Positions 1 through 64,000 of a DNA stretch of 64,000 bases are shown here, one piece after another. The stretch spans positions 8,290 to 72,289 of the forward strand of contig JBGSUE010000040.1 in NCBI GenBank assembly GCA_041753515.1, read 5' to 3'. Source of the DNA: Patescibacteria group bacterium (GTDB taxonomy: Bacteria; Patescibacteriota; Microgenomatia; UBA10105; UBA927). Position 1 is the stretch's first letter. Every line of letters starts with the position of its first letter. The position numbers and the translations under genes were made by a program. Under the pieces are notes generated by a model. The model was given only the letters and a program-made list of their open reading frames with translations. It had not been told where the DNA came from and ran no database searches.

Positions 1-1667
1 AGAATATTTTCTTCCCTTTTTCCTTTTTCCTTTTTCCTTTCACCTAATGACGGGTATCTTAAAAAGTACCACGAACTATCTAAAAATGTATCAGAAACGT
101 CCGTCTCACGCCTGGCATCCCCACCGCAATGAGGACATTTTACTTCATAAAATTCCGTATGTTTTGCCAAAGGAGCAATACTGTCATCGCCAGGACGGTA
201 GTCTTCTATACGGGGCAGCAGTACCGGCAATTGACCATTGGGCACTGGAAACCAACCGGCCATATCAGAAAATGCAGATTCTTCTGAATATGTGATTCCT
301 TTTGTAAAACAATATTTACAAAATATCATCGGAATCGGTGGACCCCAATATCTTTGGCGCGAAATAAGCCAATCACGCAGGTGATAGGTAGAAACCCGTT
401 TCCCCCATCCCATCTTTTCCATATGGTCCATCATTGCGGCAGTTGCTTTATGAATATCCATACCATTCAGAAATCCTGAATTCATCATAATTCCTTCATC
501 TTCCTGAACATCGTCAATGTGTGTAATACACCCGTCATTATTGGCTGTTTTAACAACACGTATGACCGGAATATCAAATTCCCGGGCAAATTCAAAGTCC
601 CGTTTGTCATGACCGGGCACTCCTACAACCGCTCCGGAACCAAATCCCATAAGAACAAAGTCGGAAATGTACACAGGCATCAGTTTTCCATTTAGATCGT
701 TTTGACAATATAAACCAGTAAAGACTCCGGTCTTCTTTCTCCCTTCTTGTGCTCTTTCCTCAGATGTAATCTGTGATACACTTTTTATATATTGCTTGAT
801 TTTTTTACTCTGATCCTGATTTATCACTGTCAGAATCTGACTGATAATTTCATGCTCAGGAGATAGAGCAACAAAGGTGGCCCCAAAGTTTGTATCTGGT
901 CTTGTAGTAAAACATATAAGGTCAAATACATATTTATGATCTCTATTGACTACCTTATATGTAATATTGATTCCTTCCTTTTTCCCGATCCAGTTTGTTT
1001 GTGCGGTTTTCACAATGTGTGACCAATGAAGTGCGGGAATGTTTTCCAGTAATTTTTCCGCATATGCGGTAATTCGAAAAAACCATTGTTCTAAAGATCT
1101 TTTTGTTACATTATTTCCGCATCTCTCGCATTTTCCATCTATAACCTGCTCATCAGCCAAAACCGTTTTACATCCCGGACAAAAATTAACCTCCGCCCGT
1201 TTCCGGTATGCCAGGCCGTGTTTAAACATCTCCACAAACAACCATTGAGTGAAACGGTAGTAATCCGGATCATACGTTTCCAGGGTTTTGTCCCAATCAT
1301 ACATTGCTCCTATCTTGTGAAGCTGTGCATAAAATTTTTTCTGCGTAACCAGAGCATGGTCCATTGGATGGCGTCCTATTTTCAATGCGAAATTTTCGCT
1401 GTGAATGCCAAAACCGTCCAGTCCAATAGGCTCAAACACATTGAAGCCGCACATTCGCTTGTAGCGGCCGAAAATGTCCGCACCGGTAAATGCATACATG
1501 TTTCCCACATGCAGGCCTTCAGCGGATGGATACGGAAACATCATAAGATTGAAAAATTTCTTTTTCGTATCTTTGACATCCGTACTATTCTGTCGAATTG
1601 TGTTCCAACGGGACTTCCATTTGGTTTCGATATCTGTATGATTAAACATAGGTGTAGTATATACCAT
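1..1667 (-). CDS. leuS: leucyl-tRNA synthetase, N-terminal ~555 aa (gene runs off the window start; no in-window stop, hence absent from the ORF track)
   Basis: Minus-strand frame open from ATG at 1665-1667 (MVYTTPMFNHTDIETKWKSRW...) to position 1. It contains PYPSAEGLHVGN (HIGH-like), LeuRS-specific HLRDWLISRQRYWGPPIP, zinc-knuckle CPGCKT...CERCG and TFLDSSWYFLRYP. Confidence 0.9.
   Translation of the reverse strand, partial: MVYTTPMFNHTDIETKWKSRWNTIRQNSTDVKDTKKKFFNLMMFPYPSAEGLHVGNMYAFTGADIFGRYKRMCGFNVFEPIGLDGFGIHSENFALKIGRHPMDHALVTQKKFYAQLHKIGAMYDWDKTLETYDPDYYRFTQWLFVEMFKHGLAYRKRAEVNFCPGCKTVLADEQVIDGKCERCGNNVTKRSLEQWFFRITAYAEKLLENIPALHWSHIVKTAQTNWIGKKEGINITYKVVNRDHKYVFDLICFTTRPDTNFGATFVALSPEHEIISQILTVINQDQSKKIKQYIKSVSQITSEERAQEGRKKTGVFTGLYCQNDLNGKLMPVYISDFVLMGFGSGAVVGVPGHDKRDFEFAREFDIPVIRVVKTANNDGCITHIDDVQEDEGIMMNSGFLNGMDIHKATAAMMDHMEKMGWGKRVSTYHLRDWLISRQRYWGPPIPMIFCKYCFTKGITYSEESAFSDMAGWFPVPNGQLPVLLPRIEDYRPGDDSIAPLAKHTEFYEVKCPHCGGDARRETDVSDTFLDSSWYFLRYPSLGERKKEKGKREENI
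17..44. repeat. heptanucleotide tandem repeat (TTTTTCC)x3 plus TTTCACC inside the leuS CDS; encodes a K/E-rich insert ERKKEKGKREE on the minus strand
   Basis: Direct reading of 17-44: tttttcc tttttcc tttttcc tttcacc. Total length is in-frame. Confidence 0.7.
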
Positions 1668-3774
1668 TGTTATAAGGCATGACAAGAATATACATTTCTT
1701 GCCACTTTCGCCCTCTTTATCCCGAATAATAGAAATTATATACAGTTTTCACACGCATATACACGTATAATTTCACAGGATACGTATGTTCGTAAGTCAA
1801 TCAGTCACTCAAAGGTGAAAATATATATATGTCTTATATCAATAGCCTAAATCAATCTAGCACTCATTGGTTATAAGTGCCATTTAACATAATTCGGAGC
1901 TAAATTATCTTGCGGGAATAATTAAATTGAATAGAAATATATTCGTGAATATTTACACCTCGATATGATAAAATAATTATTATAAGTTTTATAATAAACA
2001 TATTATCGGTTATAAGCTAGTTATAGATCGTTATAACGGTATTATTATTTCCCGGATGGATAATTTATTGATCAAGTAGTACTGAGTAATATACTGCATA
2101 TATTATTAAATATTTATTTAAATATGATGTCCTATGGTATAGAAATCTGCGGCTAAATATGTACATGCGTTAAATCGTGAATAGTAATTTTTACACTCAG
2201 GCATATTCCTCATCCTATTCATACAGATATTGATTCATCAAATAGATATGCATCGCTTCAAATTTATTTGCATAGATATACTTTATCAAAGCTTATTCCG
2301 GCATCCTAAAATATTTTCTTACCATTAGTATTTCAGTATTATGATCATGTAGACAAAAAAATCTGCCATTTCCTCGTTTTCAATTTATTCCAACGTACCT
2401 GCTCATACCTTCCACTATTTTATTTTTGTACAATAGGCTCTTGAATATGTATTCACCAGAAGTCGAAGAAACTAGCGAAATGTTTTTGCACTAAATGGAA
2501 TACGGGAATACCGTAAGTATCAATGAACCAGTTCATGATGGTTACTTACCAGATTCACACTTTATGTTAAAAAATAATTACATCATTGATTAATGACAAA
2601 CTACAAATGCTCACTGCTCTCATGTCTGAATGTACCCGACTTTTAAACACGTACAATAAAAACATCACTTTTTTCTTTTGTCGTAAAATATTCAACTCTC
2701 CTCCACTTTACATTTTTAATAGTTATTGATACGTCGTAAAAATTTTTATGAAATTTACATTATACATATAAAAATTTAAAAATTCTCACTATTGCATAAT
2801 AAACCTATAATATATTCTTCTTTTTATAATTATCTTTCCGTCACTAGTCGTACAAAATATTTTGGTATACTCTGCTCTAAAGATACAAATCTAATCTCAT
2901 ATACGTCGTAAAATTTTATATCAAATAAACATACCGGTAATACATATTTATTAAATCGTCGTAAAATATATACATTATCTGTCGAACGGCCTCACGAACA
3001 GGATTACAAATTTTCAGGAGAAATATTTATTAATTAGCCAAACTCAACCGAATATAATAAAACGGGATACAGACATCCACCAATTATTTCATTATATTGA
3101 TTCTATATACACATCTCTATTATTACTTCAGCATTTTACACTTCAATATCAATATAGTACTAAATGATATTTAAAACATCTATATATTATTTAATATTCT
3201 TTTTTATATATTAATACGACTTAAATGGATTGTTCTTGCGTGAGCCCCATAACCGAATCTGCATATCTTTAAATCTTTCATTAGAATACAGAGAAATTCC
3301 GCATACCTTTCCATTTTCAGTCGGACTCCGGGTGTTTGAAAAACCTTTCACTGTCATATTCAACGCAATCCCCATTCTTTATCCGACGTGCGCGATTCAC
3401 GGCTACTATTGTGCTCTGTTCAGTTCACTATCTATGCCGGTTGAGGAATTTTTCATCCGTTATATGGCATTTCAAAGGCTTACGGAAATGAGAGTTTTTT
3501 TATTAACTTTAGACTGTCATGTCAGTATGAAATATGAAATACTTTGAGGCTAAATTAGCAATCTCACTCTCTCATCTGCTAAATATCAATAATATCATTA
3601 GAACAGGAAAATCGTGGTTTTTGAAGCTAAAATATACTATATACTCCTCACTTTCCCCGAGTCATATTCATTTTTCAAACAATAACTATCTTATAGGACT
3701 CACCAAACTGATGTCAATTTTTCACTTTTTCCGGATTTCTATATCTAAAGATATCAATGAAGGACTTAACTACA
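1668..3774. other. 2.1-kb AT-rich region with no credible ORFs, between the leuS start and the 3' end of the pilin cluster
   Basis: Base composition far more AT-rich than flanking CDS. Stops in all six frames. The only track ORFs (3230-3547, 3534-3887) are low-complexity. Confidence 0.6.
2678..2970 (+). repeat. five same-orientation direct repeats of core [T]ACGTCGTAAAAT (iteron-like), spaced about 52-116 bp
   Basis: Copies at about 2678-2690 (ttgtcgtaaaata), 2730-2742 (tacgtcgtaaaaa), 2846-2860 (tagtcgtacaaaata), 2902-2917 (tacgtcgtaaaatttt) and 2955-2970 (atcgtcgtaaaatata). Confidence 0.6.
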
Positions 3775-4290
3775 TCAGTCAGCACAGAGGCAGAAATTGC
3801 GGTTCGCAACCGTACATTCCGCAGCGCAATTTGCACTGCATTTGGATACACTCGATGATATGTCCGGATCACCTGGATTCTCCATGACGGTCGCTAAACA
3901 AAAATCATCACCGGATATCTTTTGAGTATACGTCCAGCCATCATCAACTCCCGGATCCATGTCCGGCCATTGTTTCATATATTGCGTATCACACCCGCCT
4001 CCGCCGGCTGCAAAATCGTAGTCCGTACACACAGAACCATCACACACTTGGTCCCCAGCCGCCCCGCACCCCTGAATACTTAATCCTGCTGTATTTGCTG
4101 GATATATTCCATAATCATTGTAATACAGCCGCAAGGCGGTTTTCATCTCCCCAAGTTCGGTCTTGCGCTTTACATCCCGCGCCCTCTGCCGTATTCCCAT
4201 AAAATTGGGAACAATTAGACCGATAATCGTGGCAATCACACCGATGACCACAAGTATCTCTATAAGCGTGAATGCTCTATGCTGTTTCAT
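3775..4290 (-). CDS. type IV pilin-like protein (prepilin N-terminal methylation domain; Cys-rich C-terminus)
   Basis: MKQHRAFTLIEILVVIGVIATIIG... has the class III signal peptide G/FTLIE. RK-x-ELGEM motif is shared with its neighbours. Confidence 0.8.
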   Translation of the reverse strand: MKQHRAFTLIEILVVIGVIATIIGLIVPNFMGIRQRARDVKRKTELGEMKTALRLYYNDYGIYPANTAGLSIQGCGAAGDQVCDGSVCTDYDFAAGGGGCDTQYMKQWPDMDPGVDDGWTYTQKISGDDFCLATVMENPGDPDISSSVSKCSANCAAECTVANRNFCLCAD

Positions 4291-4294
4291 ATAT

Positions 4295-4834
4295 TTAGTT
4301 TAACACTTTATTTGTACTCGTGACACCGAAATTACATTCTATCAACGTAGTCTTACCACACTTCAATAAACCGATCGGATCATTGTAATCGTCAGGATTT
4401 CCTGAACCATCATGAAGAGCATCCTGATCATCTAAATTTTCCAACCGTGCATATAGTTTAAAAAAAGTACCTGAAGCATCGCTCAGATAATAGTAAGTCT
4501 GCGTTGATTTCGGGTCTGACGGCAATTCCGCCATATATATGACCTCATTCGGACTCACCCCTTGCTTCATCATATCACCCCAATTGCATGTCACCTGTCC
4601 TGTATCTCCACAGGCATTCATTCTTCCATTTGTTGTCATTTTTGGAAAAGATCCAAAATCCTGATAATAAATCTCTATGGCTTTTGCCATTTGGGCAAGG
4701 TCGCTTTTGCGTTTGAGATCATTTCGCTTCATCATCGTTGCCCGGTAGCTGCCGATAGCACCCACGGCTAAAATAGCTAAAATTGCCATCACGACGATTA
4801 TTTCAATAAGCGTGAAGCCACGATTTTTATTCAT
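4295..4834 (-). CDS. type IV pilin-like protein
   Basis: MNKNRGFTLIEIIVVMAILAILAVG..., KRKSDLAQMAKAIEIYY. Confidence 0.8.
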   Translation of the reverse strand: MNKNRGFTLIEIIVVMAILAILAVGAIGSYRATMMKRNDLKRKSDLAQMAKAIEIYYQDFGSFPKMTTNGRMNACGDTGQVTCNWGDMMKQGVSPNEVIYMAELPSDPKSTQTYYYLSDASGTFFKLYARLENLDDQDALHDGSGNPDDYNDPIGLLKCGKTTLIECNFGVTSTNKVLN

Positions 4835-4844
4835 ATCATCTCTA

Positions 4845-5294
4845 TTATGGCACTAATGGTACACCACTCGTCAATCCGTAATTCACACCCGGCTCCAATC
4901 CACAGGCTGTTGCCGTACATCCCGCTTTTACTATATCAGGATCTGATGTCTGTTTAAGTGTTGCAAATATCCTATACCCGTCACACGATCCAATCTTTCG
5001 GTACAGATACTGTTGTTTGGTCTCCGGATCGCAGACAAATCTGTTCATGCCCTGATTTTCAAATGCAGTTGAACCGCAGATGGAAGGATCGTTGAGCGTG
5101 GCTTCATCGGGATAGCACCCGGTGTCATTGAAATACTGCTCCAGCATCACTTTCATCTTGGCAAGATCCTGCTTCCGGCGCCCGTCAAATCCTTTTTGAA
5201 GCTGTGCCATCCAGTTTGTGTATCCGGCTGCCAGTAGTAGCGCCATGATGGCTATCACAATCAGAAGTTCCATGAGGGTAAAGCCTCTTCTCAT
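4845..5294 (-). CDS. type IV pilin-like protein (start trimmed to MRRGFTLMELLIVIAI; the track ORF extends to 5372)
   Basis: The prepilin leader is normally 5-7 aa ending in G before FTLxE. RRKQDLAKMKVMLEQYF is paralogous to the two upstream pilins. Confidence 0.75.
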   Translation of the reverse strand: MRRGFTLMELLIVIAIMALLLAAGYTNWMAQLQKGFDGRRKQDLAKMKVMLEQYFNDTGCYPDEATLNDPSICGSTAFENQGMNRFVCDPETKQQYLYRKIGSCDGYRIFATLKQTSDPDIVKAGCTATACGLEPGVNYGLTSGVPLVP

Positions 5295-5313
5295 ATTTTC
5301 AGTATAATACAAC
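5295..5313. promoter_or_regulatory. 19-bp divergent intergenic region with overlapping -10 elements for two leaderless-type starts (TATAAT 5303-5308 on plus; TATACT from 5301-5306 on minus)
   Basis: Sequence is CAT(5292-94) attttcagTATAATacaac ATG(5314). Each -10 lies 5-6 nt from its start codon. Confidence 0.4.
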
Positions 5314-7383
5314 ATGATCCAGTTGTATATCTTTACAGAGAAAGCCCACGTAGGTATGATGGGGTCTATCATGACATCACGGATTGCTTTGGCAATACTC
5401 CTGTCTACAGTTGCAGTTTTTTATACCGGGTTCGGTGAGATATTCCAAACGCCGAAATTTTTTCTTCTGACTGGATCGACCCTCATACTCCTGTGTATTT
5501 TGGCCGTCAGGATAGTATTCGTCAACCGTATACCCATCCCGCGAATCGGCCTATGGACCGGATTTCTTGCTCTTGCCGTATCCTCGCTGATCACAACGGT
5601 ATTTTCCGGTTCAAACATCAGCGACCAGCTCAACGATCCTGTTGCCAGCCCATGGGTATTTTTCAGTCTTGCCCTTCTCTCGCATTTCTTACAGACTGCT
5701 TCTACCCGGGGAGCCACAACACTGCGATATACATATATCATCCTCGTCTCTATCCTTTCGATACTTTCCATCTATATGTACTTTGGTCTGGGAGAGATCA
5801 TGTTTCCGGCATCAGATATCCTGAAAGACAAACTATTTACTCCTGTTGGCAATCCGTATGTGCTTTTTGCACTGCTCGTCATGGCTATACCGGCGATTCT
5901 TTTTTCCATACAAAACGCGTACAGGCATACCCGGGATATTGATGTAGGACTCTATACCATAGCCGGGCTCTTGGTTCTCACCGGTACCGCTTTTTTAGGT
6001 ATCCAGCTTGCCCAAACAGCTTCAACATCACTCCTGCCCCTTTCTTCCGCCTGGTCAATACTCATGGAATCATATAAGACGTTTAAAAATGCGCTCGTCG
6101 GTGTGGGTTTGGACAACTATATCAGCGCATTCAATGCCGGCCGTCCGGCACAGCTCAACACAACACCCATCTGGAATCTCCGGTTCACTTCAGGCCCAAG
6201 CTTATTTTTCCATATTGGGGCAACTCAAGGATTGGTGGGGATCTTTGCATTTTCCGTATTTCTTATAAACATCGTGAAGTCAGTGAAAAATAACCCGGCA
6301 TGGTATAGGTTCAGTACGATTTTTCTTGCCGTGCTGTCCCTCTTTATCATCCAGCCTCATCTTGCCCTGTGGACGGGTCTCATATTCATCCTTCTTCCAC
6401 TCACGAAAAATTCCAACTCAAACCACGATGCATATCTCATCATTCATCAGCGCTGGGTTGCATGGGTTACTGCATCCGCGACTATTCTTGGCTGTGCCAT
6501 CCTTTTCATCTTCTGGTGGCGTTCTCTTATGGGAGAAATTGTATTCGGCCAGTCTTTGTCTGCCGCCTCCAATAATGACGGTAAAAAAACGTATGAAAAG
6601 CAAATTCAGGCAATCGGGTATAAACCGGACAAAACAGCATTCCATATCGCCTATTCCCAAACCAATATATCACTAGCAAATTCCATTGCTTCACAGGCCG
6701 AAAACAACCTGAATACGCTCACTGAAGAAGACAAAACTCTTTTCTCTCAACTTATCCAGCAGGCCGTCAGGGAAGCGAAAACTGCCACAACTCTCTCGCC
6801 AAGAAACGTCCTGGCATGGGAAAATCAGGCTAAAACGTATCAGGCGATTGCAGGTGTCGTCACCGGCTCCGACCAATGGGCAATCGCATCGTATCAGGAA
6901 GCCATCAAGCTGGATCCGACGAATCCGCTTCTTCGCATGGACCTTTCAGGTCTCTTTATGCGTTTGGGTAAATTTGACGAAGCGATCCAGGAGCTCAAAA
7001 CTGCCTCGTATCTCAAAAACGATCTTGCCAATATCCACTACAACCTCGCCTATGCTTACGGACAAACAAAGGCGTATTATAACCAGGCTGTAGAGCTCAA
7101 ACGGACAGCAGCGCTTATCGATCCCTCAAGCGAGGATGCAAAAAAAGTAGAAGATACACTGAAAGAGGTTGTAATCGAATTAAATGAACAGGAAAAAACC
7201 TCTTTTTCTGAAATTGTGACCGGTATTCCGGCAATAGACCAGATCCCGCTCTCAACTCCAAAACCCGAACCGGTTTTCGAGATCGAACCGAAGCTGGATA
7301 TTCTCCCCGAAGAGGCAACAACATCTTCCTTACCGCACCCTTCCCCAGAGAGCACCGGCGGAGATGAAACAGTAGAGAACTAA
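5314..7383 (+). CDS. O-antigen ligase (Wzy_C/WaaL/PglL-PilO) family polytopic membrane protein with C-terminal TPR repeats; candidate pilin O-oligosaccharyltransferase
   Basis: About 12 TM segments. Wzy_C-like block GVGLDNYISAF...SLFFHIGATQGLVGIFAFSVFL. C-terminal TPR-like AYYNQAVELKRTAALIDP. Divergent from the pilin genes. The start could instead be MMGS at 5356. Confidence 0.65.
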   Translation: MIQLYIFTEKAHVGMMGSIMTSRIALAILLSTVAVFYTGFGEIFQTPKFFLLTGSTLILLCILAVRIVFVNRIPIPRIGLWTGFLALAVSSLITTVFSGSNISDQLNDPVASPWVFFSLALLSHFLQTASTRGATTLRYTYIILVSILSILSIYMYFGLGEIMFPASDILKDKLFTPVGNPYVLFALLVMAIPAILFSIQNAYRHTRDIDVGLYTIAGLLVLTGTAFLGIQLAQTASTSLLPLSSAWSILMESYKTFKNALVGVGLDNYISAFNAGRPAQLNTTPIWNLRFTSGPSLFFHIGATQGLVGIFAFSVFLINIVKSVKNNPAWYRFSTIFLAVLSLFIIQPHLALWTGLIFILLPLTKNSNSNHDAYLIIHQRWVAWVTASATILGCAILFIFWWRSLMGEIVFGQSLSAASNNDGKKTYEKQIQAIGYKPDKTAFHIAYSQTNISLANSIASQAENNLNTLTEEDKTLFSQLIQQAVREAKTATTLSPRNVLAWENQAKTYQAIAGVVTGSDQWAIASYQEAIKLDPTNPLLRMDLSGLFMRLGKFDEAIQELKTASYLKNDLANIHYNLAYAYGQTKAYYNQAVELKRTAALIDPSSEDAKKVEDTLKEVVIELNEQEKTSFSEIVTGIPAIDQIPLSTPKPEPVFEIEPKLDILPEEATTSSLPHPSPESTGGDETVEN

Positions 7384-8346
7384 ACCGGTGAAAAACCCCT
7401 TCACGGCAAACGGAAGCCCCTTTTCCTGATACATGAATACGAGAAATTTCCGGATGAGAAATATGTGAAACAGCAAAATGAAACCAAGAATCGATGCGAT
7501 CAGTCCGGGAATCATACCAAACGGCATCCAGTATGCAAGTGCACTCACGAGTATGAGAACTCCAAACAATCCTACCACACCCACCCCGGAGAGTGCGGTG
7601 ATGGCTTCCTGAAGCGTAGTTGCCACAGGGTCAAAGCGCTTCCGGTGTGAATACAGTTTGGTCCAGTAGTATGCCCGCAGGAAATATTTTTTGGCAATCG
7701 GCCAGAAATCCTCAAATTCATGATGCACCCGGACACTCGGCGCGAATATGATGGCATATCTTCTGGCGATCCGGTAGGTTAGCTCGATATCCTCAACGAG
7801 CGCCCCCGGATACTTTTCATCAAACCCACCAAGACGCAAGAATACGGATTTTTTAATCGACGCAATGCGTGTTGAAAACAGAAAGTAGTAACCGGATTTA
7901 TCCCGTTCGTTGATCCAGTAACTCCAATCCCGCAGAGCTTTGAAATTCGGAAAGAATGCGTCTGTTTTCTGCTCTTTTACCCATACACCGGTTACTGCCA
8001 CGACGTCGGGGTCGTCCTGATAGATATTGGCAAGATTGGCAAGCGTATCGGGAAACAGCACGACATCTGAATCTAAAAATACAAGAAACTTGCCTCTGGC
8101 TTCTTTGGCACCCCTGTTCCTGGCCGCCGCCGGTCCTTTGTTTTGTTTTACGTTTATTATTGTTAAAATTTTATTCTTTTTTTGAGATTTGGGATTTGGG
8201 ATTTGGAACTTTACCCTACTTCCATCATCAACCACAATCACTTCATATGCCGGTGCCTTTCTTGAGGCATAAATTGAGTCCAGAAGTACCCCAATCGTCG
8301 CCTCGCTATTGTGGTATGGAATGATGATGGAGAGATACGGTTTCAT
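7330..8346 (-). CDS. family 2 glycosyltransferase with low-complexity insert and C-terminal TM helices
   Basis: IIIPYHNSE...VVDDGS...NKGPAAARNRGA...FLDSDV. Insert VKFQIPNPKSQKKNKILTIINVKQ sits between the DDGS and NKG blocks. Confidence 0.8.
   Translation of the reverse strand: MKPYLSIIIPYHNSEATIGVLLDSIYASRKAPAYEVIVVDDGSRVKFQIPNPKSQKKNKILTIINVKQNKGPAAARNRGAKEARGKFLVFLDSDVVLFPDTLANLANIYQDDPDVVAVTGVWVKEQKTDAFFPNFKALRDWSYWINERDKSGYYFLFSTRIASIKKSVFLRLGGFDEKYPGALVEDIELTYRIARRYAIIFAPSVRVHHEFEDFWPIAKKYFLRAYYWTKLYSHRKRFDPVATTLQEAITALSGVGVVGLFGVLILVSALAYWMPFGMIPGLIASILGFILLFHIFLIRKFLVFMYQEKGLPFAVKGFFTGLVLYCFISAGALWGRVR
8186..8206. repeat. perfect heptanucleotide tandem repeat (GATTTGG)x3 inside the GT2 CDS; minus strand CCAAATC x3 encodes PNPKSQ
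   Basis: Direct reading: gatttgg gatttgg gatttgg. 21 bp, so in-frame. Confidence 0.75.
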
Positions 8347-9495
8347 TTATTGAAGTTTTTTCAGTATCCGGACAGCGTGGGTATTGATATATTCCAACTG
8401 CAATTCTGTCATCCCTGCAAATATAGGCAAACGCACAATTGTGGCTGCAACATCATCTGTCATGGGCAGCTTCCTTTTAGCTCCACCCAGCTTTTTTCCC
8501 ATCGGAGACGAATGAAGAGGTACATAATGCATAGAAACCTCTATGCCTTTTTCTCTCATACCGGCAATAAAATTTTTACATCTATCCGCTGAGTCGAATT
8601 TTAAAGCATAGATATGCCAATTCGGTTCTATCATTTCAGGCGGTACACATGGAAGTTGAACGAATTCAAACTGTAAAATTTCTTGTGTATACATATCTGC
8701 TATAGACTTTCTTAACAGATTTATTTCTTTAATCTGATCAATTTGTGTGTTCACAAGGGTTGCAAGCAGATCGGTGAGCATATAGCTCGATCCTTCCCCT
8801 ACCCACCGGTATATAGACACTTTTCCGGCAAGAAATGCTGCCCTGTCTGTGCCGATTGCACGCAGTATTTCAAGCTTGTCAAAAAGATCGTCATTATTTG
8901 TCACAAGCGCACCACCCTCTCCCGCTGCTACATTTTTCGTGCCATGAAAGCTGAACGCTCCCGCATTCCCTAAAGTCCCAAGATGCCTCTTCTTACCCCG
9001 ATATCTCATATATGAACCAATGCAGTGGGCTGCATCCTCTACAAGCCACAGATTGTGCGCTTTGGCAAGCTGTATAAGGTCTAAAAATCCTTTTCCTGCC
9101 ATACCGGCGTAGTGGACCGTTATGATGCCGACGGTTTTTTTTGATATCACCCTCTCTACATCTCTCGGGTCAAGGCAATATGTCGCGGGATCAATATCCG
9201 CAAATACCGGCCTGGCGCCTTTTATCATTGCAGCAGTAGCTGTGGATGCGAGCGTAAAACTCGGTACAATCACCTCATCACCGGCTTTTGCACCCAACGC
9301 CCAGACCGCCATGTCCATCGCACTTGTTGCCGACGTTACCGGCAATGCATGTGTAGCGCCAGTGAGTAATGATAGTTTGTTGCGCAGAATTTGACTTTCT
9401 GGCCCGTCCGCCACACCACTACCTTCCCGCATTGCGCGGATTATCGCCTTCTCTTCTTTCTGTCCCCAATATGGCTTGTGCAAAGGAATATGCAT
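8347..9495 (-). CDS. DegT/DnrJ/EryC1/StrS-family PLP-dependent sugar aminotransferase (ArnB/WecE-like)
   Basis: 382 aa. DAAHCIGS...FSFHGTKNVAAGEGG is the PLP-Lys region. Abuts the GT2 stop. Confidence 0.85.
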   Translation of the reverse strand: MHIPLHKPYWGQKEEKAIIRAMREGSGVADGPESQILRNKLSLLTGATHALPVTSATSAMDMAVWALGAKAGDEVIVPSFTLASTATAAMIKGARPVFADIDPATYCLDPRDVERVISKKTVGIITVHYAGMAGKGFLDLIQLAKAHNLWLVEDAAHCIGSYMRYRGKKRHLGTLGNAGAFSFHGTKNVAAGEGGALVTNNDDLFDKLEILRAIGTDRAAFLAGKVSIYRWVGEGSSYMLTDLLATLVNTQIDQIKEINLLRKSIADMYTQEILQFEFVQLPCVPPEMIEPNWHIYALKFDSADRCKNFIAGMREKGIEVSMHYVPLHSSPMGKKLGGAKRKLPMTDDVAATIVRLPIFAGMTELQLEYINTHAVRILKKLQ

Positions 9496-9498
9496 ATC

Positions 9499-9590
9499 AA
9501 TTATGAATTAATAATTACGAATGACGAATTTAATAAGGTAAATATTGCACATATCAATTCATAATTCATAATTCGTAATTCATAATTTCT
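9499..9590. repeat. inverted pair of (AATTCRT)n heptamer arrays flanking a 22-bp spacer, between the acetyltransferase stop and the aminotransferase start
   Basis: Left arm 9499-9533 is in reverse orientation. Right arm 9556-9590 reads aattcat aattcat aattcgt aattcat aatttct and overlaps the last codons (KKL) and the stop of the upstream gene. Confidence 0.7.
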
Positions 9591-10116
9591 TAATCGTTCT
9601 AGCCGGAACTCCTGCAACAACTGTTTTATCAGGAACATTTTTCGTAACAACCGCTCCTGCTCCAACCACCGCGTTTTCACCCACTTTGACTCCGGGCAAG
9701 ATGATTGCACCTGTTCCGGTATACGACCCTTTTTTAAATACAACTCCATCTTCTTTTGTGGGATATGAATCCTGAAGCGGATGGTCCGCATACCCGACGT
9801 TGATATGCGATACGACGCTCGTCCGGTTTGAAAGTGTCACATCGTCCCCAATCTCTATACCGCCCCGCACATCCAGCATAACCTCATCACCTACAAAACA
9901 CCTGTCGCCTATCGTTAAACGCGAAAAACCGTAATGATAAAGATTGGCAAGCGTAATATTGCCGATAATGGTATCGCGTCCGATCCGTGCGCCAAAAAGG
10001 CTCATAAGCAATACCCTGCTTTGGGGCAAAATACATAAATGGAGAATTTTGACTATTACACCATAAAAAACAAACTTAATAGCCTTCGCAAAACCAATGC
10101 TTTGAAGAGCCTTCAT
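9580..10116 (-). CDS. hexapeptide-repeat (LbH) sugar N/O-acetyltransferase (PglD/WbbJ-like)
   Basis: IGDRCFVGDEVMLDV...IGDDVTLSNRTSV...VGENAVVGAGAVV are left-handed beta-helix repeats. Confidence 0.75.
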   Translation of the reverse strand: MKALQSIGFAKAIKFVFYGVIVKILHLCILPQSRVLLMSLFGARIGRDTIIGNITLANLYHYGFSRLTIGDRCFVGDEVMLDVRGGIEIGDDVTLSNRTSVVSHINVGYADHPLQDSYPTKEDGVVFKKGSYTGTGAIILPGVKVGENAVVGAGAVVTKNVPDKTVVAGVPARTIKKL

Positions 10117-10124
10117 ACATACGT

Positions 10125-10250
10125 ATTATATACCCATCTTACTCAGGTTTGCAGCTCCGATGGAGCAAAAAGCTGATTACCTGCCTGCCGGCAGGCAGGG
10201 ATGGGTGGATACTAAAAAACTGCATACATACCTGAGTTTTTTTAGTATAC
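10125..10250. repeat. palindromic intergenic element (termini ACTCAGGT...ACCTGAGT) containing the perfect 20-bp palindrome CCTGCCTGCCGGCAGGCAGG at about 10180-10199
   Basis: Direct reading. The same 20-mer recurs at about 53502-53521. Confidence 0.65.
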
Positions 10251-10257
10251 ATGTTTT

Positions 10258-10289
10258 CAATTCGTAATTCGTAATTCATAATTGTTAAT
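10258..10289. repeat. (AATTCRT)n heptamer array: aattcgt aattcgt aattcat aattgtt
   Basis: Direct reading. Overlaps the stop of the GT2 at 10285. Confidence 0.7.
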
Positions 10290-11037
10290 TTTCTCTTACT
10301 TCACCCTGTTTTGTAATCAACCGGCGCCACAGACCAAAAAGACTTTGCATATAATCAATCGTATCAGGTATCAGATTCACGGTCGAGCGTTTATCGATCC
10401 TGCGCAGGAATAAAACCGGCACTTCCCTGATGCGAAGATTCGCAGCTCTGGCAAACACCATAATCTCCGTATCCCAAAACCAGTGTGCATGCCGGGTTTT
10501 CGTCAGAACCGGCAAGATTTTTTTCCTGTTGAAGAATTTATAACCGCTTTCCGTATCCATTTTATTGGTTCCCACCATCTTGTCTGAAAGATACCGGTAT
10601 CCGACGCTCGCAATTTCGCGGATGATCGAATGGATATTCGTACGGTATACCCGTGTTCCGATCACTACATCTGCGTCATCATTCATGATGATACGGACAA
10701 TCTGTGGGATATAAACAGGCGATACTTCAAGATCGATATCGATATATCCTGCAACTGTTGCGCGCGAAGCCCTGATACCATCCATGACTGTTCTTCCCCG
10801 CCCCATGTTTTTTTTGTGGAAAAGTGCTTTCCAGTTTTTATGGATTTTGAGCTCATGCCTGATAAGTTCAGGAGTGGAATCAGTTGAGGCATCGTCCACA
10901 AATATGATCTGCCACCTGAATCCTACATCGGATAAAACGCTTTCGATCGTCCGGACACTCTGGACAAAATGTCCTTCCTCGTGATATGTGGGAAGAATGA
11001 GGGAAAAATCGAACCGCGTGGACCGTTTTTTCTTCAT
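10285..11037 (-). CDS. GT2 polyprenyl-phosphate sugar synthase (DPM1/ArnC/GtrB-like)
   Basis: FSLILPTYHEE...FVDDASTDST...IDIDLEV...TRVYR. Sits between a GT-C gene and the aminotransferase/acetyltransferase pair, an Arn-like arrangement. Confidence 0.8.
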   Translation of the reverse strand: MKKKRSTRFDFSLILPTYHEEGHFVQSVRTIESVLSDVGFRWQIIFVDDASTDSTPELIRHELKIHKNWKALFHKKNMGRGRTVMDGIRASRATVAGYIDIDLEVSPVYIPQIVRIIMNDDADVVIGTRVYRTNIHSIIREIASVGYRYLSDKMVGTNKMDTESGYKFFNRKKILPVLTKTRHAHWFWDTEIMVFARAANLRIREVPVLFLRRIDKRSTVNLIPDTIDYMQSLFGLWRRLITKQGEVREN

Positions 11038-11096
11038 ATAATAGCTTTCTATGGTACTCTAAAAACCTATAATATGCAATTTCTTTATCATTGCCT

Positions 11097-11178
11097 GTCA
11101 TTCTGAGCCCCCGAGCACTAGAGGCGAAGAATCTCATCATGTCCAATAAATAGATTCTTCACTTCGTTCAGAATGACT
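11097..11178. repeat. inverted-repeat element E1 (type A: TGTCATTCTGAGC...GAAGAATCT / AGATTCTTCACTTCGTTCAGAATGAC)
   Basis: Near-perfect palindrome about 60 bp upstream of the GT2 start at 11037. Confidence 0.7.
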
Positions 11179-12592
11179 ATAATCGTTTCAACAATGTCTC
11201 ATCACCATCGACGGGTTCATAGCGTGCGTAAATATACTGCTGCCATGCCCATGGAAGCGTACTCACCCTTTTCAAACCACTCTGATAAATATACGGGACA
11301 CGATTTTCCTCAAGAATACGGGGCAAATCCGGCAAAGGACGGGAGAGATATCCGGCAAACTGCCCGAACGGGATACAGCAGGCATAATACGCGTCCGGGT
11401 TGTACAGAAATACACCTGTTAGATCCAAAATCTGCTCGTCTTTTGGTACGTCTCTGTAATATTCTTCCACCTGTTTGATAAAATCAGCATTGGTCCAGGC
11501 TTGTTTCGGAATTGTTACCTCATTAAAAACTGATACCAAAAACAACGCGAGAACGGCAAAAAGTGGTAAAAATATTATTTTTGGTATACGGATACTCAGA
11601 TACAAAACAAAATCGGCAGCATACCACGCGATAAACACACCTATCGGGATTAAATACTGGGCATGTTTGAGAGGTGCAAACTGGACAAAAAAGATGATTT
11701 GTGCCCACATCTGAAGGCTGATAAGTACTTCCGATTTCGATTTTGCCGATATCAGGCGATAGACGGAAAAGAGAAGGGCAAGTACCCATATGCTGTGATT
11801 GACAAGTAGCCCCCTGTTCCACCCGTCCACGCCATAATAGATACTGTTGGGATAAAAAAACAGGTCCTGCATCATGATAAACGTCTGACTTATTTTGTTG
11901 GCTTCAACCGGTAACTTGAACAGTGAATAAAATACCAATGGAAAATTTCCAAGCGTTAAAACCCAAATCCCAAATACTGCCATCGGAATCGTCATGCCCA
12001 TTATGAAAGGTTTCAGTTTCCTGCTCAATACTGCCATACCAAATCCTATGGCAATATTAGGCACCATTTTGGGCAAAACCAGATACGACAGAGCATACAA
12101 CGCCCCCGACACCATATGTTTCTTTTTTATCTGAAAATAGATAGCAGCCAATAAAAGAAGTGTTGCCAGGTTATCCGGCCGGATTTCCAGATACTTGTCA
12201 AACGGAAGAGGCAGAAATGCCAGAAGTGCGGCGGCAAGAACAGCTCCCCAGACACTTTTTCTCACCTCCCAAAAAATCATACCGGACATGACACACATCA
12301 TGGCAAATATCCAGAACGTCATGATCCGTGCCGTGATGAAAGGCTGGACTGTTCCCCATCCGGGCACGAGAGCAGAAATCAGGCTTACGGCATATCCGGG
12401 TGGAAAAAACGTGAGGAATTCGATATACGGTTTTTTTCCCTCCATCATTTTTGCAGCCCAGTGGAGGTGCGCAAACTCATCGGCATCAAAATAACGTGTC
12501 AAACCCAAACGGTAATGATACGAGAGAAAGTACAGAAAAAGAAATCCAGTAGCGACGAATAGTATTATCCGGTATATCTGTGTGGATTTCAT
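11177..12592 (-). CDS. GT-C-fold membrane glycosyltransferase, ArnT/PMT-like (start trimmed to MKSTQIYRIILFV)
   Basis: Polytopic protein. First-loop motif RYFDADEFAHLHWAAKM is the DxD/DE motif of GT-C. Paralog of 57056-58714 (RFFDSDEMSHMHWAW). Confidence 0.65.
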   Translation of the reverse strand: MKSTQIYRIILFVATGFLFLYFLSYHYRLGLTRYFDADEFAHLHWAAKMMEGKKPYIEFLTFFPPGYAVSLISALVPGWGTVQPFITARIMTFWIFAMMCVMSGMIFWEVRKSVWGAVLAAALLAFLPLPFDKYLEIRPDNLATLLLLAAIYFQIKKKHMVSGALYALSYLVLPKMVPNIAIGFGMAVLSRKLKPFIMGMTIPMAVFGIWVLTLGNFPLVFYSLFKLPVEANKISQTFIMMQDLFFYPNSIYYGVDGWNRGLLVNHSIWVLALLFSVYRLISAKSKSEVLISLQMWAQIIFFVQFAPLKHAQYLIPIGVFIAWYAADFVLYLSIRIPKIIFLPLFAVLALFLVSVFNEVTIPKQAWTNADFIKQVEEYYRDVPKDEQILDLTGVFLYNPDAYYACCIPFGQFAGYLSRPLPDLPRILEENRVPYIYQSGLKRVSTLPWAWQQYIYARYEPVDGDETLLKRL

Positions 12593-12611
12593 AGATAGAT
12601 GATACCGGAGT

Positions 12612-13064
12612 GTGCTATACTTTTCCAGCTTGTCCAAAGGTCGAACCGTCGACGCCCTTTTACATCCCCCAGAATGGAGAAAAAATGAAAACATCGAGTT
12701 GTTCGTACTGAGAATTGCAGAATGGGCACTCATCGCCCTGTCCGTAACCGGCACACTGCTGGGCGCAGCAACACTGTTCTCGCCCCAATCGGCGCCATGG
12801 GGTCCGATCACTGTCATCACCGGACTCATTCTGAATACGGTATTGGTGATTCATGCATGGCGCGCAAAGAGAGAACCTGTCCGGCAGTTTCATCCGTACC
12901 TATATCTGGTAGCCGTGATCCTCTTTTGCGTATTCGTCGGCTATTGGATTCTCACAGGGCTGATGGGTGAAGCGCTCTTCTCATACATGACGTTAGTATT
13001 GGCGATGGCGCTTCATGTCATCCGGCTGTCCACACCCCGGCTCAGAGCCCACTGGGCAAATTGA
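12612..13064 (+). CDS. small hydrophobic membrane protein, hypothetical
   Basis: 150 aa with 3-4 TM segments and coding-like composition. Overlaps only the doubtful N-extension of the GT-C ORF. Confidence 0.4.
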   Translation: MLYFSSLSKGRTVDALLHPPEWRKNENIELFVLRIAEWALIALSVTGTLLGAATLFSPQSAPWGPITVITGLILNTVLVIHAWRAKREPVRQFHPYLYLVAVILFCVFVGYWILTGLMGEALFSYMTLVLAMALHVIRLSTPRLRAHWAN

Positions 13065-13254
13065 TTAGAAATTGGTGTGATCTGCCCATGCGATGGTTTT
13101 TTCAACAGAAAAAATTGGGGAATAAAATCGTGTGGGTATTTTTCAGGTTTTTTAATAAATGCCTGAAATATTCCCACACGGATTCATCAAAATAAAATCC
13201 CTTCCGTTCAGGCAATAAGCTTGAGAAGAAGGGGTTTTATTTTTATTTCTCTCC

Positions 13255-13279
13255 TCCTCATACATCGATGTATTGGGAG
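13255..13279. promoter_or_regulatory. imperfect copy of the 24-bp palindrome TCCCAATACATCGATGTATTGGGA, upstream of the kinase-like gene pair
   Basis: tcctcatacatcgatgtattgggag. The partner copy lies at about 14941-14965. Confidence 0.5.
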
Positions 13280-13348
13280 TAAATTCAACTGAATGAAGAT
13301 TTAAAGTTTGTCTCCATACTCACAATTACATATAATAGTTTTCAACAT

Positions 13349-14242
13349 ATGCCTGAAATATCACCGCAAACACAACAACTTCTGAAGGAATACACCGGCG
13401 GCATACCCAGGGATTCAAAAATTATCTCCGATAACAGCGCCACAGGTATCATCTCGGTATTGGAATACACATCCGGTAAACTTGCCGTAAAAAAAGCAAA
13501 AGAGCCTGATTTGCCAACCCGGGATGAAAATAGAATACTTGTAAGACGGGAAGCAAAAAATCTCGACGCAATATCCACAACCAAATATGCAAAAAATGTT
13601 CCATACGTTGCCGATGTGAAAGACGATGAAAAAGGCGTGAGTATTGTTATGGAGTATCTGGATGGTTATAAGAATCTGGATGAACAGATCAACTCCTATC
13701 CCCCCCTTGAACAACTGCAGATACTTTCACAAGCCAAACAGATCCTGGATGGTATTCAGGCTGATGCCCACATCACTCACCTTGATTTTAGCTTCGGCAA
13801 TATTATGGTGAAGGGCCTCGGAAAAAACCTGAAATTAAAGATAATTGATTGGGCCCAGGCAGTACCCAATGGTAATAATAAGCAACTCATTCAATCAGAA
13901 CAGTATTTCCTGTCATCAATGAACAAAATTATTCGAGGTGAACCCATACTCAGCGAAAAAATCCGCACCCTCACCACAGACCTGGAGACTATGACCCCTG
14001 AATCAGCAAAAAAGGCTGTCAACAGCTTCCTTGATCAAGCCAGACAACGGTACGCAACATATGCAACTCATGAACAATCCCGAAAGTTCAATCTGGACGT
14101 GATTGACAGCATCAGTATTTACAACAAATTGACACCAAAAGACACAGTGCAGAAGATTCTGGAATCCATTGAGCAAAAAACTGGAGAATATACAACAATT
14201 CCTGTATTTTACGAAAAAGAGCCTATTCCTGGCTGGACATGA
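13349..14242 (+). CDS. atypical protein-kinase-fold protein, Kdo/WaaP (lipopolysaccharide kinase)-like
   Basis: LAVKKAK (beta3 Lys), RREAKNL (alphaC Glu), catalytic ITHLDFSFGNIMV, and IIDWAQA in place of DFG. Confidence 0.5.
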   Translation: MPEISPQTQQLLKEYTGGIPRDSKIISDNSATGIISVLEYTSGKLAVKKAKEPDLPTRDENRILVRREAKNLDAISTTKYAKNVPYVADVKDDEKGVSIVMEYLDGYKNLDEQINSYPPLEQLQILSQAKQILDGIQADAHITHLDFSFGNIMVKGLGKNLKLKIIDWAQAVPNGNNKQLIQSEQYFLSSMNKIIRGEPILSEKIRTLTTDLETMTPESAKKAVNSFLDQARQRYATYATHEQSRKFNLDVIDSISIYNKLTPKDTVQKILESIEQKTGEYTTIPVFYEKEPIPGWT

Positions 14243-14925
14243 TGAGTGCTTCTGATCGTTTAAAACTGCTGGACGATATGGCCGGTGCTATGCAGGATAT
14301 TCACGATAACGGATTCGGATTTGAAGATTTCGGCATGCACCGTTTTGTCATTGAAATACCAAAAAAAGAGCAGGGAACGGTACAGACACATCTTATCGAT
14401 TATTCCGGCGCTATCCATCATCCATCCGAAGAAATCCTTGCAGATTCCCAATCATACCTCCGCCACACAGCATTCCATATCCTGACTCGTTCGGCAAACC
14501 ACATTCCTCCGGAAACATTTCGGGAAGTGGCTTTGATATTCGATGAACAGATTCCGTACAGGGATGCACTGGCACGCATACGCAAAGCAATCCAAACTGA
14601 CCGTACTCATACATACTGGGAAAAAGACGATCCCGATCCCATACCGATATCCTTTCTAGACAAGGCATATAATCTGCAGGATTTACACAGAAATGGATTT
14701 ATCTATCCACACTACCTTCGCAAAGAGACTTTTGCAGGAGGTCCATACGCATATGACGATACACTCCCGTCGCCCAGCTTGGAATCAATTAAAGAAACGA
14801 ATCTTGAGGATTTAGGATATTTTACGATATCAGAAATCAAAAACAGCCCTGTTATTAACCCTAAACTCGCAGACTGGGCAGTACAGCACGTCTACGGTGA
14901 ATCACACACCTACTGGCCTGTTTAA
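14239..14925 (+). CDS. kinase-like protein, C-lobe only (Kdo/WaaP-like catalytic segment MHDNGFGFEDFGMHRFVI...LIDYSGA); possibly a degenerate paralog
   Basis: ATGA start/stop overlap with the upstream gene. Lacks the N-lobe. Confidence 0.4.
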   Translation: MMSASDRLKLLDDMAGAMQDIHDNGFGFEDFGMHRFVIEIPKKEQGTVQTHLIDYSGAIHHPSEEILADSQSYLRHTAFHILTRSANHIPPETFREVALIFDEQIPYRDALARIRKAIQTDRTHTYWEKDDPDPIPISFLDKAYNLQDLHRNGFIYPHYLRKETFAGGPYAYDDTLPSPSLESIKETNLEDLGYFTISEIKNSPVINPKLADWAVQHVYGESHTYWPV

Positions 14926-14940
14926 CACTCTTTCATCTAC

Positions 14941-14965
14941 TCCCAATACATCGATGTATAGGGAG
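14941..14965. promoter_or_regulatory. second copy of the 24-bp palindrome (tcccaatacatcgatgtataggga), downstream of the kinase-like pair
   Basis: Direct reading. With 13255-13279 it brackets the two-gene unit. Confidence 0.5.
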
Positions 14966-15001
14966 TTAATTATCCACTAATCTATAATCTGTACAGAATA
15001 C

Positions 15002-15030
15002 TTGACAAAATAATGTACGTTTTGTATACT
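15002..15030 (+). promoter_or_regulatory. sigma70-type promoter TTGACA-N17-TATACT, 8 nt upstream of the phd start (leaderless-type)
   Basis: TTGACA 15002-15007, spacer 17 nt, TATACT 15025-15030, ATG at 15039. The spacer holds gtacgttttgtatac, a possible operator. Confidence 0.6.
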
Positions 15031-15038
15031 CTATTCAT

Positions 15039-15311
15039 ATGCAGCTCCAACCATCCCAATTCATTCCGATAACCGAAGCAAGAACGAGAATTTCTGAACT
15101 TACAAAATCCGTTGAAGGAGACACGTATGTTGTACTGACAAAAGGTGGGAAACCCAAAGCTGCACTGGTTGATATTGCCTATTTACAACGTTTGCAGAAT
15201 GATCTCTCCAAACTCTATAAAAAAACTTATATCGACCCAGTACTTCTTCCGATTACCCGTCAATTTTCCGATAGTGAAATACAAGAGTGGGAAAAAGAGG
15301 ATCAGCTATAA
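15039..15311 (+). CDS. type II antitoxin, Phd/YefM family
   Basis: MQLQPSQFIPITEARTRISELTKSVEGDTYVVLTKGGKPKAALVDIAYLQRL is the Phd_YefM fold signature. Confidence 0.8.
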   Translation: MQLQPSQFIPITEARTRISELTKSVEGDTYVVLTKGGKPKAALVDIAYLQRLQNDLSKLYKKTYIDPVLLPITRQFSDSEIQEWEKEDQL

Positions 15312-15317
15312 AAATGT

Positions 15318-15785
15318 ATGAAACAGGCGTTTCTCGATTCAAGCGTCCTGTTTACAGCCGTCAACTCCCCAACCGGCGGATCAGCCAAACTGTTTACTCT
15401 CCCAATTCAGCTTGTCACATCAACGTTTGTGTTGACAGAAGTCGAACGAAATGTCCGGGAAAAACTGCTCTCTCATCATCTGGACCGGTATTTCATACTT
15501 GTTAAACAAATGAAGATCGTGGAGGGTAAATCGGATACTAAACTGATTGAAAAAGCCAAAAAAGTCATTGTCGAAAAAGACTCACTTGTTCTTGCAGATG
15601 CCAAACTGTCACATGCTGAGTATCTGATCACTCTGGATCTCAAGTACTTCTTCACTCCACAAGCCCAAAAATTTCTCAAACCCACCCTCATCCTCACCCC
15701 AAAATGCTCATTGAAAAAATTTCCTGACTGTTTTAACGACCGTTTCGGTTTCGGAGTCAGTCAGTTCAGGAAACAGCGGCAGTGA
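15318..15785 (+). CDS. vapC: PIN-domain toxin (VapC-like)
   Basis: Acidic residues at FLDSSVL, TEVE, ADAK and ITLD. Follows the antitoxin by 6 bp. Confidence 0.7.
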   Translation: MKQAFLDSSVLFTAVNSPTGGSAKLFTLPIQLVTSTFVLTEVERNVREKLLSHHLDRYFILVKQMKIVEGKSDTKLIEKAKKVIVEKDSLVLADAKLSHAEYLITLDLKYFFTPQAQKFLKPTLILTPKCSLKKFPDCFNDRFGFGVSQFRKQRQ

Positions 15786-16814
15786 TAAAACTTCCCTGCT
15801 CTGTGCTTCAGACTCGGGGAAGTCGCCTTTTTTGTAGCCTAAATATGCAAATGCTTTCGTCAGGTGGACCGGGACGGGATAATGGACGGCACAGCCAACA
15901 CCATGATCCAAAAGATGTTTCATGAGCTTATCTCGTTTCTTTGTGCGTACAACATAAAGATGATGACTGGATTTGGAGGAAGGTGAAAGGTGAAAGGTAA
16001 AAGGTGAAAGGTCTCCGATATTTGATAATTCCCGGTCATAAAACGAAGCAATTTCCTTCCGTCGTCTATTCCATGCATCCAGATGCCGGAGCTTGATGGA
16101 AAGAATTGCCGCCTGCAGTTCATCCAACCGTGAGACGCCTGATACAACTTCACTTTGGTATCGTGCTTTCTCCCCGTACTGCCGCAGCATTTTTACGCGG
16201 CCGGCTAATGAGGATGAATCCGTCACGATCATTCCCCCGTCCCCCATGGCTCCCAGATTTTTTGACGGATAAAAACTGAAAATTGCCGCGTCTCCCAGTG
16301 TCCCAACTTTTTTCCCCTCAATCACTGCTCCATGCGCCTGTGCGGCATCCTCTAGTAGATATATCTTTCTTTTCGCATTATTGAGTATATTTTGTAGACC
16401 GATAATATCTGCCGGATTGCCATACAGGTGTACCGGAATCACGGCTTTTGTCTTTTCCGTCACACGCTTCGCCAGATCATCGGCAGACATGTTTCCGTCC
16501 GGTCCGCAATCTGCCAACCGTATTGCAGCACCGGAAAGAGCTACCCCAAACGCATTGGGGTATGCATTGGCAGGGATGACAACCTCATCACCAGGCATAA
16601 GTCCGAACGCTTTCAGTACCAACGTGAGGGCATCCGTCCCGCTGGCCACCCCTATTGCATGATAGCTGCCCAGATAATCGGCAAACTCATCTTCAAACAT
16701 TTTCACTCGTGGCCCCAATGTAAAGTACCCATTCTCCATGACCGTATGGACTGCGGATTTCAACTCTGTTTCGATACTTTTATACTGTCTGGTTAATTCA
16801 AATATTGGAATCAT
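15708..16814 (-). CDS. DegT/DnrJ/EryC1/StrS-family sugar aminotransferase (second copy)
   Basis: 368 aa. LLEDAAQAHG...FSFYPSKNLGAMGDGG. Contains a repeat-encoded insert SPFTFHLSPSS. Confidence 0.85.
   Translation of the reverse strand: MIPIFELTRQYKSIETELKSAVHTVMENGYFTLGPRVKMFEDEFADYLGSYHAIGVASGTDALTLVLKAFGLMPGDEVVIPANAYPNAFGVALSGAAIRLADCGPDGNMSADDLAKRVTEKTKAVIPVHLYGNPADIIGLQNILNNAKRKIYLLEDAAQAHGAVIEGKKVGTLGDAAIFSFYPSKNLGAMGDGGMIVTDSSSLAGRVKMLRQYGEKARYQSEVVSGVSRLDELQAAILSIKLRHLDAWNRRRKEIASFYDRELSNIGDLSPFTFHLSPSSKSSHHLYVVRTKKRDKLMKHLLDHGVGCAVHYPVPVHLTKAFAYLGYKKGDFPESEAQSREVLSLPLFPELTDSETETVVKTVRKFFQ
15974..16008. repeat. heptanucleotide tandem array (GGTGAAA)n: ggaggaa ggtgaaa ggtgaaa ggtaaaa ggtgaaa, inside the aminotransferase CDS
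   Basis: Direct reading. Minus strand reads TTTCACC units, the same unit that ends the leuS array. Confidence 0.7.
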
Positions 16815-16821
16815 AATGGTC

Positions 16822-16883
16822 TGTCATTCTGAACAAAGTGAAGAATCTATTCACTAGATCCTTCGCTCACGCTCAGGATGACA
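16822..16883. repeat. inverted-repeat element E2 (TGTCATTCTGAACAAAGTGAAGAATCT ... AGATCCTTCGCTCACGCTCAGGATGACA)
   Basis: 8 bp upstream of the aminotransferase start at 16814. Overlaps the 3' end of the GT2 pseudogene. Confidence 0.7.
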
Positions 16884-17586
16884 AACGGTACAGTATCATA
16901 TCAATAATCGTCGGAATGATGGTTCTAAGGCTTCCTCCCCCCGCCCCTTCCTCATCGGTCCGGGCTTTGTGGGCAATCGTTGTTTCCGCCACACGAAAAC
17001 CGGCACGGACCGCATCGATAATCATCTCCGCATCCACAAATGCGGAACGGGTTGAAAGATCAATCGAATCAATGACTTGTTTTTTTACGAGCCGGATGGA
17101 ATTGACGTCATGAATACTGATCCCGTAGAAGAATTTAAGAAGTGTATTGTAAATTTTCGACTGCCGCAAACGCGTTTCCGGATCCCTGCGGTTCACCCGC
17201 CAGCCGATAATCAAATCTGCATCACCTACAAGTTGTGCCAATGTTTGCAGTTCTTTGGGGTCCAGCTGTCCGTCACCGGGAACGGTAAACAGCCACTCAT
17301 ACCGTCAGGTTTTATAGAGTTCCTGTATGGTTCCCCCATACCCCTGATTCACCGTATGGGTTAAAACAGTAAGTTGTGGGTATTTCTTTAAAAGATTATT
17401 CAATACATCGCCCGTTCCGTCACGGCTTGCATCATTTATCACCATGATTTCGTATGTCCTGGTAATTTTTTTGGCAATAGTATCTGCTTTTAAAATTACT
17501 GATGCAACAGTCTCTTCATCATTGTATGCAGGTATGAGGATTGATACGGACGGAAAACGCATAGGATATTTTCCATATGATATCAT
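16873..17586 (-). pseudogene. DPM1-like GT2 with a single in-frame TGA at 17305-17307 (two track ORFs, 17305-17586 and 16873-17241, share one frame)
   Basis: Continuous translation is ...NQGYGGTIQELYKT[TGA]RYEWLFTVPGDGQLDPKELQTLAQLVGDADLIIGWR... The DxD-region alignment is uninterrupted, so one codon is replaced by a stop. Confidence 0.55.
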
Positions 17587-17619
17587 GCTGATGATATATG
17601 TGCATGTAACAAGAAATTA

Positions 17620-17704
17620 TGTCATTCTGATCCGCCAGTTGGCGGAGAAGAATCTAGTTTAAAAAATTAGATCCTTCACTCGCCTTCGGCGGTTCAGGAT
17701 GACA
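17620..17704. repeat. inverted-repeat element E3, 2 bp upstream of the ATG at 17707 and 34 bp upstream of the divergent start at 17586
   Basis: tgtcattctgatccgccagttggcggagaagaatct ... agatccttcactcgccttcggcggttcaggatgaca. Both inner arms are palindromic. Confidence 0.7.
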
Positions 17705-17706
17705 CA

Positions 17707-19263
17707 ATGAATGTAATTATGAGATTAACGAAAAATTTTATTCTTTTCTTTTTTATCGCCCAGATATACATATTCCTCTCCAATTATCATCTTCTGATTC
17801 TTGCGTCCCATACGCCGCAAGGCGCCAGATTTACGTGGAACCATATTGCCTACTGGTCCATGGACCACAATGTCTACCTGTCTGTCATCAATCAGGGAGC
17901 GCGCGGTGAGTGGCTCATGCGGGATGCGTACACCGCAGAGCCCACACATCCGACGTTTTTCTATTTCTTCTATATACTTCTCGGGAAAATAAGCGGTGCC
18001 CTCAACATCCTGCCTGATACCGCGTATCTGTGGGCTAAACTTATCGGCGTTGAATTTTTTGTCCTGTCTCTGTACTTTCTCAGTAAAAAAATACTGGGAA
18101 AGAATGGCATATGGGCTTCACTTCTTGCACTGTCCATAAGCGCCCTGCCGGTCCTCAACTGGGATACCCGCTACTACCATGAATTCTGGCCCTGGTGGGC
18201 CCGCTTTGATGCAATCCTGCGTCTGGACAACATGCCCCACTACCTCTGGAGCTGGGGACTATTATGCCTCTTTGCCGCCACCTGGTTTTCATATATGAAA
18301 GGAAAAAAAACTTATCTTCTTGTGCTATCTTCTATCTTCTCCCTTCTATCCTCTATGTTCCTCCCCTCGTCCGCCATCCCCATCATCGCGGGTCTGGGCG
18401 TCCTGTGGCTGCTATCCAAAAAACACCGCACCGGCACAGCTTTTTTTGTAGCAGCAATCGTCGCCATTCCGCTCCTATTAACCTACCGGGAAAAATTCAA
18501 CGGTTTTCCATGGACTGAGTGGTACCTATTTGAACTTGACACATGGAACCGCCAGGCAACCCATTTCAATATCGAATTTTTGCTTTCAGCCGGATTATTA
18601 CCAATCCTGGCATTGGTCGGCATACGGAAAAATAATCCTTCCTCCATTTTTCTGGCAGTGTGGGCTTTCCTACCCTTTTTTCTTCTCCCTTTCTCCTCAC
18701 TCCTGGGGCTCTCCAAATACCGCCTGGCATCAACCGGCGTCTTTATCCCATTCGCGCTTTTAAGCATTCAGGCTATTCAATATTTCAAAAAAACCGGTGT
18801 TTTGCTGATATGCATCTCTATTGCTTTTTCAATCATCACATCACTTTACATTTTCACCAATCTCAACCGCACCGCCCAAGAATACCCTGTTTACGCAAAC
18901 GTGTATATTCCAAAAGAAATGATGGATATTTTTTCATATCTCAATACGAATGCAGACGCCACCGATGTGATTGTGAGTGACTGGGTCAGCGGTAACCTAT
19001 TCCCTGTTTTTACACCCGTTACGGCATTCACAGGCCACCCTGTCCACACAAGAAACTTTTTCGATAAAACCGCATGGTATGGATCATTGTACCGGGGAGA
19101 ACTGACACAAAAAGACGCGGAAACAAAGCTTGGGGAATACCGGATTACATATATTCTTCACGGACCTGCGGAAAAGAGAATCGGTGTATCGCTGTCAGCA
19201 TATACGTTCCTGAAAAAAGTGTATGTGATGGGAGACTATAAATTATACAAAGTAGAATTATGA
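17707..19263 (+). CDS. polytopic membrane protein of an uncharacterised GT-C-like paralog family (member 1 of 7)
   Basis: N-terminal signature FTWNHIAYWSMDHNVYLSVINQGARGEWLMRDAYTAEP. C-terminal signature AYTFLKKVYVMGDYKLYKVEL. More than 10 TM segments. Confidence 0.55.
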   Translation: MNVIMRLTKNFILFFFIAQIYIFLSNYHLLILASHTPQGARFTWNHIAYWSMDHNVYLSVINQGARGEWLMRDAYTAEPTHPTFFYFFYILLGKISGALNILPDTAYLWAKLIGVEFFVLSLYFLSKKILGKNGIWASLLALSISALPVLNWDTRYYHEFWPWWARFDAILRLDNMPHYLWSWGLLCLFAATWFSYMKGKKTYLLVLSSIFSLLSSMFLPSSAIPIIAGLGVLWLLSKKHRTGTAFFVAAIVAIPLLLTYREKFNGFPWTEWYLFELDTWNRQATHFNIEFLLSAGLLPILALVGIRKNNPSSIFLAVWAFLPFFLLPFSSLLGLSKYRLASTGVFIPFALLSIQAIQYFKKTGVLLICISIAFSIITSLYIFTNLNRTAQEYPVYANVYIPKEMMDIFSYLNTNADATDVIVSDWVSGNLFPVFTPVTAFTGHPVHTRNFFDKTAWYGSLYRGELTQKDAETKLGEYRITYILHGPAEKRIGVSLSAYTFLKKVYVMGDYKLYKVEL

Positions 19264-19976
19264 AAACGACCGTCATTTTACCGGCACACAATGAAGAAGA
19301 GGTCATCGGCAAGATGGTTACTATGATCAATTCGCTTTTCGATACATGGGTATCCCAGTTAATTGTCGTTGACGATTGTTCAAGCGACAAAACAGCGCTC
19401 ATAGTGAAAAAACTGCAAAAAAAGGACAATCGCATAGTGCTCATCCAAAGAAATCCTCCAGGAGGTGTCGGGCTTGCACTGCGGGAAGGACTCAAACATG
19501 TAGCAAAATCGTCTGACTGGATACTGACGCTTGATGCGGATTTTACCCGCAATATTCCTGATCTTTATGAATTTTTTGCCAGTACGAAAGGTGTCGATGG
19601 ATTGATAGGATCACGATATATGATGCCAAACTCTCTTGTGAGATACCCGTTTTTCAAAAAAGTTTTCAACAGGCTGTTCCACCTTGCGGTCCGCATTATT
19701 TTCGGCGTCACAAATCATGACCTGACGAACAATTTCAAACTGTATAAAAAATCTATGTACCTGAAGCTCCCGCTGTCTGAAAACAGCTATGCCATAAATG
19801 CCGAAACCGGACTGTATCCCATTCTCATGGGATATAAAATAAAGGAACTTCCCGTCACCTGGTACGCGAGAACTCATGATGAAGGGATTTCAAAATTCAA
19901 GCTTCTGTCATTCGGTCCCGCGTACGGACGGGTCATCCTCAATGCATTCAGGCTTTTTCGACAACGACGAGGATAA
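19260..19976 (+). CDS. GT2 polyprenyl-phosphate sugar synthase (DPM1-like)
   Basis: VILPAHNEEE...VVDDCSSDKT...LDADF...GSRY. ATGA overlap with the upstream GT-C gene. Confidence 0.8.
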   Translation: MKTTVILPAHNEEEVIGKMVTMINSLFDTWVSQLIVVDDCSSDKTALIVKKLQKKDNRIVLIQRNPPGGVGLALREGLKHVAKSSDWILTLDADFTRNIPDLYEFFASTKGVDGLIGSRYMMPNSLVRYPFFKKVFNRLFHLAVRIIFGVTNHDLTNNFKLYKKSMYLKLPLSENSYAINAETGLYPILMGYKIKELPVTWYARTHDEGISKFKLLSFGPAYGRVILNAFRLFRQRRG

Positions 19977-20649
19977 AGGGGCAGAAAATATCCCGTATCC
20001 CGGGTATTTTTTCAACAACACTGTGTAGCTTCGTAACAAACGGATATCTGTTAATGATTTCCGGAGGAAAAAAACCGAATTTCTTCACGATCTTCACGCG
20101 CATACCTGCATCTGTACACCCGGCCAAAAATCGCCCTATATAACTCGTATATGTCCCTTTTTCAATTTCCCACGTCATATCGCGCCTCAGAAGTATGGCT
20201 AAGAGGTGCCAGGGACTGATGGGATTATTTTCCACAAATATCATCCTGCCTCCTTTTTTCAAATGTTTGGATACATTTCGTGCAACCGACTCGACAAAGT
20301 CCGGAACATGATGAAGTATAAAAAAACCGACCACACTATCAAACATGCTCTTTTTTTGCATCTGAATTCGTGTGAGGTCAAGTACTGATGCCTGTATATT
20401 ATTACCTTGAATCTTTTTTTTTAGTGAATCAATTTCATTCTCCGATATATCAGTCGCGAGCACTGTTTGGACATGATGGGATAGCTCAAACGTAAACCTT
20501 CCCTGCCCTGCCCCGACTTCCAGAATAGCATCTTGTTTTGATATCCACTGCTGAATAATACCAACAATAAATCGCGCATAGGGTTTATTACTTTCAGCTT
20601 TCAGATATTCTGGATCTACCGAGTTGTAAAAATTTTTCTGAGTACTCAT
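19948..20649 (-). CDS. class I SAM-dependent methyltransferase
   Basis: Motif I ILEVGAGQGRFT. Confidence 0.7.
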   Translation of the reverse strand: MSTQKNFYNSVDPEYLKAESNKPYARFIVGIIQQWISKQDAILEVGAGQGRFTFELSHHVQTVLATDISENEIDSLKKKIQGNNIQASVLDLTRIQMQKKSMFDSVVGFFILHHVPDFVESVARNVSKHLKKGGRMIFVENNPISPWHLLAILLRRDMTWEIEKGTYTSYIGRFLAGCTDAGMRVKIVKKFGFFPPEIINRYPFVTKLHSVVEKIPGIRDIFCPFILVVVEKA

Positions 20650-20654
20650 GACAA

Positions 20655-21773
20655 TCAGATAGTGAGAAGATTTTCCTGAATAATTTTTTCTGCCCAGGAT
20701 TGAGCTGTCATATCCAACCCTTTTTCCGTAAAATGAAATTCATCTACGTGAATCGTATAATCATCATGCGGCAGGAGAGACTGCAGATCAAGATAATTAA
20801 TCCCTTGAGCGGCATAATCCTCCCGTACTAACCGATCAAATTCCAATACCATATCATGCGGTTTCGTCCAATGCGGTATGCTTGCGGCAAACGCACACCA
20901 GTACTCACGGCACACCCCCCTCATGAGCCGGATATTGCGCAGGTACAATGGAAGACCGCGGGACACAACCTTATCCGTAACGGTTGGTGACTGCTGCCAT
21001 ACCTGATCCGGCAAGTACCCTGCCAGATGAAACGTCCGGTCGATTGCCGACGATGTAAATGTCAGAAAATACGACCGGAACGCCCAGTCTGGTAGTGATA
21101 AGGCAAGTGACCGGATGCGTGGATCAAACGGACGCACGTAATTGGAATAGTCCGGCAGGATATTGCCCGTATACATGGAAAACCAGAGATCGTTGACCCC
21201 GTCGTAACTTATGACCAGATCCGGATGAAACTGGATGCCATACATCTCAAGGATGCCGAGAGACGTCTGCGCAATACCGGCATCGAGAGCAAGATTAATC
21301 ACCTCGACTGAATACCCGCTGTTTTTGTAGTATTCGTTCAATTTTTTCTCCAAAAGTGCCGGCCAGGTTGTATCATTGGTCGGTCCGTCCCAGGTTGTGG
21401 AACCGCCCAGTGTCACGATCCGCTTTACGTTTGCCTGTTTTTCATATGGCCTCTCGGGAGTACGGAATCCCAGACTGTTGTTCGTATACGTATACGTTAC
21501 CGTTTTCCCAATAGCCTTTTTATAGACTGTGAGTATTCGTGAATCGAATGGCACAGTCATGAACGGCAGGAACGGATGATCCGTAAACCGCCTGCGGTCT
21601 GCCATCGCCCGCTCTCCCGTCAAAAACGACGGCAGATAGGAATTCATGTCAATCTGCTTCACTTTCACATATATCCGTGATGCAATTTCACCGATCACAA
21701 ACGTCAGAACTGGAAGATAAATCAATACGAATACTAGTCTGAAAACAAAACGCTTGATTCTGAATTTATTCAT
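20655..21773 (-). CDS. membrane-anchored SGNH/GDSL-family hydrolase (candidate polysaccharide O-acetylesterase or acyltransferase)
   Basis: N-terminal TM helix. Block I TLGGSTTWDG, block III DGVNDL, block V DEFHFT. Confidence 0.6.
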   Translation of the reverse strand: MNKFRIKRFVFRLVFVLIYLPVLTFVIGEIASRIYVKVKQIDMNSYLPSFLTGERAMADRRRFTDHPFLPFMTVPFDSRILTVYKKAIGKTVTYTYTNNSLGFRTPERPYEKQANVKRIVTLGGSTTWDGPTNDTTWPALLEKKLNEYYKNSGYSVEVINLALDAGIAQTSLGILEMYGIQFHPDLVISYDGVNDLWFSMYTGNILPDYSNYVRPFDPRIRSLALSLPDWAFRSYFLTFTSSAIDRTFHLAGYLPDQVWQQSPTVTDKVVSRGLPLYLRNIRLMRGVCREYWCAFAASIPHWTKPHDMVLEFDRLVREDYAAQGINYLDLQSLLPHDDYTIHVDEFHFTEKGLDMTAQSWAEKIIQENLLTI

Positions 21774-21804
21774 GAAATTTCCATTTCAGTATATGCATGC
21801 GACA

Positions 21805-21839
21805 AATTCATAATTCGTAATTCATAATTTGTAATTGAA
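21805..21839. repeat. (AATTCRT)n heptamer array: aattcat aattcgt aattcat aatttgt aattgaa
   Basis: Lies between the epimerase stop and the SGNH start at 21773. Confidence 0.7.
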
Positions 21840-21843
21840 TAAA

Positions 21844-22824
21844 TTACCAGTAATGGTGCTTGTTTTTTCGGTAGAACGCAACTGTTTTTTTGAGACCATC
21901 AGCCAGACTGGTTTTAGGTTTCCATCCGGTCAGTTTCCTGATCTTTGTTATATCGCTGGCAAAGTCCCCGGGCTCCATGGCACGCCTCTCGGGCGAAAAC
22001 GGCGCAAATTCCCAACTGCCCCTTCCTGCCGCCTGGATGATCATTTTCACCAGGTGCAGAAACGTATCCGGCGTGTCATCACCAATATTAATAATTTCAC
22101 CATAACAGGTATCTGTTGATGCAGTGCGCAGAATGGCATCCACCGCATCATCCACATACAAAAAATCACGTTTCAGCTTCCCGTCGCCAAATACACGGAT
22201 CACCCCACCGTCCATCGCAAGACGGATAAACCAGTTCACGACACCGTACCTGTCGTGCTTCATCTGACTTCGGGGGCCATACACGTTGGTAAGCCTGAGC
22301 ATCACGGATTTTATTCCATGAACATCGTTATAGACTTTTACTATCTTTTCTGCAGTCAGATTGGTAATTTCATATATCCCGCGGGGATTTGTGGGGGCAT
22401 CTTCACTCACTGGAAGTTTCACTGCGTGACCGTATTGACCACGGGTGCCGGTATAGATGAGTTTGGCACCGGGCGCAACGTAACGCATCGCCTCAAGTAA
22501 AATGGCAGTCCCGCGGATATTGATATCAATATCCGGGTAAGGATTGGTCATGGAAAGGATATGGTCTGTCTGGCGGGCTAGATGGAATACAAAATCCTTG
22601 CCGCGCACGAGCTTTTTAACAGCCGCCTCATCCCTGATATCCGAAAAATCCATCTCAACCTCATCTTTGACTGGATGAAGATTGAACAAATTCCCGCCCT
22701 GGTGCGGGGTGAGATTATCCTGTATTGTCACGTGAGCACCCTGTTTCACAAGGGCAATAGCCAGATTTGATCCGATAAACCCCGCTCCACCGGTTATTAG
22801 TGCTTTTTTGTTTTTACATGTCAT
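21844..22824 (-). CDS. NAD-dependent epimerase/dehydratase (extended SDR)
   Basis: ALITGGAGFIGSN is a Rossmann motif. YEITNLTAEK is YxxxK. Confidence 0.85.
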   Translation of the reverse strand: MTCKNKKALITGGAGFIGSNLAIALVKQGAHVTIQDNLTPHQGGNLFNLHPVKDEVEMDFSDIRDEAAVKKLVRGKDFVFHLARQTDHILSMTNPYPDIDINIRGTAILLEAMRYVAPGAKLIYTGTRGQYGHAVKLPVSEDAPTNPRGIYEITNLTAEKIVKVYNDVHGIKSVMLRLTNVYGPRSQMKHDRYGVVNWFIRLAMDGGVIRVFGDGKLKRDFLYVDDAVDAILRTASTDTCYGEIINIGDDTPDTFLHLVKMIIQAAGRGSWEFAPFSPERRAMEPGDFASDITKIRKLTGWKPKTSLADGLKKTVAFYRKNKHHYW

Positions 22825-23771
22825 GTGGCTTGAATTGTAGCATATATAATCTCCAAAGCTTCGTGTGCAGTAGTGGTTTTCATCATCCTTTCACGGACAC
22901 TCGTTGCATCATGAAATCCCTTTATGTACATCTTAAAAAATTTCTTGAGTGATGCAAAGTTTTTTTTTGTACCCCAGACATCTTCAAATAGCACAATGTG
23001 TTTCTCCAGAAGCCGAAGAAGATCCTCATGAGCAATGTCCGTGCGAGAAAATGCCCAGGGGCTTTGAAAGACGCCACGGCCGATCATCACGCCATCCACA
23101 CCCCACTGTTCATGTTTTTGCCGGGCCTCTTTGGCATCGGCAATATCACCATTTCCCACGATGAGCGTTTTGACCCCCATCCGGTCCCGAATTTTAACTG
23201 CTTTTCCGATTTCATCCCAATGAGCCGGCACTTTAGACATTTCTTGAGCAGTCCTGCCGTGTACCGTCAATACATCTATATTCTGCTCCAATACAAACGA
23301 AATCCACTCATCAGTCCGGATATCATGTATCCCTATCCTCGTCTTCACGCCCACAGGAAAATTTCCTGCAGCGCTTTTTACGGCAGAAATAATCTTTCTT
23401 GCACCATCAGGACTGTCTATCATGGCCGCTCCACACCCGAGTTTCATCACCTCCCGGACAGGACACCCCATATTGATATCAATACCGGCAAACCCCATTC
23501 CTGCGATCTCTTTCGTGGCTTTATACATCGTATCGGGATTTTTCCCCCAAATCTGAGCAACAAGCGGTTGCTCGCTGTCCGTAAACCGCAGAGCATCGGA
23601 AACCCATCTTCTCCCGGCAGAACAGAATCCATCCGCACTCACAAATTCGGTAAACATCACATCGGGCTTGGCGCAGGAGGCAATAATTTGCCGGAATACT
23701 GTATCCGTAACGCCATCAAGCGGTGCTAGTGCCAGAAAAGGTTTTGGGAGCTTGTGCCAAAAAGATTCCAT
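22821..23771 (-). CDS. dus: tRNA-dihydrouridine synthase (Dus family)
   Basis: LAPLDGVTDTVFRQI...IDINMGCP...VKTRIG...VHGRT are Dus/NifR3 TIM-barrel motifs. Confidence 0.85.
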   Translation of the reverse strand: MESFWHKLPKPFLALAPLDGVTDTVFRQIIASCAKPDVMFTEFVSADGFCSAGRRWVSDALRFTDSEQPLVAQIWGKNPDTMYKATKEIAGMGFAGIDINMGCPVREVMKLGCGAAMIDSPDGARKIISAVKSAAGNFPVGVKTRIGIHDIRTDEWISFVLEQNIDVLTVHGRTAQEMSKVPAHWDEIGKAVKIRDRMGVKTLIVGNGDIADAKEARQKHEQWGVDGVMIGRGVFQSPWAFSRTDIAHEDLLRLLEKHIVLFEDVWGTKKNFASLKKFFKMYIKGFHDATSVRERMMKTTTAHEALEIIYATIQAT

Positions 23772-23792
23772 AGCGTAGAGTATAATACATTC

Positions 23793-24650
23793 ATGGAATT
23801 ATGGTTTCTGTATGCAGTCGGATCGGTTGTTTTTCTTGCCACATTCTCGCTTTTCACCAAAAAACTGTTCACAAGAGGGTTTGATCCGCTCCTCTACGGC
23901 GGGGCAATGCAGTTTACCGTCGGCGTCATGGCGATCCCGCTGGTATTAATCTACGGATTTTCATTTGATGTTTCTTTCAAAACCGTGACAATTCTTCTGG
24001 TGAGCGGCTTTGTCTACGCTGCCGCCGCATCGCTCAACTATTACGGTCTGTCAAAAACTGAGCTTTCCCGCGCTGCCATCCTCACCTCAACTGCCGCAAT
24101 CTGGGGCATGGTCTCGGGATTCGTATTTTTGGGTGAACCGTTCACCTCCCAAAAAATTCTTGCCATCGTCTGCATTATTTCGGCCATTCTGCTGATCGAA
24201 GGAAAAAACAACAACCTGAAGTTCGCAAAATATGATCTCTTTATCCTCGCCTCGGCTATTTTTTATGCCGTTGGTGCGTCTCTTGATAATATTCTGGTCA
24301 GTCACTCCGATCCGTTTTCCTATCTTATGGTCTCATTCCTGACGGCAGGCACCACAATGCTTCTCATGCATTCACGCCATAATGCGGCTATAGTCCGATC
24401 CACGGCCAGACAAAAGGATTTTATAAAAATGCTCATGCTCAATTCATTTTTTATCCTTTTATCGTATGCCATGATTTTTTCGGCGTATGAAGCGGACGGT
24501 GAAGTATCTGAAGTGTATGCCATCGAACAACTTGAAACCGTACTGACAGCTTTTCTGGGTATACTCATCCTGAGAGAATTCACACGTCTGCCGTACAAAC
24601 TCATTGCAGCAATGCTTGCATTCGCCGGACTCATGATGCTCAAAAAGTAA
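23793..24650 (+). CDS. EamA/DMT-superfamily transporter (start trimmed to MELWFLYAVG)
   Basis: 10 TM segments and two EamA-like halves. The untrimmed start at 23754 would overlap the dus start. Confidence 0.7.
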   Translation: MELWFLYAVGSVVFLATFSLFTKKLFTRGFDPLLYGGAMQFTVGVMAIPLVLIYGFSFDVSFKTVTILLVSGFVYAAAASLNYYGLSKTELSRAAILTSTAAIWGMVSGFVFLGEPFTSQKILAIVCIISAILLIEGKNNNLKFAKYDLFILASAIFYAVGASLDNILVSHSDPFSYLMVSFLTAGTTMLLMHSRHNAAIVRSTARQKDFIKMLMLNSFFILLSYAMIFSAYEADGEVSEVYAIEQLETVLTAFLGILILREFTRLPYKLIAAMLAFAGLMMLKK

Positions 24651-24659
24651 CTAAATCTC

Positions 24660-24707
24660 ATTATTAGTATATTTCTGATGCACGTGCATTCTAAATATAC
24701 TAATAAT
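24660..24707. terminator. perfect 15-bp inverted repeat (ATTATTAGTATATTT / AAATATACTAATAAT) with an 18-nt loop containing TGCACGTGCA; candidate bidirectional terminator or regulatory hairpin
   Basis: Direct reading. The AT-rich stem is atypical for an intrinsic terminator. Confidence 0.35.
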
Positions 24708-24745
24708 CATATGTACATCTATTTTATTGGATCATCTCAAATACT

Positions 24746-26254
24746 ATGATGCTTCTTGTGATTCTTCTTATACTCAGCGCAACCGTTGCAAACATGAGTG
24801 CGTTTATTGCCCAAATCGCAGCCCAACCGTCCAATACTGTGTATCTTGGGACCATCCATTACTGGGAAGACTACTTTTTTCTTCTCAATCATTTTTTTCA
24901 GGGAGCTCACGGACAGTGGTTGGCGGTAAACCAGCTCACCCACGATATTCCCGGCACCACAATCATTTATTGGTCCAATGTTCTCATGGGAAAAATCGGC
25001 GGACTCTTCGGATTGTCTCCCCAATTCACATACTCCCTCAGTGTTCTTATATTGACGTTTCTTTCCCTTGGCGCACTCTTTATTCTGATTCAAAAACTCG
25101 TACCGGAGAAAAAAAAAGCGCTTCTGGCATTTTTCTTTGCCGTCACAGCCACATCATTACCCAACCGTGTCGTATCCGGAGAAACCGGACAGATGATCAC
25201 CTGGCCGTTTCAGATCTGGGGCACGACCCATCTGGCTCTGGACCGCTTAGGCGGTGCCCCCCATCATTTATTTCGAAATGTGCTTGCTTATATATTTTTA
25301 TATTTTCTATTTTCAAAAAAATCCACCATGTCCATTATCGTTGCCTTTTTTCTTGCTTCTGTTAATCCCACACAAGCCCTTCTATCACTTGGCATATTCA
25401 GCATCGTGAATTGGCAAGACATAAAACGGCTATTACCAACATGGGTTTCCGTAGTGTTTATGACTCTGTGGGTCAACCATGATTTACACTCGGAAGCATA
25501 TCGGGTTGCCGCGGCATGGGACGGATCCCAGAATAGTTACACGACTCTGCCGTTTCTGATGGCGTCAATTGGTCCAATTGGACTCATTAGTCTCATTGGT
25601 CTAATGAAAAAAAATTTTTCCCGTATCGAATTGTTCGGACTCCTGACAATTCTTTCAACATATTTCTATTTCATGACTCCCATCCCGAAACTTCTCCATG
25701 TTTCAAATCTACGGCTTCTTTTTCCCTCAACGCACGTATTTTTCGGCATCTTCGCCGCCAGTGGGGCGTTATATCTTTCAAAAAAAATTCCTCTCGTCCT
25801 CATCCTGATTCTCTACTCTCTTCTCACTATTCCTACTCTCGATTGGGAAATCGGCATGAAAACGTCAAATATCAAACCGAACGACCAGCTCCTCTATCTC
25901 CCTTCCTTGGTGCATGAAGGATTCGTGTATCTGTCTACACAAACTCCCTTTACGGACGTAACCCTCGGCAATCCGGGAAGCCACATGGACATCCTCATTC
26001 CGGCCCTCTCCGGCCACACAACCTATGTTGCCCATTTCTTGGAAACGAAAGATTACCCCCGAAAAAAGGCAGAAACGGAAAAATTCTATTCACTGCAGTT
26101 GACACCGGATAAAGCACAAAAATGGCTGACCGAAAATACCATCAGATATATTTTGTTTACGAAGTATGATGGAGATAAAACGAAGTTTGAAGAAAATTAC
26201 AGCTTCCTGAAACCCGCATTTTCCAATCCGGAAAGTACGGTCTATCAATTCTAA
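24746..26254 (+). CDS. GT-C-like paralog family member 2
   Basis: PSNTVYLGTIHYWEDYFFLLNHFFQGAHGQWLAVNQLTHD. C-terminus NYSFLKPAFSNPESTVYQF. Confidence 0.55.
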   Translation: MMLLVILLILSATVANMSAFIAQIAAQPSNTVYLGTIHYWEDYFFLLNHFFQGAHGQWLAVNQLTHDIPGTTIIYWSNVLMGKIGGLFGLSPQFTYSLSVLILTFLSLGALFILIQKLVPEKKKALLAFFFAVTATSLPNRVVSGETGQMITWPFQIWGTTHLALDRLGGAPHHLFRNVLAYIFLYFLFSKKSTMSIIVAFFLASVNPTQALLSLGIFSIVNWQDIKRLLPTWVSVVFMTLWVNHDLHSEAYRVAAAWDGSQNSYTTLPFLMASIGPIGLISLIGLMKKNFSRIELFGLLTILSTYFYFMTPIPKLLHVSNLRLLFPSTHVFFGIFAASGALYLSKKIPLVLILILYSLLTIPTLDWEIGMKTSNIKPNDQLLYLPSLVHEGFVYLSTQTPFTDVTLGNPGSHMDILIPALSGHTTYVAHFLETKDYPRKKAETEKFYSLQLTPDKAQKWLTENTIRYILFTKYDGDKTKFEENYSFLKPAFSNPESTVYQF

Positions 26255-26505
26255 TTATAATGCACGGTAATTGACAAAATTTCTATCGCATCTTTGTCAG
26301 GACGGAAAACAAATAAGGCTCGGTATTTCCTATCGATCCTAAACGAATAGACTCCGAATTCTTTCGGTTCAAGTTTTTCAACATGAAGACCCGGATGGTT
26401 AATATTGGTGGTAATGAGAACTGCTTTTGCGTCAAATTTTTTCCTGATACCGTGACGAAGGAGGTCGTCTTTCAGCTTCTTTTTTATCGGCAGGACTGGC
26501 GGCAT
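26251..26505 (-). CDS. RelE/ParE-family type II toxin
   Basis: GVYSFRIDRKYRALFVFRPDKDAIEILSITVHY is the RelE/ParE C-terminal signature. Lies downstream of an RHH antitoxin. Confidence 0.65.
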   Translation of the reverse strand: MPPVLPIKKKLKDDLLRHGIRKKFDAKAVLITTNINHPGLHVEKLEPKEFGVYSFRIDRKYRALFVFRPDKDAIEILSITVHYN

Positions 26506-26511
26506 ATGAGC

Positions 26512-26796
26512 TCATGTAAAATAATCACTCTGTGAGAGTGCGCTTTTCAGGTCTTTCAGAAAATCAGGGGAATATTTTCCGGTATTTTGAAAACCGGATA
26601 AAATTTTGGCTATAGAACGGGTAGAGGGCGGATCAAGAGGTAGGACACTCGCCTGGTCAACAAGTTCGGGTTTATGGCGCACCAGGCGCAAAACCGCGCG
26701 AAAAAGCTCGCTGCGGCTGGCAAAACCGTATTTGGAAACCATTGAGTCAATAAAACTGACTTGATCGGATGGAAGTGAAATATTCACGGAACTCAT
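26512..26796 (-). CDS. ribbon-helix-helix antitoxin (ParD/CopG family); start trimmed to MSSVNISLPSDQ
   Basis: NISLPSDQVSFIDSMVSKYGFASRSELFRAVLRLV matches the ParD RHH pattern. Confidence 0.65.
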   Translation of the reverse strand: MSSVNISLPSDQVSFIDSMVSKYGFASRSELFRAVLRLVRHKPELVDQASVLPLDPPSTRSIAKILSGFQNTGKYSPDFLKDLKSALSQSDYFT

Positions 26797-26802
26797 AACC
26801 AA

Positions 26803-26832
26803 ACTATACCAAACTTTGCCAATTTTTGTCAA
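26803..26832 (-). promoter_or_regulatory. promoter TTGACA-N18-TATAGT, 6 nt upstream of the parD ATG (leaderless-type); direct repeats GTTTGGT may form an operator
   Basis: Minus-strand reading: ttgacaaaaattggcaaagtttggtatagtttggttATG. Confidence 0.55.
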
Positions 26833-27009
26833 AACCAATTTCCCCAACCCCCGACCCAATCGGAGCCTCGGAAAATGGATGGACGTGATGGTATTTTCAA
26901 ATACCCAGTATTGGGTATCTCAAAACACCAAGGCATACGACAATGAAACTACAACGACAGAGCAAACAACGCTCCGGCCTGGGTGTTGACGAACTTATGT
27001 TGTGGGGGT

Positions 27010-27444
27010 CTATTGGGTATCGCGCACGCGGTCACCGGTTTCAACCTCTTCAGACTGCGGGGTAACCATACCCTGAAAAACCGCAGCCAATATTCCAGCT
27101 GAACAGATTGAAAACAGAATCGGCAGTACAACCGTGAGGTAGTACATATTACCGATAAACGTGAAAATCGATGCCACTCCGACCAAAATGTGAACGGCAA
27201 TCATCCCATTTTTTCCGTTACCGTCTGTCCAGCCCCATGACAATGCAATCCCCAAAATTCCGATCAGGAGGAAACACATGTATCCCAAGAAAATCCACAC
27301 TTCGTGAAGCGGATTTCCACCTGAAAGATTGACGCCAGCAACGATCGCCAGCATCAGATTTCCAACAACACCTGCGGTCGGGAGGATTCCCAACCCCATG
27401 GCGGCCGCAAGTTGCAGCCGTTGTTCAGCAGACAGTTTGTTCAT
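27010..27444 (-). CDS. small membrane protein (4 TM), hypothetical
   Basis: Hydrophobic segments throughout. No recognisable domain. Confidence 0.5.
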   Translation of the reverse strand: MNKLSAEQRLQLAAAMGLGILPTAGVVGNLMLAIVAGVNLSGGNPLHEVWIFLGYMCFLLIGILGIALSWGWTDGNGKNGMIAVHILVGVASIFTFIGNMYYLTVVLPILFSICSAGILAAVFQGMVTPQSEEVETGDRVRDTQ

Positions 27445-27629
27445 TTTTTACTCCTCTTATGTGAATTTTTGAAAAACGCCGGAGATGAAGAGAATTATGT
27501 CTCACCATATCCGGCGTTTCCATCTGAGGAGTATGTGTATGCCTTGTTAATGTACTGGAAGAAACACGATATATTTAAAGCCAGCAAGATAGACTCACAT
27601 CATGATCAACCTGGCCAGGAGTCTATCAA

Positions 27630-27653
27630 AAGAAGAAGAAGAAGAAGAAGAAG
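27630..27653. repeat. (AAG)8 trinucleotide microsatellite in the divergent intergenic region
   Basis: Direct reading. The track ORF 27412-27711 (KRRRRRRRSQ) is an artefact of it. Confidence 0.8.
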
Positions 27654-27716
27654 TCAAGACTATAGGGCTAATTTCGAGGCTGGAAACGGACACCATAATC
27701 CGATAAAATAGAGCGT

Positions 27717-29363
27717 ATGGTCATGAAAAAATATTTTGAACCCGTCTTTGTCGCCCTCTTCATCATCTTCATGACGGCGGTCAACCTGTGGCACGTGATC
27801 TACCACGCACAATCACGGCCGCCAAATACGGTATATGTGGGCATCTCCCACCACTACGAAGACTACTTCTACTACCTCTCCCAACTCACCCAGGGAGCGC
27901 AAAAATCGTGGGAAGTGAAAAATCTCTACACATCCGAACCCATCCCGGCGACTCCTCTCTGGTGGGTAAATATTATACTCGGAAAAGTGTCAGCACTCCT
28001 ACATGTCCCTGTATTTACCGTATATACAGCATCGCTTTTTGCCGCGACGCCACTACTTTTGGCAACGCTGTACCTGGGCTCGCGTATGCTTTTTCCAAAA
28101 AATACTAACCTTCGTCTGGGGACTCTCCTCATAACTGTTCTTGCAACAGCAGGTTATAGATATATTGACGGTCGGATTGATCCAATTGTGTATTTCTATA
28201 ACTATACGAGCTCTCTCAACAGGCTTGGCGGTGTCACGCATCTCATGCTCCAAAACATCCTGTCTCTTCTGATCATTCTTTATGGCTCCGCGATCATTGA
28301 ATCCGACAAAAAAATAAGTAGAAATACCCTTATTGTGAGCATAAGCGCATTCCTTCTGGCTTTCATCAACCCCGTATATGTTGTCCTTGATGCTGTGGCA
28401 ATCTCGCTTGTTGCGCTAACCCGTATTCGCAGAAAACTTCTCACGAGTGCCCTTATTATCGGCATTCCACTGCTGATTCCATATATCCTCATGCAACGCA
28501 CATTTGATATCCCCTTCTACCAGTATTTCCGCTGGTGGGAGTCATCGGTCCTTCGCGCCCCCACATACAACTTTTGGCACTCGTACGGCATCCTCATCTA
28601 TCTTCTCCCTTTGGGGGTTATCCCATTTTTAAAAAAAGGCGGGGCTCTGCGGTGGACCGGACTTGTCTGGGCAGTTCTCCCAGTCATCATGTATTGGTCC
28701 CCCATCCCCGGCATTCTCCACATCCCGGTCTTCCGTCTCACCCAGCCGCCACAGTACCTAATCCTCGGGGCCATTGCAGCGGAGGGCTTATGGATCCTTT
28801 GTCATCCCGAACTTGTTTCGGGATCCCGTTTCATTAACTGGATGCTGAAACGAGTTCAGCATGACGGGAAAAAAATATACAATCATAATAATTCTAAAAT
28901 AATTCTATTTTGGTTATTAACTACTCTATTTCTCATTAATCAATACCCGATGCTCTACGAGGAAGTGCGGGCGCGGCGCGACAACTACACCCTTATCTCA
29001 TGGCTCAACCATATGGATAAAAACCTGTACGAAGGACTTATGACTTTTTCTACCATGCCGCATAATCAGATAGCTCTTGCATTCAACAATCTGGAACTCA
29101 TCGTGCCGGCAATTTCGGGACACACAGTTTACCAGGCCCACCGGTCGCTGACCCTTGAGTATCCGCGCAAAATCGGTGAGGCAGCAACATTTTTCACTAT
29201 GCAGCTTACCCCGTCCGATGCGCTGTCATTTCTTAAAACCAACACCATCGGCTACATCCTCTGGAGAAAATCAGACGGCGACAGACGCGAATTTGAGGCA
29301 TACTATCCATTCCTCACTAAAACCTATGAAAATTCTACTCTCATCATCTATACTGTGCAGTAA
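27717..29363 (+). CDS. GT-C-like paralog family member 3
   Basis: PPNTVYVGISHHYEDYFYYLSQLTQGAQKSWEVKNLYTSEP. C-terminus YYPFLTKTYENSTLIIYTVQ. Confidence 0.55.
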   Translation: MVMKKYFEPVFVALFIIFMTAVNLWHVIYHAQSRPPNTVYVGISHHYEDYFYYLSQLTQGAQKSWEVKNLYTSEPIPATPLWWVNIILGKVSALLHVPVFTVYTASLFAATPLLLATLYLGSRMLFPKNTNLRLGTLLITVLATAGYRYIDGRIDPIVYFYNYTSSLNRLGGVTHLMLQNILSLLIILYGSAIIESDKKISRNTLIVSISAFLLAFINPVYVVLDAVAISLVALTRIRRKLLTSALIIGIPLLIPYILMQRTFDIPFYQYFRWWESSVLRAPTYNFWHSYGILIYLLPLGVIPFLKKGGALRWTGLVWAVLPVIMYWSPIPGILHIPVFRLTQPPQYLILGAIAAEGLWILCHPELVSGSRFINWMLKRVQHDGKKIYNHNNSKIILFWLLTTLFLINQYPMLYEEVRARRDNYTLISWLNHMDKNLYEGLMTFSTMPHNQIALAFNNLELIVPAISGHTVYQAHRSLTLEYPRKIGEAATFFTMQLTPSDALSFLKTNTIGYILWRKSDGDRREFEAYYPFLTKTYENSTLIIYTVQ

Positions 29364-30574
29364 TGCACAATAAGCACTTCATCATTCTTCTTCTTTGTGC
29401 CGGATTCCTGTTCAGATTGTACTTCTTTTCCTGGACGGAAACGCGCCTTATCCATGATATGGAAACCAACCATACGCATGCTCTGACTCTCATGGAGGGT
29501 AAGATTGCCACCGACTGCTGCAATAAAAACGTGGAATATAGCATGTTTTTGGCAATAATCTACTCTATCTTTAAAACCACAGAATTGTATCCCGTCAAAA
29601 TACTCCAGATTCTCATGGATGTTTCGACAGGATTCCTGCTGTATCTCACTGCACAAAAAATCAACAAAAAATCAGCTATTCCTGTACTCATCCTCTATCT
29701 GTTCAATCCGTTGACCAGCGCATTTACCGGATTACGGCTTGCCGAAATACTTACGATTTGGTACATCACACTTATTGCGTACGTTCTCACACTCAAAAAA
29801 TCACCGCTCCTATGGCTGGCAGTCGGACTACTTCTCGGAAATCTCGTATTCGTGAGGCTCCAATTCTTTTACTTCTCCGTAGTCTTTATTATATTATTGG
29901 TATTACAAAATAAATTCCGGCTGAGTGTTTTTATTTTACTGTGTTCCGGATTTCTTCTGGGTAGTGCCTATATGCCTATTGCCAATTATGCCAATTACGG
30001 AAAAGCGTCCTTCACCCCGCCATACAACTGGATGTGGGGAGTGGGACTGTATTCCAATTTTTACCGCGAAACGCGCAAGAGCGAAATAGAATCACCGCTC
30101 AATAAAACGCCAAATCTCACCGAATGGCGGATTTTCGATGAATACCTGTACGCGGATTCGCTTGAAACAACTGCCAATCTCGAAAAAAAATACAAAGCAC
30201 TTTTTATAGAAAAAATCCGTACAGATTGGCTCCTGTTTACGAAACACCAGATGCAGAATATCATATGGTTGTGGGATAAAAACCACCTATCCGAATACAT
30301 CGACCCATACTACCCTGCCAATGAAATCCCTGTTCGTATATATAATTTCATATTATTGGTTTTGTCTGTATTTGGATTTTCGCACTACGCAAAGCGAAAA
30401 ACTCTCCGCGACCCCTTTTCCCTTTTGACCTTTTCCCTGTTTCTGTATATCACGTTCATGTTTTCCCTCGTTTCAAACGAATCCCGCCAGACTCTTGCGT
30501 TTTATCCCCTCATCTTCCTCTGGGCCGGATACGGAATATCAAATACATTTAGTTTTAAAACTGATCAATCCTAA
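29363..30574 (+). CDS. ArnT/PMT_2-like GT-C membrane glycosyltransferase
   Basis: LLYLTAQKINKKSAIPVLILYLFNPLTSAFTGLRLAEIL is paralogous to 48611-49885 and 54275-55522. Confidence 0.55.
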   Translation: MHNKHFIILLLCAGFLFRLYFFSWTETRLIHDMETNHTHALTLMEGKIATDCCNKNVEYSMFLAIIYSIFKTTELYPVKILQILMDVSTGFLLYLTAQKINKKSAIPVLILYLFNPLTSAFTGLRLAEILTIWYITLIAYVLTLKKSPLLWLAVGLLLGNLVFVRLQFFYFSVVFIILLVLQNKFRLSVFILLCSGFLLGSAYMPIANYANYGKASFTPPYNWMWGVGLYSNFYRETRKSEIESPLNKTPNLTEWRIFDEYLYADSLETTANLEKKYKALFIEKIRTDWLLFTKHQMQNIIWLWDKNHLSEYIDPYYPANEIPVRIYNFILLVLSVFGFSHYAKRKTLRDPFSLLTFSLFLYITFMFSLVSNESRQTLAFYPLIFLWAGYGISNTFSFKTDQS

Positions 30575-30580
30575 CAAAGG

Positions 30581-30680
30581 ATGTCATCGCGAGCCAAGCT
30601 CAGCTTGGCGTGGCGATCTAAATCGGAATTCAAATCATCCCCACGGGATTGCTTCTCCGTGGGAACGGTATCGCAATGAC
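30581..30680. repeat. inverted-repeat element E8 (type B: TGTCATCGCGAG...GGCGTGGCGATC...GGGATTGCTTC...TCGCAATGACA)
   Basis: Contains the internal palindromes gccaagctcagcttggc and cccacggg...ccgtggg. Confidence 0.7.
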
Positions 30681-30781
30681 ATTTTTCTTTGAAAATTTCT
30701 GAATCTGTAGAGAATATATATTTCAGATGAATCATGATTCAATCAACTTGGTATTCATTATCGTAAAGTATAATGTAGTTC

Positions 30782-32170
30782 ATGAATATACTAGTAAAAA
30801 TTCTTATTGGTATCACGACGGGGGTACTCATCATCCACTTCCTGTTCGCATGGATGGTCACCAATGTCGACACATCCTACTTTCATGCATTTGCCAACTA
30901 CATCCGGACTGGTGTGTATGAACACTTCATGCTCTATGAATACAAAAAACCGCTCACCAATAATGCACCACTGTACAGTGTTTTGCTTGCGTCCGTTTAC
31001 GCGTTTCCCTCATCCGATATCCTCCTTCATGCCGTCCAGCTTGCCATGCTCGTCCACACCGGATATATGGTCTTCCGGATGCTTCTTCGATATACCGGAA
31101 AATCATTGGCAATCATCAGCGGCTCTATAACAATTCTTATCCCGGGAAACCTAGCGTATGCATCCCACATCATGAGTGAAATCACCATGCAGTATTTTTT
31201 TACCTCCTATATGTACCTCCTATGGGAAAATGTCCACACAAAAAAAACATCATACCTAACCCAGGCTGTATTCATGGGGTTTGCCATGGGTCTCGTCCGG
31301 TACTCATACATCATCTGCGGTCCACTTGCACTAGCCTATCTTCTTCGGACTCACAGAAAAATCGACAAAACATATATTTTTCCGGCAGTTGGCATTGTGG
31401 TCATCCTTGTCTGGATGTTGGTCCACAAAGGGATAACCGGAGTTTTTGGTTTGTCGGACTTCTCACGATTACGGTACAACATGGTCATGATGTATGAAGC
31501 GCAGGTAAGTCCTCCGGAGGCGGACCCTTCAACTATAGAACTGCATTCGTTTCTGCCGGAAGGATTTGACCTGAGAAAACCTTTTTGGGAATTTGAACCC
31601 TATATCAATCCGATAACCGGCAATGATTTTCAGGAACTGGACCGGATTGTGGGTTCAGCCGGTATTGCAGCACTTCGATCACACCCGGAAAAACTCATAA
31701 CGATTGCATTCTATAATTTTTTCAAACTCCACAACGTAGATTACCCCCACCAGACGCCCTATTCTCCAAGCCTTGCAGACTTCGGTAATCCGGATGCTGA
31801 ATTTCCCAACTATTGCACAACATTTAAAACATTGCGTACCTGCGAACCGATCATTTCACTCCCCTTTTCGGTGCCTGTCTGGAATAGTATATTTATTCTC
31901 TTCAACTGGTTTTACCGGTTTATATTCCCCATCTGGAGCATCTGGATATTTTTTCCGGCACTTTTCTATAGTCTGGCGAAAAACAGGAAAACACGTTTGT
32001 TGGCTTTGTTTTATATTGCTGCCCGCATACCGATAGCAGTCTTCACGTTTCCCCATGCCCGTTATCTTGTCCCGTTCTACCCGGTCATGATGATGATGAC
32101 AATGCTGTTTCTTTCTGATGCCGTACGATTGTTTCGTAATACGTATACGTCTTTCTCAATCCGTCCATAA
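30782..32170 (+). CDS. polytopic membrane protein, possible GT-C-like
   Basis: 462 aa with about 12 TM segments. No confident motif. Confidence 0.4.
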   Translation: MNILVKILIGITTGVLIIHFLFAWMVTNVDTSYFHAFANYIRTGVYEHFMLYEYKKPLTNNAPLYSVLLASVYAFPSSDILLHAVQLAMLVHTGYMVFRMLLRYTGKSLAIISGSITILIPGNLAYASHIMSEITMQYFFTSYMYLLWENVHTKKTSYLTQAVFMGFAMGLVRYSYIICGPLALAYLLRTHRKIDKTYIFPAVGIVVILVWMLVHKGITGVFGLSDFSRLRYNMVMMYEAQVSPPEADPSTIELHSFLPEGFDLRKPFWEFEPYINPITGNDFQELDRIVGSAGIAALRSHPEKLITIAFYNFFKLHNVDYPHQTPYSPSLADFGNPDAEFPNYCTTFKTLRTCEPIISLPFSVPVWNSIFILFNWFYRFIFPIWSIWIFFPALFYSLAKNRKTRLLALFYIAARIPIAVFTFPHARYLVPFYPVMMMMTMLFLSDAVRLFRNTYTSFSIRP

Positions 32171-33014
32171 GTCCGGTTCGCGGTGTCCATTTCAGATTCT
32201 CCTGCGCATAAGAAATATCTGCCAGAGATTGGAATATATCATGTGCGTGACGAGTTTTATATTGAATCCGCAACGGCTGTTTATGCAAAGTTTCCACCAT
32301 CTCCACAAGACTGCGTATGGATGTTTTTGTGCCTGAAGCAATATTGTACACACCGCCTGCTTTCATCGTGTATGCCCGGTAATTTGCTTCTGCGACATCC
32401 TCAACATACACAAAATCCCTTGTTTGATATCCATCCCGTATGACAATATTTTTCCCTGATACCGCTCTTGAGATAATTGTAGGTATGGCTGCATGTGTTC
32501 GGGTAGTTTGGCCGGGACCATACACATTGAAATACCGTACTATCGTTTTTGTGATTTTACCTGTTTTGGCAATGTGTTCAAGCTCCCGTTCTATGGCATA
32601 CTTACTTTTTCCGTATGGAGACAGAATCCGGATAGGCGCGGTTTCGGACGTCGGGATTGAATCAGGATTACCATAGATATGGGCGCTTGACGCAAAAATA
32701 ATCTGACCGGTTCCAGATGCAGCGGCAATGGAAAAAAGGTTTTTTGCAATTGTCACATCCCGGTCTGATTTCTCCGGGTGAAGGACCGATTCAGGAACGC
32801 TCACAAGCTCGCTTGCTAGGTGTATAAGGCAATAAGGCCGGTATTTCCTGAATATTTCGGCAAGTTTGGATGTGTCCTTCAGGTCAACGACGACAGAATT
32901 GTCAGATGGATTGCGGTCCAGTCCAACAACGGGGATATTTTTTCTGCTAAAATAGTGTGCAACATGCCGGCCGATGAAACCGGATGATCCAGTAACGAGA
33001 ACCGTACGACCCAT
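32085..33014 (-). CDS. NAD-dependent epimerase/dehydratase (start trimmed to MGRTVLVTGSSGFIG)
   Basis: Rossmann motif VLVTGSSGFIGRH. YGKSK is YxxxK. Confidence 0.8.
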   Translation of the reverse strand: MGRTVLVTGSSGFIGRHVAHYFSRKNIPVVGLDRNPSDNSVVVDLKDTSKLAEIFRKYRPYCLIHLASELVSVPESVLHPEKSDRDVTIAKNLFSIAAASGTGQIIFASSAHIYGNPDSIPTSETAPIRILSPYGKSKYAIERELEHIAKTGKITKTIVRYFNVYGPGQTTRTHAAIPTIISRAVSGKNIVIRDGYQTRDFVYVEDVAEANYRAYTMKAGGVYNIASGTKTSIRSLVEMVETLHKQPLRIQYKTRHAHDIFQSLADISYAQENLKWTPRTGLMDGLRKTYTYYETIVRHQKETALSSSS

Positions 33015-33777
33015 GAACATTACAGTATCACTCATTATCCCCTTTTACAATGAGGCCCAAATCCTGCCGCACACGATTGACTGCCTGTTAAAATACAGGG
33101 AGAAAAATCTTAAAAACTGCGAAATTATTTTTGCCGATGACGGATCAACGGATTGTTCTGCCCCAATCATTCGGGATCTTACGAAAAATAAGAAGCACAT
33201 CACGGTGGTTCAAAATCCGGTTAATATGGGACGCGGTGAAGCAATCCGGCGTGCCATGTTGACCGCAAAAGGAAATATCATCGGGTATCTTGATGCGGAT
33301 CTGGAAATCAGTGAAACATACATCTTGCCGATGATACGATGTCTTCACGATGCAGATGCAGTCATTGCGTCAAAATTTGCACACGGAGCACATACCCGTA
33401 CATCGCTCGTACGCAAAATCCCCAGCATTCTCTTTAATTGGATGATACGGAAAATTCTCTCCACGAATATTTCCGATCATCAGGCAGGATGTAAGTTTTT
33501 CAAACGCGAGGTGATTTCCGCCGTACTTCCGCTTACGAACCAATACGGATGGCTATTTGATATTGAGATGCTGTATGGTGCACGACAACATTCATTCACA
33601 ATCGAAGAGTTTCCAATTTCCGTTGCGTACGGCAGAGGCAGTATTCATCCGTCCTTCGTCTTTGACTTTTTACGTCTTCCGGGTGTACTCTTGAATCTTA
33701 AAAGGAACACCCATGAAAACATCCAAAAAAATCCTGATCACAGGCGGAGCCGGATTCATCGGACGCCATCTGACTGA
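33013..33777 (+). CDS. GT2 polyprenyl-phosphate sugar synthase (DPM1-like); start trimmed to MNITVSLIIPFYNE
   Basis: IIFADDGSTDCS...LDADLE...ASKFA. Its ATG (33013-15) overlaps the CAT (33012-14) of the divergent epimerase. Confidence 0.75.
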   Translation: MNITVSLIIPFYNEAQILPHTIDCLLKYREKNLKNCEIIFADDGSTDCSAPIIRDLTKNKKHITVVQNPVNMGRGEAIRRAMLTAKGNIIGYLDADLEISETYILPMIRCLHDADAVIASKFAHGAHTRTSLVRKIPSILFNWMIRKILSTNISDHQAGCKFFKREVISAVLPLTNQYGWLFDIEMLYGARQHSFTIEEFPISVAYGRGSIHPSFVFDFLRLPGVLLNLKRNTHENIQKNPDHRRSRIHRTPSD

Positions 33778-34597
33778 ATACCTTCTGTCCTTAGGCCATA
33801 CAGTCACACTTCTTGACCGCTCGGCAAAATCGGAATTGAAAAATGTCCGATTGATCAGGGGAGACATCACCAACCCGGCAGTGGTTTCCAAATCCATGAA
33901 AGGTCAGGATAGTGTCTACCATCTGGCTGGAGTCCTTGGAACTGAAGAACTTTTATTTGATACGGCCAATGCGGTAAAAATCAACATTCTGGGAGCAATC
34001 AATATTATGGAGGTGGCTGTCAAAAACCGCACAAAACTCATCCTCATTTCAAAACCGAATCCATGGCTCAATACCTATTCCATCACCAAAGAAACATCGG
34101 AAAAATTTGCCATGATGTACAGGAAAGAATTCAATCTCAAGACCGTTATTATCAAATGGTTCAGTGTCTACGGCCCGGGTCAAAAATACGGTCATGTCCA
34201 AAAAGCAGTCCCCACATTTATTATCCGGGCACTGAAGAATAAACCACTTCCTGTGTTTGATAAAGGGCACCAAACGGCAGATTTTATCTATGTTTCAGAT
34301 GCGGCAAAAGCAACTGTGGACGTATCTGAAAATCCACAATCAGAAGGACAAACAGTGGAAATCGGAACCGGTACTGAAACACGGATCATAGATCTGGCCA
34401 AACTCATCATCAAGCTCACGGGAGGCTCATCAAAAATTTCATATGAGCCGATGCGCAAAGGTGAGGACCACAACGCCCGTGTCGTGGCAGATACGTCGCT
34501 TCTTAATAAACTTACGAAGTTCAAACCACTCATAGATCTTGAAACAGGATTACAACACACCATCGACTACTACCGGAGTCTTCTGCGCACACCCTGA
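33713..34597 (+). CDS. NAD-dependent epimerase/dehydratase
   Basis: ILITGGAGFIGRHL. YSITK is YxxxK. Confidence 0.8.
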   Translation: MKTSKKILITGGAGFIGRHLTEYLLSLGHTVTLLDRSAKSELKNVRLIRGDITNPAVVSKSMKGQDSVYHLAGVLGTEELLFDTANAVKINILGAINIMEVAVKNRTKLILISKPNPWLNTYSITKETSEKFAMMYRKEFNLKTVIIKWFSVYGPGQKYGHVQKAVPTFIIRALKNKPLPVFDKGHQTADFIYVSDAAKATVDVSENPQSEGQTVEIGTGTETRIIDLAKLIIKLTGGSSKISYEPMRKGEDHNARVVADTSLLNKLTKFKPLIDLETGLQHTIDYYRSLLRTP

Positions 34598-35325
34598 AGA
34601 TACGTGAGGACCGTAAAATATTCATTGATGGTGCGCACCACATTCATCTTACTCTCCCCCTGTTTTTTTCCATAGTCGTAGATAAAAGGAATTTCAGAAA
34701 TTTTTCCGGTAAAAAAAGAAAGTTTTATGAGAAGTTCCGCATTGGCAACAAATCCAAGAGATTGGATAAGACCAAAAAGTCCGAATGATGCGACTGCTTT
34801 CTGGATAATCCGTATTCTGTATGCGCGGTAAAAAATCGTATAATCCCGGACATCTGCGATGGGAAAATAATAACGCAACAGTAAACTTGCAAAGTGGCTA
34901 AATATCCTGCGAGTAAAGGGAAAATTTTTATACGCTCCGCCTGAAACATACCGGGAGGCAATCACGATATCGTTTTGTTTTAACCCTGCAAGTAGAGGCA
35001 CAATCCGATCGACAGCACTCGTCCCATCCGCTTCCATGATAATCATCACATCATCCGGCTGTGCATCTTTTAAAACCCGGGCAATACCAGTGGCAAACAC
35101 CGCGCCTACATTCATATTTGTCCGGTAGGTTTCATATGCCAGTTGTTTTCCTTTGAGTTTTTCAAGGATTTTGAGTGAAGAATCTTTCGATCCGTCATTG
35201 ACCGCTACGATTTTGTGGGGCATTTTTTTGAGCGTCCTGTGAATTTCCCCCACCACCCCCTTAATATTTTCCTCTTCATTAAAAACCGGTAGGACAATAA
35301 AAATCATATCGAAGTCATTATACAC
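34570..35325 (-). CDS. GT2 polyprenyl-phosphate sugar synthase (DPM1-like)
   Basis: IFIVLPVFNEEENI...AVNDGSKDSS...MEADG...ASRY. Confidence 0.8.
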   Translation of the reverse strand: MYNDFDMIFIVLPVFNEEENIKGVVGEIHRTLKKMPHKIVAVNDGSKDSSLKILEKLKGKQLAYETYRTNMNVGAVFATGIARVLKDAQPDDVMIIMEADGTSAVDRIVPLLAGLKQNDIVIASRYVSGGAYKNFPFTRRIFSHFASLLLRYYFPIADVRDYTIFYRAYRIRIIQKAVASFGLFGLIQSLGFVANAELLIKLSFFTGKISEIPFIYDYGKKQGESKMNVVRTINEYFTVLTYLQGVRRRLR

Positions 35326-35334
35326 GAATATAAA

Positions 35335-36288
35335 TTACAAGGATTTCACCCAATCGATGAGGGATGAGAGGCCGGAGGATACACTCACTCTCGGCTCCCA
35401 GGCGAGAAGCTTATTGGCTTTTGAAATATCAGACACGTAGTATGGCTGGTCGCCGGGGCGAACCTTGTCATAAGTTACAGGGATTTTATACCCCAACAGT
35501 TTCTCAAGTTGTGCCAGAATTTGGATGAGATTGACTGCATTTTTCTCTCCCCCGCCAACGTTAAAAATCTGGCCGGAAACCGTCTTTTTGTCGTGAATAG
35601 CCAGATCGTATAATCGGCATAAATCTTCAATATTGAGTAAATCCCGTATCTGATATCCGTCCCCGTAAATGGTAATCGTTTTTTTGGCGATGGCACGGCG
35701 GACAAAGTGCGCGACCCAGCCCTGATCCTCATTCCCGTACTGGTGAACGCCATATATGCAGGATTTCCGGAAAACCACGGTCGGAATTCCAAAAATCCGA
35801 TGGTAATCATGCATGTAGCAGTCGGCTCCACCTTTACTGCAGGCGTAGGGCGAATAGAAATCCAGTGGCTGAGATTCAGAAACAGGTTTATAGTTATTCG
35901 CAAGATCTCCATACACTTTATTTGTGGATGCATAGGTCACCAATGGTCTATTTCCGGATTTTCGTATTTCCTCAAGAAGCGTAAACGTACCGCGCAGGTT
36001 CACCTCAAAATCCGTTTCAGGATCCTCAACGGAGCTTGTGACAGCTACCTGGGCTGCCAAGTGAAGAATTGCATCCTGATTCTTTACCAGACCGGAAAGT
36101 TTTTTTCCGTCCGTAATATCTCCCTTTACGAATCGGATGCTCTTCCCCTCTTTATTAAGCCAGTCGATATTTTTCTCGGAGCCTTTACGCGACAGACTGT
36201 CGTAGACGACTACATTGTTTTTTTTTGAAAAATAATACGCAAGATTGGAACCGATAAATCCGGCACCTCCGGTGATTAAAATGTTCAT
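35335..36288 (-). CDS. NAD-dependent epimerase/dehydratase
   Basis: MNILITGGAGFIGSNL. YACSK is YxxxK. Confidence 0.85.
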   Translation of the reverse strand: MNILITGGAGFIGSNLAYYFSKKNNVVVYDSLSRKGSEKNIDWLNKEGKSIRFVKGDITDGKKLSGLVKNQDAILHLAAQVAVTSSVEDPETDFEVNLRGTFTLLEEIRKSGNRPLVTYASTNKVYGDLANNYKPVSESQPLDFYSPYACSKGGADCYMHDYHRIFGIPTVVFRKSCIYGVHQYGNEDQGWVAHFVRRAIAKKTITIYGDGYQIRDLLNIEDLCRLYDLAIHDKKTVSGQIFNVGGGEKNAVNLIQILAQLEKLLGYKIPVTYDKVRPGDQPYYVSDISKANKLLAWEPRVSVSSGLSSLIDWVKSL

Positions 36289-36326
36289 AAATTATGAATT
36301 ATTAATGATGAATTACGAATGAAGAT
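36289..36326. repeat. heptamer (AATTCRT-type) array directly upstream of the epimerase start at 36288, in reverse orientation on the plus strand
   Basis: ttcataaattatgaattattaatgatgaattacgaatgaag. Confidence 0.6.
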
Positions 36327-36339
36327 ACTTTATCGCAAA

Positions 36340-36368
36340 TTGATTTCATTAGCAAGCTTTGCTACAGT
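36340..36368 (+). promoter_or_regulatory. promoter TTGATT-N17-TACAGT, 6 nt upstream of the ATG at 36375 (leaderless-type)
   Basis: Direct reading of 36340-36374. Confidence 0.45.
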
Positions 36369-36374
36369 TGGTTC

Positions 36375-38018
36375 ATGAAATCCACATATATTGCACGAGC
36401 GTTTCTTCTCACCATTTTTCTGTTTATCATTCACCTCTTTATCATCAATGATTATTCAATCAACTGGGATTTCCACCATGTCTTTTTTGCAGGTCTCTAC
36501 CACACCGGGCATCCTGTCACACGGGATCTCTGGTATGGCCTACCGTTTAACGATCCGGACCCCATGCGGATGGTGGAAACTCCATTCGGTCCGCTCCAAT
36601 CTGCTATTCCGGTATTATCGTATACGACGTTTTTCGAAAAACTGAAACTATTGCCGTTTGACAGCGCGTTTAATCTTCCTGCAGTTCTGGCCGGTTCTGC
36701 CGGAGTTTTTATTCTGTTTCTCTTTCTTCTGGAAACATTCAACCCCGCAACTGCCTGGGCAGGATTTTTATTCCTGGCATTGTATCCCAGGTTTTGGGGA
36801 GATCTTCATACAAACGTTAAGGATATCCCGACTGCCGTTCTGTATACCCTCTCAATCTATCTTGCCTGGCGGGCAGTCAACCGGAGGATTTGGCCGGATA
36901 TCATTGCCGCAGGCATTGCCACAGGCATAACTTTTAATCTCAAAGTAAACGCCATATTCATACCGATCATTATTGCCGTTTGGATCTTGTGGCTTCTTGC
37001 AACACCTGCCAAAAAACACCTGACAAAACCATTCGGGAATGTGTGGGACAACATCATTACTCCCTTCGGTTGTTATGCCATTATTGCAGCCTTGTCCGCT
37101 TTCGGCATTTGGTCTTTGTTCTGGCACAACCCCTATGACCATCTGGCATATCTGATCCGTTTTTTCCAGTACAACACAACGAATATGGAAGTAATTTTAA
37201 ACGGCTTCTGGTACTGCAGCGGTGTCAATATTCCCTGGTATTACCCCTTCTGGTATCTTGCCATCGTCACGCCGTTGCCTACCCTCATATTTGCAGTCAT
37301 AGGTTTTATGCGTCTTTTCTATCTTGCGCTCATTAAAAAACACCCATTATCTTCGCTCATCATCTTTTGGTTTTTTATCCCGCTTATCAGGTTTATGGTT
37401 CCAAATGCCTCCGTTATCGACGGCATCAGGCATTTTGAGGAAGTCATCTTTCCTTGGCTTGCAGCCGCCGCCATCGGTGCAGCATTTCTTTACAATACAT
37501 TTCTTTCAAAGAAATTATCCGTTCTCCGTCTACCGTCTGCCGTCATTCTATCTGTCTATCTTCTATCATCTATTCTCTCCTATCACCCCTACCAGCTCTC
37601 CTATTTCAATGAACTGGTCGGCGGACTTCCCGGAGCAGTCGGAAAATATGACGTCGATTACTGGGGAATATCGCAGAAAAAAGCCGTAGAATGGCTGAAC
37701 GTAAATGCCAAACCCAACGCAAGCATTCACATTATCATGTCTGCAGACGTGGCCGGAAAATATCTCCGGCCTGATCTTCTGGCAAACCTCAATAAAACGG
37801 ATTACGACAGTGCCGATTACGTGGTCGTCCTAAACCGACAATCCTTCTTTTACCGGTTTTTCTACTCGTGGGAATACTTTTTGAGACGGAAAACCGTATA
37901 TGAAGTGAAAGTGAAAGGCGTACCGCTCACCAGCATTTATCAAAATTCACTGGGAAAATTTGAAAGAAGACCTAATTGGTGGCAGGGAGAAGATCCTTGC
38001 ATGAGAAAATACTGGTAA
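36375..38018 (+). CDS. GT-C-fold membrane glycosyltransferase-like protein (PMT/ArnT-like)
   Basis: 547 aa, polytopic, with a C-terminal soluble domain. Confidence 0.5.
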   Translation: MKSTYIARAFLLTIFLFIIHLFIINDYSINWDFHHVFFAGLYHTGHPVTRDLWYGLPFNDPDPMRMVETPFGPLQSAIPVLSYTTFFEKLKLLPFDSAFNLPAVLAGSAGVFILFLFLLETFNPATAWAGFLFLALYPRFWGDLHTNVKDIPTAVLYTLSIYLAWRAVNRRIWPDIIAAGIATGITFNLKVNAIFIPIIIAVWILWLLATPAKKHLTKPFGNVWDNIITPFGCYAIIAALSAFGIWSLFWHNPYDHLAYLIRFFQYNTTNMEVILNGFWYCSGVNIPWYYPFWYLAIVTPLPTLIFAVIGFMRLFYLALIKKHPLSSLIIFWFFIPLIRFMVPNASVIDGIRHFEEVIFPWLAAAAIGAAFLYNTFLSKKLSVLRLPSAVILSVYLLSSILSYHPYQLSYFNELVGGLPGAVGKYDVDYWGISQKKAVEWLNVNAKPNASIHIIMSADVAGKYLRPDLLANLNKTDYDSADYVVVLNRQSFFYRFFYSWEYFLRRKTVYEVKVKGVPLTSIYQNSLGKFERRPNWWQGEDPCMRKYW

Positions 38019-38019
38019 A

Positions 38020-38904
38020 CTACATCGATGAAATAATTCTGCGCACGATATTACCCGCAGTTAGACCGTGATATTTAAGGAGATTTTCGTAGGATGCACT
38101 TATTGGAGTAAAAATATCTTTCAATCCAAACTTTAATAATTTCATAGTCTTATTATTTTCGAGGATATACTCTCCCACTGCGCTCCCGAATCCTCCGGTC
38201 ACGCGGTGCTCTTCAATCGTTGCCGCTATTTTATAAGTCCTGCATATTTCTTTGAGACGTTTTTTATCCAGCGGGGAAATGATAGGAAACCTGAAAATAT
38301 TGGACCGGATACCAATTTTAAACAGTTTTTTCTGTACCTCATCCGCGAGCCATAATTTTGTTCCAGTTACAAGAAAAGCCATGTCTGTATTCTGCAAAGT
38401 CTGACTTTGCAGAACCTGACGGAGAGGATTCGCCTCGATTCTCAAATACGCAGGCGTACTTGTTTTGGCAAGTGATGCAGTAATTTTTTCGGTTTGTTGT
38501 TGATCGTGCGGGGAAACAATACCCATACCCGGAAGCATCCGCATGAGGGCGATATCTTCCATCGAGTGATGCGTAGGACCGGCTTTATTGTACGCAAGTC
38601 CTGCCCCAATCCCCACAATCTTAACGTTCAGGTTCTGCATGACAATATCGGTGCGGATTTGTTCATAGCACCTCATAGATGCAAACGTGGCAATTGAATA
38701 GATAAACGGTTTCCAACCCGCTGCTGCAAGTCCGGCGGCTACGGTCACCAGGTTTGCCTCGGCAACCCCTATGTTGATAAACCGGTCCGGAAATTTTTCG
38801 GTAAACGGCTCCAGAAACCGGTATCCCAAATCTCCGGTTATGAGCATGATTTTACTATCACGCTCTGCTGCTTTGATAAGTCCCCTGATAAACGCTGCTC
38901 TCAT
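38020..38904 (-). CDS. transketolase, C-terminal (pyrimidine-binding) subunit
   Basis: LITGDLGYRF...NIGVAEANLVTVAAGLA...GPTHHSMEDIALMR. Confidence 0.8.
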   Translation of the reverse strand: MRAAFIRGLIKAAERDSKIMLITGDLGYRFLEPFTEKFPDRFINIGVAEANLVTVAAGLAAAGWKPFIYSIATFASMRCYEQIRTDIVMQNLNVKIVGIGAGLAYNKAGPTHHSMEDIALMRMLPGMGIVSPHDQQQTEKITASLAKTSTPAYLRIEANPLRQVLQSQTLQNTDMAFLVTGTKLWLADEVQKKLFKIGIRSNIFRFPIISPLDKKRLKEICRTYKIAATIEEHRVTGGFGSAVGEYILENNKTMKLLKFGLKDIFTPISASYENLLKYHGLTAGNIVRRIISSM

Positions 38905-38921
38905 AATATTTTGTCATGCTG

Positions 38922-38973
38922 AGTGAAACGAAGCATCTCTTCACGAGATTCTTCACTACGTTCAGAATGACTC
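38922..38973. repeat. inverted-repeat element E4 (short variant), 18 bp upstream of the start at 38904
   Basis: tgtcatgctgagtgaaacgaagcatctcttcacgagattcttcactacgttcagaatgact. Confidence 0.6.
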
Positions 38974-38993
38974 AGTATATCCTTTTATCAGCT

Positions 38994-39767
38994 CTATCCT
39001 TGCCTCTTTATATTCAGATTCATTAAATACCTTATAGTGTCCGATGAGCTGGTTTTCAATAATTGATATGCCGTGTCCGAAACCGTGTTGGCAATAATAA
39101 CGCTAGGTGCGTCTTTTTCAAACGGTATACGATGATATGTTTTATTAATCTCTTCAATATTGTGTCCATCAATTGTATGCACGGAAAATCCGAATGACTG
39201 CCATTTTTTTGCAAATGGTTCCAGAGGCGTAATCTCAGACGATGCGCCAAAGCACTGCCATTTGTTGTAATCCACGATGACGGTCAGATTGTCCAATTTC
39301 ATGCGTGATGCAAAAATAGCGGCTTCCCACACACTCCCCTCCCCGCATTCCCCATCGCTGATTAAGACAAAAACGTGCGGAGGTTTTTTATTAATTTTTT
39401 TATATCCCAGTGCTATACCAGAAGCAAATGCCAAGCCATGTCCGAGACTCCCTGATGTCATTTCAATACCGGGATCTTTCATTTCAGGATGCTCGCACAA
39501 TCCACCGGTATCAGCTCCGAACGAATCAATGAGTTTTTTTCCCATGATTTTTTTGTGATACAGCACAGAGTAGAGCGCTGCTGCCGCATGGCCTTTGGAC
39601 AGGATAAACCGGTCTTTTTTCACATCCAGTCTTCCGGCATACAAAACTGCCACAAGATCGGATATCGATAATGCCGATCCGATGTGCCCTGTATGGGCAT
39701 GATAAGAAATATCAAGAGAAGTCAACGCAACCTCATGACAAAATTTCTGTATATTTTTTTTCATCAT
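38994..39767 (-). CDS. transketolase, N-terminal (TPP-binding) subunit; 3' end likely frameshifted at a T-run near 39085-39090
   Basis: SKGHAAAALY...GSLGHGL...ISDGECGEGSVWEA. After ...VIIANTV the conserved ending FGHGISIIENQLIGHYK... continues in the -1 frame. Confidence 0.75.
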   Translation of the reverse strand: MMKKNIQKFCHEVALTSLDISYHAHTGHIGSALSISDLVAVLYAGRLDVKKDRFILSKGHAAAALYSVLYHKKIMGKKLIDSFGADTGGLCEHPEMKDPGIEMTSGSLGHGLAFASGIALGYKKINKKPPHVFVLISDGECGEGSVWEAAIFASRMKLDNLTVIVDYNKWQCFGASSEITPLEPFAKKWQSFGFSVHTIDGHNIEEINKTYHRIPFEKDAPSVIIANTVSDTAYQLLKTSSSDTIRYLMNLNIKRQG

Positions 39768-39802
39768 AATTCGTAATTCCTAATTCATAATTCGTAATTC
39801 TT
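39768..39802. repeat. (AATTCRT)n heptamer array: aattcgt aattcct aattcat aattcgt aattctt
   Basis: Abuts the tktN start and overlaps the last codons (ELRIMN) and the stop of the epimerase. Confidence 0.7.
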
Positions 39803-40730
39803 GTCTGTACCATTCAATTGTTTTCTTCAGACCTTCCTCGAGTAAAATTTTTGCCTTCCACCCGAGGACTTTTTCCGATTTTTCCGTACTCGCCTTCCAG
39901 TGATACGCATCCCATGCGCGCCCGGGATATGCATTTTTTACTATTTTTGATTGTGATCCAGCTTTACAAACTACTTTTTTTGCCAATTCATAGATCGTCG
40001 TTTCCTTCCCGGTGCCCAAATTAAACACTTCCCCATCCGCCCGTGATCCGGCTGATATGGTTTTCACTATTGCGCGGACAATATCATCCGTATGGATAAA
40101 ATCCCGTGCTTCGCGTCCAGTGGCAAGTTTAATGGGATTGTTTTGCAAGGCTGATTCTATAACACTTCGCACCAATCGTCCTTCTTCCTCAAACGGCCCG
40201 TAAATATTAAAAAACCTTAGAACAGTAATGGGTTTTTTGTGCCGCGTGGCATAATACTGGCACAAATGTGTTGCCGACGCTTTTGTAACCGCATAGAGGC
40301 TGTTTGGCATAATACGGTCATTCTCCATCATTGCCGTATCGCGGTATCCGTATTCGCTGGAACTTCCCGCAACAATAAATCGTTTATATGGAATATCCAC
40401 ACTCGCATCCAGAAGTCTCTTGAGTGTATTGATATTCACTTCAATCATTTTTGCCCACTCATCCTGTGATGGATATGCCCCGAATGCCGCAAGATGAATG
40501 ATTGCGTAGGGATGTGTATTTTGAAACAATTTTTCCAGTTGTTTTTCGTCTTTGAGAATACCTGTATAAAGTGTAATTTTTGACAGAAGATGACGAATTC
40601 TCCACACGTCTCCGCCGGACCGCACCGCAACATGAACATCCCACCCTCTTTGTACAAAATACTGAGTAACACTTGCTCCCACAAAACCTGCCCCGCCGGT
40701 AATAAAGACACTTTTTTTCATGTCACTCAA
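39780..40730 (-). CDS. NAD-dependent epimerase/dehydratase
   Basis: VFITGGAGFVGASV. YAVTK is YxxxK. Confidence 0.85.
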   Translation of the reverse strand: MSDMKKSVFITGGAGFVGASVTQYFVQRGWDVHVAVRSGGDVWRIRHLLSKITLYTGILKDEKQLEKLFQNTHPYAIIHLAAFGAYPSQDEWAKMIEVNINTLKRLLDASVDIPYKRFIVAGSSSEYGYRDTAMMENDRIMPNSLYAVTKASATHLCQYYATRHKKPITVLRFFNIYGPFEEEGRLVRSVIESALQNNPIKLATGREARDFIHTDDIVRAIVKTISAGSRADGEVFNLGTGKETTIYELAKKVVCKAGSQSKIVKNAYPGRAWDAYHWKASTEKSEKVLGWKAKILLEEGLKKTIEWYRQELRIMN

Positions 40731-41823
40731 TAGACTTCACACGGGACAGTGCATGCATGATCCTGTTTCTGGCATTCGGAAGATAGGTGTTGTGCTTGAG
40801 CATATACCGCTCACGGATGAGCGCTTTGACCAGTGAGATCCGCAGATAATAGAGCCAAAAACGGAGGTCAAAATCTTCCGGCAGAGTTCTGATGCTTTTA
40901 TATCCGGAAAGAAATACATCAAACCACACTTCATGTTCAAAACACCCGGATCCGTAGTATGCGATATCATATACCGGATCGCCTGCCAGGCAATCTTCCC
41001 AATCAATAATAGCTGCAACTTTTCCGCCATTCACAAATGTATTATGATTTGCCACGTCTCCATGTAAGATTGACGGCTCAAACGGGGCAATCCGTGAAAA
41101 TTTCGAAAGCTGTGTTGCTATCTCCGTTGCCTCCTTTTGGGTGATAACCCCTACCAGACTGCAGGATTCGATGTGCGAAACCATATTGAGAATAAGGTAC
41201 GACATCCATGTTTCATGAAGTCCGTGTGGTTTTCCGTCAATGATGCTTTGGATTGAAATAGGCCCGAAACGGGACGTCTTCATTTCATGAATACTGGCGA
41301 TAAACGAACCCAATTGACCAAAAAGTGAAACGGGGATATCCGTATGGAGACTTCGGTCAAACAGCGTTTCTCCGGGCAGATCTTCAACAATCTGATAGTC
41401 AAACGGCACTAACGACCGTGTTGTATCAATGTCAATGATGGTCACATGAGGAAGGGATTTTTTTTCAAGCTCCAGCATCATCCAATGCTCGGTATAAAAC
41501 GATAATTCCCGGTAAAAATCTCCGGCAGCATTAATCCGTATAACGCGGCTGCCTTTATCGGTTTTTACCCTATAAACATAATGGAGAGTTCTGCGTGCAA
41601 GTTCGTCAATTTTTTCAATGTTTTCATTATGGCGGTCGGAAAAAATTTTCCGGATATCCGGTGTGTGGACATCAAGATGGGTATTTAAGATATCCACGGG
41701 ATATACCCCGTCAACTTTCGTAAAAAAGAATGTTTTCTGATACGCGGTAAACCGGTCAACTTCGTTTTTATCGATTGCGGACGCAGATATGTCCATATCA
41801 TATGTTATCGTACCCCAAAACAC
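40723..41823 (-). CDS. APH/choline-kinase-family phosphotransferase (candidate sugar kinase)
   Basis: ILHGDVANHNTFV...IIDWEDCLAGDPVYDIA is the APH Brenner motif plus the DxE metal loop. Confidence 0.7.
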   Translation of the reverse strand: MFWGTITYDMDISASAIDKNEVDRFTAYQKTFFFTKVDGVYPVDILNTHLDVHTPDIRKIFSDRHNENIEKIDELARRTLHYVYRVKTDKGSRVIRINAAGDFYRELSFYTEHWMMLELEKKSLPHVTIIDIDTTRSLVPFDYQIVEDLPGETLFDRSLHTDIPVSLFGQLGSFIASIHEMKTSRFGPISIQSIIDGKPHGLHETWMSYLILNMVSHIESCSLVGVITQKEATEIATQLSKFSRIAPFEPSILHGDVANHNTFVNGGKVAAIIDWEDCLAGDPVYDIAYYGSGCFEHEVWFDVFLSGYKSIRTLPEDFDLRFWLYYLRISLVKALIRERYMLKHNTYLPNARNRIMHALSRVKSIE

Positions 41824-42745
41824 GGTTAATTACCATGGACAGTGATTTTATTCGATTGTATTCACTTCTTGTCAGTTCTTTCACCGTTTGTATGTTTGCT
41901 TTTTCTGTCGGAATTTCAATTGTGCCCCACGGATACTGATGCTCCAGTCTTTTTCCGTTCCATGACGGATATGTCATGGTAGGGCTGTACGGAATACCCA
42001 ATTTTTTACACAGTTTTTTGAAAAATGCCTCTTTATCCTCCACCATATCCTCATACCGCACCACGAGCATATTCCTGGAATATGTATCGGCAAAAGAAAG
42101 TGCTGCCAGCTGAACCATACTCCATGTGCGTACATATCTGTCCAGTGAATACGGCACGGGGCGACGCTTAGTTTCTGCATACGCCGCATACGGATTGCGC
42201 ACAATATGCAGCATAATTGCATCGGGAAAATCGGAAACCATTTTATCCGTATCAACAGCTATGATCGGACTGTATCCGACAAATATCTTTTCTTTACCGG
42301 TTTTTTTGTATGTACTCCACGCTGCAAACGTTGAGCGGTAGTATGCTTCCACAAGATTTTTTCGGGTTCGGTCTTTCCCTTGCATCCAGGCGACAAATGC
42401 CTTTTTCCGGTCGGTATTCGTGCACCCCAGTTCAGACACATCCCGGAATTTAGAAACATGGCGCGTATTGACCATCACTTTAAATTCTTCGTCTATGATT
42501 GCATCATAATCACTGTCCACGGTGCCTTCTATCCCGAATTCCGGCCAGCGGTATTTTTGCGGAAAACAGCTCGTCATCCAATCGGCAATTTTAAATGTTC
42601 CGGGTTGGGATTCGTACGGATACACAAAAAGTTCCGGATGGGTGTCCAAATGCCGCTGAAGTGTGTTTCCACCGTTTTCGTACATGGCAGAAATCATGAC
42701 AAAACTGAATTTTTTCGGACCGAAATCGTACGTCTTTGTGCTCAT
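41798..42745 (-). CDS. sulfotransferase-family protein (candidate glycan sulfotransferase)
   Basis: N-terminal KFSFVMISAMYENGGNTLQRHLDTHPELF is PSB-loop-like. HIVRNPYAAYAETKRR resembles the RNP 3'-phosphate-binding motif. Confidence 0.45.
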   Translation of the reverse strand: MSTKTYDFGPKKFSFVMISAMYENGGNTLQRHLDTHPELFVYPYESQPGTFKIADWMTSCFPQKYRWPEFGIEGTVDSDYDAIIDEEFKVMVNTRHVSKFRDVSELGCTNTDRKKAFVAWMQGKDRTRKNLVEAYYRSTFAAWSTYKKTGKEKIFVGYSPIIAVDTDKMVSDFPDAIMLHIVRNPYAAYAETKRRPVPYSLDRYVRTWSMVQLAALSFADTYSRNMLVVRYEDMVEDKEAFFKKLCKKLGIPYSPTMTYPSWNGKRLEHQYPWGTIEIPTEKANIQTVKELTRSEYNRIKSLSMVINRVLGYDNI

Positions 42746-42785
42746 TGCCCATACTCCTTTCAATTTTTATATTTCGATAATAGTA

Positions 42786-43553
42786 TCACAGACGTTTCAC
42801 AGCTCTCAAGGCCAAAAACAGAGGAATTTCCTTTCGTGCCCTGTTTTCCATATTTCCGTCTTTTCCCACGCTCTCCTTATCTGATGTCCATTCGTGAAAT
42901 GCATCAACAAAAAGCCCTGCGTCCCTGAGCATCGAAAAATAATCTGACAGTGGCCGATGAAATGTCCATGTGACAGGCGATTGTTTTTTACCGGGATGCA
43001 TGGAGATGGGAATGGACAGCGGACTCATATACCGGAAAATTTTTCTGTACTGGAGTTTATTTGCATCATCTATTCCCCATCCGCTCTGGCGCGGAATCCT
43101 GAAACACGGATGATTCATGACAATGACAAAAGACCCGCCGGGTTTTAACAACTTCGCGGCATTCCCGATCACTTTTTCCGGGTCTTCGATATTCTGAAGA
43201 GCCAGTATAATTGCGGCATGGGAATATATTCCATCCGGCAAAGAACCTGTGACATCATATACTTGATATGTATGCGCGCGATCTTTCTGGCGGGCAATAC
43301 GGATGAGATCGGGCGCGATATCATATCCTGTATAGGAAACACCTTTGGGTATCCCTCTTCCGAGAATTCCCTCTCCGCAGCCCAAATCCAATAAAGAATC
43401 ACCAGATTTCAAATTTAGTAATTTCAGAACACCGGAAAGTATGACATGCTCATGAAAATACTGCCCCTTTTTCCCCATACTCTCCCCATACCACGTACTC
43501 ACCTTATTCCATGATGTTTGTTTCATATGTGTAATCGAAATACTATCATCCAC
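42786..43553 (-). CDS. class I SAM-dependent methyltransferase
   Basis: Motif I LLDLGCGEGILG. The start may be M10, in which case the ORF ends at 43526. Confidence 0.7.
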   Translation of the reverse strand: MDDSISITHMKQTSWNKVSTWYGESMGKKGQYFHEHVILSGVLKLLNLKSGDSLLDLGCGEGILGRGIPKGVSYTGYDIAPDLIRIARQKDRAHTYQVYDVTGSLPDGIYSHAAIILALQNIEDPEKVIGNAAKLLKPGGSFVIVMNHPCFRIPRQSGWGIDDANKLQYRKIFRYMSPLSIPISMHPGKKQSPVTWTFHRPLSDYFSMLRDAGLFVDAFHEWTSDKESVGKDGNMENRARKEIPLFLALRAVKRL

Positions 43554-44194
43554 CTCACCATTTCCCAGACGGTTTTGAGGCGGGTTGTGGATGATCCGGT
43601 ATCGCGAATCAGCGATGGAGCCGGAATTTCATACCATGTCAGTCCCCTCTTTTTCAAGGCAAGAAGAAGCTCAAGATCGACAGCAATATTGTTGGCCGTC
43701 AGCGGTATGGACTTCAGCAGTTTTGTTTCCAGAAGTTTGGGTGTTGCGTTCACGTCTTGTGTATCAATTCCAAACAGTATTCTTGCGAGAATATTATATA
43801 TCCGGGAATTCAGGAGTCTCGTCCCGTTTTCGCGTGTTGTGCGCCAAATTTTTACCAATGCTGCATGTTTTCTGATTTCATACAATTTTTCGATATATTC
43901 AGGATCAATCTGACCATCAGACACCATGTAGCACGTATACATTCCACCCGCTTTTTGGATGCCTTTCCTCACCGCATTCCCCCATCCGATCTGTGATTGC
44001 ATAACTACAAGTTCTTTAATTTTTTTTTGCAGACTTTTCAAAACAGACAAAGTAATATCAGTTGATCCGTTTTCCATACAGATAATTTCATACGAAATTT
44101 TCAGTTTTTTGAGAACCGCAATAATTGTTTTCAGATTTTTTTCTATCCCTGCCGACTCATTATGGACGGGAAGGATGACGGTTAAATCCACCAT
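43523..44194 (-). CDS. GT2 polyprenyl-phosphate sugar synthase (short DPM1-like)
   Basis: LTVILPVHNESAGI...MENGSTD...SDGQ. Confidence 0.7.
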   Translation of the reverse strand: MVDLTVILPVHNESAGIEKNLKTIIAVLKKLKISYEIICMENGSTDITLSVLKSLQKKIKELVVMQSQIGWGNAVRKGIQKAGGMYTCYMVSDGQIDPEYIEKLYEIRKHAALVKIWRTTRENGTRLLNSRIYNILARILFGIDTQDVNATPKLLETKLLKSIPLTANNIAVDLELLLALKKRGLTWYEIPAPSLIRDTGSSTTRLKTVWEMVRWMIVFRLHI

Positions 44195-44239
44195 GGAACA
44201 TACTATAGCAAAAATAACTCCAGAAACCTATCTTGTATC

Positions 44240-44268
44240 TTGATTTAAATATAACTATAGGATAAAAT
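44240..44268 (+). promoter_or_regulatory. promoter TTGATT-N17-TAAAAT, 6 nt upstream of the ATG at 44275 (leaderless-type)
   Basis: Direct reading: ttgatt taaatataactatagga taaaat cctccc ATG. Confidence 0.5.
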
Positions 44269-44274
44269 CCTCCC

Positions 44275-45636
44275 ATGACAATTGAAAAAGAACACGGATC
44301 TGTGGAATTTATGAATCTGCCTCACACAGTTGAATCCTGGATTATGCATCCGCCTGCTGGCGGATCACTGGGAATTGAAACATTTACAATAGAAACCCCA
44401 ATTCGACCGGTTGAAATCACCATAAAACAGGCAGTCAAAGCCGAGCAGGTTGGAAATCCTCTCAAAGCCGGGTGCGGCGACGTTGCAGCAGTATTTCACA
44501 CATCTTACCCGCTTGCTTATCCCTCGACACCAGATAATTGTGCCCATATTACCGGTATCGTATGCAGGGATTTTCTGTCCCACGCGCCATCTGATTTACC
44601 ATTCTGGGAGAAAATGAAATCCGATCCTAAAATTTTGGATCATGCCGAAAGTAATGGTGTACCTATACTGAAAACTGACAGCATCGACTCCTGGACCGCT
44701 GGAAAATTGAGAACACCCAATGATTACGGTCAACTATTGATGAGTTCTCTACCATTTGACCATATGATCAATGTGGCACGCAATCCCAGATATTTCCCTT
44801 ATCTACATAAACTTGTTGAATTGGAATCGATACGTTATCAGGGCGGTGATATATCTCTGCGCACCTGCATCGACATGACTAAGAGAGTGGAACGTGTTGA
44901 TGATATTGTGCTTGACCCAATTGATAAAGTTATAACGCATGCAGTAAATACTCTTAAACATGTACCGTCTGTTGGATTTGGCGGTGACATCCAAACTCTA
45001 GCCTTTATCATCCAGATGCCTGGCAACCAGGGCGCTATACTCGCACTTCTGCGAAGCAACGCAGACGAGGTGACACGGATTAAACCGGCATCAGATCTAC
45101 CTTGGCTTCTTTTTGCTGACAATACAAATTTTCTCATGGAAGATCAGCGTATAAATTCCGAACATCGTCCCGAACATACGGATTTCAACTACAAGGCAGC
45201 AGGGTATTGGATGACAGGAGCCGGTGGCTGGAGACGGCGACGAATGATTCCTTCCGTAGCCAATAAAGGATTGCCTCGCTATACATTGTCCATTTTTTCG
45301 ATCCCTGCTGATTCAGACATGCAAATCGAAACGGTTACCGACGGTATGATATTTTCCCCCTTTGAATTAAACCGTTCTTATGGACAACTTGAAGATCAAA
45401 AAAGTCTTTTTCATATTCTTCATCGATACCTTCAATCAGGCAATCGCGAGTCATATCAGCGACAAATTACATTACTGCAAAGAATAAAACCTGAGGGTTG
45501 GATTATCAGGAATCCTGATGTTATGAATCTCTCGACATTAGTCAAAGCTGAAGAATATATTAGTTTTCTGCAGATAAAAAAGGATCTGGAACAGCCGTTT
45601 GATGATGCGACATTTATCGGCGCAAAAGTAGTATAA
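44275..45636 (+). CDS. hypothetical protein (453 aa); weak resemblance to a 2OG-Fe(II) oxygenase core
   Basis: No confident domain. HTD at EHRPEHTDFN and RYTLSIFSIPADSDMQIE resemble an HxD motif and the R-x-S 2OG-binding motif. Confidence 0.5.
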   Translation: MTIEKEHGSVEFMNLPHTVESWIMHPPAGGSLGIETFTIETPIRPVEITIKQAVKAEQVGNPLKAGCGDVAAVFHTSYPLAYPSTPDNCAHITGIVCRDFLSHAPSDLPFWEKMKSDPKILDHAESNGVPILKTDSIDSWTAGKLRTPNDYGQLLMSSLPFDHMINVARNPRYFPYLHKLVELESIRYQGGDISLRTCIDMTKRVERVDDIVLDPIDKVITHAVNTLKHVPSVGFGGDIQTLAFIIQMPGNQGAILALLRSNADEVTRIKPASDLPWLLFADNTNFLMEDQRINSEHRPEHTDFNYKAAGYWMTGAGGWRRRRMIPSVANKGLPRYTLSIFSIPADSDMQIETVTDGMIFSPFELNRSYGQLEDQKSLFHILHRYLQSGNRESYQRQITLLQRIKPEGWIIRNPDVMNLSTLVKAEEYISFLQIKKDLEQPFDDATFIGAKVV

Positions 45637-47638
45637 GGCAGCAAACAGTAACCAAGGATATTGCTAAACCCGTCAAAAACGATTCAGGTACAAATGTAAA
45701 TTCTACCACATGTTCACCCCCGGGAACTTCTACTGCACGGAAGGCAAGATTGTTTGTGATGACTGGTACCCGTTTGCCGTCGATGTACGCCCGCCAACCC
45801 GGATACATGACTTCACTTGTGGCAAGATAGGCGTTGCATGGAGAGTTGAGCGTTAAGCGTACAGAGTTAAGCGTTATGCGATCTTGGATAATTTTCGAAG
45901 TACTAACGTCTTCACAATCATTTGAAGTTTTATCCGTAACAAGAAGTGTTGTCTGCGGATCATACTTCCGTGACCGGATTGCGGCGGCGACTTCTTGCCT
46001 GTCTGAAAAAGTTTTCGCCTCCCCCGCAATATAAAACCGCGGTAGGACAGCCGAATTCTCATACAGACGTAGTCCGTAAGTGTCACTTGTATAAAGGAGT
46101 TTATACTGACTATTGCCTATTAACGTATCATACGCAAACGGAACAAGAACATACTGGACGTTAAGAAAATTTACATATGGAGATGTCATGTCCACATATG
46201 GAATTTGGACGTTGTGCGATAAAATACTCGACGTTTCACTTCCGTTTGACGCATCAATAAAATCATAATAATTTGAAAGCATCGACGGATCGTACCCAGT
46301 TGCCGACTCAACTCCATACACTATGCCAGCATCAAAATCGAATGCATTACGCTCTTGAATCCAGTTTGCATAATTCGGGAGTATCCGTCCGTTTTTTAAA
46401 GATCGTATTGTTGAATCATATGTCAACTCCGGCAAAGGTTTGATTTCAATCAGATGTTTTGCAGGGATATACAGTTCTATAAACAAAATACAGACAAACA
46501 GACCACGCAGCCAACTTTTCCGCACAAGCGAAAATCCTGTTCCTGCAAGACACGATACCGCAAAAACGGACAATACCATGTGACGCGCCGGAAAACGGAT
46601 ATGCCTATATAACGGCATCAGTTCGTATAGTATTTTATTTCCGTCTACTGGGCTGTTTGGTCCAAATGAAATCCAAAGTGCAAACAATGCGATGAGTGCA
46701 AATCCGATAGTACGCTTTTTTATTAATGCATACACGGCCAAAAACAGTGCTGTAACACTGAAAAAGAAAGCTTGTTCATGATAGTTTGGCGGAGGCCCTA
46801 CAAATGTTGTTTGATCTCCTAAGATAAACGGACTAAACAATTGTTGAAGCGATGAGGGGACAAGCGATCCCACGCTCACCCACTCATACGGAAAATCGGT
46901 ACTGCGCACACTTTTTCCCATAAATTCCGCCTGCGGCAACAACTGGAATGCGGACAGCAATAGCGCAAGACACAAAGATATCGACATAACGACAAAAGAT
47001 TTCACTGATTTTTGCAGAAGCATGAGAATACCGACGGCTTCGAGTGTAAACATAGCGACAGTCTGATATCCTGCAAGAATCTGAAAAGCAAGAGATACTG
47101 CTGCCAGAAGAATATGTTTCCGTGTCGGTGTACGAAACAGTAACATGAAACTACCAATGACAAACGGTATAAGCGCGCTTGCCGCCACTGTATCTGCGTG
47201 TCCGGCCCAAGTGCGGGCCAGAAAATACTGGGACAATCCGAACGCCAGTGATGCACCGATTGCACTTACCGTATCAAGCCGGAGGACTTTTTTTGAAAAC
47301 CAGTACATTGCCCAGAGGGCGATAAATATATGTATCGCAAACGTCCAACCGTATGCCGCATTGAACGGCATGAAAAAAAATTTCCAGTTGACCGGATAAA
47401 AAGCGGCAACAGACGGATTTGCGGCATACGGCATGCCGGAAAATACATACGGATTCCACCACGGGAATTGTCCGGATAGAATGCTGCCCACAAAATACCT
47501 GCGGAAAAAACCGTAGGAGCGCCACATGTCATCGGCAAACAGTGCATACCCGTCGGGGGGGAATAAAACCTGACCAAATAAAAACAGAACAACCGAGACA
47601 AACAGAAGAAAAATAATTATAGATTCTTTTATCCACAT
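45614..47638 (-). CDS. YfhO-family GT-C membrane glycosyltransferase
   Basis: GQFPWWNPYVFSGMPYAANP. C-terminal periplasmic domain MYPGWRAYIDGKRVPVITNNLAFRAVEVPGGEHVVEF is typical of YfhO. Confidence 0.75.
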   Translation of the reverse strand: MWIKESIIIFLLFVSVVLFLFGQVLFPPDGYALFADDMWRSYGFFRRYFVGSILSGQFPWWNPYVFSGMPYAANPSVAAFYPVNWKFFFMPFNAAYGWTFAIHIFIALWAMYWFSKKVLRLDTVSAIGASLAFGLSQYFLARTWAGHADTVAASALIPFVIGSFMLLFRTPTRKHILLAAVSLAFQILAGYQTVAMFTLEAVGILMLLQKSVKSFVVMSISLCLALLLSAFQLLPQAEFMGKSVRSTDFPYEWVSVGSLVPSSLQQLFSPFILGDQTTFVGPPPNYHEQAFFFSVTALFLAVYALIKKRTIGFALIALFALWISFGPNSPVDGNKILYELMPLYRHIRFPARHMVLSVFAVSCLAGTGFSLVRKSWLRGLFVCILFIELYIPAKHLIEIKPLPELTYDSTIRSLKNGRILPNYANWIQERNAFDFDAGIVYGVESATGYDPSMLSNYYDFIDASNGSETSSILSHNVQIPYVDMTSPYVNFLNVQYVLVPFAYDTLIGNSQYKLLYTSDTYGLRLYENSAVLPRFYIAGEAKTFSDRQEVAAAIRSRKYDPQTTLLVTDKTSNDCEDVSTSKIIQDRITLNSVRLTLNSPCNAYLATSEVMYPGWRAYIDGKRVPVITNNLAFRAVEVPGGEHVVEFTFVPESFLTGLAISLVTVCCLILLLRR

Positions 47639-47645
47639 TTACATA

Positions 47646-47731
47646 TGTGACATCGCGAGCCAAGCTCAGCTTGGCGTGGCGATCCCGTTTAAATTACGGG
47701 ATTGCTTCGTCGATGACTTCTCGCAATGACA
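47646..47731. repeat. inverted-repeat element E9 (type B), 8 bp upstream of the yfhO start
   Basis: gtgacatcgcgagccaagctcagcttggcgtggcgatcccgtttaaattacgggattgcttcgtcgatgacttctcgcaatgaca. Confidence 0.7.
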
Positions 47732-47744
47732 GTAAAAATCTTAT

Positions 47745-48605
47745 TCATTTTTTCCGGGCTACTACTGCGATATTATCATACATCGGCAGGTAAACAGGAA
47801 CACTTTCAACTCCCAACTTCTTAATGAGACGATTCAAAAATCCCAATCCCGGCCAGTCTGCACTCGTTGCCGCAAGGTGAAATATATAGGCAAGTGAAAG
47901 CCATTTCCCTATCCGATACCAGGTAACCGGCATAAATCCCGATCGCGACAGCACTGTACGGATTCCTACTTTGTTAAAACAATGTATATGCTGTGGAGGC
48001 GTAAAAAATGTCCAGTGTTCCCTCAATATTTTTGCAGCAACACTATTTGTGTCACCGGTTGCTACCAGTAGTATTCCGTCTTTTTTCAGCCACGAATAGA
48101 CTTTTTTCAGATTACCTACCGGATCCTCAAGATGTTCGAATACGTCAAGCATGGTAATGACGTCAAATGACTCTTTGGGATATGTGACGGAAGTAATCGT
48201 CCCGACCTGAATATGACTGTTTAAAAACTTCGGCGCCCGTGATACCGCAAAGTCGGAAGGATCAAACCCATATACATCAAAACCTTTCTCACTCATCAGT
48301 TCCATAAAAAATCCCATCGCACACCCGATATCCAGAAGTTTCCCTTTCTTTTTGTACTGCGCAATTACTTTCGTATGATGGTTCCAGTTCCGGGTGATAA
48401 ACCGCTTATCCTCTTCATACTGGGCATACGCTCCGCATTCCTCCTCACCGCGGAAATACCCTTTGCGGTAAAATTTACGGACAAACGGTTCGTAGGACTG
48501 CTTCAGGTTCGTGGACACCAAATGGCAGCTGGGGCACCGGTACATATCCCACCCGCGTTTGGTAAACATAAGGGACATTTTTGAAGAACACAGGTAACAC
48601 TTCAT
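47745..48605 (-). CDS. SAM-dependent methyltransferase with N-terminal zinc-ribbon (CxxC...CxxC), sugar C/O-methyltransferase-like; start trimmed to MKCYLCSS
   Basis: CYLC...CPSC Zn ribbon. Motif I LLDIGCAMGFF. Confidence 0.65.
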   Translation of the reverse strand: MKCYLCSSKMSLMFTKRGWDMYRCPSCHLVSTNLKQSYEPFVRKFYRKGYFRGEEECGAYAQYEEDKRFITRNWNHHTKVIAQYKKKGKLLDIGCAMGFFMELMSEKGFDVYGFDPSDFAVSRAPKFLNSHIQVGTITSVTYPKESFDVITMLDVFEHLEDPVGNLKKVYSWLKKDGILLVATGDTNSVAAKILREHWTFFTPPQHIHCFNKVGIRTVLSRSGFMPVTWYRIGKWLSLAYIFHLAATSADWPGLGFLNRLIKKLGVESVPVYLPMYDNIAVVARKK

Positions 48606-48610
48606 AATTT

Positions 48611-49885
48611 TTAAAGTATACCAGAAGCTATCCGCAATTTTCTTGCAAGCACGGCTACCCCATTGACTGAAGACAGAATCAGGAATGCATAAAACGGAAT
48701 AGTAATCCTGTATTCGGCATGGGTCAGGGAAAACGTAAGCGTGCCATAGAGTACTGTCCCGATAATGCTCATCCACACAAACCGTTGTATCTTATTTTTG
48801 GCCTTTACGGCTCCATTTACCATACCAATACCGGCAGTGAGTAAAAGCAGGATGTTGCCCGCGTATACGATACGGCGTGTTTGTTCAAAAAACGGTTCCT
48901 TATAAAAGAAAATATTCTCTTTCTGCCATACATACCACATCTTGAAAAACCGCCATCGGATATAATCCACGGGATCTTTTTTTATAAGATCCCACGCTTT
49001 GTTAAAATATTTCTCTGCCATAGCTTTTCGCTCTTGCGGTCCCCTCTCCGGATAATATTCACTGTAATATTCCCAAAACATCTGCATCGTTTCAACAGGA
49101 TAGATGTATGTAAAAGGAGGCAATACTTTCAGGATTACCCCGTTGTACATTTCCTTGGCATAAAAACTGTCTACCGTTGTGGCACTCACCTGCCCGTACG
49201 TTGTCCAGTTAACGTAAAGAGGATATATCATACTGACAATCATGCCCGCAAAAATTGCCGCGACCGTTGCTTTTTTCACTATCCATGAATGCGCCAGATA
49301 GACGGCGCATACAATGGGTATAATCGTCCAGGCAAATGCGGCATTGCGCGTTTCGGCAGCCATACCGGCCGAAAAACCGAAGAGAATACCGGTGAACACT
49401 GAGGGTTTCTGTATATACCACACTCCGGATACCAATGTGAGTGTAATGAAAAACGTGGTGAGCACTTCCGACAACCCTACCCCCACATAACCGCTGGTAA
49501 ACGGATTTACGGCATACAAAAACATACCCGCAAACGGCAAGATTGTTATTTTTCCAGAAGCTTTACGCAGAAGAATATACACAAAGACAGCAGTCATTGC
49601 ATCCATCAGAGCCTGCGCACGGAATAATGCATCGTGGTCTGCCCAAGCAGTCAGTTTATATACAAGAGTCATGAATAACGGGTACGGATACGAACGGTAT
49701 GTGTGGGCTGCCAACAGATTCGGGCTCCAGTACATTTTGATGGCATACCGCTCATATTCTTCCTGGTCCCATGCAAACGGTTGGGGCGCAAGAGTGATAA
49801 ACCACAAGCGGAATGCGATGGCAAAGACGAATACGAAACATACAAAAAAAACTTCCTTCATTGATTTATAATATTGTTCATTCAT
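48611..49885 (-). CDS. ArnT/PMT_2-like GT-C membrane glycosyltransferase
   Basis: LAPQPFAWDQEEYERYA...LFMTLVYKL...NPFTSGYVGVGLSE. C-terminus KMWYVWQKENIFFY is shared with 54275-55522. Confidence 0.65.
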   Translation of the reverse strand: MNEQYYKSMKEVFFVCFVFVFAIAFRLWFITLAPQPFAWDQEEYERYAIKMYWSPNLLAAHTYRSYPYPLFMTLVYKLTAWADHDALFRAQALMDAMTAVFVYILLRKASGKITILPFAGMFLYAVNPFTSGYVGVGLSEVLTTFFITLTLVSGVWYIQKPSVFTGILFGFSAGMAAETRNAAFAWTIIPIVCAVYLAHSWIVKKATVAAIFAGMIVSMIYPLYVNWTTYGQVSATTVDSFYAKEMYNGVILKVLPPFTYIYPVETMQMFWEYYSEYYPERGPQERKAMAEKYFNKAWDLIKKDPVDYIRWRFFKMWYVWQKENIFFYKEPFFEQTRRIVYAGNILLLLTAGIGMVNGAVKAKNKIQRFVWMSIIGTVLYGTLTFSLTHAEYRITIPFYAFLILSSVNGVAVLARKLRIASGIL

Positions 49886-49901
49886 AAATGTATTTATTTA
49901 T

Positions 49902-49977
49902 TGTCATTCTGAACGAAGTGAAGAATCTCGTAGTAGATTAGATCCTTCATCCGCCTGTTGGCGGATTCAGGATGACA
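49902..49977. repeat. inverted-repeat element E5, 17 bp upstream of the start at 49885
   Basis: tgtcattctgaacgaagtgaagaatctcgtagtagattagatccttcatccgcctgttggcggattcaggatgaca. Confidence 0.7.
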
Positions 49978-49978
49978 T

Positions 49979-51724
49979 TCATCGATACTCATAAATGAAT
50001 ACGTTTCCGTTTTCGTAAAGTTTCGTCAGAAACGGATAAAATTCATCCAAATTTTTCCCTCCGGCATCTTCGCGCTCCTGCGGCCCGAAAAATATGTAGT
50101 GCAGTCCGGTTTCTGACAAAAACTGCCGGGCATCGTCAGGCGGCATCGTCCCGCTGAAAAATGCTTTCACATACATCTTTTTCTCCTGGCTTCCCACCGT
50201 GTTGTCATGCCCCACATACACGGTATTACCGGAGTAGACGGGGATATAATTGCCGGCAGTTGTCTGAGACAAAATGGCGGTATCCCTGCTTGTGTTGTCC
50301 TGAAGCCAGACAATGGCATCGATAAAATCGTTTAAGGGATACATCACGTAACTGCCTGTGGGTACCAACGGATACGCGGCAACTATTTTATGAACCACGA
50401 AGTCCCTTTGCCAGAGCCATGACGAATACATGTGCATGAGATTAAGCACCAATAAACCTAATGGAATCACGTAGATCAGATCAGGAAATGTATATAAGAG
50501 TTTTGATTTCTTTTTATCAAAACCTTTATTTTTAATATATTTTTCAATGGAATACCTGAGAGAAAGATACAGTTGATAAAAAAGATAGACACTCAATATT
50601 CCTAATGGAATGTGGACAATCATTTCGGAAAACCGCAACGGACTCTGTTGGGGAATAAACTGAAAGATAAACAGGAGCGCTGCCCATGCTAATACCCAAG
50701 CAACGGGCAATATCATGAGCTTGTCACGTTTTTTCAATGCAATGACTGCTCCAAGAACCCCAAGCGGCAGCATGATGCCGACTGCCTGCAGATATTCGTA
50801 ATACTGAAACGGCAGTGGCCGGAGAACATCGGCAAGTGCAAGCTCCTTCCAGGGGTAAAATGTCACCATCAACTGTAAATACGCCATCGACGGCAAGGCG
50901 ATAATCGACAAAAAAAGCCTGCCGAATACATGTCTGCCAAACCATACCCGGAAGTTTTTTTTCACCGGCCGATCAAACCAGAATTCAAGTACTGTCATGA
51001 CGGCAAATCCTGCGTACACAAATACAAGCCCCGGCGGGAAAATAAATCCGAGAACAAATGACAGTATCCCTAAAAATATCCAATTGCGCGGTTTTGCTAT
51101 GGTGGCAAGATCGGATCCGGCAAAAAGAACAAATGCCAACAGAATCTGTCCGACGAGCAGGTGCGGAATGAAAGTAATCCGCTGCAGGGAATCCATCACA
51201 CTCCACCATGCCATGTATCCTCCGATGCGCAAGGATCCGTCATCCATGGTTACGAGTTTCGGATATGTACTCGCTGTGACGGCAAACAAAAATCCAAGAA
51301 TGGAAAGTCCGTATTTTGTGAAAGATCGTTTAGCAATTTCTGCAGTGACTATCAAGAGTACAAATCCGAGAACAGTCCGGGTTGCGTGATATATATCACT
51401 TGTCCGGTGCCAATTGATATGCACCCACTTCCCGATCCATCCGAGAACCAGATAAAATACGTGTACAAAAGAGCCCTGATGCGGTTCGCTCGTATACTTT
51501 TCGTGAACTGTAAGGTGTCCTTCCAATCCCTGTCTAATACGCGAGAGATAGAAATTAAAATCCGTATAGAAATTATGCACCAGCTCGAATCGCCGCTCAG
51601 GCCGTATGGTATCCGCTTTACCAATCTCAAAAAACATCGGCCAGAGGGAAAAGATGACAAAAAACAGGGAAAGGAGTACAAATGTGTAAGGTTTTAACAA
51701 CGCGAGCAATTTATTCATAGTCAT
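49979..51724 (-). CDS. GT-C-like paralog family member 4
   Basis: RRFELVHNFYTDFNFYLSRIRQGLEGHLTVHEKYTSEP. C-terminus FYPFLTKLYENGNVFIYEYR. Confidence 0.55.
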   Translation of the reverse strand: MTMNKLLALLKPYTFVLLSLFFVIFSLWPMFFEIGKADTIRPERRFELVHNFYTDFNFYLSRIRQGLEGHLTVHEKYTSEPHQGSFVHVFYLVLGWIGKWVHINWHRTSDIYHATRTVLGFVLLIVTAEIAKRSFTKYGLSILGFLFAVTASTYPKLVTMDDGSLRIGGYMAWWSVMDSLQRITFIPHLLVGQILLAFVLFAGSDLATIAKPRNWIFLGILSFVLGFIFPPGLVFVYAGFAVMTVLEFWFDRPVKKNFRVWFGRHVFGRLFLSIIALPSMAYLQLMVTFYPWKELALADVLRPLPFQYYEYLQAVGIMLPLGVLGAVIALKKRDKLMILPVAWVLAWAALLFIFQFIPQQSPLRFSEMIVHIPLGILSVYLFYQLYLSLRYSIEKYIKNKGFDKKKSKLLYTFPDLIYVIPLGLLVLNLMHMYSSWLWQRDFVVHKIVAAYPLVPTGSYVMYPLNDFIDAIVWLQDNTSRDTAILSQTTAGNYIPVYSGNTVYVGHDNTVGSQEKKMYVKAFFSGTMPPDDARQFLSETGLHYIFFGPQEREDAGGKNLDEFYPFLTKLYENGNVFIYEYR

Positions 51725-51740
51725 GAATTACCCATTCCAT

Positions 51741-51821
51741 TGTCATTCTGAGCATTCTGATGCGAAGAATCTAGTTTAATCATAATTACTAGATCCTTCG
51801 GCCTTTAGCCTCAGGATGACA
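51741..51821. repeat. inverted-repeat element E6, 17 bp upstream of the start at 51724
   Basis: tgtcattctgagcattctgatgcgaagaatctagtttaatcataattactagatccttcggcctttagcctcaggatgaca. Confidence 0.7.
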
Positions 51822-51859
51822 TAAGACTGCGTGAGTACTGCATAGTATGACGTGCAATC

Positions 51860-53422
51860 TTATTGGATACTTACTTTATATATCACGACATCATTGTTTT
51901 GGTAAACAGGTAAATAAAACGGATTTTTCAAAAATCCGTCCGTTTCTTGGTACCCCTTGTAGACAAACCGGATATTGTTGTCGTTCAGGAATTTTTCCGT
52001 CGACGCCTGGTCCCACGCACCGTCAAAAAAATTGTTTTTGTTTGCCTCCATGGCAAGACCTGTCTCATACGGCCAGCCCTGCTTGTTGCCATACACATAA
52101 TTATGGGAATATAAAAGAATATTATTGGCAGCTTCGTACGATGCAATCACCGTGCTTTCCACAGGAGTATTTTTATCCAGCCACCCGTATGCGTCCATCA
52201 TGCCGGTTGAGGGAAATTTGAATAATGAATACGACATATAATCCGTATTGGCGATTAATCCTGTTTTGAAATCATGATAGAAAGCCGGGAGCAGGAGGAG
52301 TATTACGGTTAAAATAATAATTTTGTTACGCAACAGATATACTGCCCCGTACGCCATGGGAATAAAGTAGAGGGACTGGATAAACCGCACGCGCTCCGCC
52401 CGAAAATATTTATACAGAAAAAAGAAAAACAGGAGCTGCAAGATAAGCCACACGGCCATATACACGGTTTTTTCATCACGGAGTTTTGTACGCAGCAATG
52501 ATACTGCAATACCGATTGATCCGATCCAAAACACCGGTCCGAAGGCAATAAGATCCCCCGCAATCGTCTGCCAGCCGATAGTCTGGCCGGAGACGTACTC
52601 TTCAAACGACAGGACCCAGTTTGTGGGATACTGATGGGTATAGTGGTAGGAAATAGCCATTCCTACCGCCAATCCGCTCACCGTTGATACATACGTCGTT
52701 GCTGCTGTTTTTTTCGTAACAATTCTATACAGAATCATCACGCCGGATAGTGAACACAAAAGGAGTGAAAATGCCGGATGCATCGTTCCCATTACCGTTC
52801 CCATGACGAATGATGCCCCGACTATCCATTTTTTCCTGTGATATTTGTTATTCAGATTGATAAGAGTTAAAAAAAGAAAGAGTAATGCGCCAAAAAGGTA
52901 GTGCGGACGGCTGGCAAACCTGAGGGCTACGTTGTCGATAAACCCGAACTGTGTCAAAACTCTGTATCCGCCCTGCGCGTAATATCCAAACGAAGTAGAC
53001 AGGGCAGCAAGCATTCCTGCTTGAAGTGCAAATGTTTTTCTGCCACCAACAACCAACAGAAGCCTGATCATGAAAACGAAAAAAAGTATCCCTCCTGAAA
53101 TTCGTATAAGATGATACCCGACCGGAGCCGATACTCCCAAAAAACCGGTCAGCTTCCCGCCCCAGACATAGAGCAGATGGACGGTTGAAAACGACTGAGG
53201 CGGCGGGACAGAACGGATACGGAAATAATTGGCGCCATACATCCCTTCTTTTACATAGGAGACATATCCCACATAGTCATCCACAAACCCTTCCATCCAG
53301 GTATATCCGCGGCCTTCCGGTTTAGTGAAATACGGCACCACCGTCCCCGCCATCCCCAATGAAACAAAAAGGATTGAAAGAATAACAGTAATTACCGCAA
53401 ACTTCCCTGATGATTTGTTCAT
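51860..53422 (-). CDS. GT-C-like paralog family member 5 (start trimmed to MNKSSGKFAVITVILS)
   Basis: PEGRGYTWMEGFVDDYVGYVSYVKEGMYGANYFRIRSVPPPQSF. C-terminus NPFYLPVYQNNDVVIYKVSIQ. Confidence 0.55.
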   Translation of the reverse strand: MNKSSGKFAVITVILSILFVSLGMAGTVVPYFTKPEGRGYTWMEGFVDDYVGYVSYVKEGMYGANYFRIRSVPPPQSFSTVHLLYVWGGKLTGFLGVSAPVGYHLIRISGGILFFVFMIRLLLVVGGRKTFALQAGMLAALSTSFGYYAQGGYRVLTQFGFIDNVALRFASRPHYLFGALLFLFLTLINLNNKYHRKKWIVGASFVMGTVMGTMHPAFSLLLCSLSGVMILYRIVTKKTAATTYVSTVSGLAVGMAISYHYTHQYPTNWVLSFEEYVSGQTIGWQTIAGDLIAFGPVFWIGSIGIAVSLLRTKLRDEKTVYMAVWLILQLLFFFFLYKYFRAERVRFIQSLYFIPMAYGAVYLLRNKIIILTVILLLLPAFYHDFKTGLIANTDYMSYSLFKFPSTGMMDAYGWLDKNTPVESTVIASYEAANNILLYSHNYVYGNKQGWPYETGLAMEANKNNFFDGAWDQASTEKFLNDNNIRFVYKGYQETDGFLKNPFYLPVYQNNDVVIYKVSIQ

Positions 53423-53455
53423 GGTGGAGAATGTATTAGTTAACATGCAAATTAT

Positions 53456-53550
53456 GTCATCGCGAGTCCGTTCTGACGGCGTGGCGATCCCGACGGGATT
53501 CCTGCCTGCCGGCAGGCAGGACTTCGTCTCTACGTTCCTCGCAATGACAC
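53456..53550. repeat. inverted-repeat element E10 (type B) containing the second copy of the perfect 20-bp palindrome CCTGCCTGCCGGCAGGCAGG (about 53502-53521)
   Basis: tgtcatcgcgagtccgttctgacggcgtggcgatcccgacgggattcctgcctgccggcaggcaggacttcgtctctacgttcctcgcaatgaca. Confidence 0.7.
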
Positions 53551-53600
53551 TTTTAAACAAATTTCATCTTTGTTATACCTGTTATTATATAATAGATGCC

Positions 53601-54278
53601 ATGCTGAAACTGATCATTTTTGATTGGGACGATGTTATCACGACAGGGGCAAAGAATGGGTATTATGCCTGCTACCAAAAAGCACTTGAAGCAGACGGGA
53701 TTTCGTTAGACCCCAATGAATTTGACGCGCGTCTCAAACGCAAATGGGGCCAACCGTACAGGGAAGAAATAAAAGAACTGCTCAAGGAATATCCGCACCT
53801 TGTTGAAAAAGCGTGTGATACATATCAAAAGCACAAATTCGGTAACACATTCATTGATAGTCTTCGCCCCATACCGGGGGTTAACACTCTTTTCACACAA
53901 CTGAAAAAAACGTACATTTTAGCTGTAGCTACGGCAAATCAGCCCAAAATGCTTTCAAAGATTATCACAAAATTCAACATACCGGATGTTTTTTCACAAA
54001 TTGTGACTGCGTATGACCCTGAAATACCTCCACATAAAACAAAACCTGACCCCCTCATGCTTCAAATCATTCTTCAAAATCACAATATTCAACCTGATGA
54101 AGCAATCTACGTGGGAGACGCTTCAAATGACGTTCAGATGGCAAAAAATGCCGGAGTCGCTCCGGTCGTTGTCCTCACCGGACATCTCTCGCAGCAAGAG
54201 GCAAAAGAGCTTGGGGTTGAATGGATTCTCCCAGACGTAACACATCTGCCGGAAATTTTCGATTCTGTGTGTCTATGA
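53601..54278 (+). CDS. HAD-superfamily hydrolase (phosphatase; start trimmed to MLKLIIFDWDDVITTG)
   Basis: Motif I FDWDDVI. Motif III K. Motif IV GDASNDVQMAKNAG. Confidence 0.75.
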   Translation: MLKLIIFDWDDVITTGAKNGYYACYQKALEADGISLDPNEFDARLKRKWGQPYREEIKELLKEYPHLVEKACDTYQKHKFGNTFIDSLRPIPGVNTLFTQLKKTYILAVATANQPKMLSKIITKFNIPDVFSQIVTAYDPEIPPHKTKPDPLMLQIILQNHNIQPDEAIYVGDASNDVQMAKNAGVAPVVVLTGHLSQQEAKELGVEWILPDVTHLPEIFDSVCL

Positions 54279-55522
54279 AAAAGAGAACCATTGAAATTAC
54301 TTCAATACTTTTTTTTGCAATTCTTGCTTATTTTTTCAAATACTGGCTTATTGAATTGGCTCCCCAGCCGGTGGTATTTGACCAGACTGAATACCTGAGT
54401 TTTGCCAAATTGATGATTGAGAAAGGTCTGTATACACCGACCTCACGCACATACGGCTACCCCCTGTTTCTTATTCCCCACATACTGCTGTCGCAGGATC
54501 CTGTCCGGTCCACAATCAACACACAGGTAGTTCTCGATGTAGCAAGCGGCATTCTTCTGTATATTCTTGCGTATAAACTATTCAGGTCAAAAATTGCTGC
54601 ATGGGTCGCAATGCTCATCCAGTTCTTCAACCCGTTTACCAGCGCATATGCCGGCGTCATACTTACGGAAACAGTTGCTGTTTTTTTGAATGTGGTAATA
54701 CTTTTTCTTTTCTATGCGGCATCCGTAACAAAACGGACAATGAAAAATATATCGCTCGTATTACTTGGTATAGTAATCGGGTATGCTTTTGAAACCAGAC
54801 CGGCGATCTATCTGTGGGGCATAGCATCTCTCGCAATCATTGCCTACCTTATTCCTAAAAAAAGGGTTGCCGCGGCAATTCTTGTCGGTTGCGGCATACT
54901 CCTCTCAAGCCTTTATCAGATTTCTGCAAATCTCACGCTCCACGGACAATTTTCTTTTATAACGGTAGACAGTTTCTTTGCACGGGAACTGTACGACGGG
55001 ATTCTGGTAAAAAACGCACCTCTTTTTCCAAATACCCCGGAGGCATACCCTCCTGAAATGCGTACCATGTATCAGGAATACTCTGTGCTGCCAAAAAATG
55101 CAATTGAACGCAAGGCTATGGCCGATAAATATTTCAACAAGGCCGTAAATCTCATCAAAGCTGATCCGGGTGACTATGTCCTGGCACGGTTTAAAAAAAT
55201 GTGGAGTATGTGGCAGAAAGAAAATATATTTTTCTACTGGGAACCGGATTTCGAAAAACACAGACTATTCACTTATACGGCAAATCTCGTAGTGCTTTCT
55301 CTGTCAGCATTTGGATTGCTGAAGAATATAGTAAAAGGCGGGAGTTTCCATATTTTTACGCTCTCAATACTTCTCTTTATGACCATTGCAATTTCCGTCT
55401 CACATGCGGAACCCCGCCTTACGATTCCTGCCTACCCCATTTTATTTCTCTATGCCGGCTACTCAATCAATGCGCTCATACACAATATACGAACTGTTTC
55501 TGATCATCTCACGGAATCCTGA
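54275..55522 (+). CDS. ArnT/PMT_2-like GT-C membrane glycosyltransferase (start trimmed to MKKRTIEIT; ATGA overlap with the HAD stop)
   Basis: LAPQPVVFDQTEYLSFA...NPFTSAYAGVILTE...KMWSMWQKENIFFY. Confidence 0.65.
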   Translation: MKKRTIEITSILFFAILAYFFKYWLIELAPQPVVFDQTEYLSFAKLMIEKGLYTPTSRTYGYPLFLIPHILLSQDPVRSTINTQVVLDVASGILLYILAYKLFRSKIAAWVAMLIQFFNPFTSAYAGVILTETVAVFLNVVILFLFYAASVTKRTMKNISLVLLGIVIGYAFETRPAIYLWGIASLAIIAYLIPKKRVAAAILVGCGILLSSLYQISANLTLHGQFSFITVDSFFARELYDGILVKNAPLFPNTPEAYPPEMRTMYQEYSVLPKNAIERKAMADKYFNKAVNLIKADPGDYVLARFKKMWSMWQKENIFFYWEPDFEKHRLFTYTANLVVLSLSAFGLLKNIVKGGSFHIFTLSILLFMTIAISVSHAEPRLTIPAYPILFLYAGYSINALIHNIRTVSDHLTES

Positions 55523-57025
55523 TACAGATATCTGCTCGGGCGATACAATGTATCGAATACTATATATTCGAATAATAGAATCTTTAACAAAATCGTCTGT
55601 TCCGTATATGAGTTCATTGAGTGCACTCGTTTTTTCTTCCGGCATATAGGTAAACGTGGGATGGCCTGCGAGCGTCCTGTGGGGAGTAAATGCGGGAAGA
55701 AGCGTTGAGAGTGTCTCAGGGGCGGCAACGACTCCGGGATTTTGTACAGAAAGAAATTCAATAACTGTCATCATATCATCGGGAACCATAACGAGAGGAT
55801 TAGTCATATTCTTTTCAACATACATATCCTGACGGCTCAGGCTAATGGCAAATGTCGGCATACCCAAAGCCACACTTGCCAATACAACGATATACATCCA
55901 TGTCCTCCTCATGGAAAACGGTTTCACGAAAACGGTTATCGCCAGTGTTGCCAGGAGCGCTGAAGGGATATACCCGGCTGACTGCAGATATCTGCCGTTT
56001 GAAACCGGAATAAATTGTGTGAAAAGCCCCAGTCCCAAAAATGGGAACAGAAACCATCCGAGAATGGTGTTCCACCGAAAATCGCGGCGATAGAGAAGAA
56101 ACGGGATTGATACGATAGCTATGACCCCCACTATTCCAAGCGTTTCCAGATACCCCATCATATTGATGGGGTACTGTACAAACCTCTCCCAATCACGGAA
56201 AGCGGTCCACGGAAAAGTGCTCCCCTGGATTTTCATCATGAAAAACACCTGGGCAATAAGGATAAGATAAAAAATCTCGATCTCGCCGAATTTGAATTTA
56301 TAGAGCCGGAGAAATCTGTAAAACGTCAATACGATCCCTGTGGCGATGGCCACACTCAAGGCCATCAGGCTTGCCGGATTGAGCCACACACTGACAAGAG
56401 CGCAACATGTTGCCCCGATAGTCAACCGGAATGACTGCAGTGTTTCTTTCCTTCTCTCAACCATACGCATGAAAAGTATCATGGCGGCGATCATAAAGGC
56501 ATTGGAAAATGTGTGATGCGGAAGCCATGAAACACGTAAGATCGGATCAAAACCGGTCCAGAATTCACCAGCCTGATACAGCGCTCCGCCTTTTGACCAC
56601 CAGAACGGAGCACCAAAACACATAAATAACAGCGCAATAATTCTCTGATGCAGAGTAAACCGCAGTTCAACAGCCAGTACATAGCCCGTAAACAGAAGCA
56701 TTGATCCTCCAACAATCCGTAGTACCGTATACATGGCAGGAATGCTTAAATGAAATATTTTTGCGGCCATGCCGGCCAGAGGAAAAAATGTGTTGATAAG
56801 CTGTGGCGTAAAAGTTTCCGGCGTATAGTTTGAAGTGAGAAGAAGCGATCCGTCATACCCCTGCCGCATTAGAGACAGATACCAGTAGTAGTCCTGTTCA
56901 TAATTGTGAACGAAAGGATACTCAAAGCCTTCAGGCATTTTTACTTGATACAGAAATGTCTGATACAAACTGACAACAACAAAAAATACTATTGCTGCGG
57001 CAACAATAAGATATCCCTTTTTCAT
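55463..57025 (-). CDS. GT-C-like paralog family member 6 (start trimmed to MKKGYLIVAAAIVFF)
   Basis: PEGFEYPFVHNYEQDYYWYLSLMRQGYDGSLLLTSNYTPETF. C-terminus MIRNSSYIVYERID. Confidence 0.55.
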   Translation of the reverse strand: MKKGYLIVAAAIVFFVVVSLYQTFLYQVKMPEGFEYPFVHNYEQDYYWYLSLMRQGYDGSLLLTSNYTPETFTPQLINTFFPLAGMAAKIFHLSIPAMYTVLRIVGGSMLLFTGYVLAVELRFTLHQRIIALLFMCFGAPFWWSKGGALYQAGEFWTGFDPILRVSWLPHHTFSNAFMIAAMILFMRMVERRKETLQSFRLTIGATCCALVSVWLNPASLMALSVAIATGIVLTFYRFLRLYKFKFGEIEIFYLILIAQVFFMMKIQGSTFPWTAFRDWERFVQYPINMMGYLETLGIVGVIAIVSIPFLLYRRDFRWNTILGWFLFPFLGLGLFTQFIPVSNGRYLQSAGYIPSALLATLAITVFVKPFSMRRTWMYIVVLASVALGMPTFAISLSRQDMYVEKNMTNPLVMVPDDMMTVIEFLSVQNPGVVAAPETLSTLLPAFTPHRTLAGHPTFTYMPEEKTSALNELIYGTDDFVKDSIIRIYSIRYIVSPEQISVSGFREMIRNSSYIVYERID

Positions 57026-57055
57026 CCCCCATAGTGTACTATTGTCCTGTATCAT

Positions 57056-58714
57056 ATGTCCAAAACAACGAAGTATATTCTGATCGGTGCAGTCGCCATA
57101 CTTGTGTTTCTCCGGCTTCATATGGGCATCACCCGTTTTTTTGACTCCGATGAAATGAGCCATATGCACTGGGCGTGGCTTGTATCCCGTGGCGATGTGC
57201 CCTTCCGCGATTTTTTCTATTACAATCTTCCCGGTTACCAATATGTGATCCTCTGGCCGTTTTTCCTGCCTGCCTCATCCGGTATTCTCATCATCACCCG
57301 CCTCTGGCAGTTTTTAATGTACCTGGCAACCGTCGTCCTTCTGTATCGTTTTACTAAACGCCTGACAAACAGTTCCGTCATCGGTCTTCTGTCCTCCGTT
57401 ATCTTTCTTGCCTTCCCCATGACATTCGATAAAACAATCGACATCCGTCCTGACATGACGATGATGCTGTTTTATCTTGCGGCGCTTGAACTTACTCTCA
57501 CCACAAAAATTTGGTCACAGTCACGGGCTTTTTTTCTTGGATTTCTCATTGCGCTCTCAATCGGTGTGACGCTCAAAACCATCGTGTTTGCCCTGCCGGC
57601 ACTCCTCTTTGTTTTTTTTACCAACAAACCAAAACCGAGCCCGATACAGACCATCACGGCATTGTCCGGGATCATTCTTCCGGCTCTTGTGTATTTTTTG
57701 TATCTTACTGTCACTGATGCGCTCATTCCCGCAATCACCATGATCACAAAAGACGCCTTTGCGGTAAATGCCGGCAAAGGCACATTCTCTCCCTGGAAAG
57801 CCTTGTCCCCCTATCCCCTTGTCTATCTGGCGGAGGGCGGCGTATCCCTCCCATGGATCATAAACACCGGAATCTGGATTCTGTCAGTTGTGGGGTTTAT
57901 CAAACTGATCCTGACGAAAAAATCCAAAAGTGCGTTTCTTGTCATATATTTTTTCTTCGGTATCATATTTCTTTTTCTCTTTCCGGCTCCGTACTTGCAG
58001 TATTTTCTCCCGCTGTCCGTCTTTGTTTCCGTCCTTGCCGCGATAGCTATCCAAAAATATCAGTCTGCCCCTTTAGCATTCGTCGTCTGTGCACTTCTTG
58101 TAAGTTCATTTTTTATCCAATATAAAGAGCGGACAGGAATAAAAAACTCCAATGCAGAACAACTCAGCGTCATCTCCTCAACGCTTGAAATGAGTCGCCC
58201 CAATGAAACATTTTATGATATGGTGGGCTCCTACATATTCCGTCCGGACGGGTTTATCCTCTGCTGCCATCCATACAATGAATTTGCCGACCGATTGTCC
58301 ACACAAGTACCGGCCCTGCGCGATTCGCTAATTGAGCGCGAAACGAAATTCATCGTCATGGACCGGACTGCTATTGTTTTCTGGTATCCCTATCCCCAAG
58401 ACCTGACATTTCTTAAATCGCATTATTTCGTATCGGAAAAAAACTGGAAAATATACCTGCATGGCTACAGATTCGGATGTATGGATGGAAAATGCACACA
58501 GTACGATATTGAAGATACCCCCGTATCACCCGCTTCATCATTTTATATTATCGGCGCCGATACTTACAGAGTGACCGTCACACCCCAAAACCAGACTGTG
58601 GCAATCGACGGCGTTTCGTACGGCAACAGTGCAACGGTCCCGTTGTCAAAAGGTAATCACACCTTCACCGCCGACCCCGCCGTCACCTCCTGGACCATTC
58701 AACTAAACAGGTAA
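57056..58714 (+). CDS. GT-C-fold membrane glycosyltransferase, ArnT/PMT-like
   Basis: RFFDSDEMSHMHWAWLVSRGDVPF is the GT-C acidic motif. Paralog of 11177-12592. The beta-rich C-terminal domain is probably periplasmic. Confidence 0.65.
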   Translation: MSKTTKYILIGAVAILVFLRLHMGITRFFDSDEMSHMHWAWLVSRGDVPFRDFFYYNLPGYQYVILWPFFLPASSGILIITRLWQFLMYLATVVLLYRFTKRLTNSSVIGLLSSVIFLAFPMTFDKTIDIRPDMTMMLFYLAALELTLTTKIWSQSRAFFLGFLIALSIGVTLKTIVFALPALLFVFFTNKPKPSPIQTITALSGIILPALVYFLYLTVTDALIPAITMITKDAFAVNAGKGTFSPWKALSPYPLVYLAEGGVSLPWIINTGIWILSVVGFIKLILTKKSKSAFLVIYFFFGIIFLFLFPAPYLQYFLPLSVFVSVLAAIAIQKYQSAPLAFVVCALLVSSFFIQYKERTGIKNSNAEQLSVISSTLEMSRPNETFYDMVGSYIFRPDGFILCCHPYNEFADRLSTQVPALRDSLIERETKFIVMDRTAIVFWYPYPQDLTFLKSHYFVSEKNWKIYLHGYRFGCMDGKCTQYDIEDTPVSPASSFYIIGADTYRVTVTPQNQTVAIDGVSYGNSATVPLSKGNHTFTADPAVTSWTIQLNR

Positions 58715-58716
58715 TC

Positions 58717-58745
58717 TTGACACAAAATCGCCATCCTGATAGTCT
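58717..58745 (+). promoter_or_regulatory. promoter TTGACA-N17-TAGTCT, 7 nt upstream of the ATG at 58753 (leaderless-type)
   Basis: Direct reading of 58717-58752. Confidence 0.45.
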
Positions 58746-58752
58746 GTAGTCC

Positions 58753-59493
58753 ATGAGTGAGACGGGTGATGAACAGCTGTTGCCTCCTGAAAATTATACG
58801 AAGGTCATTCTTATTGCCATCGGTGCGGTTGCGGTGTTGAGCGCAATCACCATTGGTGCATACCAGTATGCAAAAAAACGCTCCGGTGTGGTGGTACTAC
58901 CGGGCGGCACCACATATCTGGGGCCATCCGATACCCCCGTCCAACCACCTCCCGAAACAGAACCCGCAAAACCGGTCATTGATGAAAACACAAAATGGAT
59001 AGAACATAAAGGCATCGACCACCCGTTCACATTTCTCTACCCCGAGTCCATCGAACTGGTCACATTTCCCAAAGACATCACGGAATCGGCCGGATTCGGC
59101 TGGGGAAATATCCAACCGCAGAGTAATCTTCTGTTCCGCATTATTGATATCAACGCATCGGAACCCGCGATGGTAAAATACATCAACCAGCCCAAAATCG
59201 AATATGTGAAACACTGGTGGGAACAGTATACCGGCGGCCTGAAAGGCGTCGAATCGGTGACCCCATTCACAAACTCCCGCGGCATGAAGGGATACCGGGC
59301 AAAATATTTGAACCATTCGGATCAGACCCCCAACGACGATATCTTTTTTGAAGTGCCCGGTAGACGCGACCTGATGGTCCGTTTTGGTAACGGTCCCCTG
59401 GAAAAAACGGTATTCGATAAAATAATCGACTCATTTTCCTGGGGAAAAACTGCACAACCTACAACCATTTCATCCCCAATTCCATCCCCGTAA
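58753..59493 (+). CDS. hypothetical single-pass membrane protein with Pro-rich linker and extracytoplasmic domain
   Basis: One TM segment (VILIAIGAVAVLSAITIGAY), then PVQPPPETEPAKP. No recognisable domain. Confidence 0.5.
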   Translation: MSETGDEQLLPPENYTKVILIAIGAVAVLSAITIGAYQYAKKRSGVVVLPGGTTYLGPSDTPVQPPPETEPAKPVIDENTKWIEHKGIDHPFTFLYPESIELVTFPKDITESAGFGWGNIQPQSNLLFRIIDINASEPAMVKYINQPKIEYVKHWWEQYTGGLKGVESVTPFTNSRGMKGYRAKYLNHSDQTPNDDIFFEVPGRRDLMVRFGNGPLEKTVFDKIIDSFSWGKTAQPTTISSPIPSP

Positions 59494-59514
59494 AAACGTG
59501 GTATAGTTGTTCAC

Positions 59515-61014
59515 ATGCAGGCGTTATTGTGGATCGTCATTGTTTTACTGACATCACTCTATGCATTAGGCAAATACCTCGTCGGTGTATCCCATACCCC
59601 TCCGGGATCTGTGTTTTTGGGTACAGTCCACTACCCCACGGATTATTTTATTTATCTGTCCGAGTATGCCTGGGGGCGGCACAGCTGGTTTTTCAATAGG
59701 GTTTTGCAGTCAACCGAGGCGCCTGGTGACAATCTCATCCGGTGGGTCAACGTATTCTGTGGTCATATATTCTCTCTCTTCGGCCTCAATCAGATCACAG
59801 CTTACCAAATCTCCGTTGTTCTTTTTACGGTAAGTATCATATATCTCTCATATACACTTCTTGTTAAAATATTGAAATCACGTCATGAGGCATTATACGG
59901 ATTATTCGTCTATCTGACAGCCAACGCATTCCCGGGCTGGGACGGATCAAATCTTTCCACATTCGATTTCTGGTACAACCAGGGAAATCCCCTCAACCGT
60001 CTCATCAACGTCCCCCATCATCTGTTGGGGCAAATTGCGCTCCTTGCTCTCGTTTACATCTGGATATCAAAAAAGAAAAATCTTCTTTCATTTGTGGTTG
60101 CCATCATCTGCGGCATGATTCTGGCAGGCGTGAACGGTGTGCATCTCCTGTTCGCAGCCGGCATCATGAGTGTGTCCCGTTTATCACTCCCTGTACTTTT
60201 TTCACTCATCGGCGCAGCCCCGATACTTTTATCTGTCAGGCACACATTAAGCATTCCCCCTCTCTCCAATATGATCATTTGGGAAACAAACAACCAAATG
60301 ATTCTGACCCCATGGCGGCTGTTTCTGGGATACGGCCCGATATTATTGTCCTTATTGCCTGCAACAATCATGTACTTGAAAAAACCTGACAGATTCAGAA
60401 TTTTTTCCCTTCTGTTCACATGGATCAGTCTTCTATTGTTTCTTTCCCCTATTCCAAAACTTCTTCATTTGGGAAACGTCCGGTTTCTCATACCCTTCAC
60501 TCATATACTTCTCAGCATCATGGTTATTGACATACTACGCAGAATAAAAATTCAGACAATAAAAACAATTATTGTTTCTGTATATATCGGGGTATCTGCA
60601 CTATCTTTGTATGCAACAGGGACAAAAATATATGCGCTCTACCAAAACCCCGCAAATCCCTTTTATTATCTGCCGAAACCAGTCTATTCTCTCTTTGCCT
60701 ATTCTGGAAATATATCCAAACCGGATGATGTATTTCTTTTAGGATGGCCGTACAACGCGATATTCCCTGGCATCTCCGGGTCACAATCATATTTTTCCGA
60801 AGTCCTCCTGGTAAAAGATCCGGTTGAAACCGGAAAATTGGCGGAAATATTTTTTTCAGACGAGTCACCGATCCCAGAGCGGATACAGTTTCTCAATCAA
60901 TTCGGTATCACCTACATCATTCATCGGGAAGAAACACTCTCCCCATCGTCTGGTCTTCCCATCCAACAAATCAGATCAGAAGGCGGATTTACATTATGGA
61001 AAGTCGTGAAGTGA
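59515..61014 (+). CDS. GT-C-like paralog family member 7
   Basis: PPGSVFLGTVHYPTDYFIYLSEYAWGRHSWFFNRVLQSTEAPGDN. C-terminus IRSEGGFTLWKVVK. Confidence 0.55.
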   Translation: MQALLWIVIVLLTSLYALGKYLVGVSHTPPGSVFLGTVHYPTDYFIYLSEYAWGRHSWFFNRVLQSTEAPGDNLIRWVNVFCGHIFSLFGLNQITAYQISVVLFTVSIIYLSYTLLVKILKSRHEALYGLFVYLTANAFPGWDGSNLSTFDFWYNQGNPLNRLINVPHHLLGQIALLALVYIWISKKKNLLSFVVAIICGMILAGVNGVHLLFAAGIMSVSRLSLPVLFSLIGAAPILLSVRHTLSIPPLSNMIIWETNNQMILTPWRLFLGYGPILLSLLPATIMYLKKPDRFRIFSLLFTWISLLLFLSPIPKLLHLGNVRFLIPFTHILLSIMVIDILRRIKIQTIKTIIVSVYIGVSALSLYATGTKIYALYQNPANPFYYLPKPVYSLFAYSGNISKPDDVFLLGWPYNAIFPGISGSQSYFSEVLLVKDPVETGKLAEIFFSDESPIPERIQFLNQFGITYIIHREETLSPSSGLPIQQIRSEGGFTLWKVVK

Positions 61015-61064
61015 TATAATCCTTTTACTCTGCCTACTCTTGCTCTTTTCCATCCCGCACAGAT

Positions 61065-61150
61065 TGTCATCCTGAGCGAGAGTGAAGGATCTCGTTTTTG
61101 GGGAGAAAGAGGGTTTCCCAACCCAACCCGTGAGCGACCGTCCACTCCCC
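61065..61150. repeat. half-copy of the type A element (tgtcatcctgagcgagagtgaaggatct) fused to a second hairpin (tttttggggag...ctccccaaaaa)
   Basis: Direct reading. Lies upstream of the ATG at 61182. Confidence 0.55.
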
Positions 61151-61181
61151 AAAAATAGTACACATATAAGGAAATGCACAC

Positions 61182-61610
61182 ATGTTCAAACTCAATACGC
61201 TTATCTTGATATTGCTGGGATTACCGATATACTTAACAACCCGCAGTGAAAATCTCTTCTGGTTTTCTGTGTGGGTTGCAGTACTGGCACTGTATCTGCT
61301 TATCAGCCTGATCAACAGTTTCAGGCTAAATCCTGATCCGTTACAGCTGAGTGCAGGAAGCAAGCAAAACATGTGGTTTACATGGCTTCCAAGCACAAAA
61401 GCAATTCTGCTGTACGAATTCGCCTGGCAAACATTTCTGAAACTTACAATAATCTTCTTTGCCATTTCCAGATTCTGTGCAGATTCAATTGCCTCCATCC
61501 GAAGTTTCTCAATATTCTTTCTCATGGCGGCAATAGCGATGCTTATCCTCTTCCTGCTAACGCTGCTGTTTTTCCGATTGAAAGAAGGCGCACATCAATT
61601 TAAAAAATAA
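61182..61610 (+). CDS. small membrane protein (4 TM), hypothetical
   Basis: Hydrophobic throughout. No recognisable domain. Confidence 0.45.
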   Translation: MFKLNTLILILLGLPIYLTTRSENLFWFSVWVAVLALYLLISLINSFRLNPDPLQLSAGSKQNMWFTWLPSTKAILLYEFAWQTFLKLTIIFFAISRFCADSIASIRSFSIFFLMAAIAMLILFLLTLLFFRLKEGAHQFKK

Positions 61611-61759
61611 CAACAGTTCAATTATCTTGGCGCAGATGCATATACATATCGTTTTTTTCATGGGAGTGAAAAACGATGGTCATATCGGACCCTGCGCCGG
61701 AGGACACGGTTTTGAAATGTTGAAACTGTGCGGGATGGAATTTGTTATAATCAGATCAC

Positions 61760-62113
61760 ATGAAAAAATTGCGGATTTTTGGATTTATTGTTATTGGCAT
61801 TTTTGTATTTCTCTTTTTATATTTGCGCACCAAAAATACAGAACCTGCACAGACCGCAACAACCCCGGACAATCCCAAAAACTGCCAGGTGAAGGAGTGT
61901 GAAAACGGTCAGTCGCAGATCTATCTTGAGGGCATCGGGTGGAGCCCGTGTGCCGACCGGTGCAGTAAACAGGATCTGGAAAACAACGGAGGCAAAAAAT
62001 CATGTGACTGCCCCCAAAACAGCGAATCAAAGACCTGCACAAATATCTGTCTTACCTTCGGAGATCCATGCAGCACTCAATACGATTACTACCAATGGAC
62101 AGGCTGCAGATAA
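61760..62113 (+). CDS. small Cys-rich secreted or membrane-anchored protein (10 Cys), hypothetical
   Basis: N-terminal TM or signal segment FGFIVIGIFVFLFLYL. CQVKECENGQ...CADRCSKQ...CDCPQNSESKTCTNICLTFGDPC. A -10-like TTATAAT lies 9 nt upstream of the ATG. Confidence 0.45.
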   Translation: MKKLRIFGFIVIGIFVFLFLYLRTKNTEPAQTATTPDNPKNCQVKECENGQSQIYLEGIGWSPCADRCSKQDLENNGGKKSCDCPQNSESKTCTNICLTFGDPCSTQYDYYQWTGCR

Positions 62114-62131
62114 TTTGGTTTAATAGTCTTC

Positions 62132-64000
62132 ATGGACGATGAATCTGCCGCACCTTCTGCATTTGAAAAACTGGCCGCACAATTCCGTACACATCCTTCA
62201 CGGTTTATTCTCCCCATTCTTATCCTCGGATTTCTTCTGCGCGTCGTCTTTCTCCCAAATCCCGGTTTTGAAGCGGATATTTCATTCTGGAAATCCTGGG
62301 GACTTGCCACATATGACCATGGTGCCGTCTGGGGAATTGAAAACACCAATAACAACTACCCCACGCCGTTTACCTATGTTTTAGGCATGATGACATGGGT
62401 CTATAGTTTATTTGCCGATCCCCACAACTTTCAGGAATACTGGTCAAATACGAATCTCCTGTTTTTGACTATCAGCAAAATGCCTGCAGTGATCGCAGAT
62501 TTTATTATTTTCTGGCTTTTCATCTTTATCGGAAAACACGCGAAAAAACTCGGATTTCCTGAACTTCCTTTCTCCATATACGTTCTTGCAGGTGTTGCCT
62601 TCTTTCTGTCGCCAATTACGATCATGGATAGTGCATGGTGGGGTCAGGTTGATAGTCTCGGTGTTCTGGTATTTCTGTTTGCCTTTTATCTTGCGCTCAC
62701 AAGAAAACCATATTTGGCGGGATTCATCTATATGGCTTCAATGATGACCAAACTCCAAAACATGATCTACGGTCCCCTGTTTTTTATCCTCCTCTGGCAG
62801 ATGACCGGCTATAAGGGGCTTCTGAAAGGCATGTTCGGCGCGGCTACCGCATTCATCGGGCTCAACTGGGAATTCATGATGGCGCGCAAAATGAACCTGG
62901 TTTTTGAATCGTTAACGGTCAATTACGATTACTTTCCGTTCATGTCCCTCAATGCGTACAATCTCTGGTGGCTCGTGGCCAAGGCCGACGGCATGCATAC
63001 ACTGGATAAATTCAGTGTTGTCGGCATAATAAATGCCAAAACGGTTGGACTATTTATTTTTTCTTCTCTTTATTTGCTATCAGTGTTAATCATGATAAAA
63101 GAAACGATCCGCATGATGTGGAAAAATTCCATTACAACGCTCACGGAGCAAAACACGCAGGACATTCTGTACAATTTTTTTTCCGGCATGATCATCGTCG
63201 CATGCGCATTTTTTCTCTTCCAAACCCAGTCCCATGACCGCTATGCGTTTCCTCTTGTTGTCCTTCTGCCGTTTTGGCTGTTATTTTTCCTGAAACGAAG
63301 TCTGACAAAAACGGAGCGCACAACACTCTACTCCACAAAATTATTCAAAAACTCCGTCCTATATTTCAGTATATTTACTCTCTTCTATTTTTATAACCTC
63401 CATAATGCAATGGTCGACAATTATCCGCTGAACGGTTTCCCGTTTGTACGCGACCTGAACATTCCGGCGGCCACAATCATCACGTCTGTCGTCCAGCTTA
63501 TTCTTTTTTTCGCATTTCTCTGGGCACTAGCCCGACACATATCTCCATACTGGTATGCGGTACCTCTCGGAACGGTCATCCTCCTGCTGACTATATCAAA
63601 TCTGCCGCTCATCACCCGCACTCCAGTGTCCATCAACCGTTTCTTCCCGATTATAAACCAACAAGGGTATGGAAAAATGCAAAAAAATATGCCGGTAAAC
63701 GCTCACCAGGGATTCAATTACTGGTCGCCTCTTTCGGTCCAATATGCGTTTTACAGAAACGGATACGGAACACATGCAAAAAGCTATCAATTGTTCAATA
63801 TTGCCGGAAAATTTGCCAAATTCTCGACAGACTATGGCATCGATACGGATGCCGGTGGGGCGGCATCCGCTACATTTGAAATTTACGGCGACGATAAACC
63901 GCTATATATCTCCGAAAAAATTGGACGGTACGAATATCCTCGGCATGTGGAAGTGGACGTAACGGGTGTCAAAATGCTCGGACTTGTCACCAACGATGCA
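62132..64000 (+). CDS. GT-C-fold membrane glycosyltransferase-like protein with C-terminal NPCBM carbohydrate-binding domain (partial; runs off window end)
   Basis: ATG at 62132 with the frame open to 64000. About 13 TM segments. C-terminal HAKSYQLFNIAGKFAKFSTDYGIDTDAGGAASATFEIYGDDKPLYISEKIGRYEYPRHVEVDVTGVKMLGLVTNDA matches the NPCBM consensus. Confidence 0.6.
   Translation, partial: MDDESAAPSAFEKLAAQFRTHPSRFILPILILGFLLRVVFLPNPGFEADISFWKSWGLATYDHGAVWGIENTNNNYPTPFTYVLGMMTWVYSLFADPHNFQEYWSNTNLLFLTISKMPAVIADFIIFWLFIFIGKHAKKLGFPELPFSIYVLAGVAFFLSPITIMDSAWWGQVDSLGVLVFLFAFYLALTRKPYLAGFIYMASMMTKLQNMIYGPLFFILLWQMTGYKGLLKGMFGAATAFIGLNWEFMMARKMNLVFESLTVNYDYFPFMSLNAYNLWWLVAKADGMHTLDKFSVVGIINAKTVGLFIFSSLYLLSVLIMIKETIRMMWKNSITTLTEQNTQDILYNFFSGMIIVACAFFLFQTQSHDRYAFPLVVLLPFWLLFFLKRSLTKTERTTLYSTKLFKNSVLYFSIFTLFYFYNLHNAMVDNYPLNGFPFVRDLNIPAATIITSVVQLILFFAFLWALARHISPYWYAVPLGTVILLLTISNLPLITRTPVSINRFFPIINQQGYGKMQKNMPVNAHQGFNYWSPLSVQYAFYRNGYGTHAKSYQLFNIAGKFAKFSTDYGIDTDAGGAASATFEIYGDDKPLYISEKIGRYEYPRHVEVDVTGVKMLGLVTNDA

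What the first reader, a model, noticed from the sequence alone, without database searches (positions are those of the whole stretch)
11097..61150. Family of 80-100 bp inverted-repeat elements (TGTCAT...ATGACA) placed directly against start codons; at least 10 copies in two subtypes
Type A has arms TGTCATTCTGARCGAAGTGAAGAATCT and AGATCCTTC...TCAGGATGACA (E1-E7). Type B is TGTCATCGCGAG...GGCGTGGCGATC...GGGATTGCTTC...CTCGCAATGACA (E8-E10). Each carries nested internal palindromes. Nine of ten copies end 2-60 bp upstream of a start codon and just after the previous stop, in either orientation relative to the gene. That points to a symmetric function such as a REP-like mRNA-stabilising hairpin, a terminator, a protein-binding site, or a MITE without target-site duplications. 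Spurious track ORFs that translate them (for example RSFAHAQDDKR, VILSESEG) show how they could be mis-annotated as small proteins. Copy density is about one per 6 kb.
Basis: seen in the sequence. Interest (0 to 1): 0.65.

Follow-up and report, generated by a model that had tools for sequence, protein, structure and literature searches.

The report
Hairpin repeats linked to GIY-YIG nuclease
The ten small inverted-repeat elements are real, gene-less copies of a widespread family of palindromic "REP-like" repeats, and elsewhere the same repeat arms enclose a tiny GIY-YIG nuclease gene, a candidate for the long-missing enzyme that spreads this class of repeats.

Summary
The window has six type-A doublets plus one solo arm, and three type-B doublets, all intergenic. 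Each arm is a tagged hairpin, (T/C)GTC-AT-NNN-GA-[variable hairpin]-GA-N'N'N'-AT-C, and the NNN triplet always co-varies within the arm. Two arms lie head to head. This fits the published "CGTC-tagged REP" superfamily (Di Nocera 2013), for which no transposase was ever found, but the stem is composite and not one of its four described geometries. The family is very widespread: contig GC runs from 31 to 70%, carriers include cyanobacteria, Bacteroidota, CPR and uncultivated phages, and copies are present or absent at orthologous phage spacers. Closeness to start codons is not specific, because copies lie equally close to stop codons in tight operon gaps. Only one copy looks like a terminator. 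No Y1/RAYT gene is associated. The new result is that outward-facing arm pairs come in two sizes. Spacers are either 0-49 nt or about 300-400 nt, and eight of the nine long spacers hold a ~96-aa UPF0213/YhbQ-type GIY-YIG nuclease ORF. The link was also seen at GIY-YIG loci chosen by protein alone from two other collections, and in named genomes (Planktothrix, Azospirillum). I read the window copies as ORF-less derivatives. That the nuclease mobilises them is inferred, not shown.

The parts
11096..11178 (.). E1, a type-A doublet. Arms are at 11096-11134 (+) and 11152-11178 (-), both with the TCT triplet, and the left arm carries a 19-nt inner hairpin.
   Evidence: 39.2 and 41.5 bits. The stop codon of upstream gene 11177-12829(-) overlaps the right end. 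The downstream start at 11037 is 58 nt away.
16822..16883 (.). E2, a type-A heterodimer. Arms are at 16822-16848 (+, TCT) and 16856-16883 (-, CCT).
   Evidence: 44.0 and 43.5 bits. The sequence is identical in the independent contig L121. The stop codon TGA of the upstream GT2 gene lies inside the right arm (16873-16875). The start of the DegT gene is 7 nt from the left end.
17620..17704 (.). E3, a type-A heterodimer. Both arms (17620-17655 + and 17669-17704 -) carry long inner hairpins.
   Evidence: z = -6.97. It sits in a divergent gap, 2 nt from ATG 17707 and 33 nt from ATG 17586.
38912..38972 (.). E4, a type-A heterodimer with GCT and TCT arms, lying between the two transketolase subunit genes.
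   Evidence: It is 7 nt from the start of the C-terminal subunit gene and 21 nt from the stop of the N-terminal subunit gene.
49902..49977 (.). E5, a type-A heterodimer with TCT and CCT arms. The left arm is TGTCATTCTGAACGAAGTGAAGAATCT.
   Evidence: 45.5 bits. An identical arm lies just upstream of a GIY-YIG gene in Ca. Shapirobacteria locus L332.
51741..51821 (.). E6, a type-A heterodimer with TCT and CCT arms and the central spacer CTAG-TTTAATCATAATTAC-TAG.
   Evidence: It is 16 nt from a start codon and 38 nt from a stop codon.
61065..61092 (+). E7, a solo type-A arm (CCT). It is followed at 61093-61155 by an unrelated 60-nt hairpin.
   Evidence: 39.5 bits. No partner arm was found.
30582..30681 (.). 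E8, a type-B heterodimer. Arms are ATCGC..GCGAT and ATTGC..GCAAT. This is the only copy followed by a T-tract.
   Evidence: It is 7 nt after the stop of gene 29363-30574 and 100 nt before the next start codon.
47648..47731 (.). E9, a type-B heterodimer. Its left tag is TGAC instead of TGTC.
   Evidence: It is 9 nt from the start of the YfhO-like gene. Contig L123 of the same strain ends here.
53455..53549 (.). E10, a type-B heterodimer. Its right arm is interrupted by a nested palindrome (TCCTGCCTGCCGGCAGGCAGGA).
   Evidence: It sits in a divergent gap, 8 nt from ATG 53446(-). The HAD gene most likely starts at 53601 (MLKLIIFDWDD).

Best explanation
The ten elements are non-autonomous, ORF-less members of a mobile palindromic-repeat family. 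It belongs to the (C/T)GTC-tagged REP superfamily.

The unit is one arm: an unpaired TGTC tag, a 5-bp stem that starts with AT and holds a variable triplet, a purine internal loop (GA/GA in type A, GA/GTG in type B), and a second helix of free sequence and length. Two arms lie head to head with the tags pointing outward.

In other genomes the same arm pair encloses, or closely flanks, a ~96-aa stand-alone GIY-YIG nuclease gene of the UPF0213/YhbQ/Slx1 type. Where the gene lies inside one arm pair, the pair plus the gene spans about 360-470 bp, and in the clearest cases the gene's stop codon lies in or against the tail of the right arm. The window copies are that unit with the ORF deleted, which is the relationship of a MITE to its parent element.

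Inferred: the nuclease recognises the extruded hairpin or cruciform and cuts at or near the tag. This would let both the full unit and the short derivatives be copied into short AT-rich intergenic spacers without a target-site duplication.

Inferred: in the window's operons the copies are co-transcribed passengers. Any effect on mRNA stability or translation is secondary.
For: SHOWN

1. Architecture and covariation.
- In matches where the search pattern left the Y and R positions free, 177 were complementary and 5 were not.
- Nine different triplets occur, all complementary within the arm. Among unique arms, 217 are perfect, 8 have a G-T, 8 have an A-C and 5 have another mismatch.
- On the 49-sequence arm alignment, 99.1% of cells pair and three pairs co-vary.
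- Inner helices of unrelated sequence are always bracketed by CTGA..GAAG.
- Pairing within an arm is perfect. In 8 of the 9 window doublets, pairing between the two arms carries a wobble or a mismatch.

2. Fit to the superfamily. The arms have the TGTC/CGTC tag, an AT-first stem, head-to-head heterodimers, stop codons supplied by element ends, and no flanking transposase. All of these are features described for CGTC-tagged REPs in PMC3733652.

3. Mobility.
- Related phage contigs carrying portal and major-head genes differ at the same spacer. It is empty in L034 (GAGTAAT|AACTC).
- In L049 it is filled by a 29-nt solo arm with no duplication.
- In L007 and L068 it is filled at other points by type-A arms. 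Flanks are about 85% identical.
- Arms are found nested inside other arms.

4. Two size classes. Spacers between outward arm pairs are 0-49 nt in 128 pairs, 50-125 nt in 8 pairs and 300-425 nt in 9 pairs. Eight of the nine long spacers hold a full GIY-YIG ORF, with E = 1e-34 to 1e-53. The proteins match Pfam PF01541.

5. The link seen at GIY-YIG loci chosen by protein alone.
- In IMG/VR loci, 18 of 35 have outward tags on both sides, against 1 of 68 shifted control windows (p = 1.3e-9).
- Tagged-hairpin density is 2.0 per kb next to the gene and 0.16 per kb elsewhere in the same loci.
- Only 1 of 22 distant GIY-YIG relatives shows such hairpins.
- In NCBI, ENA, JGI and Logan records, all five proteins looked up are arm-flanked. 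L332, L338 and L340 lie inside one outward arm pair. L334/L337 have a full doublet upstream and a right arm downstream. L328 has flanking arms in a less regular arrangement.
- Named genomes show it too: Planktothrix agardhii plasmid p1 with window-type arms, and Azospirillum lipoferum 4B, where the gene sits between sufB and sufC with CGTC-1 doublets on both sides.

6. Protein family. The closest solved structures are UPF0213 proteins 1ZG2 and 1YWL. The Slx1 family of structure-selective nucleases includes YhbQ and YazA (PMC7017083).

7. Y1 transposases. The four Y1 genes in 1.9 Mb of related loci are each flanked by their own, different palindromes.
Against: - No GIY-YIG ORF lies in the 64-kb window, and the rest of the source genome could not be read. 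The partner is inferred from other organisms.
- Nuclease activity on the arms has not been tested. A 96-aa catalytic domain with no DNA-binding domain is not a known transposase.
- How a GIY-YIG cut would lead to insertion at new sites is unknown.
- The association alone cannot tell whether the nuclease mobilises the repeats or the nuclease gene invades pre-existing repeats.
- About half of the IMG/VR GIY-YIG loci lacked a clear pair under my criteria. Some of these carry variant tags.
- Near-duplicate loci in that test were removed by eye.
- A single arm is only marginally stable in nearest-neighbour DNA energies (-1.7 kcal/mol, z = 0.1). These energies may not credit GNA loops or sheared G-A pairs.
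Confidence: 0.6

Rival explanations
1. The GIY-YIG gene is a free-standing homing-type selfish gene that targets existing REP doublets. It inserts into or next to them and uses the arms as homology. The repeats themselves are spread by some other, still unknown, activity, or are no longer mobile.
For: - The association is equally well explained in this direction.
- In several loci the gene is flanked by complete doublets rather than sitting inside one. Examples are Azospirillum, Planktothrix, L250 and L144.
- Free-standing GIY-YIG homing genes are an established class (T4 seg genes, from general knowledge).
Against: - In the clearest cases the ORF is integrated with the arms. The stop codon is the TAG of the right-arm tail in L208, L150, L332, L340 and L279, and the left arm ends 4-50 nt before the ATG.
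- The central spacers of the empty doublets in the window vary in sequence and length, so there is no conserved homing site.
- The protein has no DNA-binding domain of the kind that gives homing enzymes their long targets.
Confidence: 0.2
2. The elements exist chiefly because they serve the host as RNA structures in polycistronic mRNAs. They would protect upstream segments from 3' exonucleases, uncouple or couple translation of the downstream gene, or act as processing sites.
For: - Seven of ten copies lie between co-directional operon genes, so they must be transcribed. E4, for example, lies between the two transketolase subunit genes.
- The doublets form stable hairpins (RNA MFE -20 to -50 kcal/mol).
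- One end lies 2-16 nt from a start codon in seven copies.
- E. coli REPs are known to affect mRNA decay and translation. This rests on literature summarised in PMC6006769.
Against: - Copies are present or absent at orthologous spacers between close relatives, and they nest inside each other.
- G-U pairs are not enriched over A-C mismatches (8 against 8), and both strands are equally pairable. This argues against RNA-only selection.
- The same arms occur in divergent gaps (E3, E10) and in every orientation.
- No Rfam family matches.
- The family spans contig GC of 31-70% and many phyla with no fixed gene partner.
Confidence: 0.1
3. They are classical REPINs mobilised by a RAYT (Y1/HUH) transposase encoded elsewhere in the genome.
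For: - The general design, a 4-nt tag 5' of a hairpin with inverted doublets, mirrors GTAG REPs and REPINs.
- Y1 genes do occur in some carrier contigs.
Against: - The tag is (C/T)GTC, not GT[AG]G.
- The four Y1 genes found are each flanked by their own unrelated palindromes.
- Di Nocera et al. found no RAYT flanked by CGTC repeats in any species they examined.
- The REPs of the Bacteroidetes RAYT subclass 2.6 are GCTAGCGCGAGCG..., which is different.
Confidence: 0.05
4. They are intrinsic terminators, or the pattern is a chance or assembly artefact.
For: E8 is followed by TTTTTCTTT.
Against: - Nine of ten copies lack a T-tract in the direction of transcription.
- The copies lie inside operons.
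- Chance expectation for the arm pattern is 0.
- An independent assembly and three public collections hold the same arms.
Confidence: 0.03

Closest known systems
CGTC-tagged REP superfamily (Di Nocera, De Gregorio and Rocco 2013, BMC Genomics 14:522), which includes Neisseria dRS3 and Rickettsia RPE-4 and RPE-6
   Same: - An unpaired CGTC or TGTC tag sits at the foot of the hairpin.
- The stem starts with A-T then T-A.
- There is a short tail after the stem.
- Head-to-head dimers predominate, and they are often heterodimers.
- Copies lie mainly between co-directional ORFs.
- Element ends can supply stop codons.
- No transposase gene flanks them.
- They occur in Bacteroidetes and several other phyla.
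- A Sulfurovum CGTC-2 peptide (RHSELVSGS) can be back-translated to CGTCATTCTGAGCTTGTCTCAGGATC. I chose the codons. That reading shares the 5' half and the loop with arms found here.
   Different: - The published families have continuous 8-9-bp stems and 4-5-nt loops.
- Here the stem is 5 bp, then a GA/GA or GA/GTG internal loop, then a second helix of 2-9 bp with free sequence and a 3-7-nt or longer loop. Sometimes the same motif is nested inside.
- The published tail consensus is CCA. Here it is CT(A/C) or CCC.
- The paper reports no associated enzyme. Here a GIY-YIG gene is repeatedly enclosed by these arms, and also by CGTC-1 and CGTC-3 type arms.
REPIN-RAYT systems and REPtrons (Nunvar 2010; Bertels and Rainey 2011; Ton-Hoang 2012)
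   Same: - There is a tagged hairpin unit.
- Inverted doublets are the common form.
- Many non-coding copies accompany a few protein-coding loci flanked by the same repeats.
- Copies have an intergenic habit.
   Different: - The tag is (C/T)GTC, not GT[AG]G.
- The flanked gene is a ~96-aa GIY-YIG nuclease, not a Y1/HUH transposase.
- In many loci the gene sits inside one doublet, with its stop codon in the arm.
MITEs derived from insertion sequences
   Same: - There are two size classes with the same termini. The long one codes for a protein and the short one does not.
- Short copies far outnumber long ones.
   Different: - No target-site duplication was seen.
- The termini are self-folding hairpins.
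- The encoded protein is not a DDE, serine or tyrosine transposase.
- The coding unit is only about 0.4 kb.
Free-standing GIY-YIG homing endonuclease genes (T4 seg genes, I-TevI relatives) and the Slx1/YhbQ/YazA (UPF0213) nucleases
   Same: - The partner protein has the GIY-YIG catalytic domain (PF01541, E about 1e-14 to 1e-17).
- Its closest solved relatives are UPF0213 proteins 1ZG2 and 1YWL.
   Different: - There is no DNA-binding domain and no intron or phage-gene context.
- Bacterial UPF0213 proteins have no assigned function in the papers found here, and I found no paper linking them to repeats.
Small dispersed repeats (SDR) of Nostoc (Elhai et al. 2008, Genome Res 18:1484), recalled from memory because the paper could not be read
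   Same: - These are 21-27-nt hairpin-forming dispersed repeats with compensatory changes.
- They show nested self-insertions.
- They are associated with heptamer tandem repeats and occur in cyanobacteria.
   Different: Sequence identity with the SDR families could not be checked. No enzyme was assigned to the SDRs.

Membership tests
CGTC-tagged REP superfamily | An unpaired CGTC tag (variants TGTC, CCTC) lies directly 5' of the hairpin. | tested here: met
   Sixteen of 19 window arms start with TGTC. The exceptions are AGTC (two arms) and TGAC (one arm). CGTC and TGTC both occur in related loci.
CGTC-tagged REP superfamily | The stem begins with complementary A-T and T-A pairs. | tested here: met
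   Columns 5/39 and 6/38 are A-U and U-A in 49 of 49 arms. Type-B arms begin ATCGC/GCGAT or ATTGC/GCAAT.
CGTC-tagged REP superfamily | The stem is a continuous 8-9 bp and the loop is 4-5 nt (families CGTC-1 to CGTC-4). | tested here: not met
   The stem is 5 bp, then a 2x2 or 2x3 purine internal loop, then a second helix of variable length. Inner segments run from 5 to 33 nt. Figure 2 of the paper could not be read, so the comparison rests on its text.
CGTC-tagged REP superfamily | Head-to-head dimers predominate and heterodimers are common. | tested here: met
   There are 9 head-to-head doublets among 10 window elements, and 8 of them are heterodimers. In related loci, plus-then-minus arm pairs 4-43 nt apart dominate.
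CGTC-tagged REP superfamily | No transposase gene is flanked by the repeats. | tested here: met
   No classical transposase was found in the window, and none is flanked by arms in 1.9 Mb of related loci. However, a GIY-YIG nuclease gene is flanked by them.
REPIN-RAYT system | A GT[AG]G tag, and a Y1/HUH (RAYT) gene flanked by the same REPs. | tested here: not met
   The tag is different. The four Y1 genes found are flanked by other palindromes.
IS-derived MITE | Terminal inverted repeats shared with a longer, protein-coding parent element. | tested here: met
   Spacer lengths are bimodal, and 8 of the 9 long spacers hold a GIY-YIG ORF between the same arms.
IS-derived MITE | A target-site duplication, and a DDE, serine or tyrosine transposase in the parent element. 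| tested here: not met
   There is no duplication at the ten window copies or at the L034/L049 empty and filled pair. The parent element encodes a GIY-YIG domain only.
Intrinsic terminator | A GC-rich hairpin followed by a U-tract on the transcribed strand. | tested here: not met
   Only E8 qualifies.
Any curated RNA family (Rfam 15, including hammerhead and other ribozymes) | A match to a covariance model. | tested here: not met
   There were no hits at gathering scores over the whole window, and none at E <= 10 in 47600-53600.
UPF0213/YhbQ-type GIY-YIG nucleases (for the partner protein, not encoded in the window) | A GIY-YIG catalytic domain with the conserved Tyr, Tyr-x-Gly, Arg, Glu/His and Glu residues, in a stand-alone protein of about 100 aa. 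| tested here: met
   PF01541 matches at E = 4e-15 to 1e-13. Invariant residues are Y9, Y19, G21, R29, E32, H33 and E66. PDB hits are the UPF0213 proteins 1ZG2 and 1YWL.
UPF0213/YhbQ-type GIY-YIG nucleases | Nuclease activity on the repeat arms. | not testable with these tools
   This needs biochemistry.

The most novel reading that the evidence does not exclude
The whole (C/T)GTC-tagged REP superfamily would be the non-coding progeny or substrate of a previously unrecognised class of minimal mobile units. These units would encode only a ~96-aa UPF0213/YhbQ-type GIY-YIG nuclease between two hairpin arms. The superfamily includes the alpha-proteobacterial CGTC-1 and CGTC-3 repeats. Neisseria dRS3 and the Rickettsia RPE elements are members too, but I did not examine them. 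On this reading, a structure-selective GIY-YIG enzyme does for CGTC REPs what RAYT does for GTAG REPs. This would give the orphan UPF0213 family a function and would explain repeats found from CPR bacteria to cyanobacteria and in uncultivated phages.
Probability: 0.45. Interest if true: 0.85.

Novelty: new variant of a known kind. Interest (0 to 1): 0.7.

Why it matters
REPs are among the most abundant non-coding elements in bacterial genomes. Only the GTAG class has a known enzyme, RAYT. The 2013 survey that defined the CGTC class ended with the statement that these repeats "apparently lack a dedicated transposase".

The data here give a concrete, testable candidate. It is a tiny GIY-YIG nuclease of the uncharacterised UPF0213 family, whose gene is enclosed by the very arms that make up the repeats. 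This holds in arm-selected metagenome loci, in GIY-YIG loci chosen by protein from two other collections, and in several phyla.

If confirmed, this would:
- add a new enzyme class to prokaryotic mobile DNA;
- define one of the smallest coding mobile units known, about 0.4 kb;
- assign a function to UPF0213;
- explain many spurious small ORFs and assembly breaks in metagenomes.

For the window itself the practical message is modest. The ten elements are passengers in polysaccharide-biosynthesis operons and should not be annotated as genes, terminators or riboswitches.

Tried and rejected
- **Rfam.** A whole-window scan at gathering scores and a 6-kb permissive scan found nothing. The CUGA..GAAG bracket resembles a hammerhead core but lacks CUGAUGA and GAAA. 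This was rejected.
- **Sequence strings in the literature.** The search returned no relevant paper.
- **A 2026 genome-language-model preprint that mentions Bacteroides and REPs.** It concerns other elements.
- **Source genome and taxon.**
  - Exact-protein look-ups failed, or gave only same-strain Logan contigs.
  - The one genome-contig scan returned a single distant locus and was wasted.
  - The closest homologues are only 58-74% identical.
  - The lineage is unresolved. There is no Shine-Dalgarno sequence upstream of start codons and no HIP1 octamer.
- **Empty-site comparison for the window's own loci.** This was impossible for lack of relatives. It was done on related phage contigs instead.
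- **Lineage-specific 34-mer of E8/E9 in metagenomes.** There were no hits.
- **Recurrent proteins next to arms in viral loci.** Only phage structural genes recurred.
- **RAYT/Y1 association.** Y1 genes are present but have their own REPs. The REPs of the Bacteroidetes RAYT subclass 2.6 are different.
- **Cultured phages (INPHARED).** There is essentially no match, a single hit.
- **Terminator idea.** Rejected.
- **Start codon supplied by the E10 terminal ATG.** Rejected. The HAD gene most likely starts at 53601.
- **attC sites and CRISPR.** There are no arrays, no regular spacing and no integrase or cas genes in the window.
- **Elhai 2008 SDR paper.** It could not be opened.

Full report

Yes. 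The type-A arm pattern matches 4 times against 0 expected, and the type-B end matches 6 times against 0.26 expected. Reading the sequence gives ten elements at the stated places.
- There are six type-A doublets: E1 11096-11178, E2 16822-16883, E3 17620-17704, E4 38912-38972, E5 49902-49977 and E6 51741-51821.
- There is one solo type-A arm, E7 61065-61092.
- There are three type-B doublets: E8 30582-30681, E9 47648-47731 and E10 53455-53549.

A covariance model of the arm, run over the whole window with filters off, finds exactly the 13 type-A arms at 35-45 bits and nothing else above 12 bits. The count is therefore complete.

An independent assembly of the same strain contains E2 base for base. 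Another of its contigs ends right at E9, which is how a genuine dispersed repeat behaves in assembly.

Element sizes are 61-100 bp.

**2. Anatomy**

Each doublet reads TGTC-X-GA-[hairpin]-GA-X'-CT(AG)...spacer...(CT)AG-X-TC-[hairpin]-TC-X'-GACA.

X is ATTCT, ATCCT or ATGCT in type A, and ATCGC or ATTGC in type B. In type B the internal loop is GA/GTG.

Within every arm X and X' are perfectly complementary. Between the two arms of a doublet they usually are not, because 8 of the 9 doublets are heterodimers. The unit is therefore the single arm. It is a 4-nt tag, a 5-bp stem that starts A-T then T-A, two purine-purine mismatches, and a second helix whose sequence and length are free.

In related sequences the covariation is overwhelming.
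- At the one stem position my search pattern left free, 177 arms are complementary and 5 are not.
- Nine different triplets occur, all with their complement (217 perfect, 8 G-T, 8 A-C, 5 other).
- Inner helices as different as GCGAAGC, GCCCGCGCTTTCGCGGGC and GATCAGC..GCTGATC sit in the same CTGA..GAAG bracket.

G-T pairs are no more frequent than A-C mismatches, so there is no sign of RNA-only selection.

The commonest inner unit is GCGNAGC. From memory, d(GCGAAGC) is an unusually stable DNA mini-hairpin, and 5'-Py-GA-Pu-3' steps favour sheared tandem G-A pairs. This would suit folding as single-stranded DNA, but I did not test it. Nearest-neighbour energies rate a lone arm as marginal.

**3. 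Context in the window**

The window encodes polysaccharide and glycan biosynthesis genes: GT2, GT-C/PMT-like and YfhO-like transferases, DegT aminotransferases, epimerases, a split transketolase, methyltransferases and a sulfotransferase. It has no transposase gene and no GIY-YIG gene.

All ten elements lie in the roughly 6% of 11000-61200 that is non-coding. Seven sit between co-directional genes and two in divergent gaps; E7 probably also lies between co-directional genes, but the gene calls there conflict.

Distances to the downstream start codon are short: 2-16 nt in seven copies. Distances to the upstream stop codon are just as short. The stop overlaps the element in E1, lies inside the arm in E2, and is 1, 7, 13, 21 and 38 nt away in other copies. 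After subtracting the element, the gaps are normal operon spacers.

So placement "against start codons" follows from living in tight spacers and is not a targeting rule. Only E8 is followed by a T-tract. No Rfam family matches.

**4. Distribution and mobility**

Named carriers from plasmid records include Phocaeicola massiliensis, Hymenobacter, Calothrix, Planktothrix, Oscillatoria and Gloeothece. Cultured phages have essentially none.

Type-A and type-B arms, and further triplet variants, co-occur in the same contigs.

In the viral loci the arms are strongly depleted from ORFs: 29% lie inside ORFs against 79% expected on a crude ORF map.

A group of related tailed-phage contigs carrying portal and major-head genes gives direct evidence of gain or loss.
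- The portal-to-next-gene spacer is empty in L034 (GAGTAAT|AACTCAAAAGGAG).
- In L049 it carries a 29-nt solo type-B arm at exactly that point, with no duplication.
- In L007 and L068 it carries type-A arms at other points. Flanks are about 85% identical.
- In L047, type-A arms sit inside a type-B doublet.

**5. What is already known**

Di Nocera et al. 2013 (PMC3733652) defined CGTC-tagged REPs. Their description covers the following points.
- The tag is often TGTC.
- Stems "almost invariably" start with AT.
- There are 3-nt tails.
- Head-to-head dimers predominate, and they are often heterodimers.
- The repeats occur in five phyla, including Bacteroidetes.
- The class includes Neisseria dRS3 and Rickettsia RPE-4 and RPE-6.

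The arms here meet the tag, AT-stem, dimer and context criteria. They do not meet the stem and loop geometry of the four described families.

One Sulfurovum CGTC-2 peptide can be back-translated, with codons I chose, to the same 5' half and loop with a Watson-Crick 3' half. On that reading the present arms look like a G-A-mismatch, expandable relative of CGTC-2.

The REPs of the Bacteroidetes RAYT subclass 2.6 are different.

**6. The partner gene**

Using RAYT sequences from the 2013 supplement, I found four Y1 genes in 1.9 Mb of arm-containing loci. Each is flanked by its own unrelated palindromes.

Clustering the ORFs next to arms instead brought up a small GIY-YIG protein.

In L208 and L150 the gene lies exactly between an outward-facing arm pair. 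The order is left arm, 4-25 nt, ATG, then about 96 codons, with a TAG stop that is the TAG of the right arm's CTAGAT tail. The protein matches PF01541. Its closest solved relatives are the UPF0213 proteins 1ZG2 and 1YWL.

I then tested the link on GIY-YIG loci chosen by protein alone.

(a) Seventy-nine IMG/VR loci.
- Among non-redundant close relatives, 18 of 35 have outward YGTCAY tags within 160 nt on both sides. In shifted control windows the figure is 1 of 68 (p = 1.3e-9).
- Strictly defined tagged hairpins are 12.6 times denser next to the gene than elsewhere in the same loci.
- Distant GIY-YIG relatives show none (1 of 22).
- The stems are lineage-specific and include CGTC-1-like, CGTC-3-like and GTCAC variants.

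(b) Annotated records.
- On Planktothrix agardhii plasmid p1, the gene is flanked by window-type TCT/CCT doublets.
- In Azospirillum lipoferum 4B, a species in the 2013 CGTC list, the gene is inserted between sufB and sufC with a CGTC-1 doublet on each side.

(c) NCBI, ENA, JGI and Logan records.
- All five looked-up proteins, from Patescibacteria, Omnitrophota, Nitrospinae and one unnamed contig, are arm-flanked. In L332, L338 and L340 the gene lies inside one outward arm pair. L334/L337 have a full doublet upstream and a right arm downstream. The arrangement in L328 is less regular.
- A Shapirobacteria locus (L332) carries an arm identical to the E5 left arm just upstream of the gene.
- Two loci have the unit between a histidine-kinase gene and its response-regulator gene.

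Across all loci the spacer between outward arm pairs is bimodal: 0-49 nt in 128 pairs, 50-125 nt in 8 pairs and 300-425 nt in 9 pairs. Eight of the nine long spacers hold a full GIY-YIG ORF.

**7. Interpretation**

Shown:
- the window elements are the short class of a two-class family;
- the long class encodes a stand-alone GIY-YIG nuclease;
- copies come and go at orthologous sites.

Inferred:
- the nuclease is the mobilising activity for both classes;
- it acts on the extruded hairpin or cruciform at or near the tag.

Three points fit the second inference. The protein has no DNA-binding domain. The Slx1 family of structure-selective nucleases includes YhbQ and YazA (PMC7017083). Caulobacter, a CGTC-positive species, has three small COG2827 genes (PMC1839093).

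The main rival is the reverse causality, in which the nuclease gene invades existing doublets. A host RNA function may coexist with either reading but does not explain the pattern of gain and loss.

The window holds no GIY-YIG gene, and the rest of the source genome was out of reach. For this organism the partner is therefore a prediction.

**8. Novelty**

Repeats of this general class have been known since 2013. The composite-stem variant and the two subtypes here are at least new members of it.

I found no paper linking GIY-YIG, UPF0213 or YhbQ to REPs or CGTC repeats. Every REP and RAYT paper listed in the one search that combined those terms has zero occurrences of "GIY-YIG". The library does not hold most subscription journals, so prior description elsewhere cannot be excluded.

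I rate the finding a new variant of a known kind. The wider reading, that GIY-YIG is the missing enzyme of the CGTC superfamily, is the novel case, at a probability of about 0.45.

Noticed in passing
window 9556-9587, 10259-10283, 21805-21836, 36290-36320 (opposite orientation), 39767-39800: Five short tandem arrays of the heptamer AATTCRT (3.6-4.9 copies each) lie in intergenic spacers. Four sit just upstream of minus-strand gene starts and one lies in a divergent gap. This is a second, unrelated dispersed repeat in the same operons, reminiscent of cyanobacterial heptamer repeats.
   Followed up: partly
window 13250-13285 and 14936-14971: Two copies of a different 26-nt palindrome (CTCC[CT]AATACATCGATGTAT[AT]GGGAG) bracket the two-gene block 13349-14925, which includes a RIO-kinase-like gene. 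A Phd/YefM antitoxin gene follows at 15039-15311.
   Followed up: no
window 16873-17586: A GT2 glycosyltransferase appears split into two ORFs (17305-17586 and 16873-17241) between E2 and E3. It may be a frameshifted pseudogene. Its stop codon lies inside the E2 right arm.
   Followed up: partly
window 53500-53521 (inside E10): A perfect 22-nt palindrome, TCCTGCCTGCCGGCAGGCAGGA, replaces part of the right arm of E10. It looks like a nested insertion of yet another hairpin element.
   Followed up: no
window 61093-61155: A long hairpin (TTTTTGGGGAG...CTCCCCAAAAA) lies directly after the solo arm E7. The T-run is on the 5' side and the A-run on the 3' side, so it is not a canonical terminator on either strand.
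   Followed up: no
window 1-4000 and 3775-5372: There is a low-GC segment (35%, against about 44% elsewhere). Three adjacent genes carry the prepilin N-terminal methylation motif.
   Followed up: no
L334/L337 (Omnitrophota) and L338/L339 (Nitrospinae): In two different phyla the GIY-YIG unit sits in the same kind of place, between a histidine-kinase gene and its response-regulator gene. In Azospirillum lipoferum 4B it sits between sufB and sufC. The Omnitrophota locus has a second GIY-YIG gene just after the regulator gene.
   Followed up: partly
L325 (Planktothrix agardhii plasmid p1, NZ_LR882964.1 about 18530-19450): Next to the doublets that flank the GIY-YIG gene, 17-23-nt pieces starting with the element terminus are repeated two or three times in tandem. 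Examples are TGTCATTCTGAGTATTCTTCCTT and ...CATTCAGGATGACAATTTTTATCTGT. These may be footprints of repeated cutting or insertion. The gene lies between an MmeI-type restriction enzyme gene and DISARM drmA.
   Followed up: no
L134 6903-7553, L131 3575-4240, L072 1170-1817, L177 1800-2362: RAYT-like Y1 genes are flanked by their own palindromes (for example CGTCTAACCGCGGCGGTTAGACG and CCCGACTCCCGGAGTCGGGGG). They occur in contigs that also carry the TGTC-tagged arms, so two repeat systems coexist in the same genomes.
   Followed up: partly
one search hit list: Many close homologues of the arm-flanked GIY-YIG protein sit on very short contigs (500-1,000 bp), or on many contigs (up to 28). This is what multi-copy units that break metagenome assemblies would look like. 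They are annotated as 'excinuclease ABC C subunit domain protein' or 'putative endonuclease'.
   Followed up: no

Follow-up and report, generated by a model that had tools for sequence, protein, structure and literature searches.

Bacterial modules that couple a kinase to a second kinase-derived protein have been described in a few cases. In HipBST, HipT matches the C-terminal and HipS the N-terminal part of HipA (PMC9325769, PMC6581861), and KKP (PfkA/PfkB/PfpC) is a two-kinase module of toxin-antitoxin and defence type (PMC11341870). We examined a gene pair in a 64-kb window (the whole stretch of DNA that was analysed), consisting of P1 (13349..14242, plus strand, 297 aa) and P2 (14239..14925, plus strand, 228 aa). 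The two ORFs form a unit with an ATGA overlap, as an initial sequence-only reading had described, and the peptides quoted there were recovered, HITHLDFSFGNIMV and IIDWAQA in P1 and MHDNGFGFEDFGMHRFVI...LIDYSGA in P2. P1-P2 shares with HipBST the concept of a kinase gene beside a small kinase-part protein that controls the kinase, as well as tight gene linkage, a patchy distribution and a toxin-antitoxin-rich setting. It differs from HipBST in lacking any sequence relation to it and a HipB-like HTH gene, and in the nature of the fragment, since P2 is C-lobe-like and encoded downstream rather than being an N-terminal subdomain; neither HipA_N nor HipA_C was found by Pfam in P1 or P2 at E ≤ 1.

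Compared with PD-T4-6, Stk2 and KKP, P1 showed a PADLOC PD-T4-6 match (1.7e-11), but this proved generic, as the ordinary Hanks kinases P0007 and P0008 reached 1e-70 to 1e-86 in the control, and PD-T4-6 membership was rejected. Moreover, P1-P2 lacks a phosphatase gene and a prophage context, and P2 is not a full kinase. The pair also resembles Xer/dif modules, IMEX and the pdif modules of Acinetobacter in being a small module between 28-bp sites, each with 11-nt inverted arms around a 6-nt centre, with toxin-antitoxin genes adjacent (PMC6449649, PMC13141974), the right-hand palindrome of the locus (14939-14966) conforming to such a site as ACTCCCAATAC-ATCGAT-GTATAGGGAGT in geometry only. P1-P2 differs from these modules in that the centre of its palindrome is symmetric, the locus is chromosomal and away from a skew switch, no Xer gene was found in the window, and there is no sign of movement.

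P1 and its only relative

Homologues of P1 and P2 were searched for with a word index, with phmmer against 1.84e9 representatives and with a profile, and only one protein, P0003, was retrieved, such that the family comprises P1 and this single other member (25 to 26% identity) among 5.8 billion protein clusters. Candidates from a viral and metagenome scan were discarded as relatives, being generic Hanks kinases only (HRDxKxxN), a giant-virus MAG kinase included. The catalytic set of P1 consists of LAVK48, E68, H144-L-D146-FSFG-N151 and IID167W, and P0003 carries the same residues as P1 at K48, E68, H144, D146, N151 and D167, in a register confirmed by the PknB alignment.

P1 matched the Pfam RIO1 model at 3.4e-9 (37 bits against a cutoff of 22), over model positions 45-158 of 187 only, while its best PDB match was PknB (4eqm, 3.6e-7) and a PHROG serine-threonine kinase was matched at 9.8e-7. 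With the profile of the P1 and P0003 family, 36 PDB chains were matched at E ≤ 0.01, all of them canonical Ser/Thr kinases. Nothing was obtained for P1 with PF00069 at E ≤ 1, and the PF07714 match was sub-threshold. P0003 passed the PF00069 cutoff, scoring higher with Pkinase (47.3 bits) than with PF06293 (29.9 bits, cutoff 21.3), and gave no match to RIO1 at E ≤ 10; its catalytic loop reads HLDFGTSN. The AF2 model of P1, built from a 7-sequence kinase alignment, was of low confidence (pLDDT 45.7), with an order of secondary-structure elements that fits a kinase, and a Foldseek search with this low-confidence model yielded 862 matches at E ≤ 1e-3, kinases only. The intact catalytic residues, the RIO1 and PknB matches and the family profile all agree with the kinase-like character noticed at the outset, and they indicated that P1 is a highly divergent protein-kinase-like enzyme, probably catalytically competent as judged by its residues.

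With Hanks-type Ser/Thr kinases (PknB/Stk1, PF00069), P1 shares the β3 Lys, the αC Glu, the HxD...N loop and the Asp at the DFG position. It departs from them in its catalytic loop, HLDFSFGN without the Lys of HRDxKxxN, in a short post-DFG segment without an APE motif (IIDW, then about 15 residues, then SEQY), and in the absence of sensor or PASTA domains. With RIO/Bud32 kinases (PF01163; KEOPS), it has in common the RIO1 gathering score that it passed and its small size, and its motifs HxD-F/L-S-x-x-N-I-M/L-V and IIDxxQAV resemble the catalytic and metal-binding loops of RIO kinases. At the presumed position of the RIO STGKEA-type nucleotide loop, P1 reads SATGIISV and P0003 reads GGTADIFK. 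Against a RIO/Bud32 assignment, no RIO or Bud32 structure appeared among the PDB matches of the family profile, and no Kae1 or ribosome-biogenesis genes occur in the P1 context.

Kdo/WaaP kinases (PF06293) are like P1 in their protein-kinase-like fold, in lacking the Hanks Lys from the catalytic loop and in a glycan-gene neighbourhood. An HxDxxxxN loop without the Hanks Lys is common among small-molecule kinases. However, PF06293 gave no match to P1 at E ≤ 1 and APH reached only 0.19, the family profile is nearer to Ser/Thr kinases, and no Kdo, heptose or waa pathway families were detected by Pfam among about 50 neighbour proteins. On these grounds the Kdo/WaaP identity that the sequence-only reading had put first was not supported, and of the HMM families that it had named, P1 passed the cutoff of RIO1, over part of the model, but not that of PF06293 or of the Bud32 NCBIfam model (26.5 against a cutoff of 246). 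As to the remainder of the protein, the C-terminus of P1 (180-297) resembled neither the C-terminus of P0003 (p = 0.84) nor P2 (p = 0.45). A weak HopA1 Pfam match was below its cutoff.

P2 and a model for the gene pair

P2 has no homologue in the 1.84e9 representatives, as determined by exhaustive phmmer of the P1+P2 concatenation, and it gave no matches to Pfam, NCBIfam, PADLOC, other HMM libraries or the PDB, nor any tblastn hit to plasmids and phages; BLASTP of P2 against P1 was not significant. Residues 5-73 weakly resemble the kinase αE, catalytic loop and DFG region (F-E-D30...R35, LID54YS). When P2 was aligned to the kinase core by hhalign, the expected register was obtained at an E value of 0.025 and a probability of 2%, and a kinase-core HMM that included the family scored P2 at 7.1 bits (1 of 3000 shuffles as good), compared with 3.1 bits for a Hanks-only HMM (20 of 3000). 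Neither the tail of the P0003 locus nor the C-terminal half of P2 scored with the kinase-core HMM. P2 also contains an internal repeat, DMAGAMQDIHDNGF and DKAYNLQDLHRNGF (p = 0.008). Its description as an N-lobe-less kinase-like protein is an interpretation that was weakly supported by this core likeness (p about 0.001-0.007) and found no backing from BLASTP, Pfam or the PDB. The fold prediction that had been suggested gave a kinase-like model for P1, at the low pLDDT noted above, and an unusable one for P2 (single sequence, pLDDT 40.1, no Foldseek match).

At the locus of the relative (L001), a single TAA ends the P0003 gene and another ORF continues without a change of frame, the gene boundary being displaced by about 17 codons relative to that between P1 and P2. 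An alignment pairs the last 18 residues of P0003 with the N-terminal 18 of P2, and residues 1-40 of P2 can be aligned end to end with the tail at L001 (p = 0.009). Judged by these alignments, the two-ORF pairing is conserved between the window and L001.

We propose, with a probability of roughly 40%, that P1-P2 is an accessory operon encoding a kinase and a non-catalytic partner, bounded by hairpin or operator elements and functioning as a conflict-type module. The ATGA overlap would allow P2 to be made in a fixed ratio to P1. P2 would be the non-catalytic partner, probably descended from the C-terminal portion of a formerly longer member of the kinase family, with a faint αE/catalytic-loop/DFG-like imprint apparently retained at its N-terminus; as it has no N-lobe, it should therefore be unable to bind ATP. 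We infer that P1 and P2 are in contact, and P2 may bind P1 so as to restrain it or direct it to its substrate, a role modelled on the pseudokinase or kinase-fragment partners of other systems. The scarcity of relatives, the shifted gene boundary and the adjoining Phd/PIN pair make a fast-evolving module of conflict type (toxin-antitoxin-like or defence-like) appear preferable to a housekeeping signalling pair. A sugar or cell-surface substrate is conceivable, since the surrounding 60 kb or so is devoted to glycan biosynthesis. On our best reading, the Kdo/WaaP sugar kinase label does not apply to P1-P2, and the locus cannot be shown to be a mobile cassette.

Should P1 be active and under the control of P2, the pair would represent a previously unseen protein-kinase-like lineage with two members in about 15 billion predicted proteins, and such control would add to the few bacterial split-kinase and kinase/pseudokinase modules, exemplified by HipBST and KKP. 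More modestly, P1-P2 is on present evidence an annotation-level curiosity with no bearing on a long-standing question.

Palindromes, hairpins and promoters around the pair

An ideal 24-mer, TCCCAATACATCGATGTATTGGGA, is matched at 13255-13278, with 2 mismatches, and at 14941-14964, with 1, and has no further match in the 64 kb; 0.00 matches are expected from shuffles. The 14-nt core, ATACATCGATGTAT, is identical between the two copies, whose similarity covers 36 nt as a direct repeat (13250-13285 and 14936-14971, 86% identity). The left palindrome (cCTCCTCATACATCGATGTATTGGGAGT, 13253..13280, unstranded) has three mismatches to ACTCCCAATACAT in its outer (left) arm and a perfect inner arm, and the right palindrome (ACTCCCAATACATCGATGTATAGGGAGT, 14939..14966, unstranded, 28 nt), located 14 nt after the P2 stop, has a perfect inner (left) arm and one mismatch in the outer arm. 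Near-identical palindromes do bracket the gene pair, one on each side, as had been noticed, and the proviso that they might be a common genome-wide terminator found no support within the 64-kb window, where they occur only as these two copies.

As RNA, the left palindrome folds at -10.2 kcal/mol, its pairing being kept through a U-G wobble, and the right one forms a hairpin of -13.3 kcal/mol that none of 200 shuffles equalled. Canonical intrinsic termination was rejected for both, as their tails, UAAAUUCA and UUAAUUAU, contain no U-run and the terminator scan reported none there. A near-identical palindrome precedes miaA as a single copy in another MAG (locus L017), and the element is therefore not specific to P1-P2; what is conserved across the two genomes is the sequence itself, beyond its pairing potential, C-G having changed symmetrically to T-A. 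The GC skew keeps its sign at the palindromes in both the window, where it is negative throughout, and L017, so terminus dif sites were excluded. We consider the palindromes best read as hairpin or operator elements at transcript boundaries, a function that we infer.

Upstream of the left palindrome lie two further hairpins, both of which form in the MFE structure predicted for 13065-13400 (-95.7 kcal/mol, z = -5.75). Hairpin 1 (13122..13187, plus strand; core arms 13131-13149 and 13161-13179) is the inverted repeat I2, with 31-nt arms that are 77% complementary, and its right arm is an upstream copy of the P1 start. This duplicate of the P1 translation start (TTTTTAATAAATGCCTGAAATATTCCCACA, 13149..13178, plus strand), which had been noticed from the outset, was confirmed at 24/30 identity to 13339-13368 with a spacing of 190 nt, including an exact 13-nt core, ATGCCTGAAATAT, at 13159 and 13349. 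It opens a mini-ORF of 19 codons (13159-13218; MPEIFPHGFIKIKSLPFRQ followed by a stop). The local alignment was significant against shuffles of the intergenic region (p = 0.002), the duplicate being only 23-30 nt long, and chaining more blocks gained little (p = 0.014). A minus-strand RNA from the upstream copy would be complementary to the P1 start over 13 contiguous nt; a promoter scan found no minus-strand promoter for such an RNA, stronger duplexes are predicted in many other parts of the 64 kb, and the antisense reading was set aside. Hairpin 2 (13186..13253, unstranded), a bidirectional terminator-like element with an A-tract, a CCCTTC/GAAGGG stem and the T-run TTTTATTTTTATTT, is the inverted repeat I3 (28-nt arms, 79% complementary); a simple terminator scan overlooked it because its loop exceeds 8 nt.

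The left palindrome sits between hairpin 2 and a sigma-70-like promoter of P1 (13308..13336, plus strand; TTGTCT-17-TATAAT, 10/12, a consensus match only), which lies 12 nt before the ATG; no Shine-Dalgarno sequence was found at the P1 start. Downstream of P2 is a type II toxin-antitoxin pair (15039..15785, plus strand), composed of a Phd/YefM antitoxin (15039-15311; PF02604 4.3e-9, TIGR01552 2.3e-8) and a PIN-like toxin (15318-15785) with weak matches only (PIN_3 0.045, TIGR00305 1.7e-4). The phd promoter (15002..15030, plus strand; TTGACA-17-TATACT, 11/12) is the best in 20 kb and lies 8 nt before a leaderless ATG, the right palindrome being about 36 nt upstream of its -35 hexamer. In Rfam, no match reached the gathering threshold, the intergenic regions giving chance-level matches only, and no tRNA genes were found. 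Stop codon usage (TGA 23, TAA 23, TAG 5) and long ORFs showed that the standard code applies, and an alternative genetic code was dismissed.

Alternative roles and origins of the gene pair

The surroundings of P1-P2, about 60 kb, form a sugar-coat island of glycan biosynthesis genes, and the Pfam scan of the roughly 50 neighbours identified GT2, DegT, acetyltransferase, epimerase, PMT_2-like and methyltransferase proteins; a nearby GT2 gene (16873-17586) carries an in-frame stop. This embedding would suit a Kdo/WaaP-like glycan or cell-surface kinase, with P1 phosphorylating a sugar or lipid-linked glycan of the island and P2 as an accessory, and so would the P1 loop without the Hanks Lys and the PF06293 score of P0003, which is over the cutoff. 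We regard this role as unlikely: besides the blank PF06293 search of P1 and the poor APH value, Pkinase outscores PF06293 even for P0003, the family profile matched protein Ser/Thr kinases only in the PDB, and an APH-family kinase is already encoded in the island. In addition, P1-P2 is delimited by a promoter of its own and by hairpins and clusters with the toxin-antitoxin pair, not with any glycan transcription unit, and a family of two in 5.8e9 clusters contrasts with the many homologues that glycan-modifying enzymes normally have. An equally improbable account is that P1 and P2 are the halves of a former gene of about 525 aa or more, split by a frameshift at this locus and, in the relative, by a nonsense codon; the pair may then have lost its function, and the 23-30 nt duplicate upstream would be debris from rearrangement, which we likewise think unlikely. 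A 1-nt indel at 14239 would indeed fuse P1 to P2, the L001 ORFs share one frame and are parted by a single TAA at a break point about 17 codons away, a fragment of the P1 start lies upstream, and the nearby GT2 gene has its in-frame stop. However, both ORFs are long and intact, every catalytic residue has been kept across 25% identity, and ATGA with an ATG start is a standard arrangement of coupled genes with no error-prone homopolymer at the junction. Two independent breaks within about 50 nt, both with a usable start codon, point to a tolerated domain boundary rather than to decay.

The sequence-only reading had left open whether the interval is an inserted cassette or a unit under an operator. 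As a mobile mini-cassette, a circular P1-P2 carrying a perfect 28-bp site (ACTCCCAATAC-ATCGAT-GTATTGGGAGT) would have integrated at a similar but imperfect chromosomal site, and the 11+6+11 nt site, as in Xer/dif, would have left hybrid attL and attR sites behind, both steps being quite unlikely in our estimation. The attL/attR-like mismatch pattern spoke for it: the 13-nt arms that face the cassette (13268-13280, 14939-14951) form perfect inverted repeats, all four mismatches fall in the outer arms (three left, one right), the 14-nt core is the same in both copies, and the 36-nt direct repeat encloses exactly P1 and P2. A perfect, unoccupied-looking palindrome in another MAG and the adjoining toxin-antitoxin module, as in the dif modules of Acinetobacter (PMC6449649, PMC13141974), fit as well. 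So do contigs assembled from raw sequencing runs, which break within the interval; the Logan contigs of SRR28170473/4 are 100% identical window pieces that end at 13331 and 13204 and resume at 14567, a pattern compatible with the presence or the absence of a cassette-free variant. The recombinase, the empty site and the compositional anomaly, on the other hand, were missing. Pfam revealed no recombinase or transposase among about 50 window proteins, neither an empty site nor a second cassette was found, and the genome-contig scan with the neighbouring membrane glycosyltransferase yielded no relative for a synteny or empty-site comparison. The GC and GC3 of the cassette lie within about 1 SD of the window genes: GC is 0.419 for P1 and 0.444 for P2, and the window averages 0.447 ± 0.023. 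Composition gave no distinctive sign of recent horizontal transfer. The constant sign of the GC skew at either site and the symmetric central ATCGAT, which gives no directionality, also count against mobility, and mismatches confined to the outer arms would arise by chance about 1 time in 8 (a rough estimate). Were the palindromes a recombination site, they would indicate Xer-like cassette mobility in an uncultivated lineage. The fuller proposal, in which the mini-cassette occupies a conserved dif-like 28-bp site (with the unoccupied copy before miaA) and carries a split-kinase toxin-antitoxin-like or defence module as cargo, is very improbable; if true, Xer-type or IMEX-like cassettes would gain a novel class of cargo and a novel host lineage. 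Alternatively, the palindromes could be operators bound by a dimer, for example the adjacent Phd-PIN complex or a LacI-type repressor (central CG), with looping that represses P1-P2, which we consider rather doubtful. The palindromes stand outside the promoters at distances to the -35 hexamers that are unequal by 8 nt, phd is the only regulator gene that was found in the window, the L017 palindrome has no toxin-antitoxin or kinase gene nearby, and the cluster of TGTAYA motifs is not significant once corrected for all windows. In favour of operators, the palindrome sequence is conserved in two genomes with its symmetric base-pair change, each palindrome lies 40-50 nt upstream of a -35 hexamer, and TGTAYA motifs occur at 14955, 14990 (TGTACA) and 15023 (TGTATA) around the phd promoter, TGTACA being the core of the YefM-YoeB operator (PMC1802561).

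Kinase features of P1

The sequence-only reading had taken P1 (13349 to 14242, plus strand; an ORF of 297 aa) for a kinase, and this was borne out by database searches, in which P1 matched the Pfam RIO1 family (E = 3.4e-9; 37 bits, the cutoff being 22), Staphylococcus aureus PknB in the PDB (4eqm; 3.6e-7), and a PHROG serine-threonine kinase family (9.8e-7). The catalytic set was found to be complete (LAVK48, E68, H144-L-D146-FSFG-N151, and IID167W), and P0003, the sole relative of P1, shares every one of them at an identity of 25%. These data indicated that P1, judging from its sequence, belongs to the protein-kinase-like superfamily.

The more specific Kdo/WaaP identity was not supported: PF06293 gave no match to P1 at E ≤ 1, and a profile of P1 and P0003 retrieved 36 PDB chains at E ≤ 0.01, all of them canonical Ser/Thr kinases (MSK1, MLCK4, RSK2, CDPK1, and PknB), with no RIO, Bud32, WaaP, or APH chain among them. 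P0003 itself passed Pkinase at 47.3 bits, Kdo at 29.9 bits, and PK_Tyr_Ser-Thr, and did not pass RIO1. NCBIfam scores were far under every cutoff, and from these profiles P1 cannot be placed in any specific kinase family. Compared with Hanks kinases, P1 lacks the Lys of the catalytic loop (HLDFSFGN in P1) and has a short segment past the DFG-equivalent. A PADLOC match of P1 to PD-T4-6 (1.7e-11) was rejected as generic, the same models giving scores of 1e-70 to 1e-86 to ordinary Hanks kinases. An AF2 model of P1, computed from a 7-sequence alignment, was of low confidence (pLDDT 45.7); at that confidence, its secondary-structure elements come in an order that fits a kinase, and a Foldseek search returned 862 kinase chains at E ≤ 1e-3, both being consistent with a kinase fold and not independent proof of it.

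P2 and the gene boundary

P2 (14239 to 14925, plus strand; an ORF of 228 aa) overlaps P1 in ATGA, in agreement with the earlier view that the two form one unit. It had no match in Pfam, NCBIfam, PADLOC, PHROGs, or the PDB, and its single-sequence AF2 model (pLDDT 40.1) was unusable and gave no Foldseek match. P2 had been read as a kinase without an N lobe. hhalign placed its residues 3 to 38 onto residues 121 to 154 of P1 (alphaE and the catalytic loop) with an E value of 0.025 and a probability of just 2%, and a kinase-core HMM (alphaD to alphaF, built from 11 kinases) aligned residues 5 to 73 in that register too (7.1 bits), a score equalled by 1 in 3,000 composition-preserving shuffles; when P1 and P0003 were left out of the HMM, P2 scored 3.1 bits and 20 of 3,000 shuffles did as well. 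In the kinase register two Asp are kept (D30 and D54), the catalytic His is replaced by Phe and the metal-binding Asn by Arg, and P2 is without the Lys/Glu/Gly-loop region. The C-terminal half of P2 and the tail of L001, the contig encoding P0003, gave no score with this HMM. There is also an internal repeat within P2 (DMAGAMQDIHDNGF / DKAYNLQDLHRNGF; p = 0.008). The N-lobe-less kinase is thus a marginal proposition, having these weak matches in its favor and none in the libraries or the PDB. P2 is best regarded as an ORFan that bears a faint imprint of the kinase core, and would at most be a non-catalytic partner.

Relatives of the pair were sought by word-index search, by exhaustive phmmer of P1 and P2 against 1.84 billion representatives, and by profile search against 5.8 billion clusters. 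These yielded one relative of P1 overall, P0003 (336 aa; E = 4e-9), encoded on L001, a 1364-nt JGI metagenome contig (JGI 3300014208 contig Ga0172379_10209505), and zero relatives of P2. In viral and metagenome contigs, scanning turned up ordinary HRDxKxxN kinases only, and P2 had no tblastn match in plasmids or phages.

On L001, the P0003 gene ends in ...NERLETIGELAKAL followed by a single in-frame TAA (1149 to 1151), and a second ORF continues in the same frame and runs off the contig. Three causes of this TAA are conceivable: a gene split at another point from that in the window, read-through, or a nonsense mutation. Global alignment, unaided, sets the C-terminal 18 residues of P0003 against the N-terminal 18 of P2 (MLNTNERLETIGELAKAL / MMSASDRLKLLDDMAGAM). 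Local alignment of P2 residues 1 to 100 with the L001 tail ran end to end from residue 1 (score 40, p = 0.009), and BLASTP of P2 against this tail was not significant. These alignments provide modest evidence that the two-ORF layout is ancestral to both pairs, and that the break, a frame change in the window and a single in-frame stop in L001, may sit at a domain boundary where it is tolerated, its position differing by about 17 codons between the two genomes.

Palindromes and predicted transcript layout

All the sequence features described earlier were present (the ORFs with their ATGA overlap, two palindromes, and an upstream copy of the P1 start), and their interpretation was partly right. 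The palindromes are ACTCCNAATACATCGATGTATTNGGAGT-like sites with a geometry of 11+6+11 nt, the left at 13253 to 13280 and the right starting 14 nt past the P2 stop. The idealised 24-mer TCCCAATACATCGATGTATTGGGA matched at 13255 to 13278 (2 mismatches) and 14941 to 14964 (1 mismatch), with no third match in 64 kb (shuffle expectation, 0.00); the palindromes do bracket the pair. Both copies share an identical 14-nt core, and their similarity reaches a 36-nt direct repeat of 86% identity.

A scan of 185,579 species genomes with CCNNATACATCGATGTATNNGG gave three matches, one of which was a perfect 28-bp palindrome (ACTCCTAATACATCGATGTATTAGGAGT) near-identical to those of the window, with eight further positions in common. 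It lies at 3173 to 3200 of L017 (CAZQTD010000012.1, a MAG contig labeled uncultured Gammaproteobacteria), between a MiaB-like radical-SAM gene and miaA, and therefore the element exists outside the P1-P2 pair, in a housekeeping intergenic region. The L017 palindrome places GGAG 7 nt before the miaA ATG, so that folding of the hairpin (−18.4 kcal/mol) would hide the ribosome-binding site. Chromosomal dif sites were argued against by a GC skew whose sign is unchanged at the palindromes in both the window and L017. As RNA, the window copies fold at −10.2 and −13.3 kcal/mol, and neither is followed by a U-run. Pairing in the left copy is kept via a U-G wobble, workable on plus-strand RNA only, and in L017 that pair is changed symmetrically from C-G to U-A; both are compatible with an RNA hairpin or a dimeric DNA-binding protein. 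We tentatively read the palindromes as hairpins or operators placed at transcript boundaries. A 64-bp imperfect palindrome of unrelated sequence (34-nt arms, 82% complementary) lies at 24652 to 24715, between an EamA transporter gene and the next ORF.

Upstream of P1, a membrane-protein gene stops at 13064 and is followed by a long hairpin (13122 to 13187), the right arm of which is the duplicate of the P1 start, and by a second hairpin (13186 to 13253) with an A-tract before it and a T-run after it, which looks like a bidirectional terminator. The duplicate, 190 nt upstream, comprises 13 exact nt within 24/30 identity (p = 0.002 against the shuffled intergenic region); it is short, and chaining its extension adds little. 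A P1 promoter (TTGTCT-17-TATAAT, within 13308 to 13351) ends 12 nt before the ATG, and a phd promoter (TTGACA-17-TATACT, within 15002 to 15041), the top sigma-70 match in 20 kb, begins about 36 nt past the right palindrome and ends 8 nt before the phd ATG. Neither ATG has a Shine-Dalgarno sequence, so the mRNAs would be leaderless or nearly so; a Shine-Dalgarno-like motif (upstream 4-mer) precedes only 8 of 51 window genes.

Surroundings and proposed function

Nearly all classifiable genes of the window serve glycan or cell-surface biosynthesis, including GT2 enzymes, two DegT aminotransferases, a hexapeptide acyltransferase, several epimerases/dehydratases, PMT_2- and YfhO-like membrane proteins, methyltransferases, a sulfotransferase, an APH-family kinase, and pilin-like proteins; no recombinase, transposase, or regulator family was found among them. 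Directly 3′ of P2 are genes for a Phd/YefM antitoxin and a PIN-like toxin. The genetic code is standard, and P1 and P2 are compositionally unremarkable (GC 0.419 and 0.444 versus 0.447 ± 0.023 for window genes).

We tentatively propose, with a probability of roughly 0.4, that P1-P2 is an autonomous accessory operon in which P1 would be an active protein-kinase-like enzyme and P2, derived from the same ancestral protein, a non-catalytic product co-translated in stoichiometric ratio that may restrain or target P1. The pair may be a fast-evolving conflict-type module, a view favored by its almost complete lack of relatives, by its drifting gene boundary, and by the toxin-antitoxin genes beside it. 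The split HipT/HipS kinase system (PMC9325769, PMC6581861) and the KKP kinase module (PMC11341870) are conceptual analogues.

A glycan kinase, which the surroundings might bring to mind, is an unlikely identity for P1, and it is just as improbable that the pair is a decaying split gene. A site-specific mobile cassette is a slightly smaller chance. The arms proximal to the pair are perfect over 13 nt (13268 to 13280 and 14939 to 14951), and the mismatches (three and one) all lie in the outer arms, the pattern expected of attL/attR once a perfect site on an element has recombined with an imperfect one on the chromosome; by chance, this would arise about 1 time in 8 on a rough estimate, and no recombinase or transposase is found among the neighbors. 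No empty site was recovered, and a search with the neighboring glycosyltransferase found no related genome. Assemblies of the source runs SRR28170473/4 (Logan contigs L013 to L015) are 100% identical in the flanking genes, break off at 13331 and 13204, and start again at 14567, so that of the local genes only P1 and P2 are missing from them; coverage, strain variation, or hairpins could account for the gap, and the breaks are uninformative on a cassette-free variant.

Least probable, by a little, are operators for Phd-PIN or another dimer, an explanation that concerns the palindromes only and is compatible with the accessory operon. TGTAYA motifs form a cluster about the phd promoter that reaches the right palindrome, and TGTACA is the YefM-YoeB operator core (PMC1802561); we regard this cluster as a lead only toward a possible Phd operator.

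The PIN-like toxin ORF (plus strand) overlaps the 3′ end of a convergent DegT aminotransferase gene (minus strand) by 78 nt (15708 to 15785), and its C-terminal ~25 residues are read antisense to DegT. The first 4,000 nt of the window are AT-rich (GC 0.354 versus 0.44 window-wide) and gave no tRNA or Rfam match, with no ORF of at least 120 aa at 1683 to 3774. A GT2 glycosyltransferase frame at 16873 to 17586 (minus strand) is otherwise continuous and has one in-frame stop after ...ELYKT, to be put down to a nonsense mutation, to a pseudogene, or to an error of assembly. The second kinase-fold gene of the glycan island, an APH-family phosphotransferase (1.6e-22) at 40723 to 42763 (minus strand), adjoins the sulfotransferase gene; as a candidate sugar-modifying enzyme it is more conventional than P1.

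Follow-up and report, generated by a model that had tools for sequence, protein, structure and literature searches.

Polyprenyl-Phosphate Glycosyltransferases and the Reading of UGA

The closest described relatives of the protein considered here are the polyprenyl-phosphate glycosyltransferases ArnC, GtrB and DPMS. In ArnC, GtrB and the archaeal DPMS the protein ends in C-terminal transmembrane helices; PpgS and human-type DPM1 are without C-terminal membrane helices, and human-type DPM1 is about as short as the protein described below. The codon UGA is itself read in more than one way. It is a terminator in the standard bacterial code, is assigned to Gly in code 25 of the Gracilibacteria and Absconditabacteria and to Trp in code 4, and directs the insertion of selenocysteine in selenoprotein genes. 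UGA-C is the weakest context for release factor RF2 in E. coli, and background readthrough usually amounts to only a few percent or less.

The present locus brings these two subjects together, as it presents an in-frame UGA within a glycosyltransferase gene of family GT2. The host is an uncultured, groundwater-type bacterium, and the gene is one of seven similar GT2 genes in the window (the whole 64-kb stretch of DNA that was analyzed). The features of the locus are as follows.

16873..17586, minus strand: the GT2 gene, interrupted by one stop and predicted from sequence, homology, an AlphaFold2 model and Foldseek to encode an ArnC/GtrB/DPMS-like polyprenyl-phosphate glycosyltransferase
17305..17307, minus strand: the in-frame TGA, identified by translation; codon 94 counted from 17586, codon 86 counted from 17562
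17272..17280, minus strand: the PGD motif, residues 103-105, with G104 invariant and P103 and D105 conserved at 90% or more
15708..16814, minus strand: a DegT/DnrJ/EryC1-family sugar aminotransferase gene, immediately downstream of the GT2 gene (PF01041, E 2.7e-101)
17707..19263, plus strand: a gene for a 518-aa polytopic membrane protein, divergent from the GT2 gene, with five paralogues at 21-25% identity
16822..16883, spacer between the GT2 and DegT genes: palindromic intergenic element E2, with termini TGTCATTCTGA...TCAGGATGACA and a predicted hairpin of -36.1 kcal/mol (z -8.2)
17620..17704: palindromic intergenic element E3, of the same family as E2, with a predicted hairpin of -47 kcal/mol (z about -9)

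A Single In-Frame Stop Codon

Translation of the minus strand across window positions 16870-17610 yielded one frame, which from 17610 begins MISYGKYPMRFPSVSILIPAYNDEE..., reads ...NQGYGGTIQELYKT*RYEWLFTVPGDGQLDPKE... around its one internal stop (*), and ends ...IIDMILYRLSS at a terminal TGA (16875->16873). The internal TGA (17307->17305) appears as tca on the plus strand, and its tetranucleotide context is UGA-C; neither a frameshift nor a second stop was found elsewhere in the frame. A mechanical list of open reading frames (ORFs) cuts the gene into two pieces, 17305-17586 (93 aa) and 16873-17241 (122 aa, with a TTG start). The initial annotation held that these two pieces share one frame and that a single TGA has taken the place of one codon with no indel, and both the translation and an alignment of 41 sequences agree with it.

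The true start of the gene is likely, judging from its sequence, to be the ATG at 17562 (MRFPSVSILIPAYN...) rather than 17586, which would give a protein of approximately 229 aa; this ATG is favored because the N-termini of homologues (MKLSSLSILIPAYN...) match there. When the two halves were joined with X at the stop, a match to PF00535 (Glycos_transf_2) was found to span the stop (residues 15-159, 68.9 bits, E 6.8e-19), the gathering cut-off being 23.3 bits. The joined protein also aligned end to end with homologues of 228-235 aa, with E values down to 2e-81 and a query coverage of 92-97% among its best matches. Scores of this order place the homology of the joined frame far beyond chance. 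The gene does not, however, have the uninterrupted frame of an intact gene, TGA being a terminator in the window.

The Homologous Codon in Related Bacteria

Among about 5.8 billion proteins searched, 141 matched the joined protein, the best of them at 62% identity; the named matches came from Candidatus Gottesmanbacteria. Among the matches listed, the homologues were almost all 217-271 aa in length, and they are uninterrupted at the site of the stop. The alignment of 41 sequences has no gap specific to the window around the stop, the only nearby gap being due to a one-residue insertion in a single homologue (P0115). A comparison of orthologues at this position had been proposed in the initial annotation, and its outcome was mostly Gly and otherwise Ala or Ser, with Cys in one of 45 genomic loci. 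In the 40 homologous proteins, the column of the stop is occupied by Gly (27), Ala (11) or Ser (2), and by Gly in the closest of them (P0001). A separate scan of one genome per GTDB species provided 45 related loci of no more than 52% identity, in which the homologous codon specifies Gly (29), Ala (14), Cys (1) or Leu (1). A stop at this codon was seen in none of the 45 loci and in none of the 40 proteins. The initial placement of the TGA within a conserved block holds for the flanks, where Y91, W98, F100, P103, G104, D105 and Q107 are invariant or nearly so, but not for the column of the stop itself, which is moderately conserved (G/A/S).

At the level of the codon, GGA was found in four of the five best-matching genome loci. 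Where the window has ACC TGA CGG, GCC GGA AAA stands in P0003 (59% identity), the nearest homologue whose DNA was obtained, and GGA is also the commonest Gly codon in the genes of the window. Most likely, the TGA replaced a Gly, Ala or Ser codon, with GGA as the foremost candidate; as close relatives have GGA, one change of G>T at the first base (C>A at position 17307 of the plus strand) would suffice.

The surroundings of the gene are also shared with its relatives. The GT2 and DegT genes form a conserved operon, whose order recurs in the contigs of three homologues (P0002, P0008 and P0003) and, in both contigs that are long enough, the orthologue is preceded by a divergent gene for a membrane protein of 482-533 aa. 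A second GT2 gene, a methyltransferase gene and/or an NAD epimerase/dehydratase gene is situated near the orthologue in these two contigs, and in relatives the spacer between the GT2 and DegT genes measures 17-99 bp. With the same arrangement in the window, the interrupted gene is therefore a positional orthologue. Relative to its full-length counterparts it carries a premature stop for which one base change is enough, as a pseudogene would.

The remainder of the gene shows no such damage. On both sides of the stop, the gene retains the residue at each of the 18 invariant alignment columns. Of 58 columns with a conservation of at least 90%, it deviates at three (I->V, L->M and P->T), where most intact homologues deviate 0-4 times. 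Relaxed selection was considered and rejected, given that a test for excess deviations at conserved columns gave none. As the gene is otherwise undamaged, the stop is either very recent, not real, or tolerated.

Separately, a distant homologue (36% identity) in a metagenome-assembled genome of the Melainabacteria (locus L046, CAVYFJ010000001.1, match 4001-4681) was observed to contain three stops within its tblastn alignment; the copy may have degraded, or the assembly may be of poor quality in that stretch.

Predicted Fold and Class

An AlphaFold2 model based on the alignment was obtained with a pLDDT of 91.9 and a pTM of 0.89. In a Foldseek comparison of this model with the PDB, ranks 1-25 were all taken by ArnC, GtrB or DPMS (E 1e-17 to 7e-12, TMq 0.62-0.81), and a phmmer search of the PDB sequences placed ArnC first (E 4e-12). 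By this ranking, the nearest structural neighbors of the model are these three enzymes, and the resemblance takes in the juxtamembrane or amphipathic helices that follow the GT-A core. The label of a DPM1-like GT2 given initially was thus right at the level of the class, the closest solved structures being ArnC, GtrB and DPMS. The chain of the protein and of its homologues runs to 228-235 aa and closes with a single terminal helix (220-236), as against 300-355 aa for the PDB targets, and the C-terminal transmembrane helices of ArnC, GtrB and archaeal DPMS are absent from it. No NCBIfam equivalog cut-off was approached; the protein scored 61.7 bits with the ArnC equivalog (NF007986) against a cut-off of 529, and 41 bits with that of PpgS against 370. 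Comparison of the DXD motifs revealed P-G-D-x-Q in the protein and its homologues, only the second Asp aligning with the D-A-D of ArnC; by this alignment PGD may correspond, in these proteins, to the metal-binding DXD motif of the GT-A fold. The protein is best described, from its sequence and its model, as a short, soluble-type ArnC/DPM1-like polyprenyl-phosphate glycosyltransferase without membrane helices.

In the model, the stop at residue 94 would fall in a loop between a helix (82-92) and a strand (98-101), nine residues before P-G-D-x-Q. The idea of a split, two-subunit enzyme was rejected: translation could first restart in frame at the TTG at 17241, past the PGD motif, so that neither fragment would carry a complete active site.

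Use of UGA in the Window

A genome-wide reassignment of UGA, to Gly as in code 25 or to Trp as in code 4, draws some support from the Gly found at the homologous residue and from the membership of the host in the same superphylum as the code-25 lineages. For the window, however, such a change is ruled out by terminator usage. TGA is the commonest terminator, closing 24 of the 52 curated gene models, among them the GT2 gene itself (22 end in TAA and six in TAG), and 19 of the 47 stop-to-stop frames of at least 200 codons end in TGA. Extension of genes past their terminal TGA produced short tails, with a median of 9.5 codons, and TGA ends match the C-termini of homologues, as is the case with the terminal TGA of the GT2 gene. 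Three adjacent gene pairs have ATGA start/stop overlaps (14239, 19260 and 22821), the GT2 codon is the one in-frame UGA in roughly 17,000 codons of the window, and the related Gottesmanbacteria loci read cleanly under code 11. UGA is a normal terminator in the window and the host uses the standard bacterial code; the probability that we would still assign to a genome-wide change is vanishingly small. The initial annotation had arrived at the same judgment with regard to UGA as Gly, while recognizing that in-frame TGA codons in many other genes would indicate an alternative code; within the window, no other gene is interrupted.

The search for other interruptions was made in two ways. Pfam scans of about 50 window ORFs identified no gene split by a frameshift or a stop besides the GT2 gene. 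When open stretches of at least 80 codons that share a frame and are joined by one stop were sought, one other pair not due to overlapping genes emerged, at 26512. As a second interrupted gene this candidate (26251-26859, minus strand) was rejected; it comprises two small separate genes, and the downstream ATG follows the TGA by 6 nt. The pair, ORFs of 115 aa and 84 aa in the same frame with TGA plus 6 nt between them, has the look of a toxin-antitoxin type.

Selenocysteine and Readthrough

An in-frame UGA within an otherwise intact gene is also what would be expected of a selenoprotein gene, and one distant homologue (L041) has Cys (TGC) at the column of the stop. Against the insertion of selenocysteine at this UGA, the residue is Gly or Ala, not Cys, in 43 of the 45 loci and Cys in none of the 40 proteins, and the site appears in the model as a structural loop rather than a redox centre; we know of no GT2 selenoprotein. 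A SECIS-like hairpin was not detected after the UGA, the 76 nt from 3 nt upstream of it folding at -17 kcal/mol with a z of +0.74 relative to shuffled sequences, and the fold of its 201-nt context was unremarkable (z -1.2). With Rfam, two irrelevant weak matches were the only ones at E<=1 over 15000-20000, and the whole window gave no match at gathering thresholds. ARAGORN detected no tRNA in the window, and so no tRNA-Sec there; none of the ORFs of the window matched SelA, SelB or SelD, and no release factor with a GGQ motif is encoded in it. The selA and selB genes and SECIS-like structures had been named in the initial annotation as signs to be sought, and none was encountered within the 64-kb window. 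On RNA structure, homologue residues and the absence of the machinery from the window, selenocysteine was ruled out, and its probability is regarded as negligible.

A leaky stop, tolerated because a near-cognate tRNA (e.g., tRNA-Trp) or a suppressor tRNA reads through the UGA and the GT2 protein stays functional, is improbable, if less so than either of the foregoing readings. It accords with the UGA-C context, with the position of the stop at a loop residue that varies in relatives (G/A/S/C/L), and with the undamaged state of the gene downstream of the UGA, although this last would be equally expected of a young mutation. No homologue shares the UGA, which therefore is not a conserved, programmed feature; moreover, neither folding value given above indicates a stimulatory RNA structure downstream, and the window has no tRNA. 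A few percent of readthrough at UGA-C could leave residual GT2 activity. We consider it very improbable that UGA is decoded usefully as Gly or Trp, whether ambiguously or in a site-specific manner, by a Microgenomates host that otherwise uses it as a stop and whose lineage is related to the code-25 Patescibacteria, a state that might represent an intermediate of stop-codon capture. Programmed readthrough and selenocysteine are both without positive support. Of the three readings that the initial annotation offered, a nonsense mutation with its pseudogene and a sequencing error have thus held up, but readthrough or recoding has not, given the lack of a SECIS, a column of Gly and Ala instead of Cys, and homologues free of the stop.

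Independent Sequence at the Locus

A base-call or consensus artefact would mean that the real codon is sense, probably GGA, and that its T (A at position 17307 of the plus strand) is an error or a promoted minority variant. This reading is taken seriously here but is considered unlikely. A single substitution would be enough to produce it, and the GT2 gene is otherwise perfect, an intactness that fits an error as well as it does a very recent mutation. On the other hand, stop-creating substitution errors are much rarer than genuine nonsense alleles in polished assemblies, and no other sign of a poor consensus was seen, with no frameshift-split genes among about 52 models.

Independent sequence was provided by two Logan contigs (L001 and L002) of a separate assembly of run SRR28170473 that were found via the products of the DegT and adjacent GT2 genes. 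These contigs cover window positions 14567-17134 and 18284-20448 (2568 and 2165 bp, 4.7 kb), missing the site of the stop, and are 100% identical to the window there, which also counts against an artefact; the consensus of the window is therefore generally clean. No Logan contig over 17135-18283 was retrieved. Positions 2-3 of L001 differ from window positions 17135-17136 (TCTA vs TAAA), inside the GT2 gene, where L001 ends. A break of this kind is what a branch in the assembly graph typically leaves. It hints that, within the GT2 gene, the strains of SRR28170473 vary or their coverage is thin, and this divergence speaks for an artefact. In Logan, nothing was on record for the exact products of the two N-terminal ORFs (93 aa and 85 aa) or for that of the 518-aa neighbor. 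The want of a product for a TGA-terminated ORF of 93 or 85 aa likewise favors an artefact, but weakly, because the contigs are about 2 kb and genes cut by contig ends escape the look-up. Exact-pattern scans with NNN at the stop codon found nothing in genome contigs or JGI metagenome contigs, and nothing relevant was found in the literature on stop codons in Gottesmanbacteria or on SRR28170473.

Palindromic Elements Flanking the Gene

The two elements that the initial annotation saw on either side of the GT2 gene were recovered as the palindromic copies E2 and E3. The GT2 gene takes its last three codons and its TGA terminator from E2, which ends 7 nt before the ATG of the DegT gene; E3 fills most of the divergent region between the GT2 gene and that of the 518-aa membrane protein. 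The window contains six full copies of the family to which they belong (11096-11178, 16822-16883, 17620-17704, 38912-38972, 49902-49977 and 51741-51821), and possible half-copies were noted near 30582 and 61065. The copies are 60-85 bp in length and have the termini TGTCATYCTGA...TCAGRATGACA with an inner GAAGAATCT/AGATCCTTC palindrome; their RNAs are predicted to form very stable hairpins, with energies of -36 to -47 kcal/mol (z about -8 to -9). Each of the six is intergenic and in the same orientation as the others, five of them between consecutive minus-strand genes and just past a stop codon. Among 48 loci obtained from other organisms, no element with the termini of this family was detected. 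A role of E2 and E3 in the interruption of the GT2 gene was considered and no connection emerged; both are intergenic members of a family spread over the window.

A second small repeat family was observed in the form of heptamer tandem repeats at three minus-strand gene junctions (9556-9587, 21805-21836 and 39767-39800), which on the minus strand read (AATTATG/AATTACG)n, e.g., AATTATGAATTACGAATTATGAATT.

A Glycosylation Island

Window positions ~7300-61000 constitute an exceptionally dense glycosylation island. It encodes seven GT2 proteins, two DegT aminotransferases, six NAD epimerase/dehydratases and several methyltransferases, and besides these a split transketolase pair, a protein of the sulfotransferase family and about a dozen large polytopic membrane proteins. 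Most of the membrane proteins are without a Pfam match, and a few have weak similarity to PMT, PMT_2 or YfhO. The divergent 518-aa protein is presumed to be a GT-C-type user of a lipid-linked sugar; matches to PMT/PMT_2 occur in other large membrane proteins of the window. The DegT aminotransferase next to the GT2 gene is ArnB-like (NF008658, E 2e-60, below the cut-off). The nearest GT2 paralogue of the interrupted gene in the window is only 28% identical to it, and redundancy among paralogues may plausibly cover its loss.

Two further observations concern the end of the window outside the island. Positions 1-3775 are a stretch of ~3.7 kb with a G+C content of 0.32-0.39, compared with about 0.44 elsewhere, in which no convincing long ORF on either strand, no Rfam match and no tRNA were found. 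Next to it (3775-5372, minus strand) are three tandem genes with the prokaryotic N-terminal methylation motif (type IV pilin-like), which adjoin the gene of a TPR protein.

Proposed Explanation and Implications

We infer that the interruption is probably a genuine and recent nonsense allele, created by a single base in an otherwise intact GT2 gene. A GGA (Gly) codon would have become TGA by one base change in a Gottesmanbacteria-like member of the Microgenomates/Patescibacteria that uses the standard code. Translation would then stop after 85-93 residues, past the nucleotide-binding half of the GT-A fold, and the product would lack the putative metal-binding motif PGD and the entire acceptor-binding half; because the stop precedes both, this product should be inactive. 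The allele would be very young, since nothing else in the gene has decayed, and may be either a pseudogene of recent origin or a variant that still segregates among the cells of the population. Its loss would probably be tolerated, as the window is a large and highly paralogous glycosylation island. Ribosomes halted at codon 94 would miss the E2 hairpin, and translation of the DegT gene could drop as a polar effect.

For annotation, the GT2 gene should be entered as a pseudogene or a suspect base call, and neither as two small ORFs nor as evidence of an alternative code. If the nonsense allele is real, one of many paralogous lipid-linked-sugar synthases would be in the course of being lost from a glycosylation island of the Candidate Phyla Radiation (CPR), a loss that would fit the rapid turnover of surface-glycan genes. 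The locus would bear on the origin of UGA reassignment in the Patescibacteria only if the stop were confirmed in reads and a full-length protein were detected.

Comparison With Known Systems

Among solved structures, that of ArnC (undecaprenyl-phosphate 4-deoxy-4-formamido-L-arabinose transferase) of the Arn pathway is the best match of the GT2 protein both by sequence (E 4e-12) and by fold (TMq 0.77-0.81), and the partners of the GT2 gene, a DegT aminotransferase, an NAD epimerase/dehydratase and a large polytopic membrane protein, are also reminiscent of the Arn set. The differences are that identity to ArnC is 21-24%, that the GT2 protein, of 229 aa against about 320, has neither of the two C-terminal membrane helices, that the DAD of ArnC is replaced by PGD, and that the gene in the window is interrupted; an Arn-type formyltransferase or deformylase was not seen near it. 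GtrB (TMq 0.76-0.78) and DPMS (0.74-0.76) have the same fold in the model comparison, and the same reaction class would be expected, while PpgS (226 aa, by the length of its model) is similarly short. The GT2 protein reaches no equivalog cut-off that would unite it with GtrB, DPMS or PpgS.

With code 25 of the Gracilibacteria and Absconditabacteria, the locus has in common a UGA where homologues have Gly and a host among the Patescibacteria/CPR. It differs in that UGA is the main terminator of the window and occurs in frame only once. The likeness to ordinary single-nonsense pseudogenes extends further, to a premature stop relative to full-length orthologues, one change that accounts for it, an accessory family of many paralogues, and a site that is not conserved as a stop in relatives; the one difference is that no further decay is visible yet in the GT2 gene. 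Most simply, then, the interruption is an ordinary feature of a known kind, either a nonsense allele or a base-call error.
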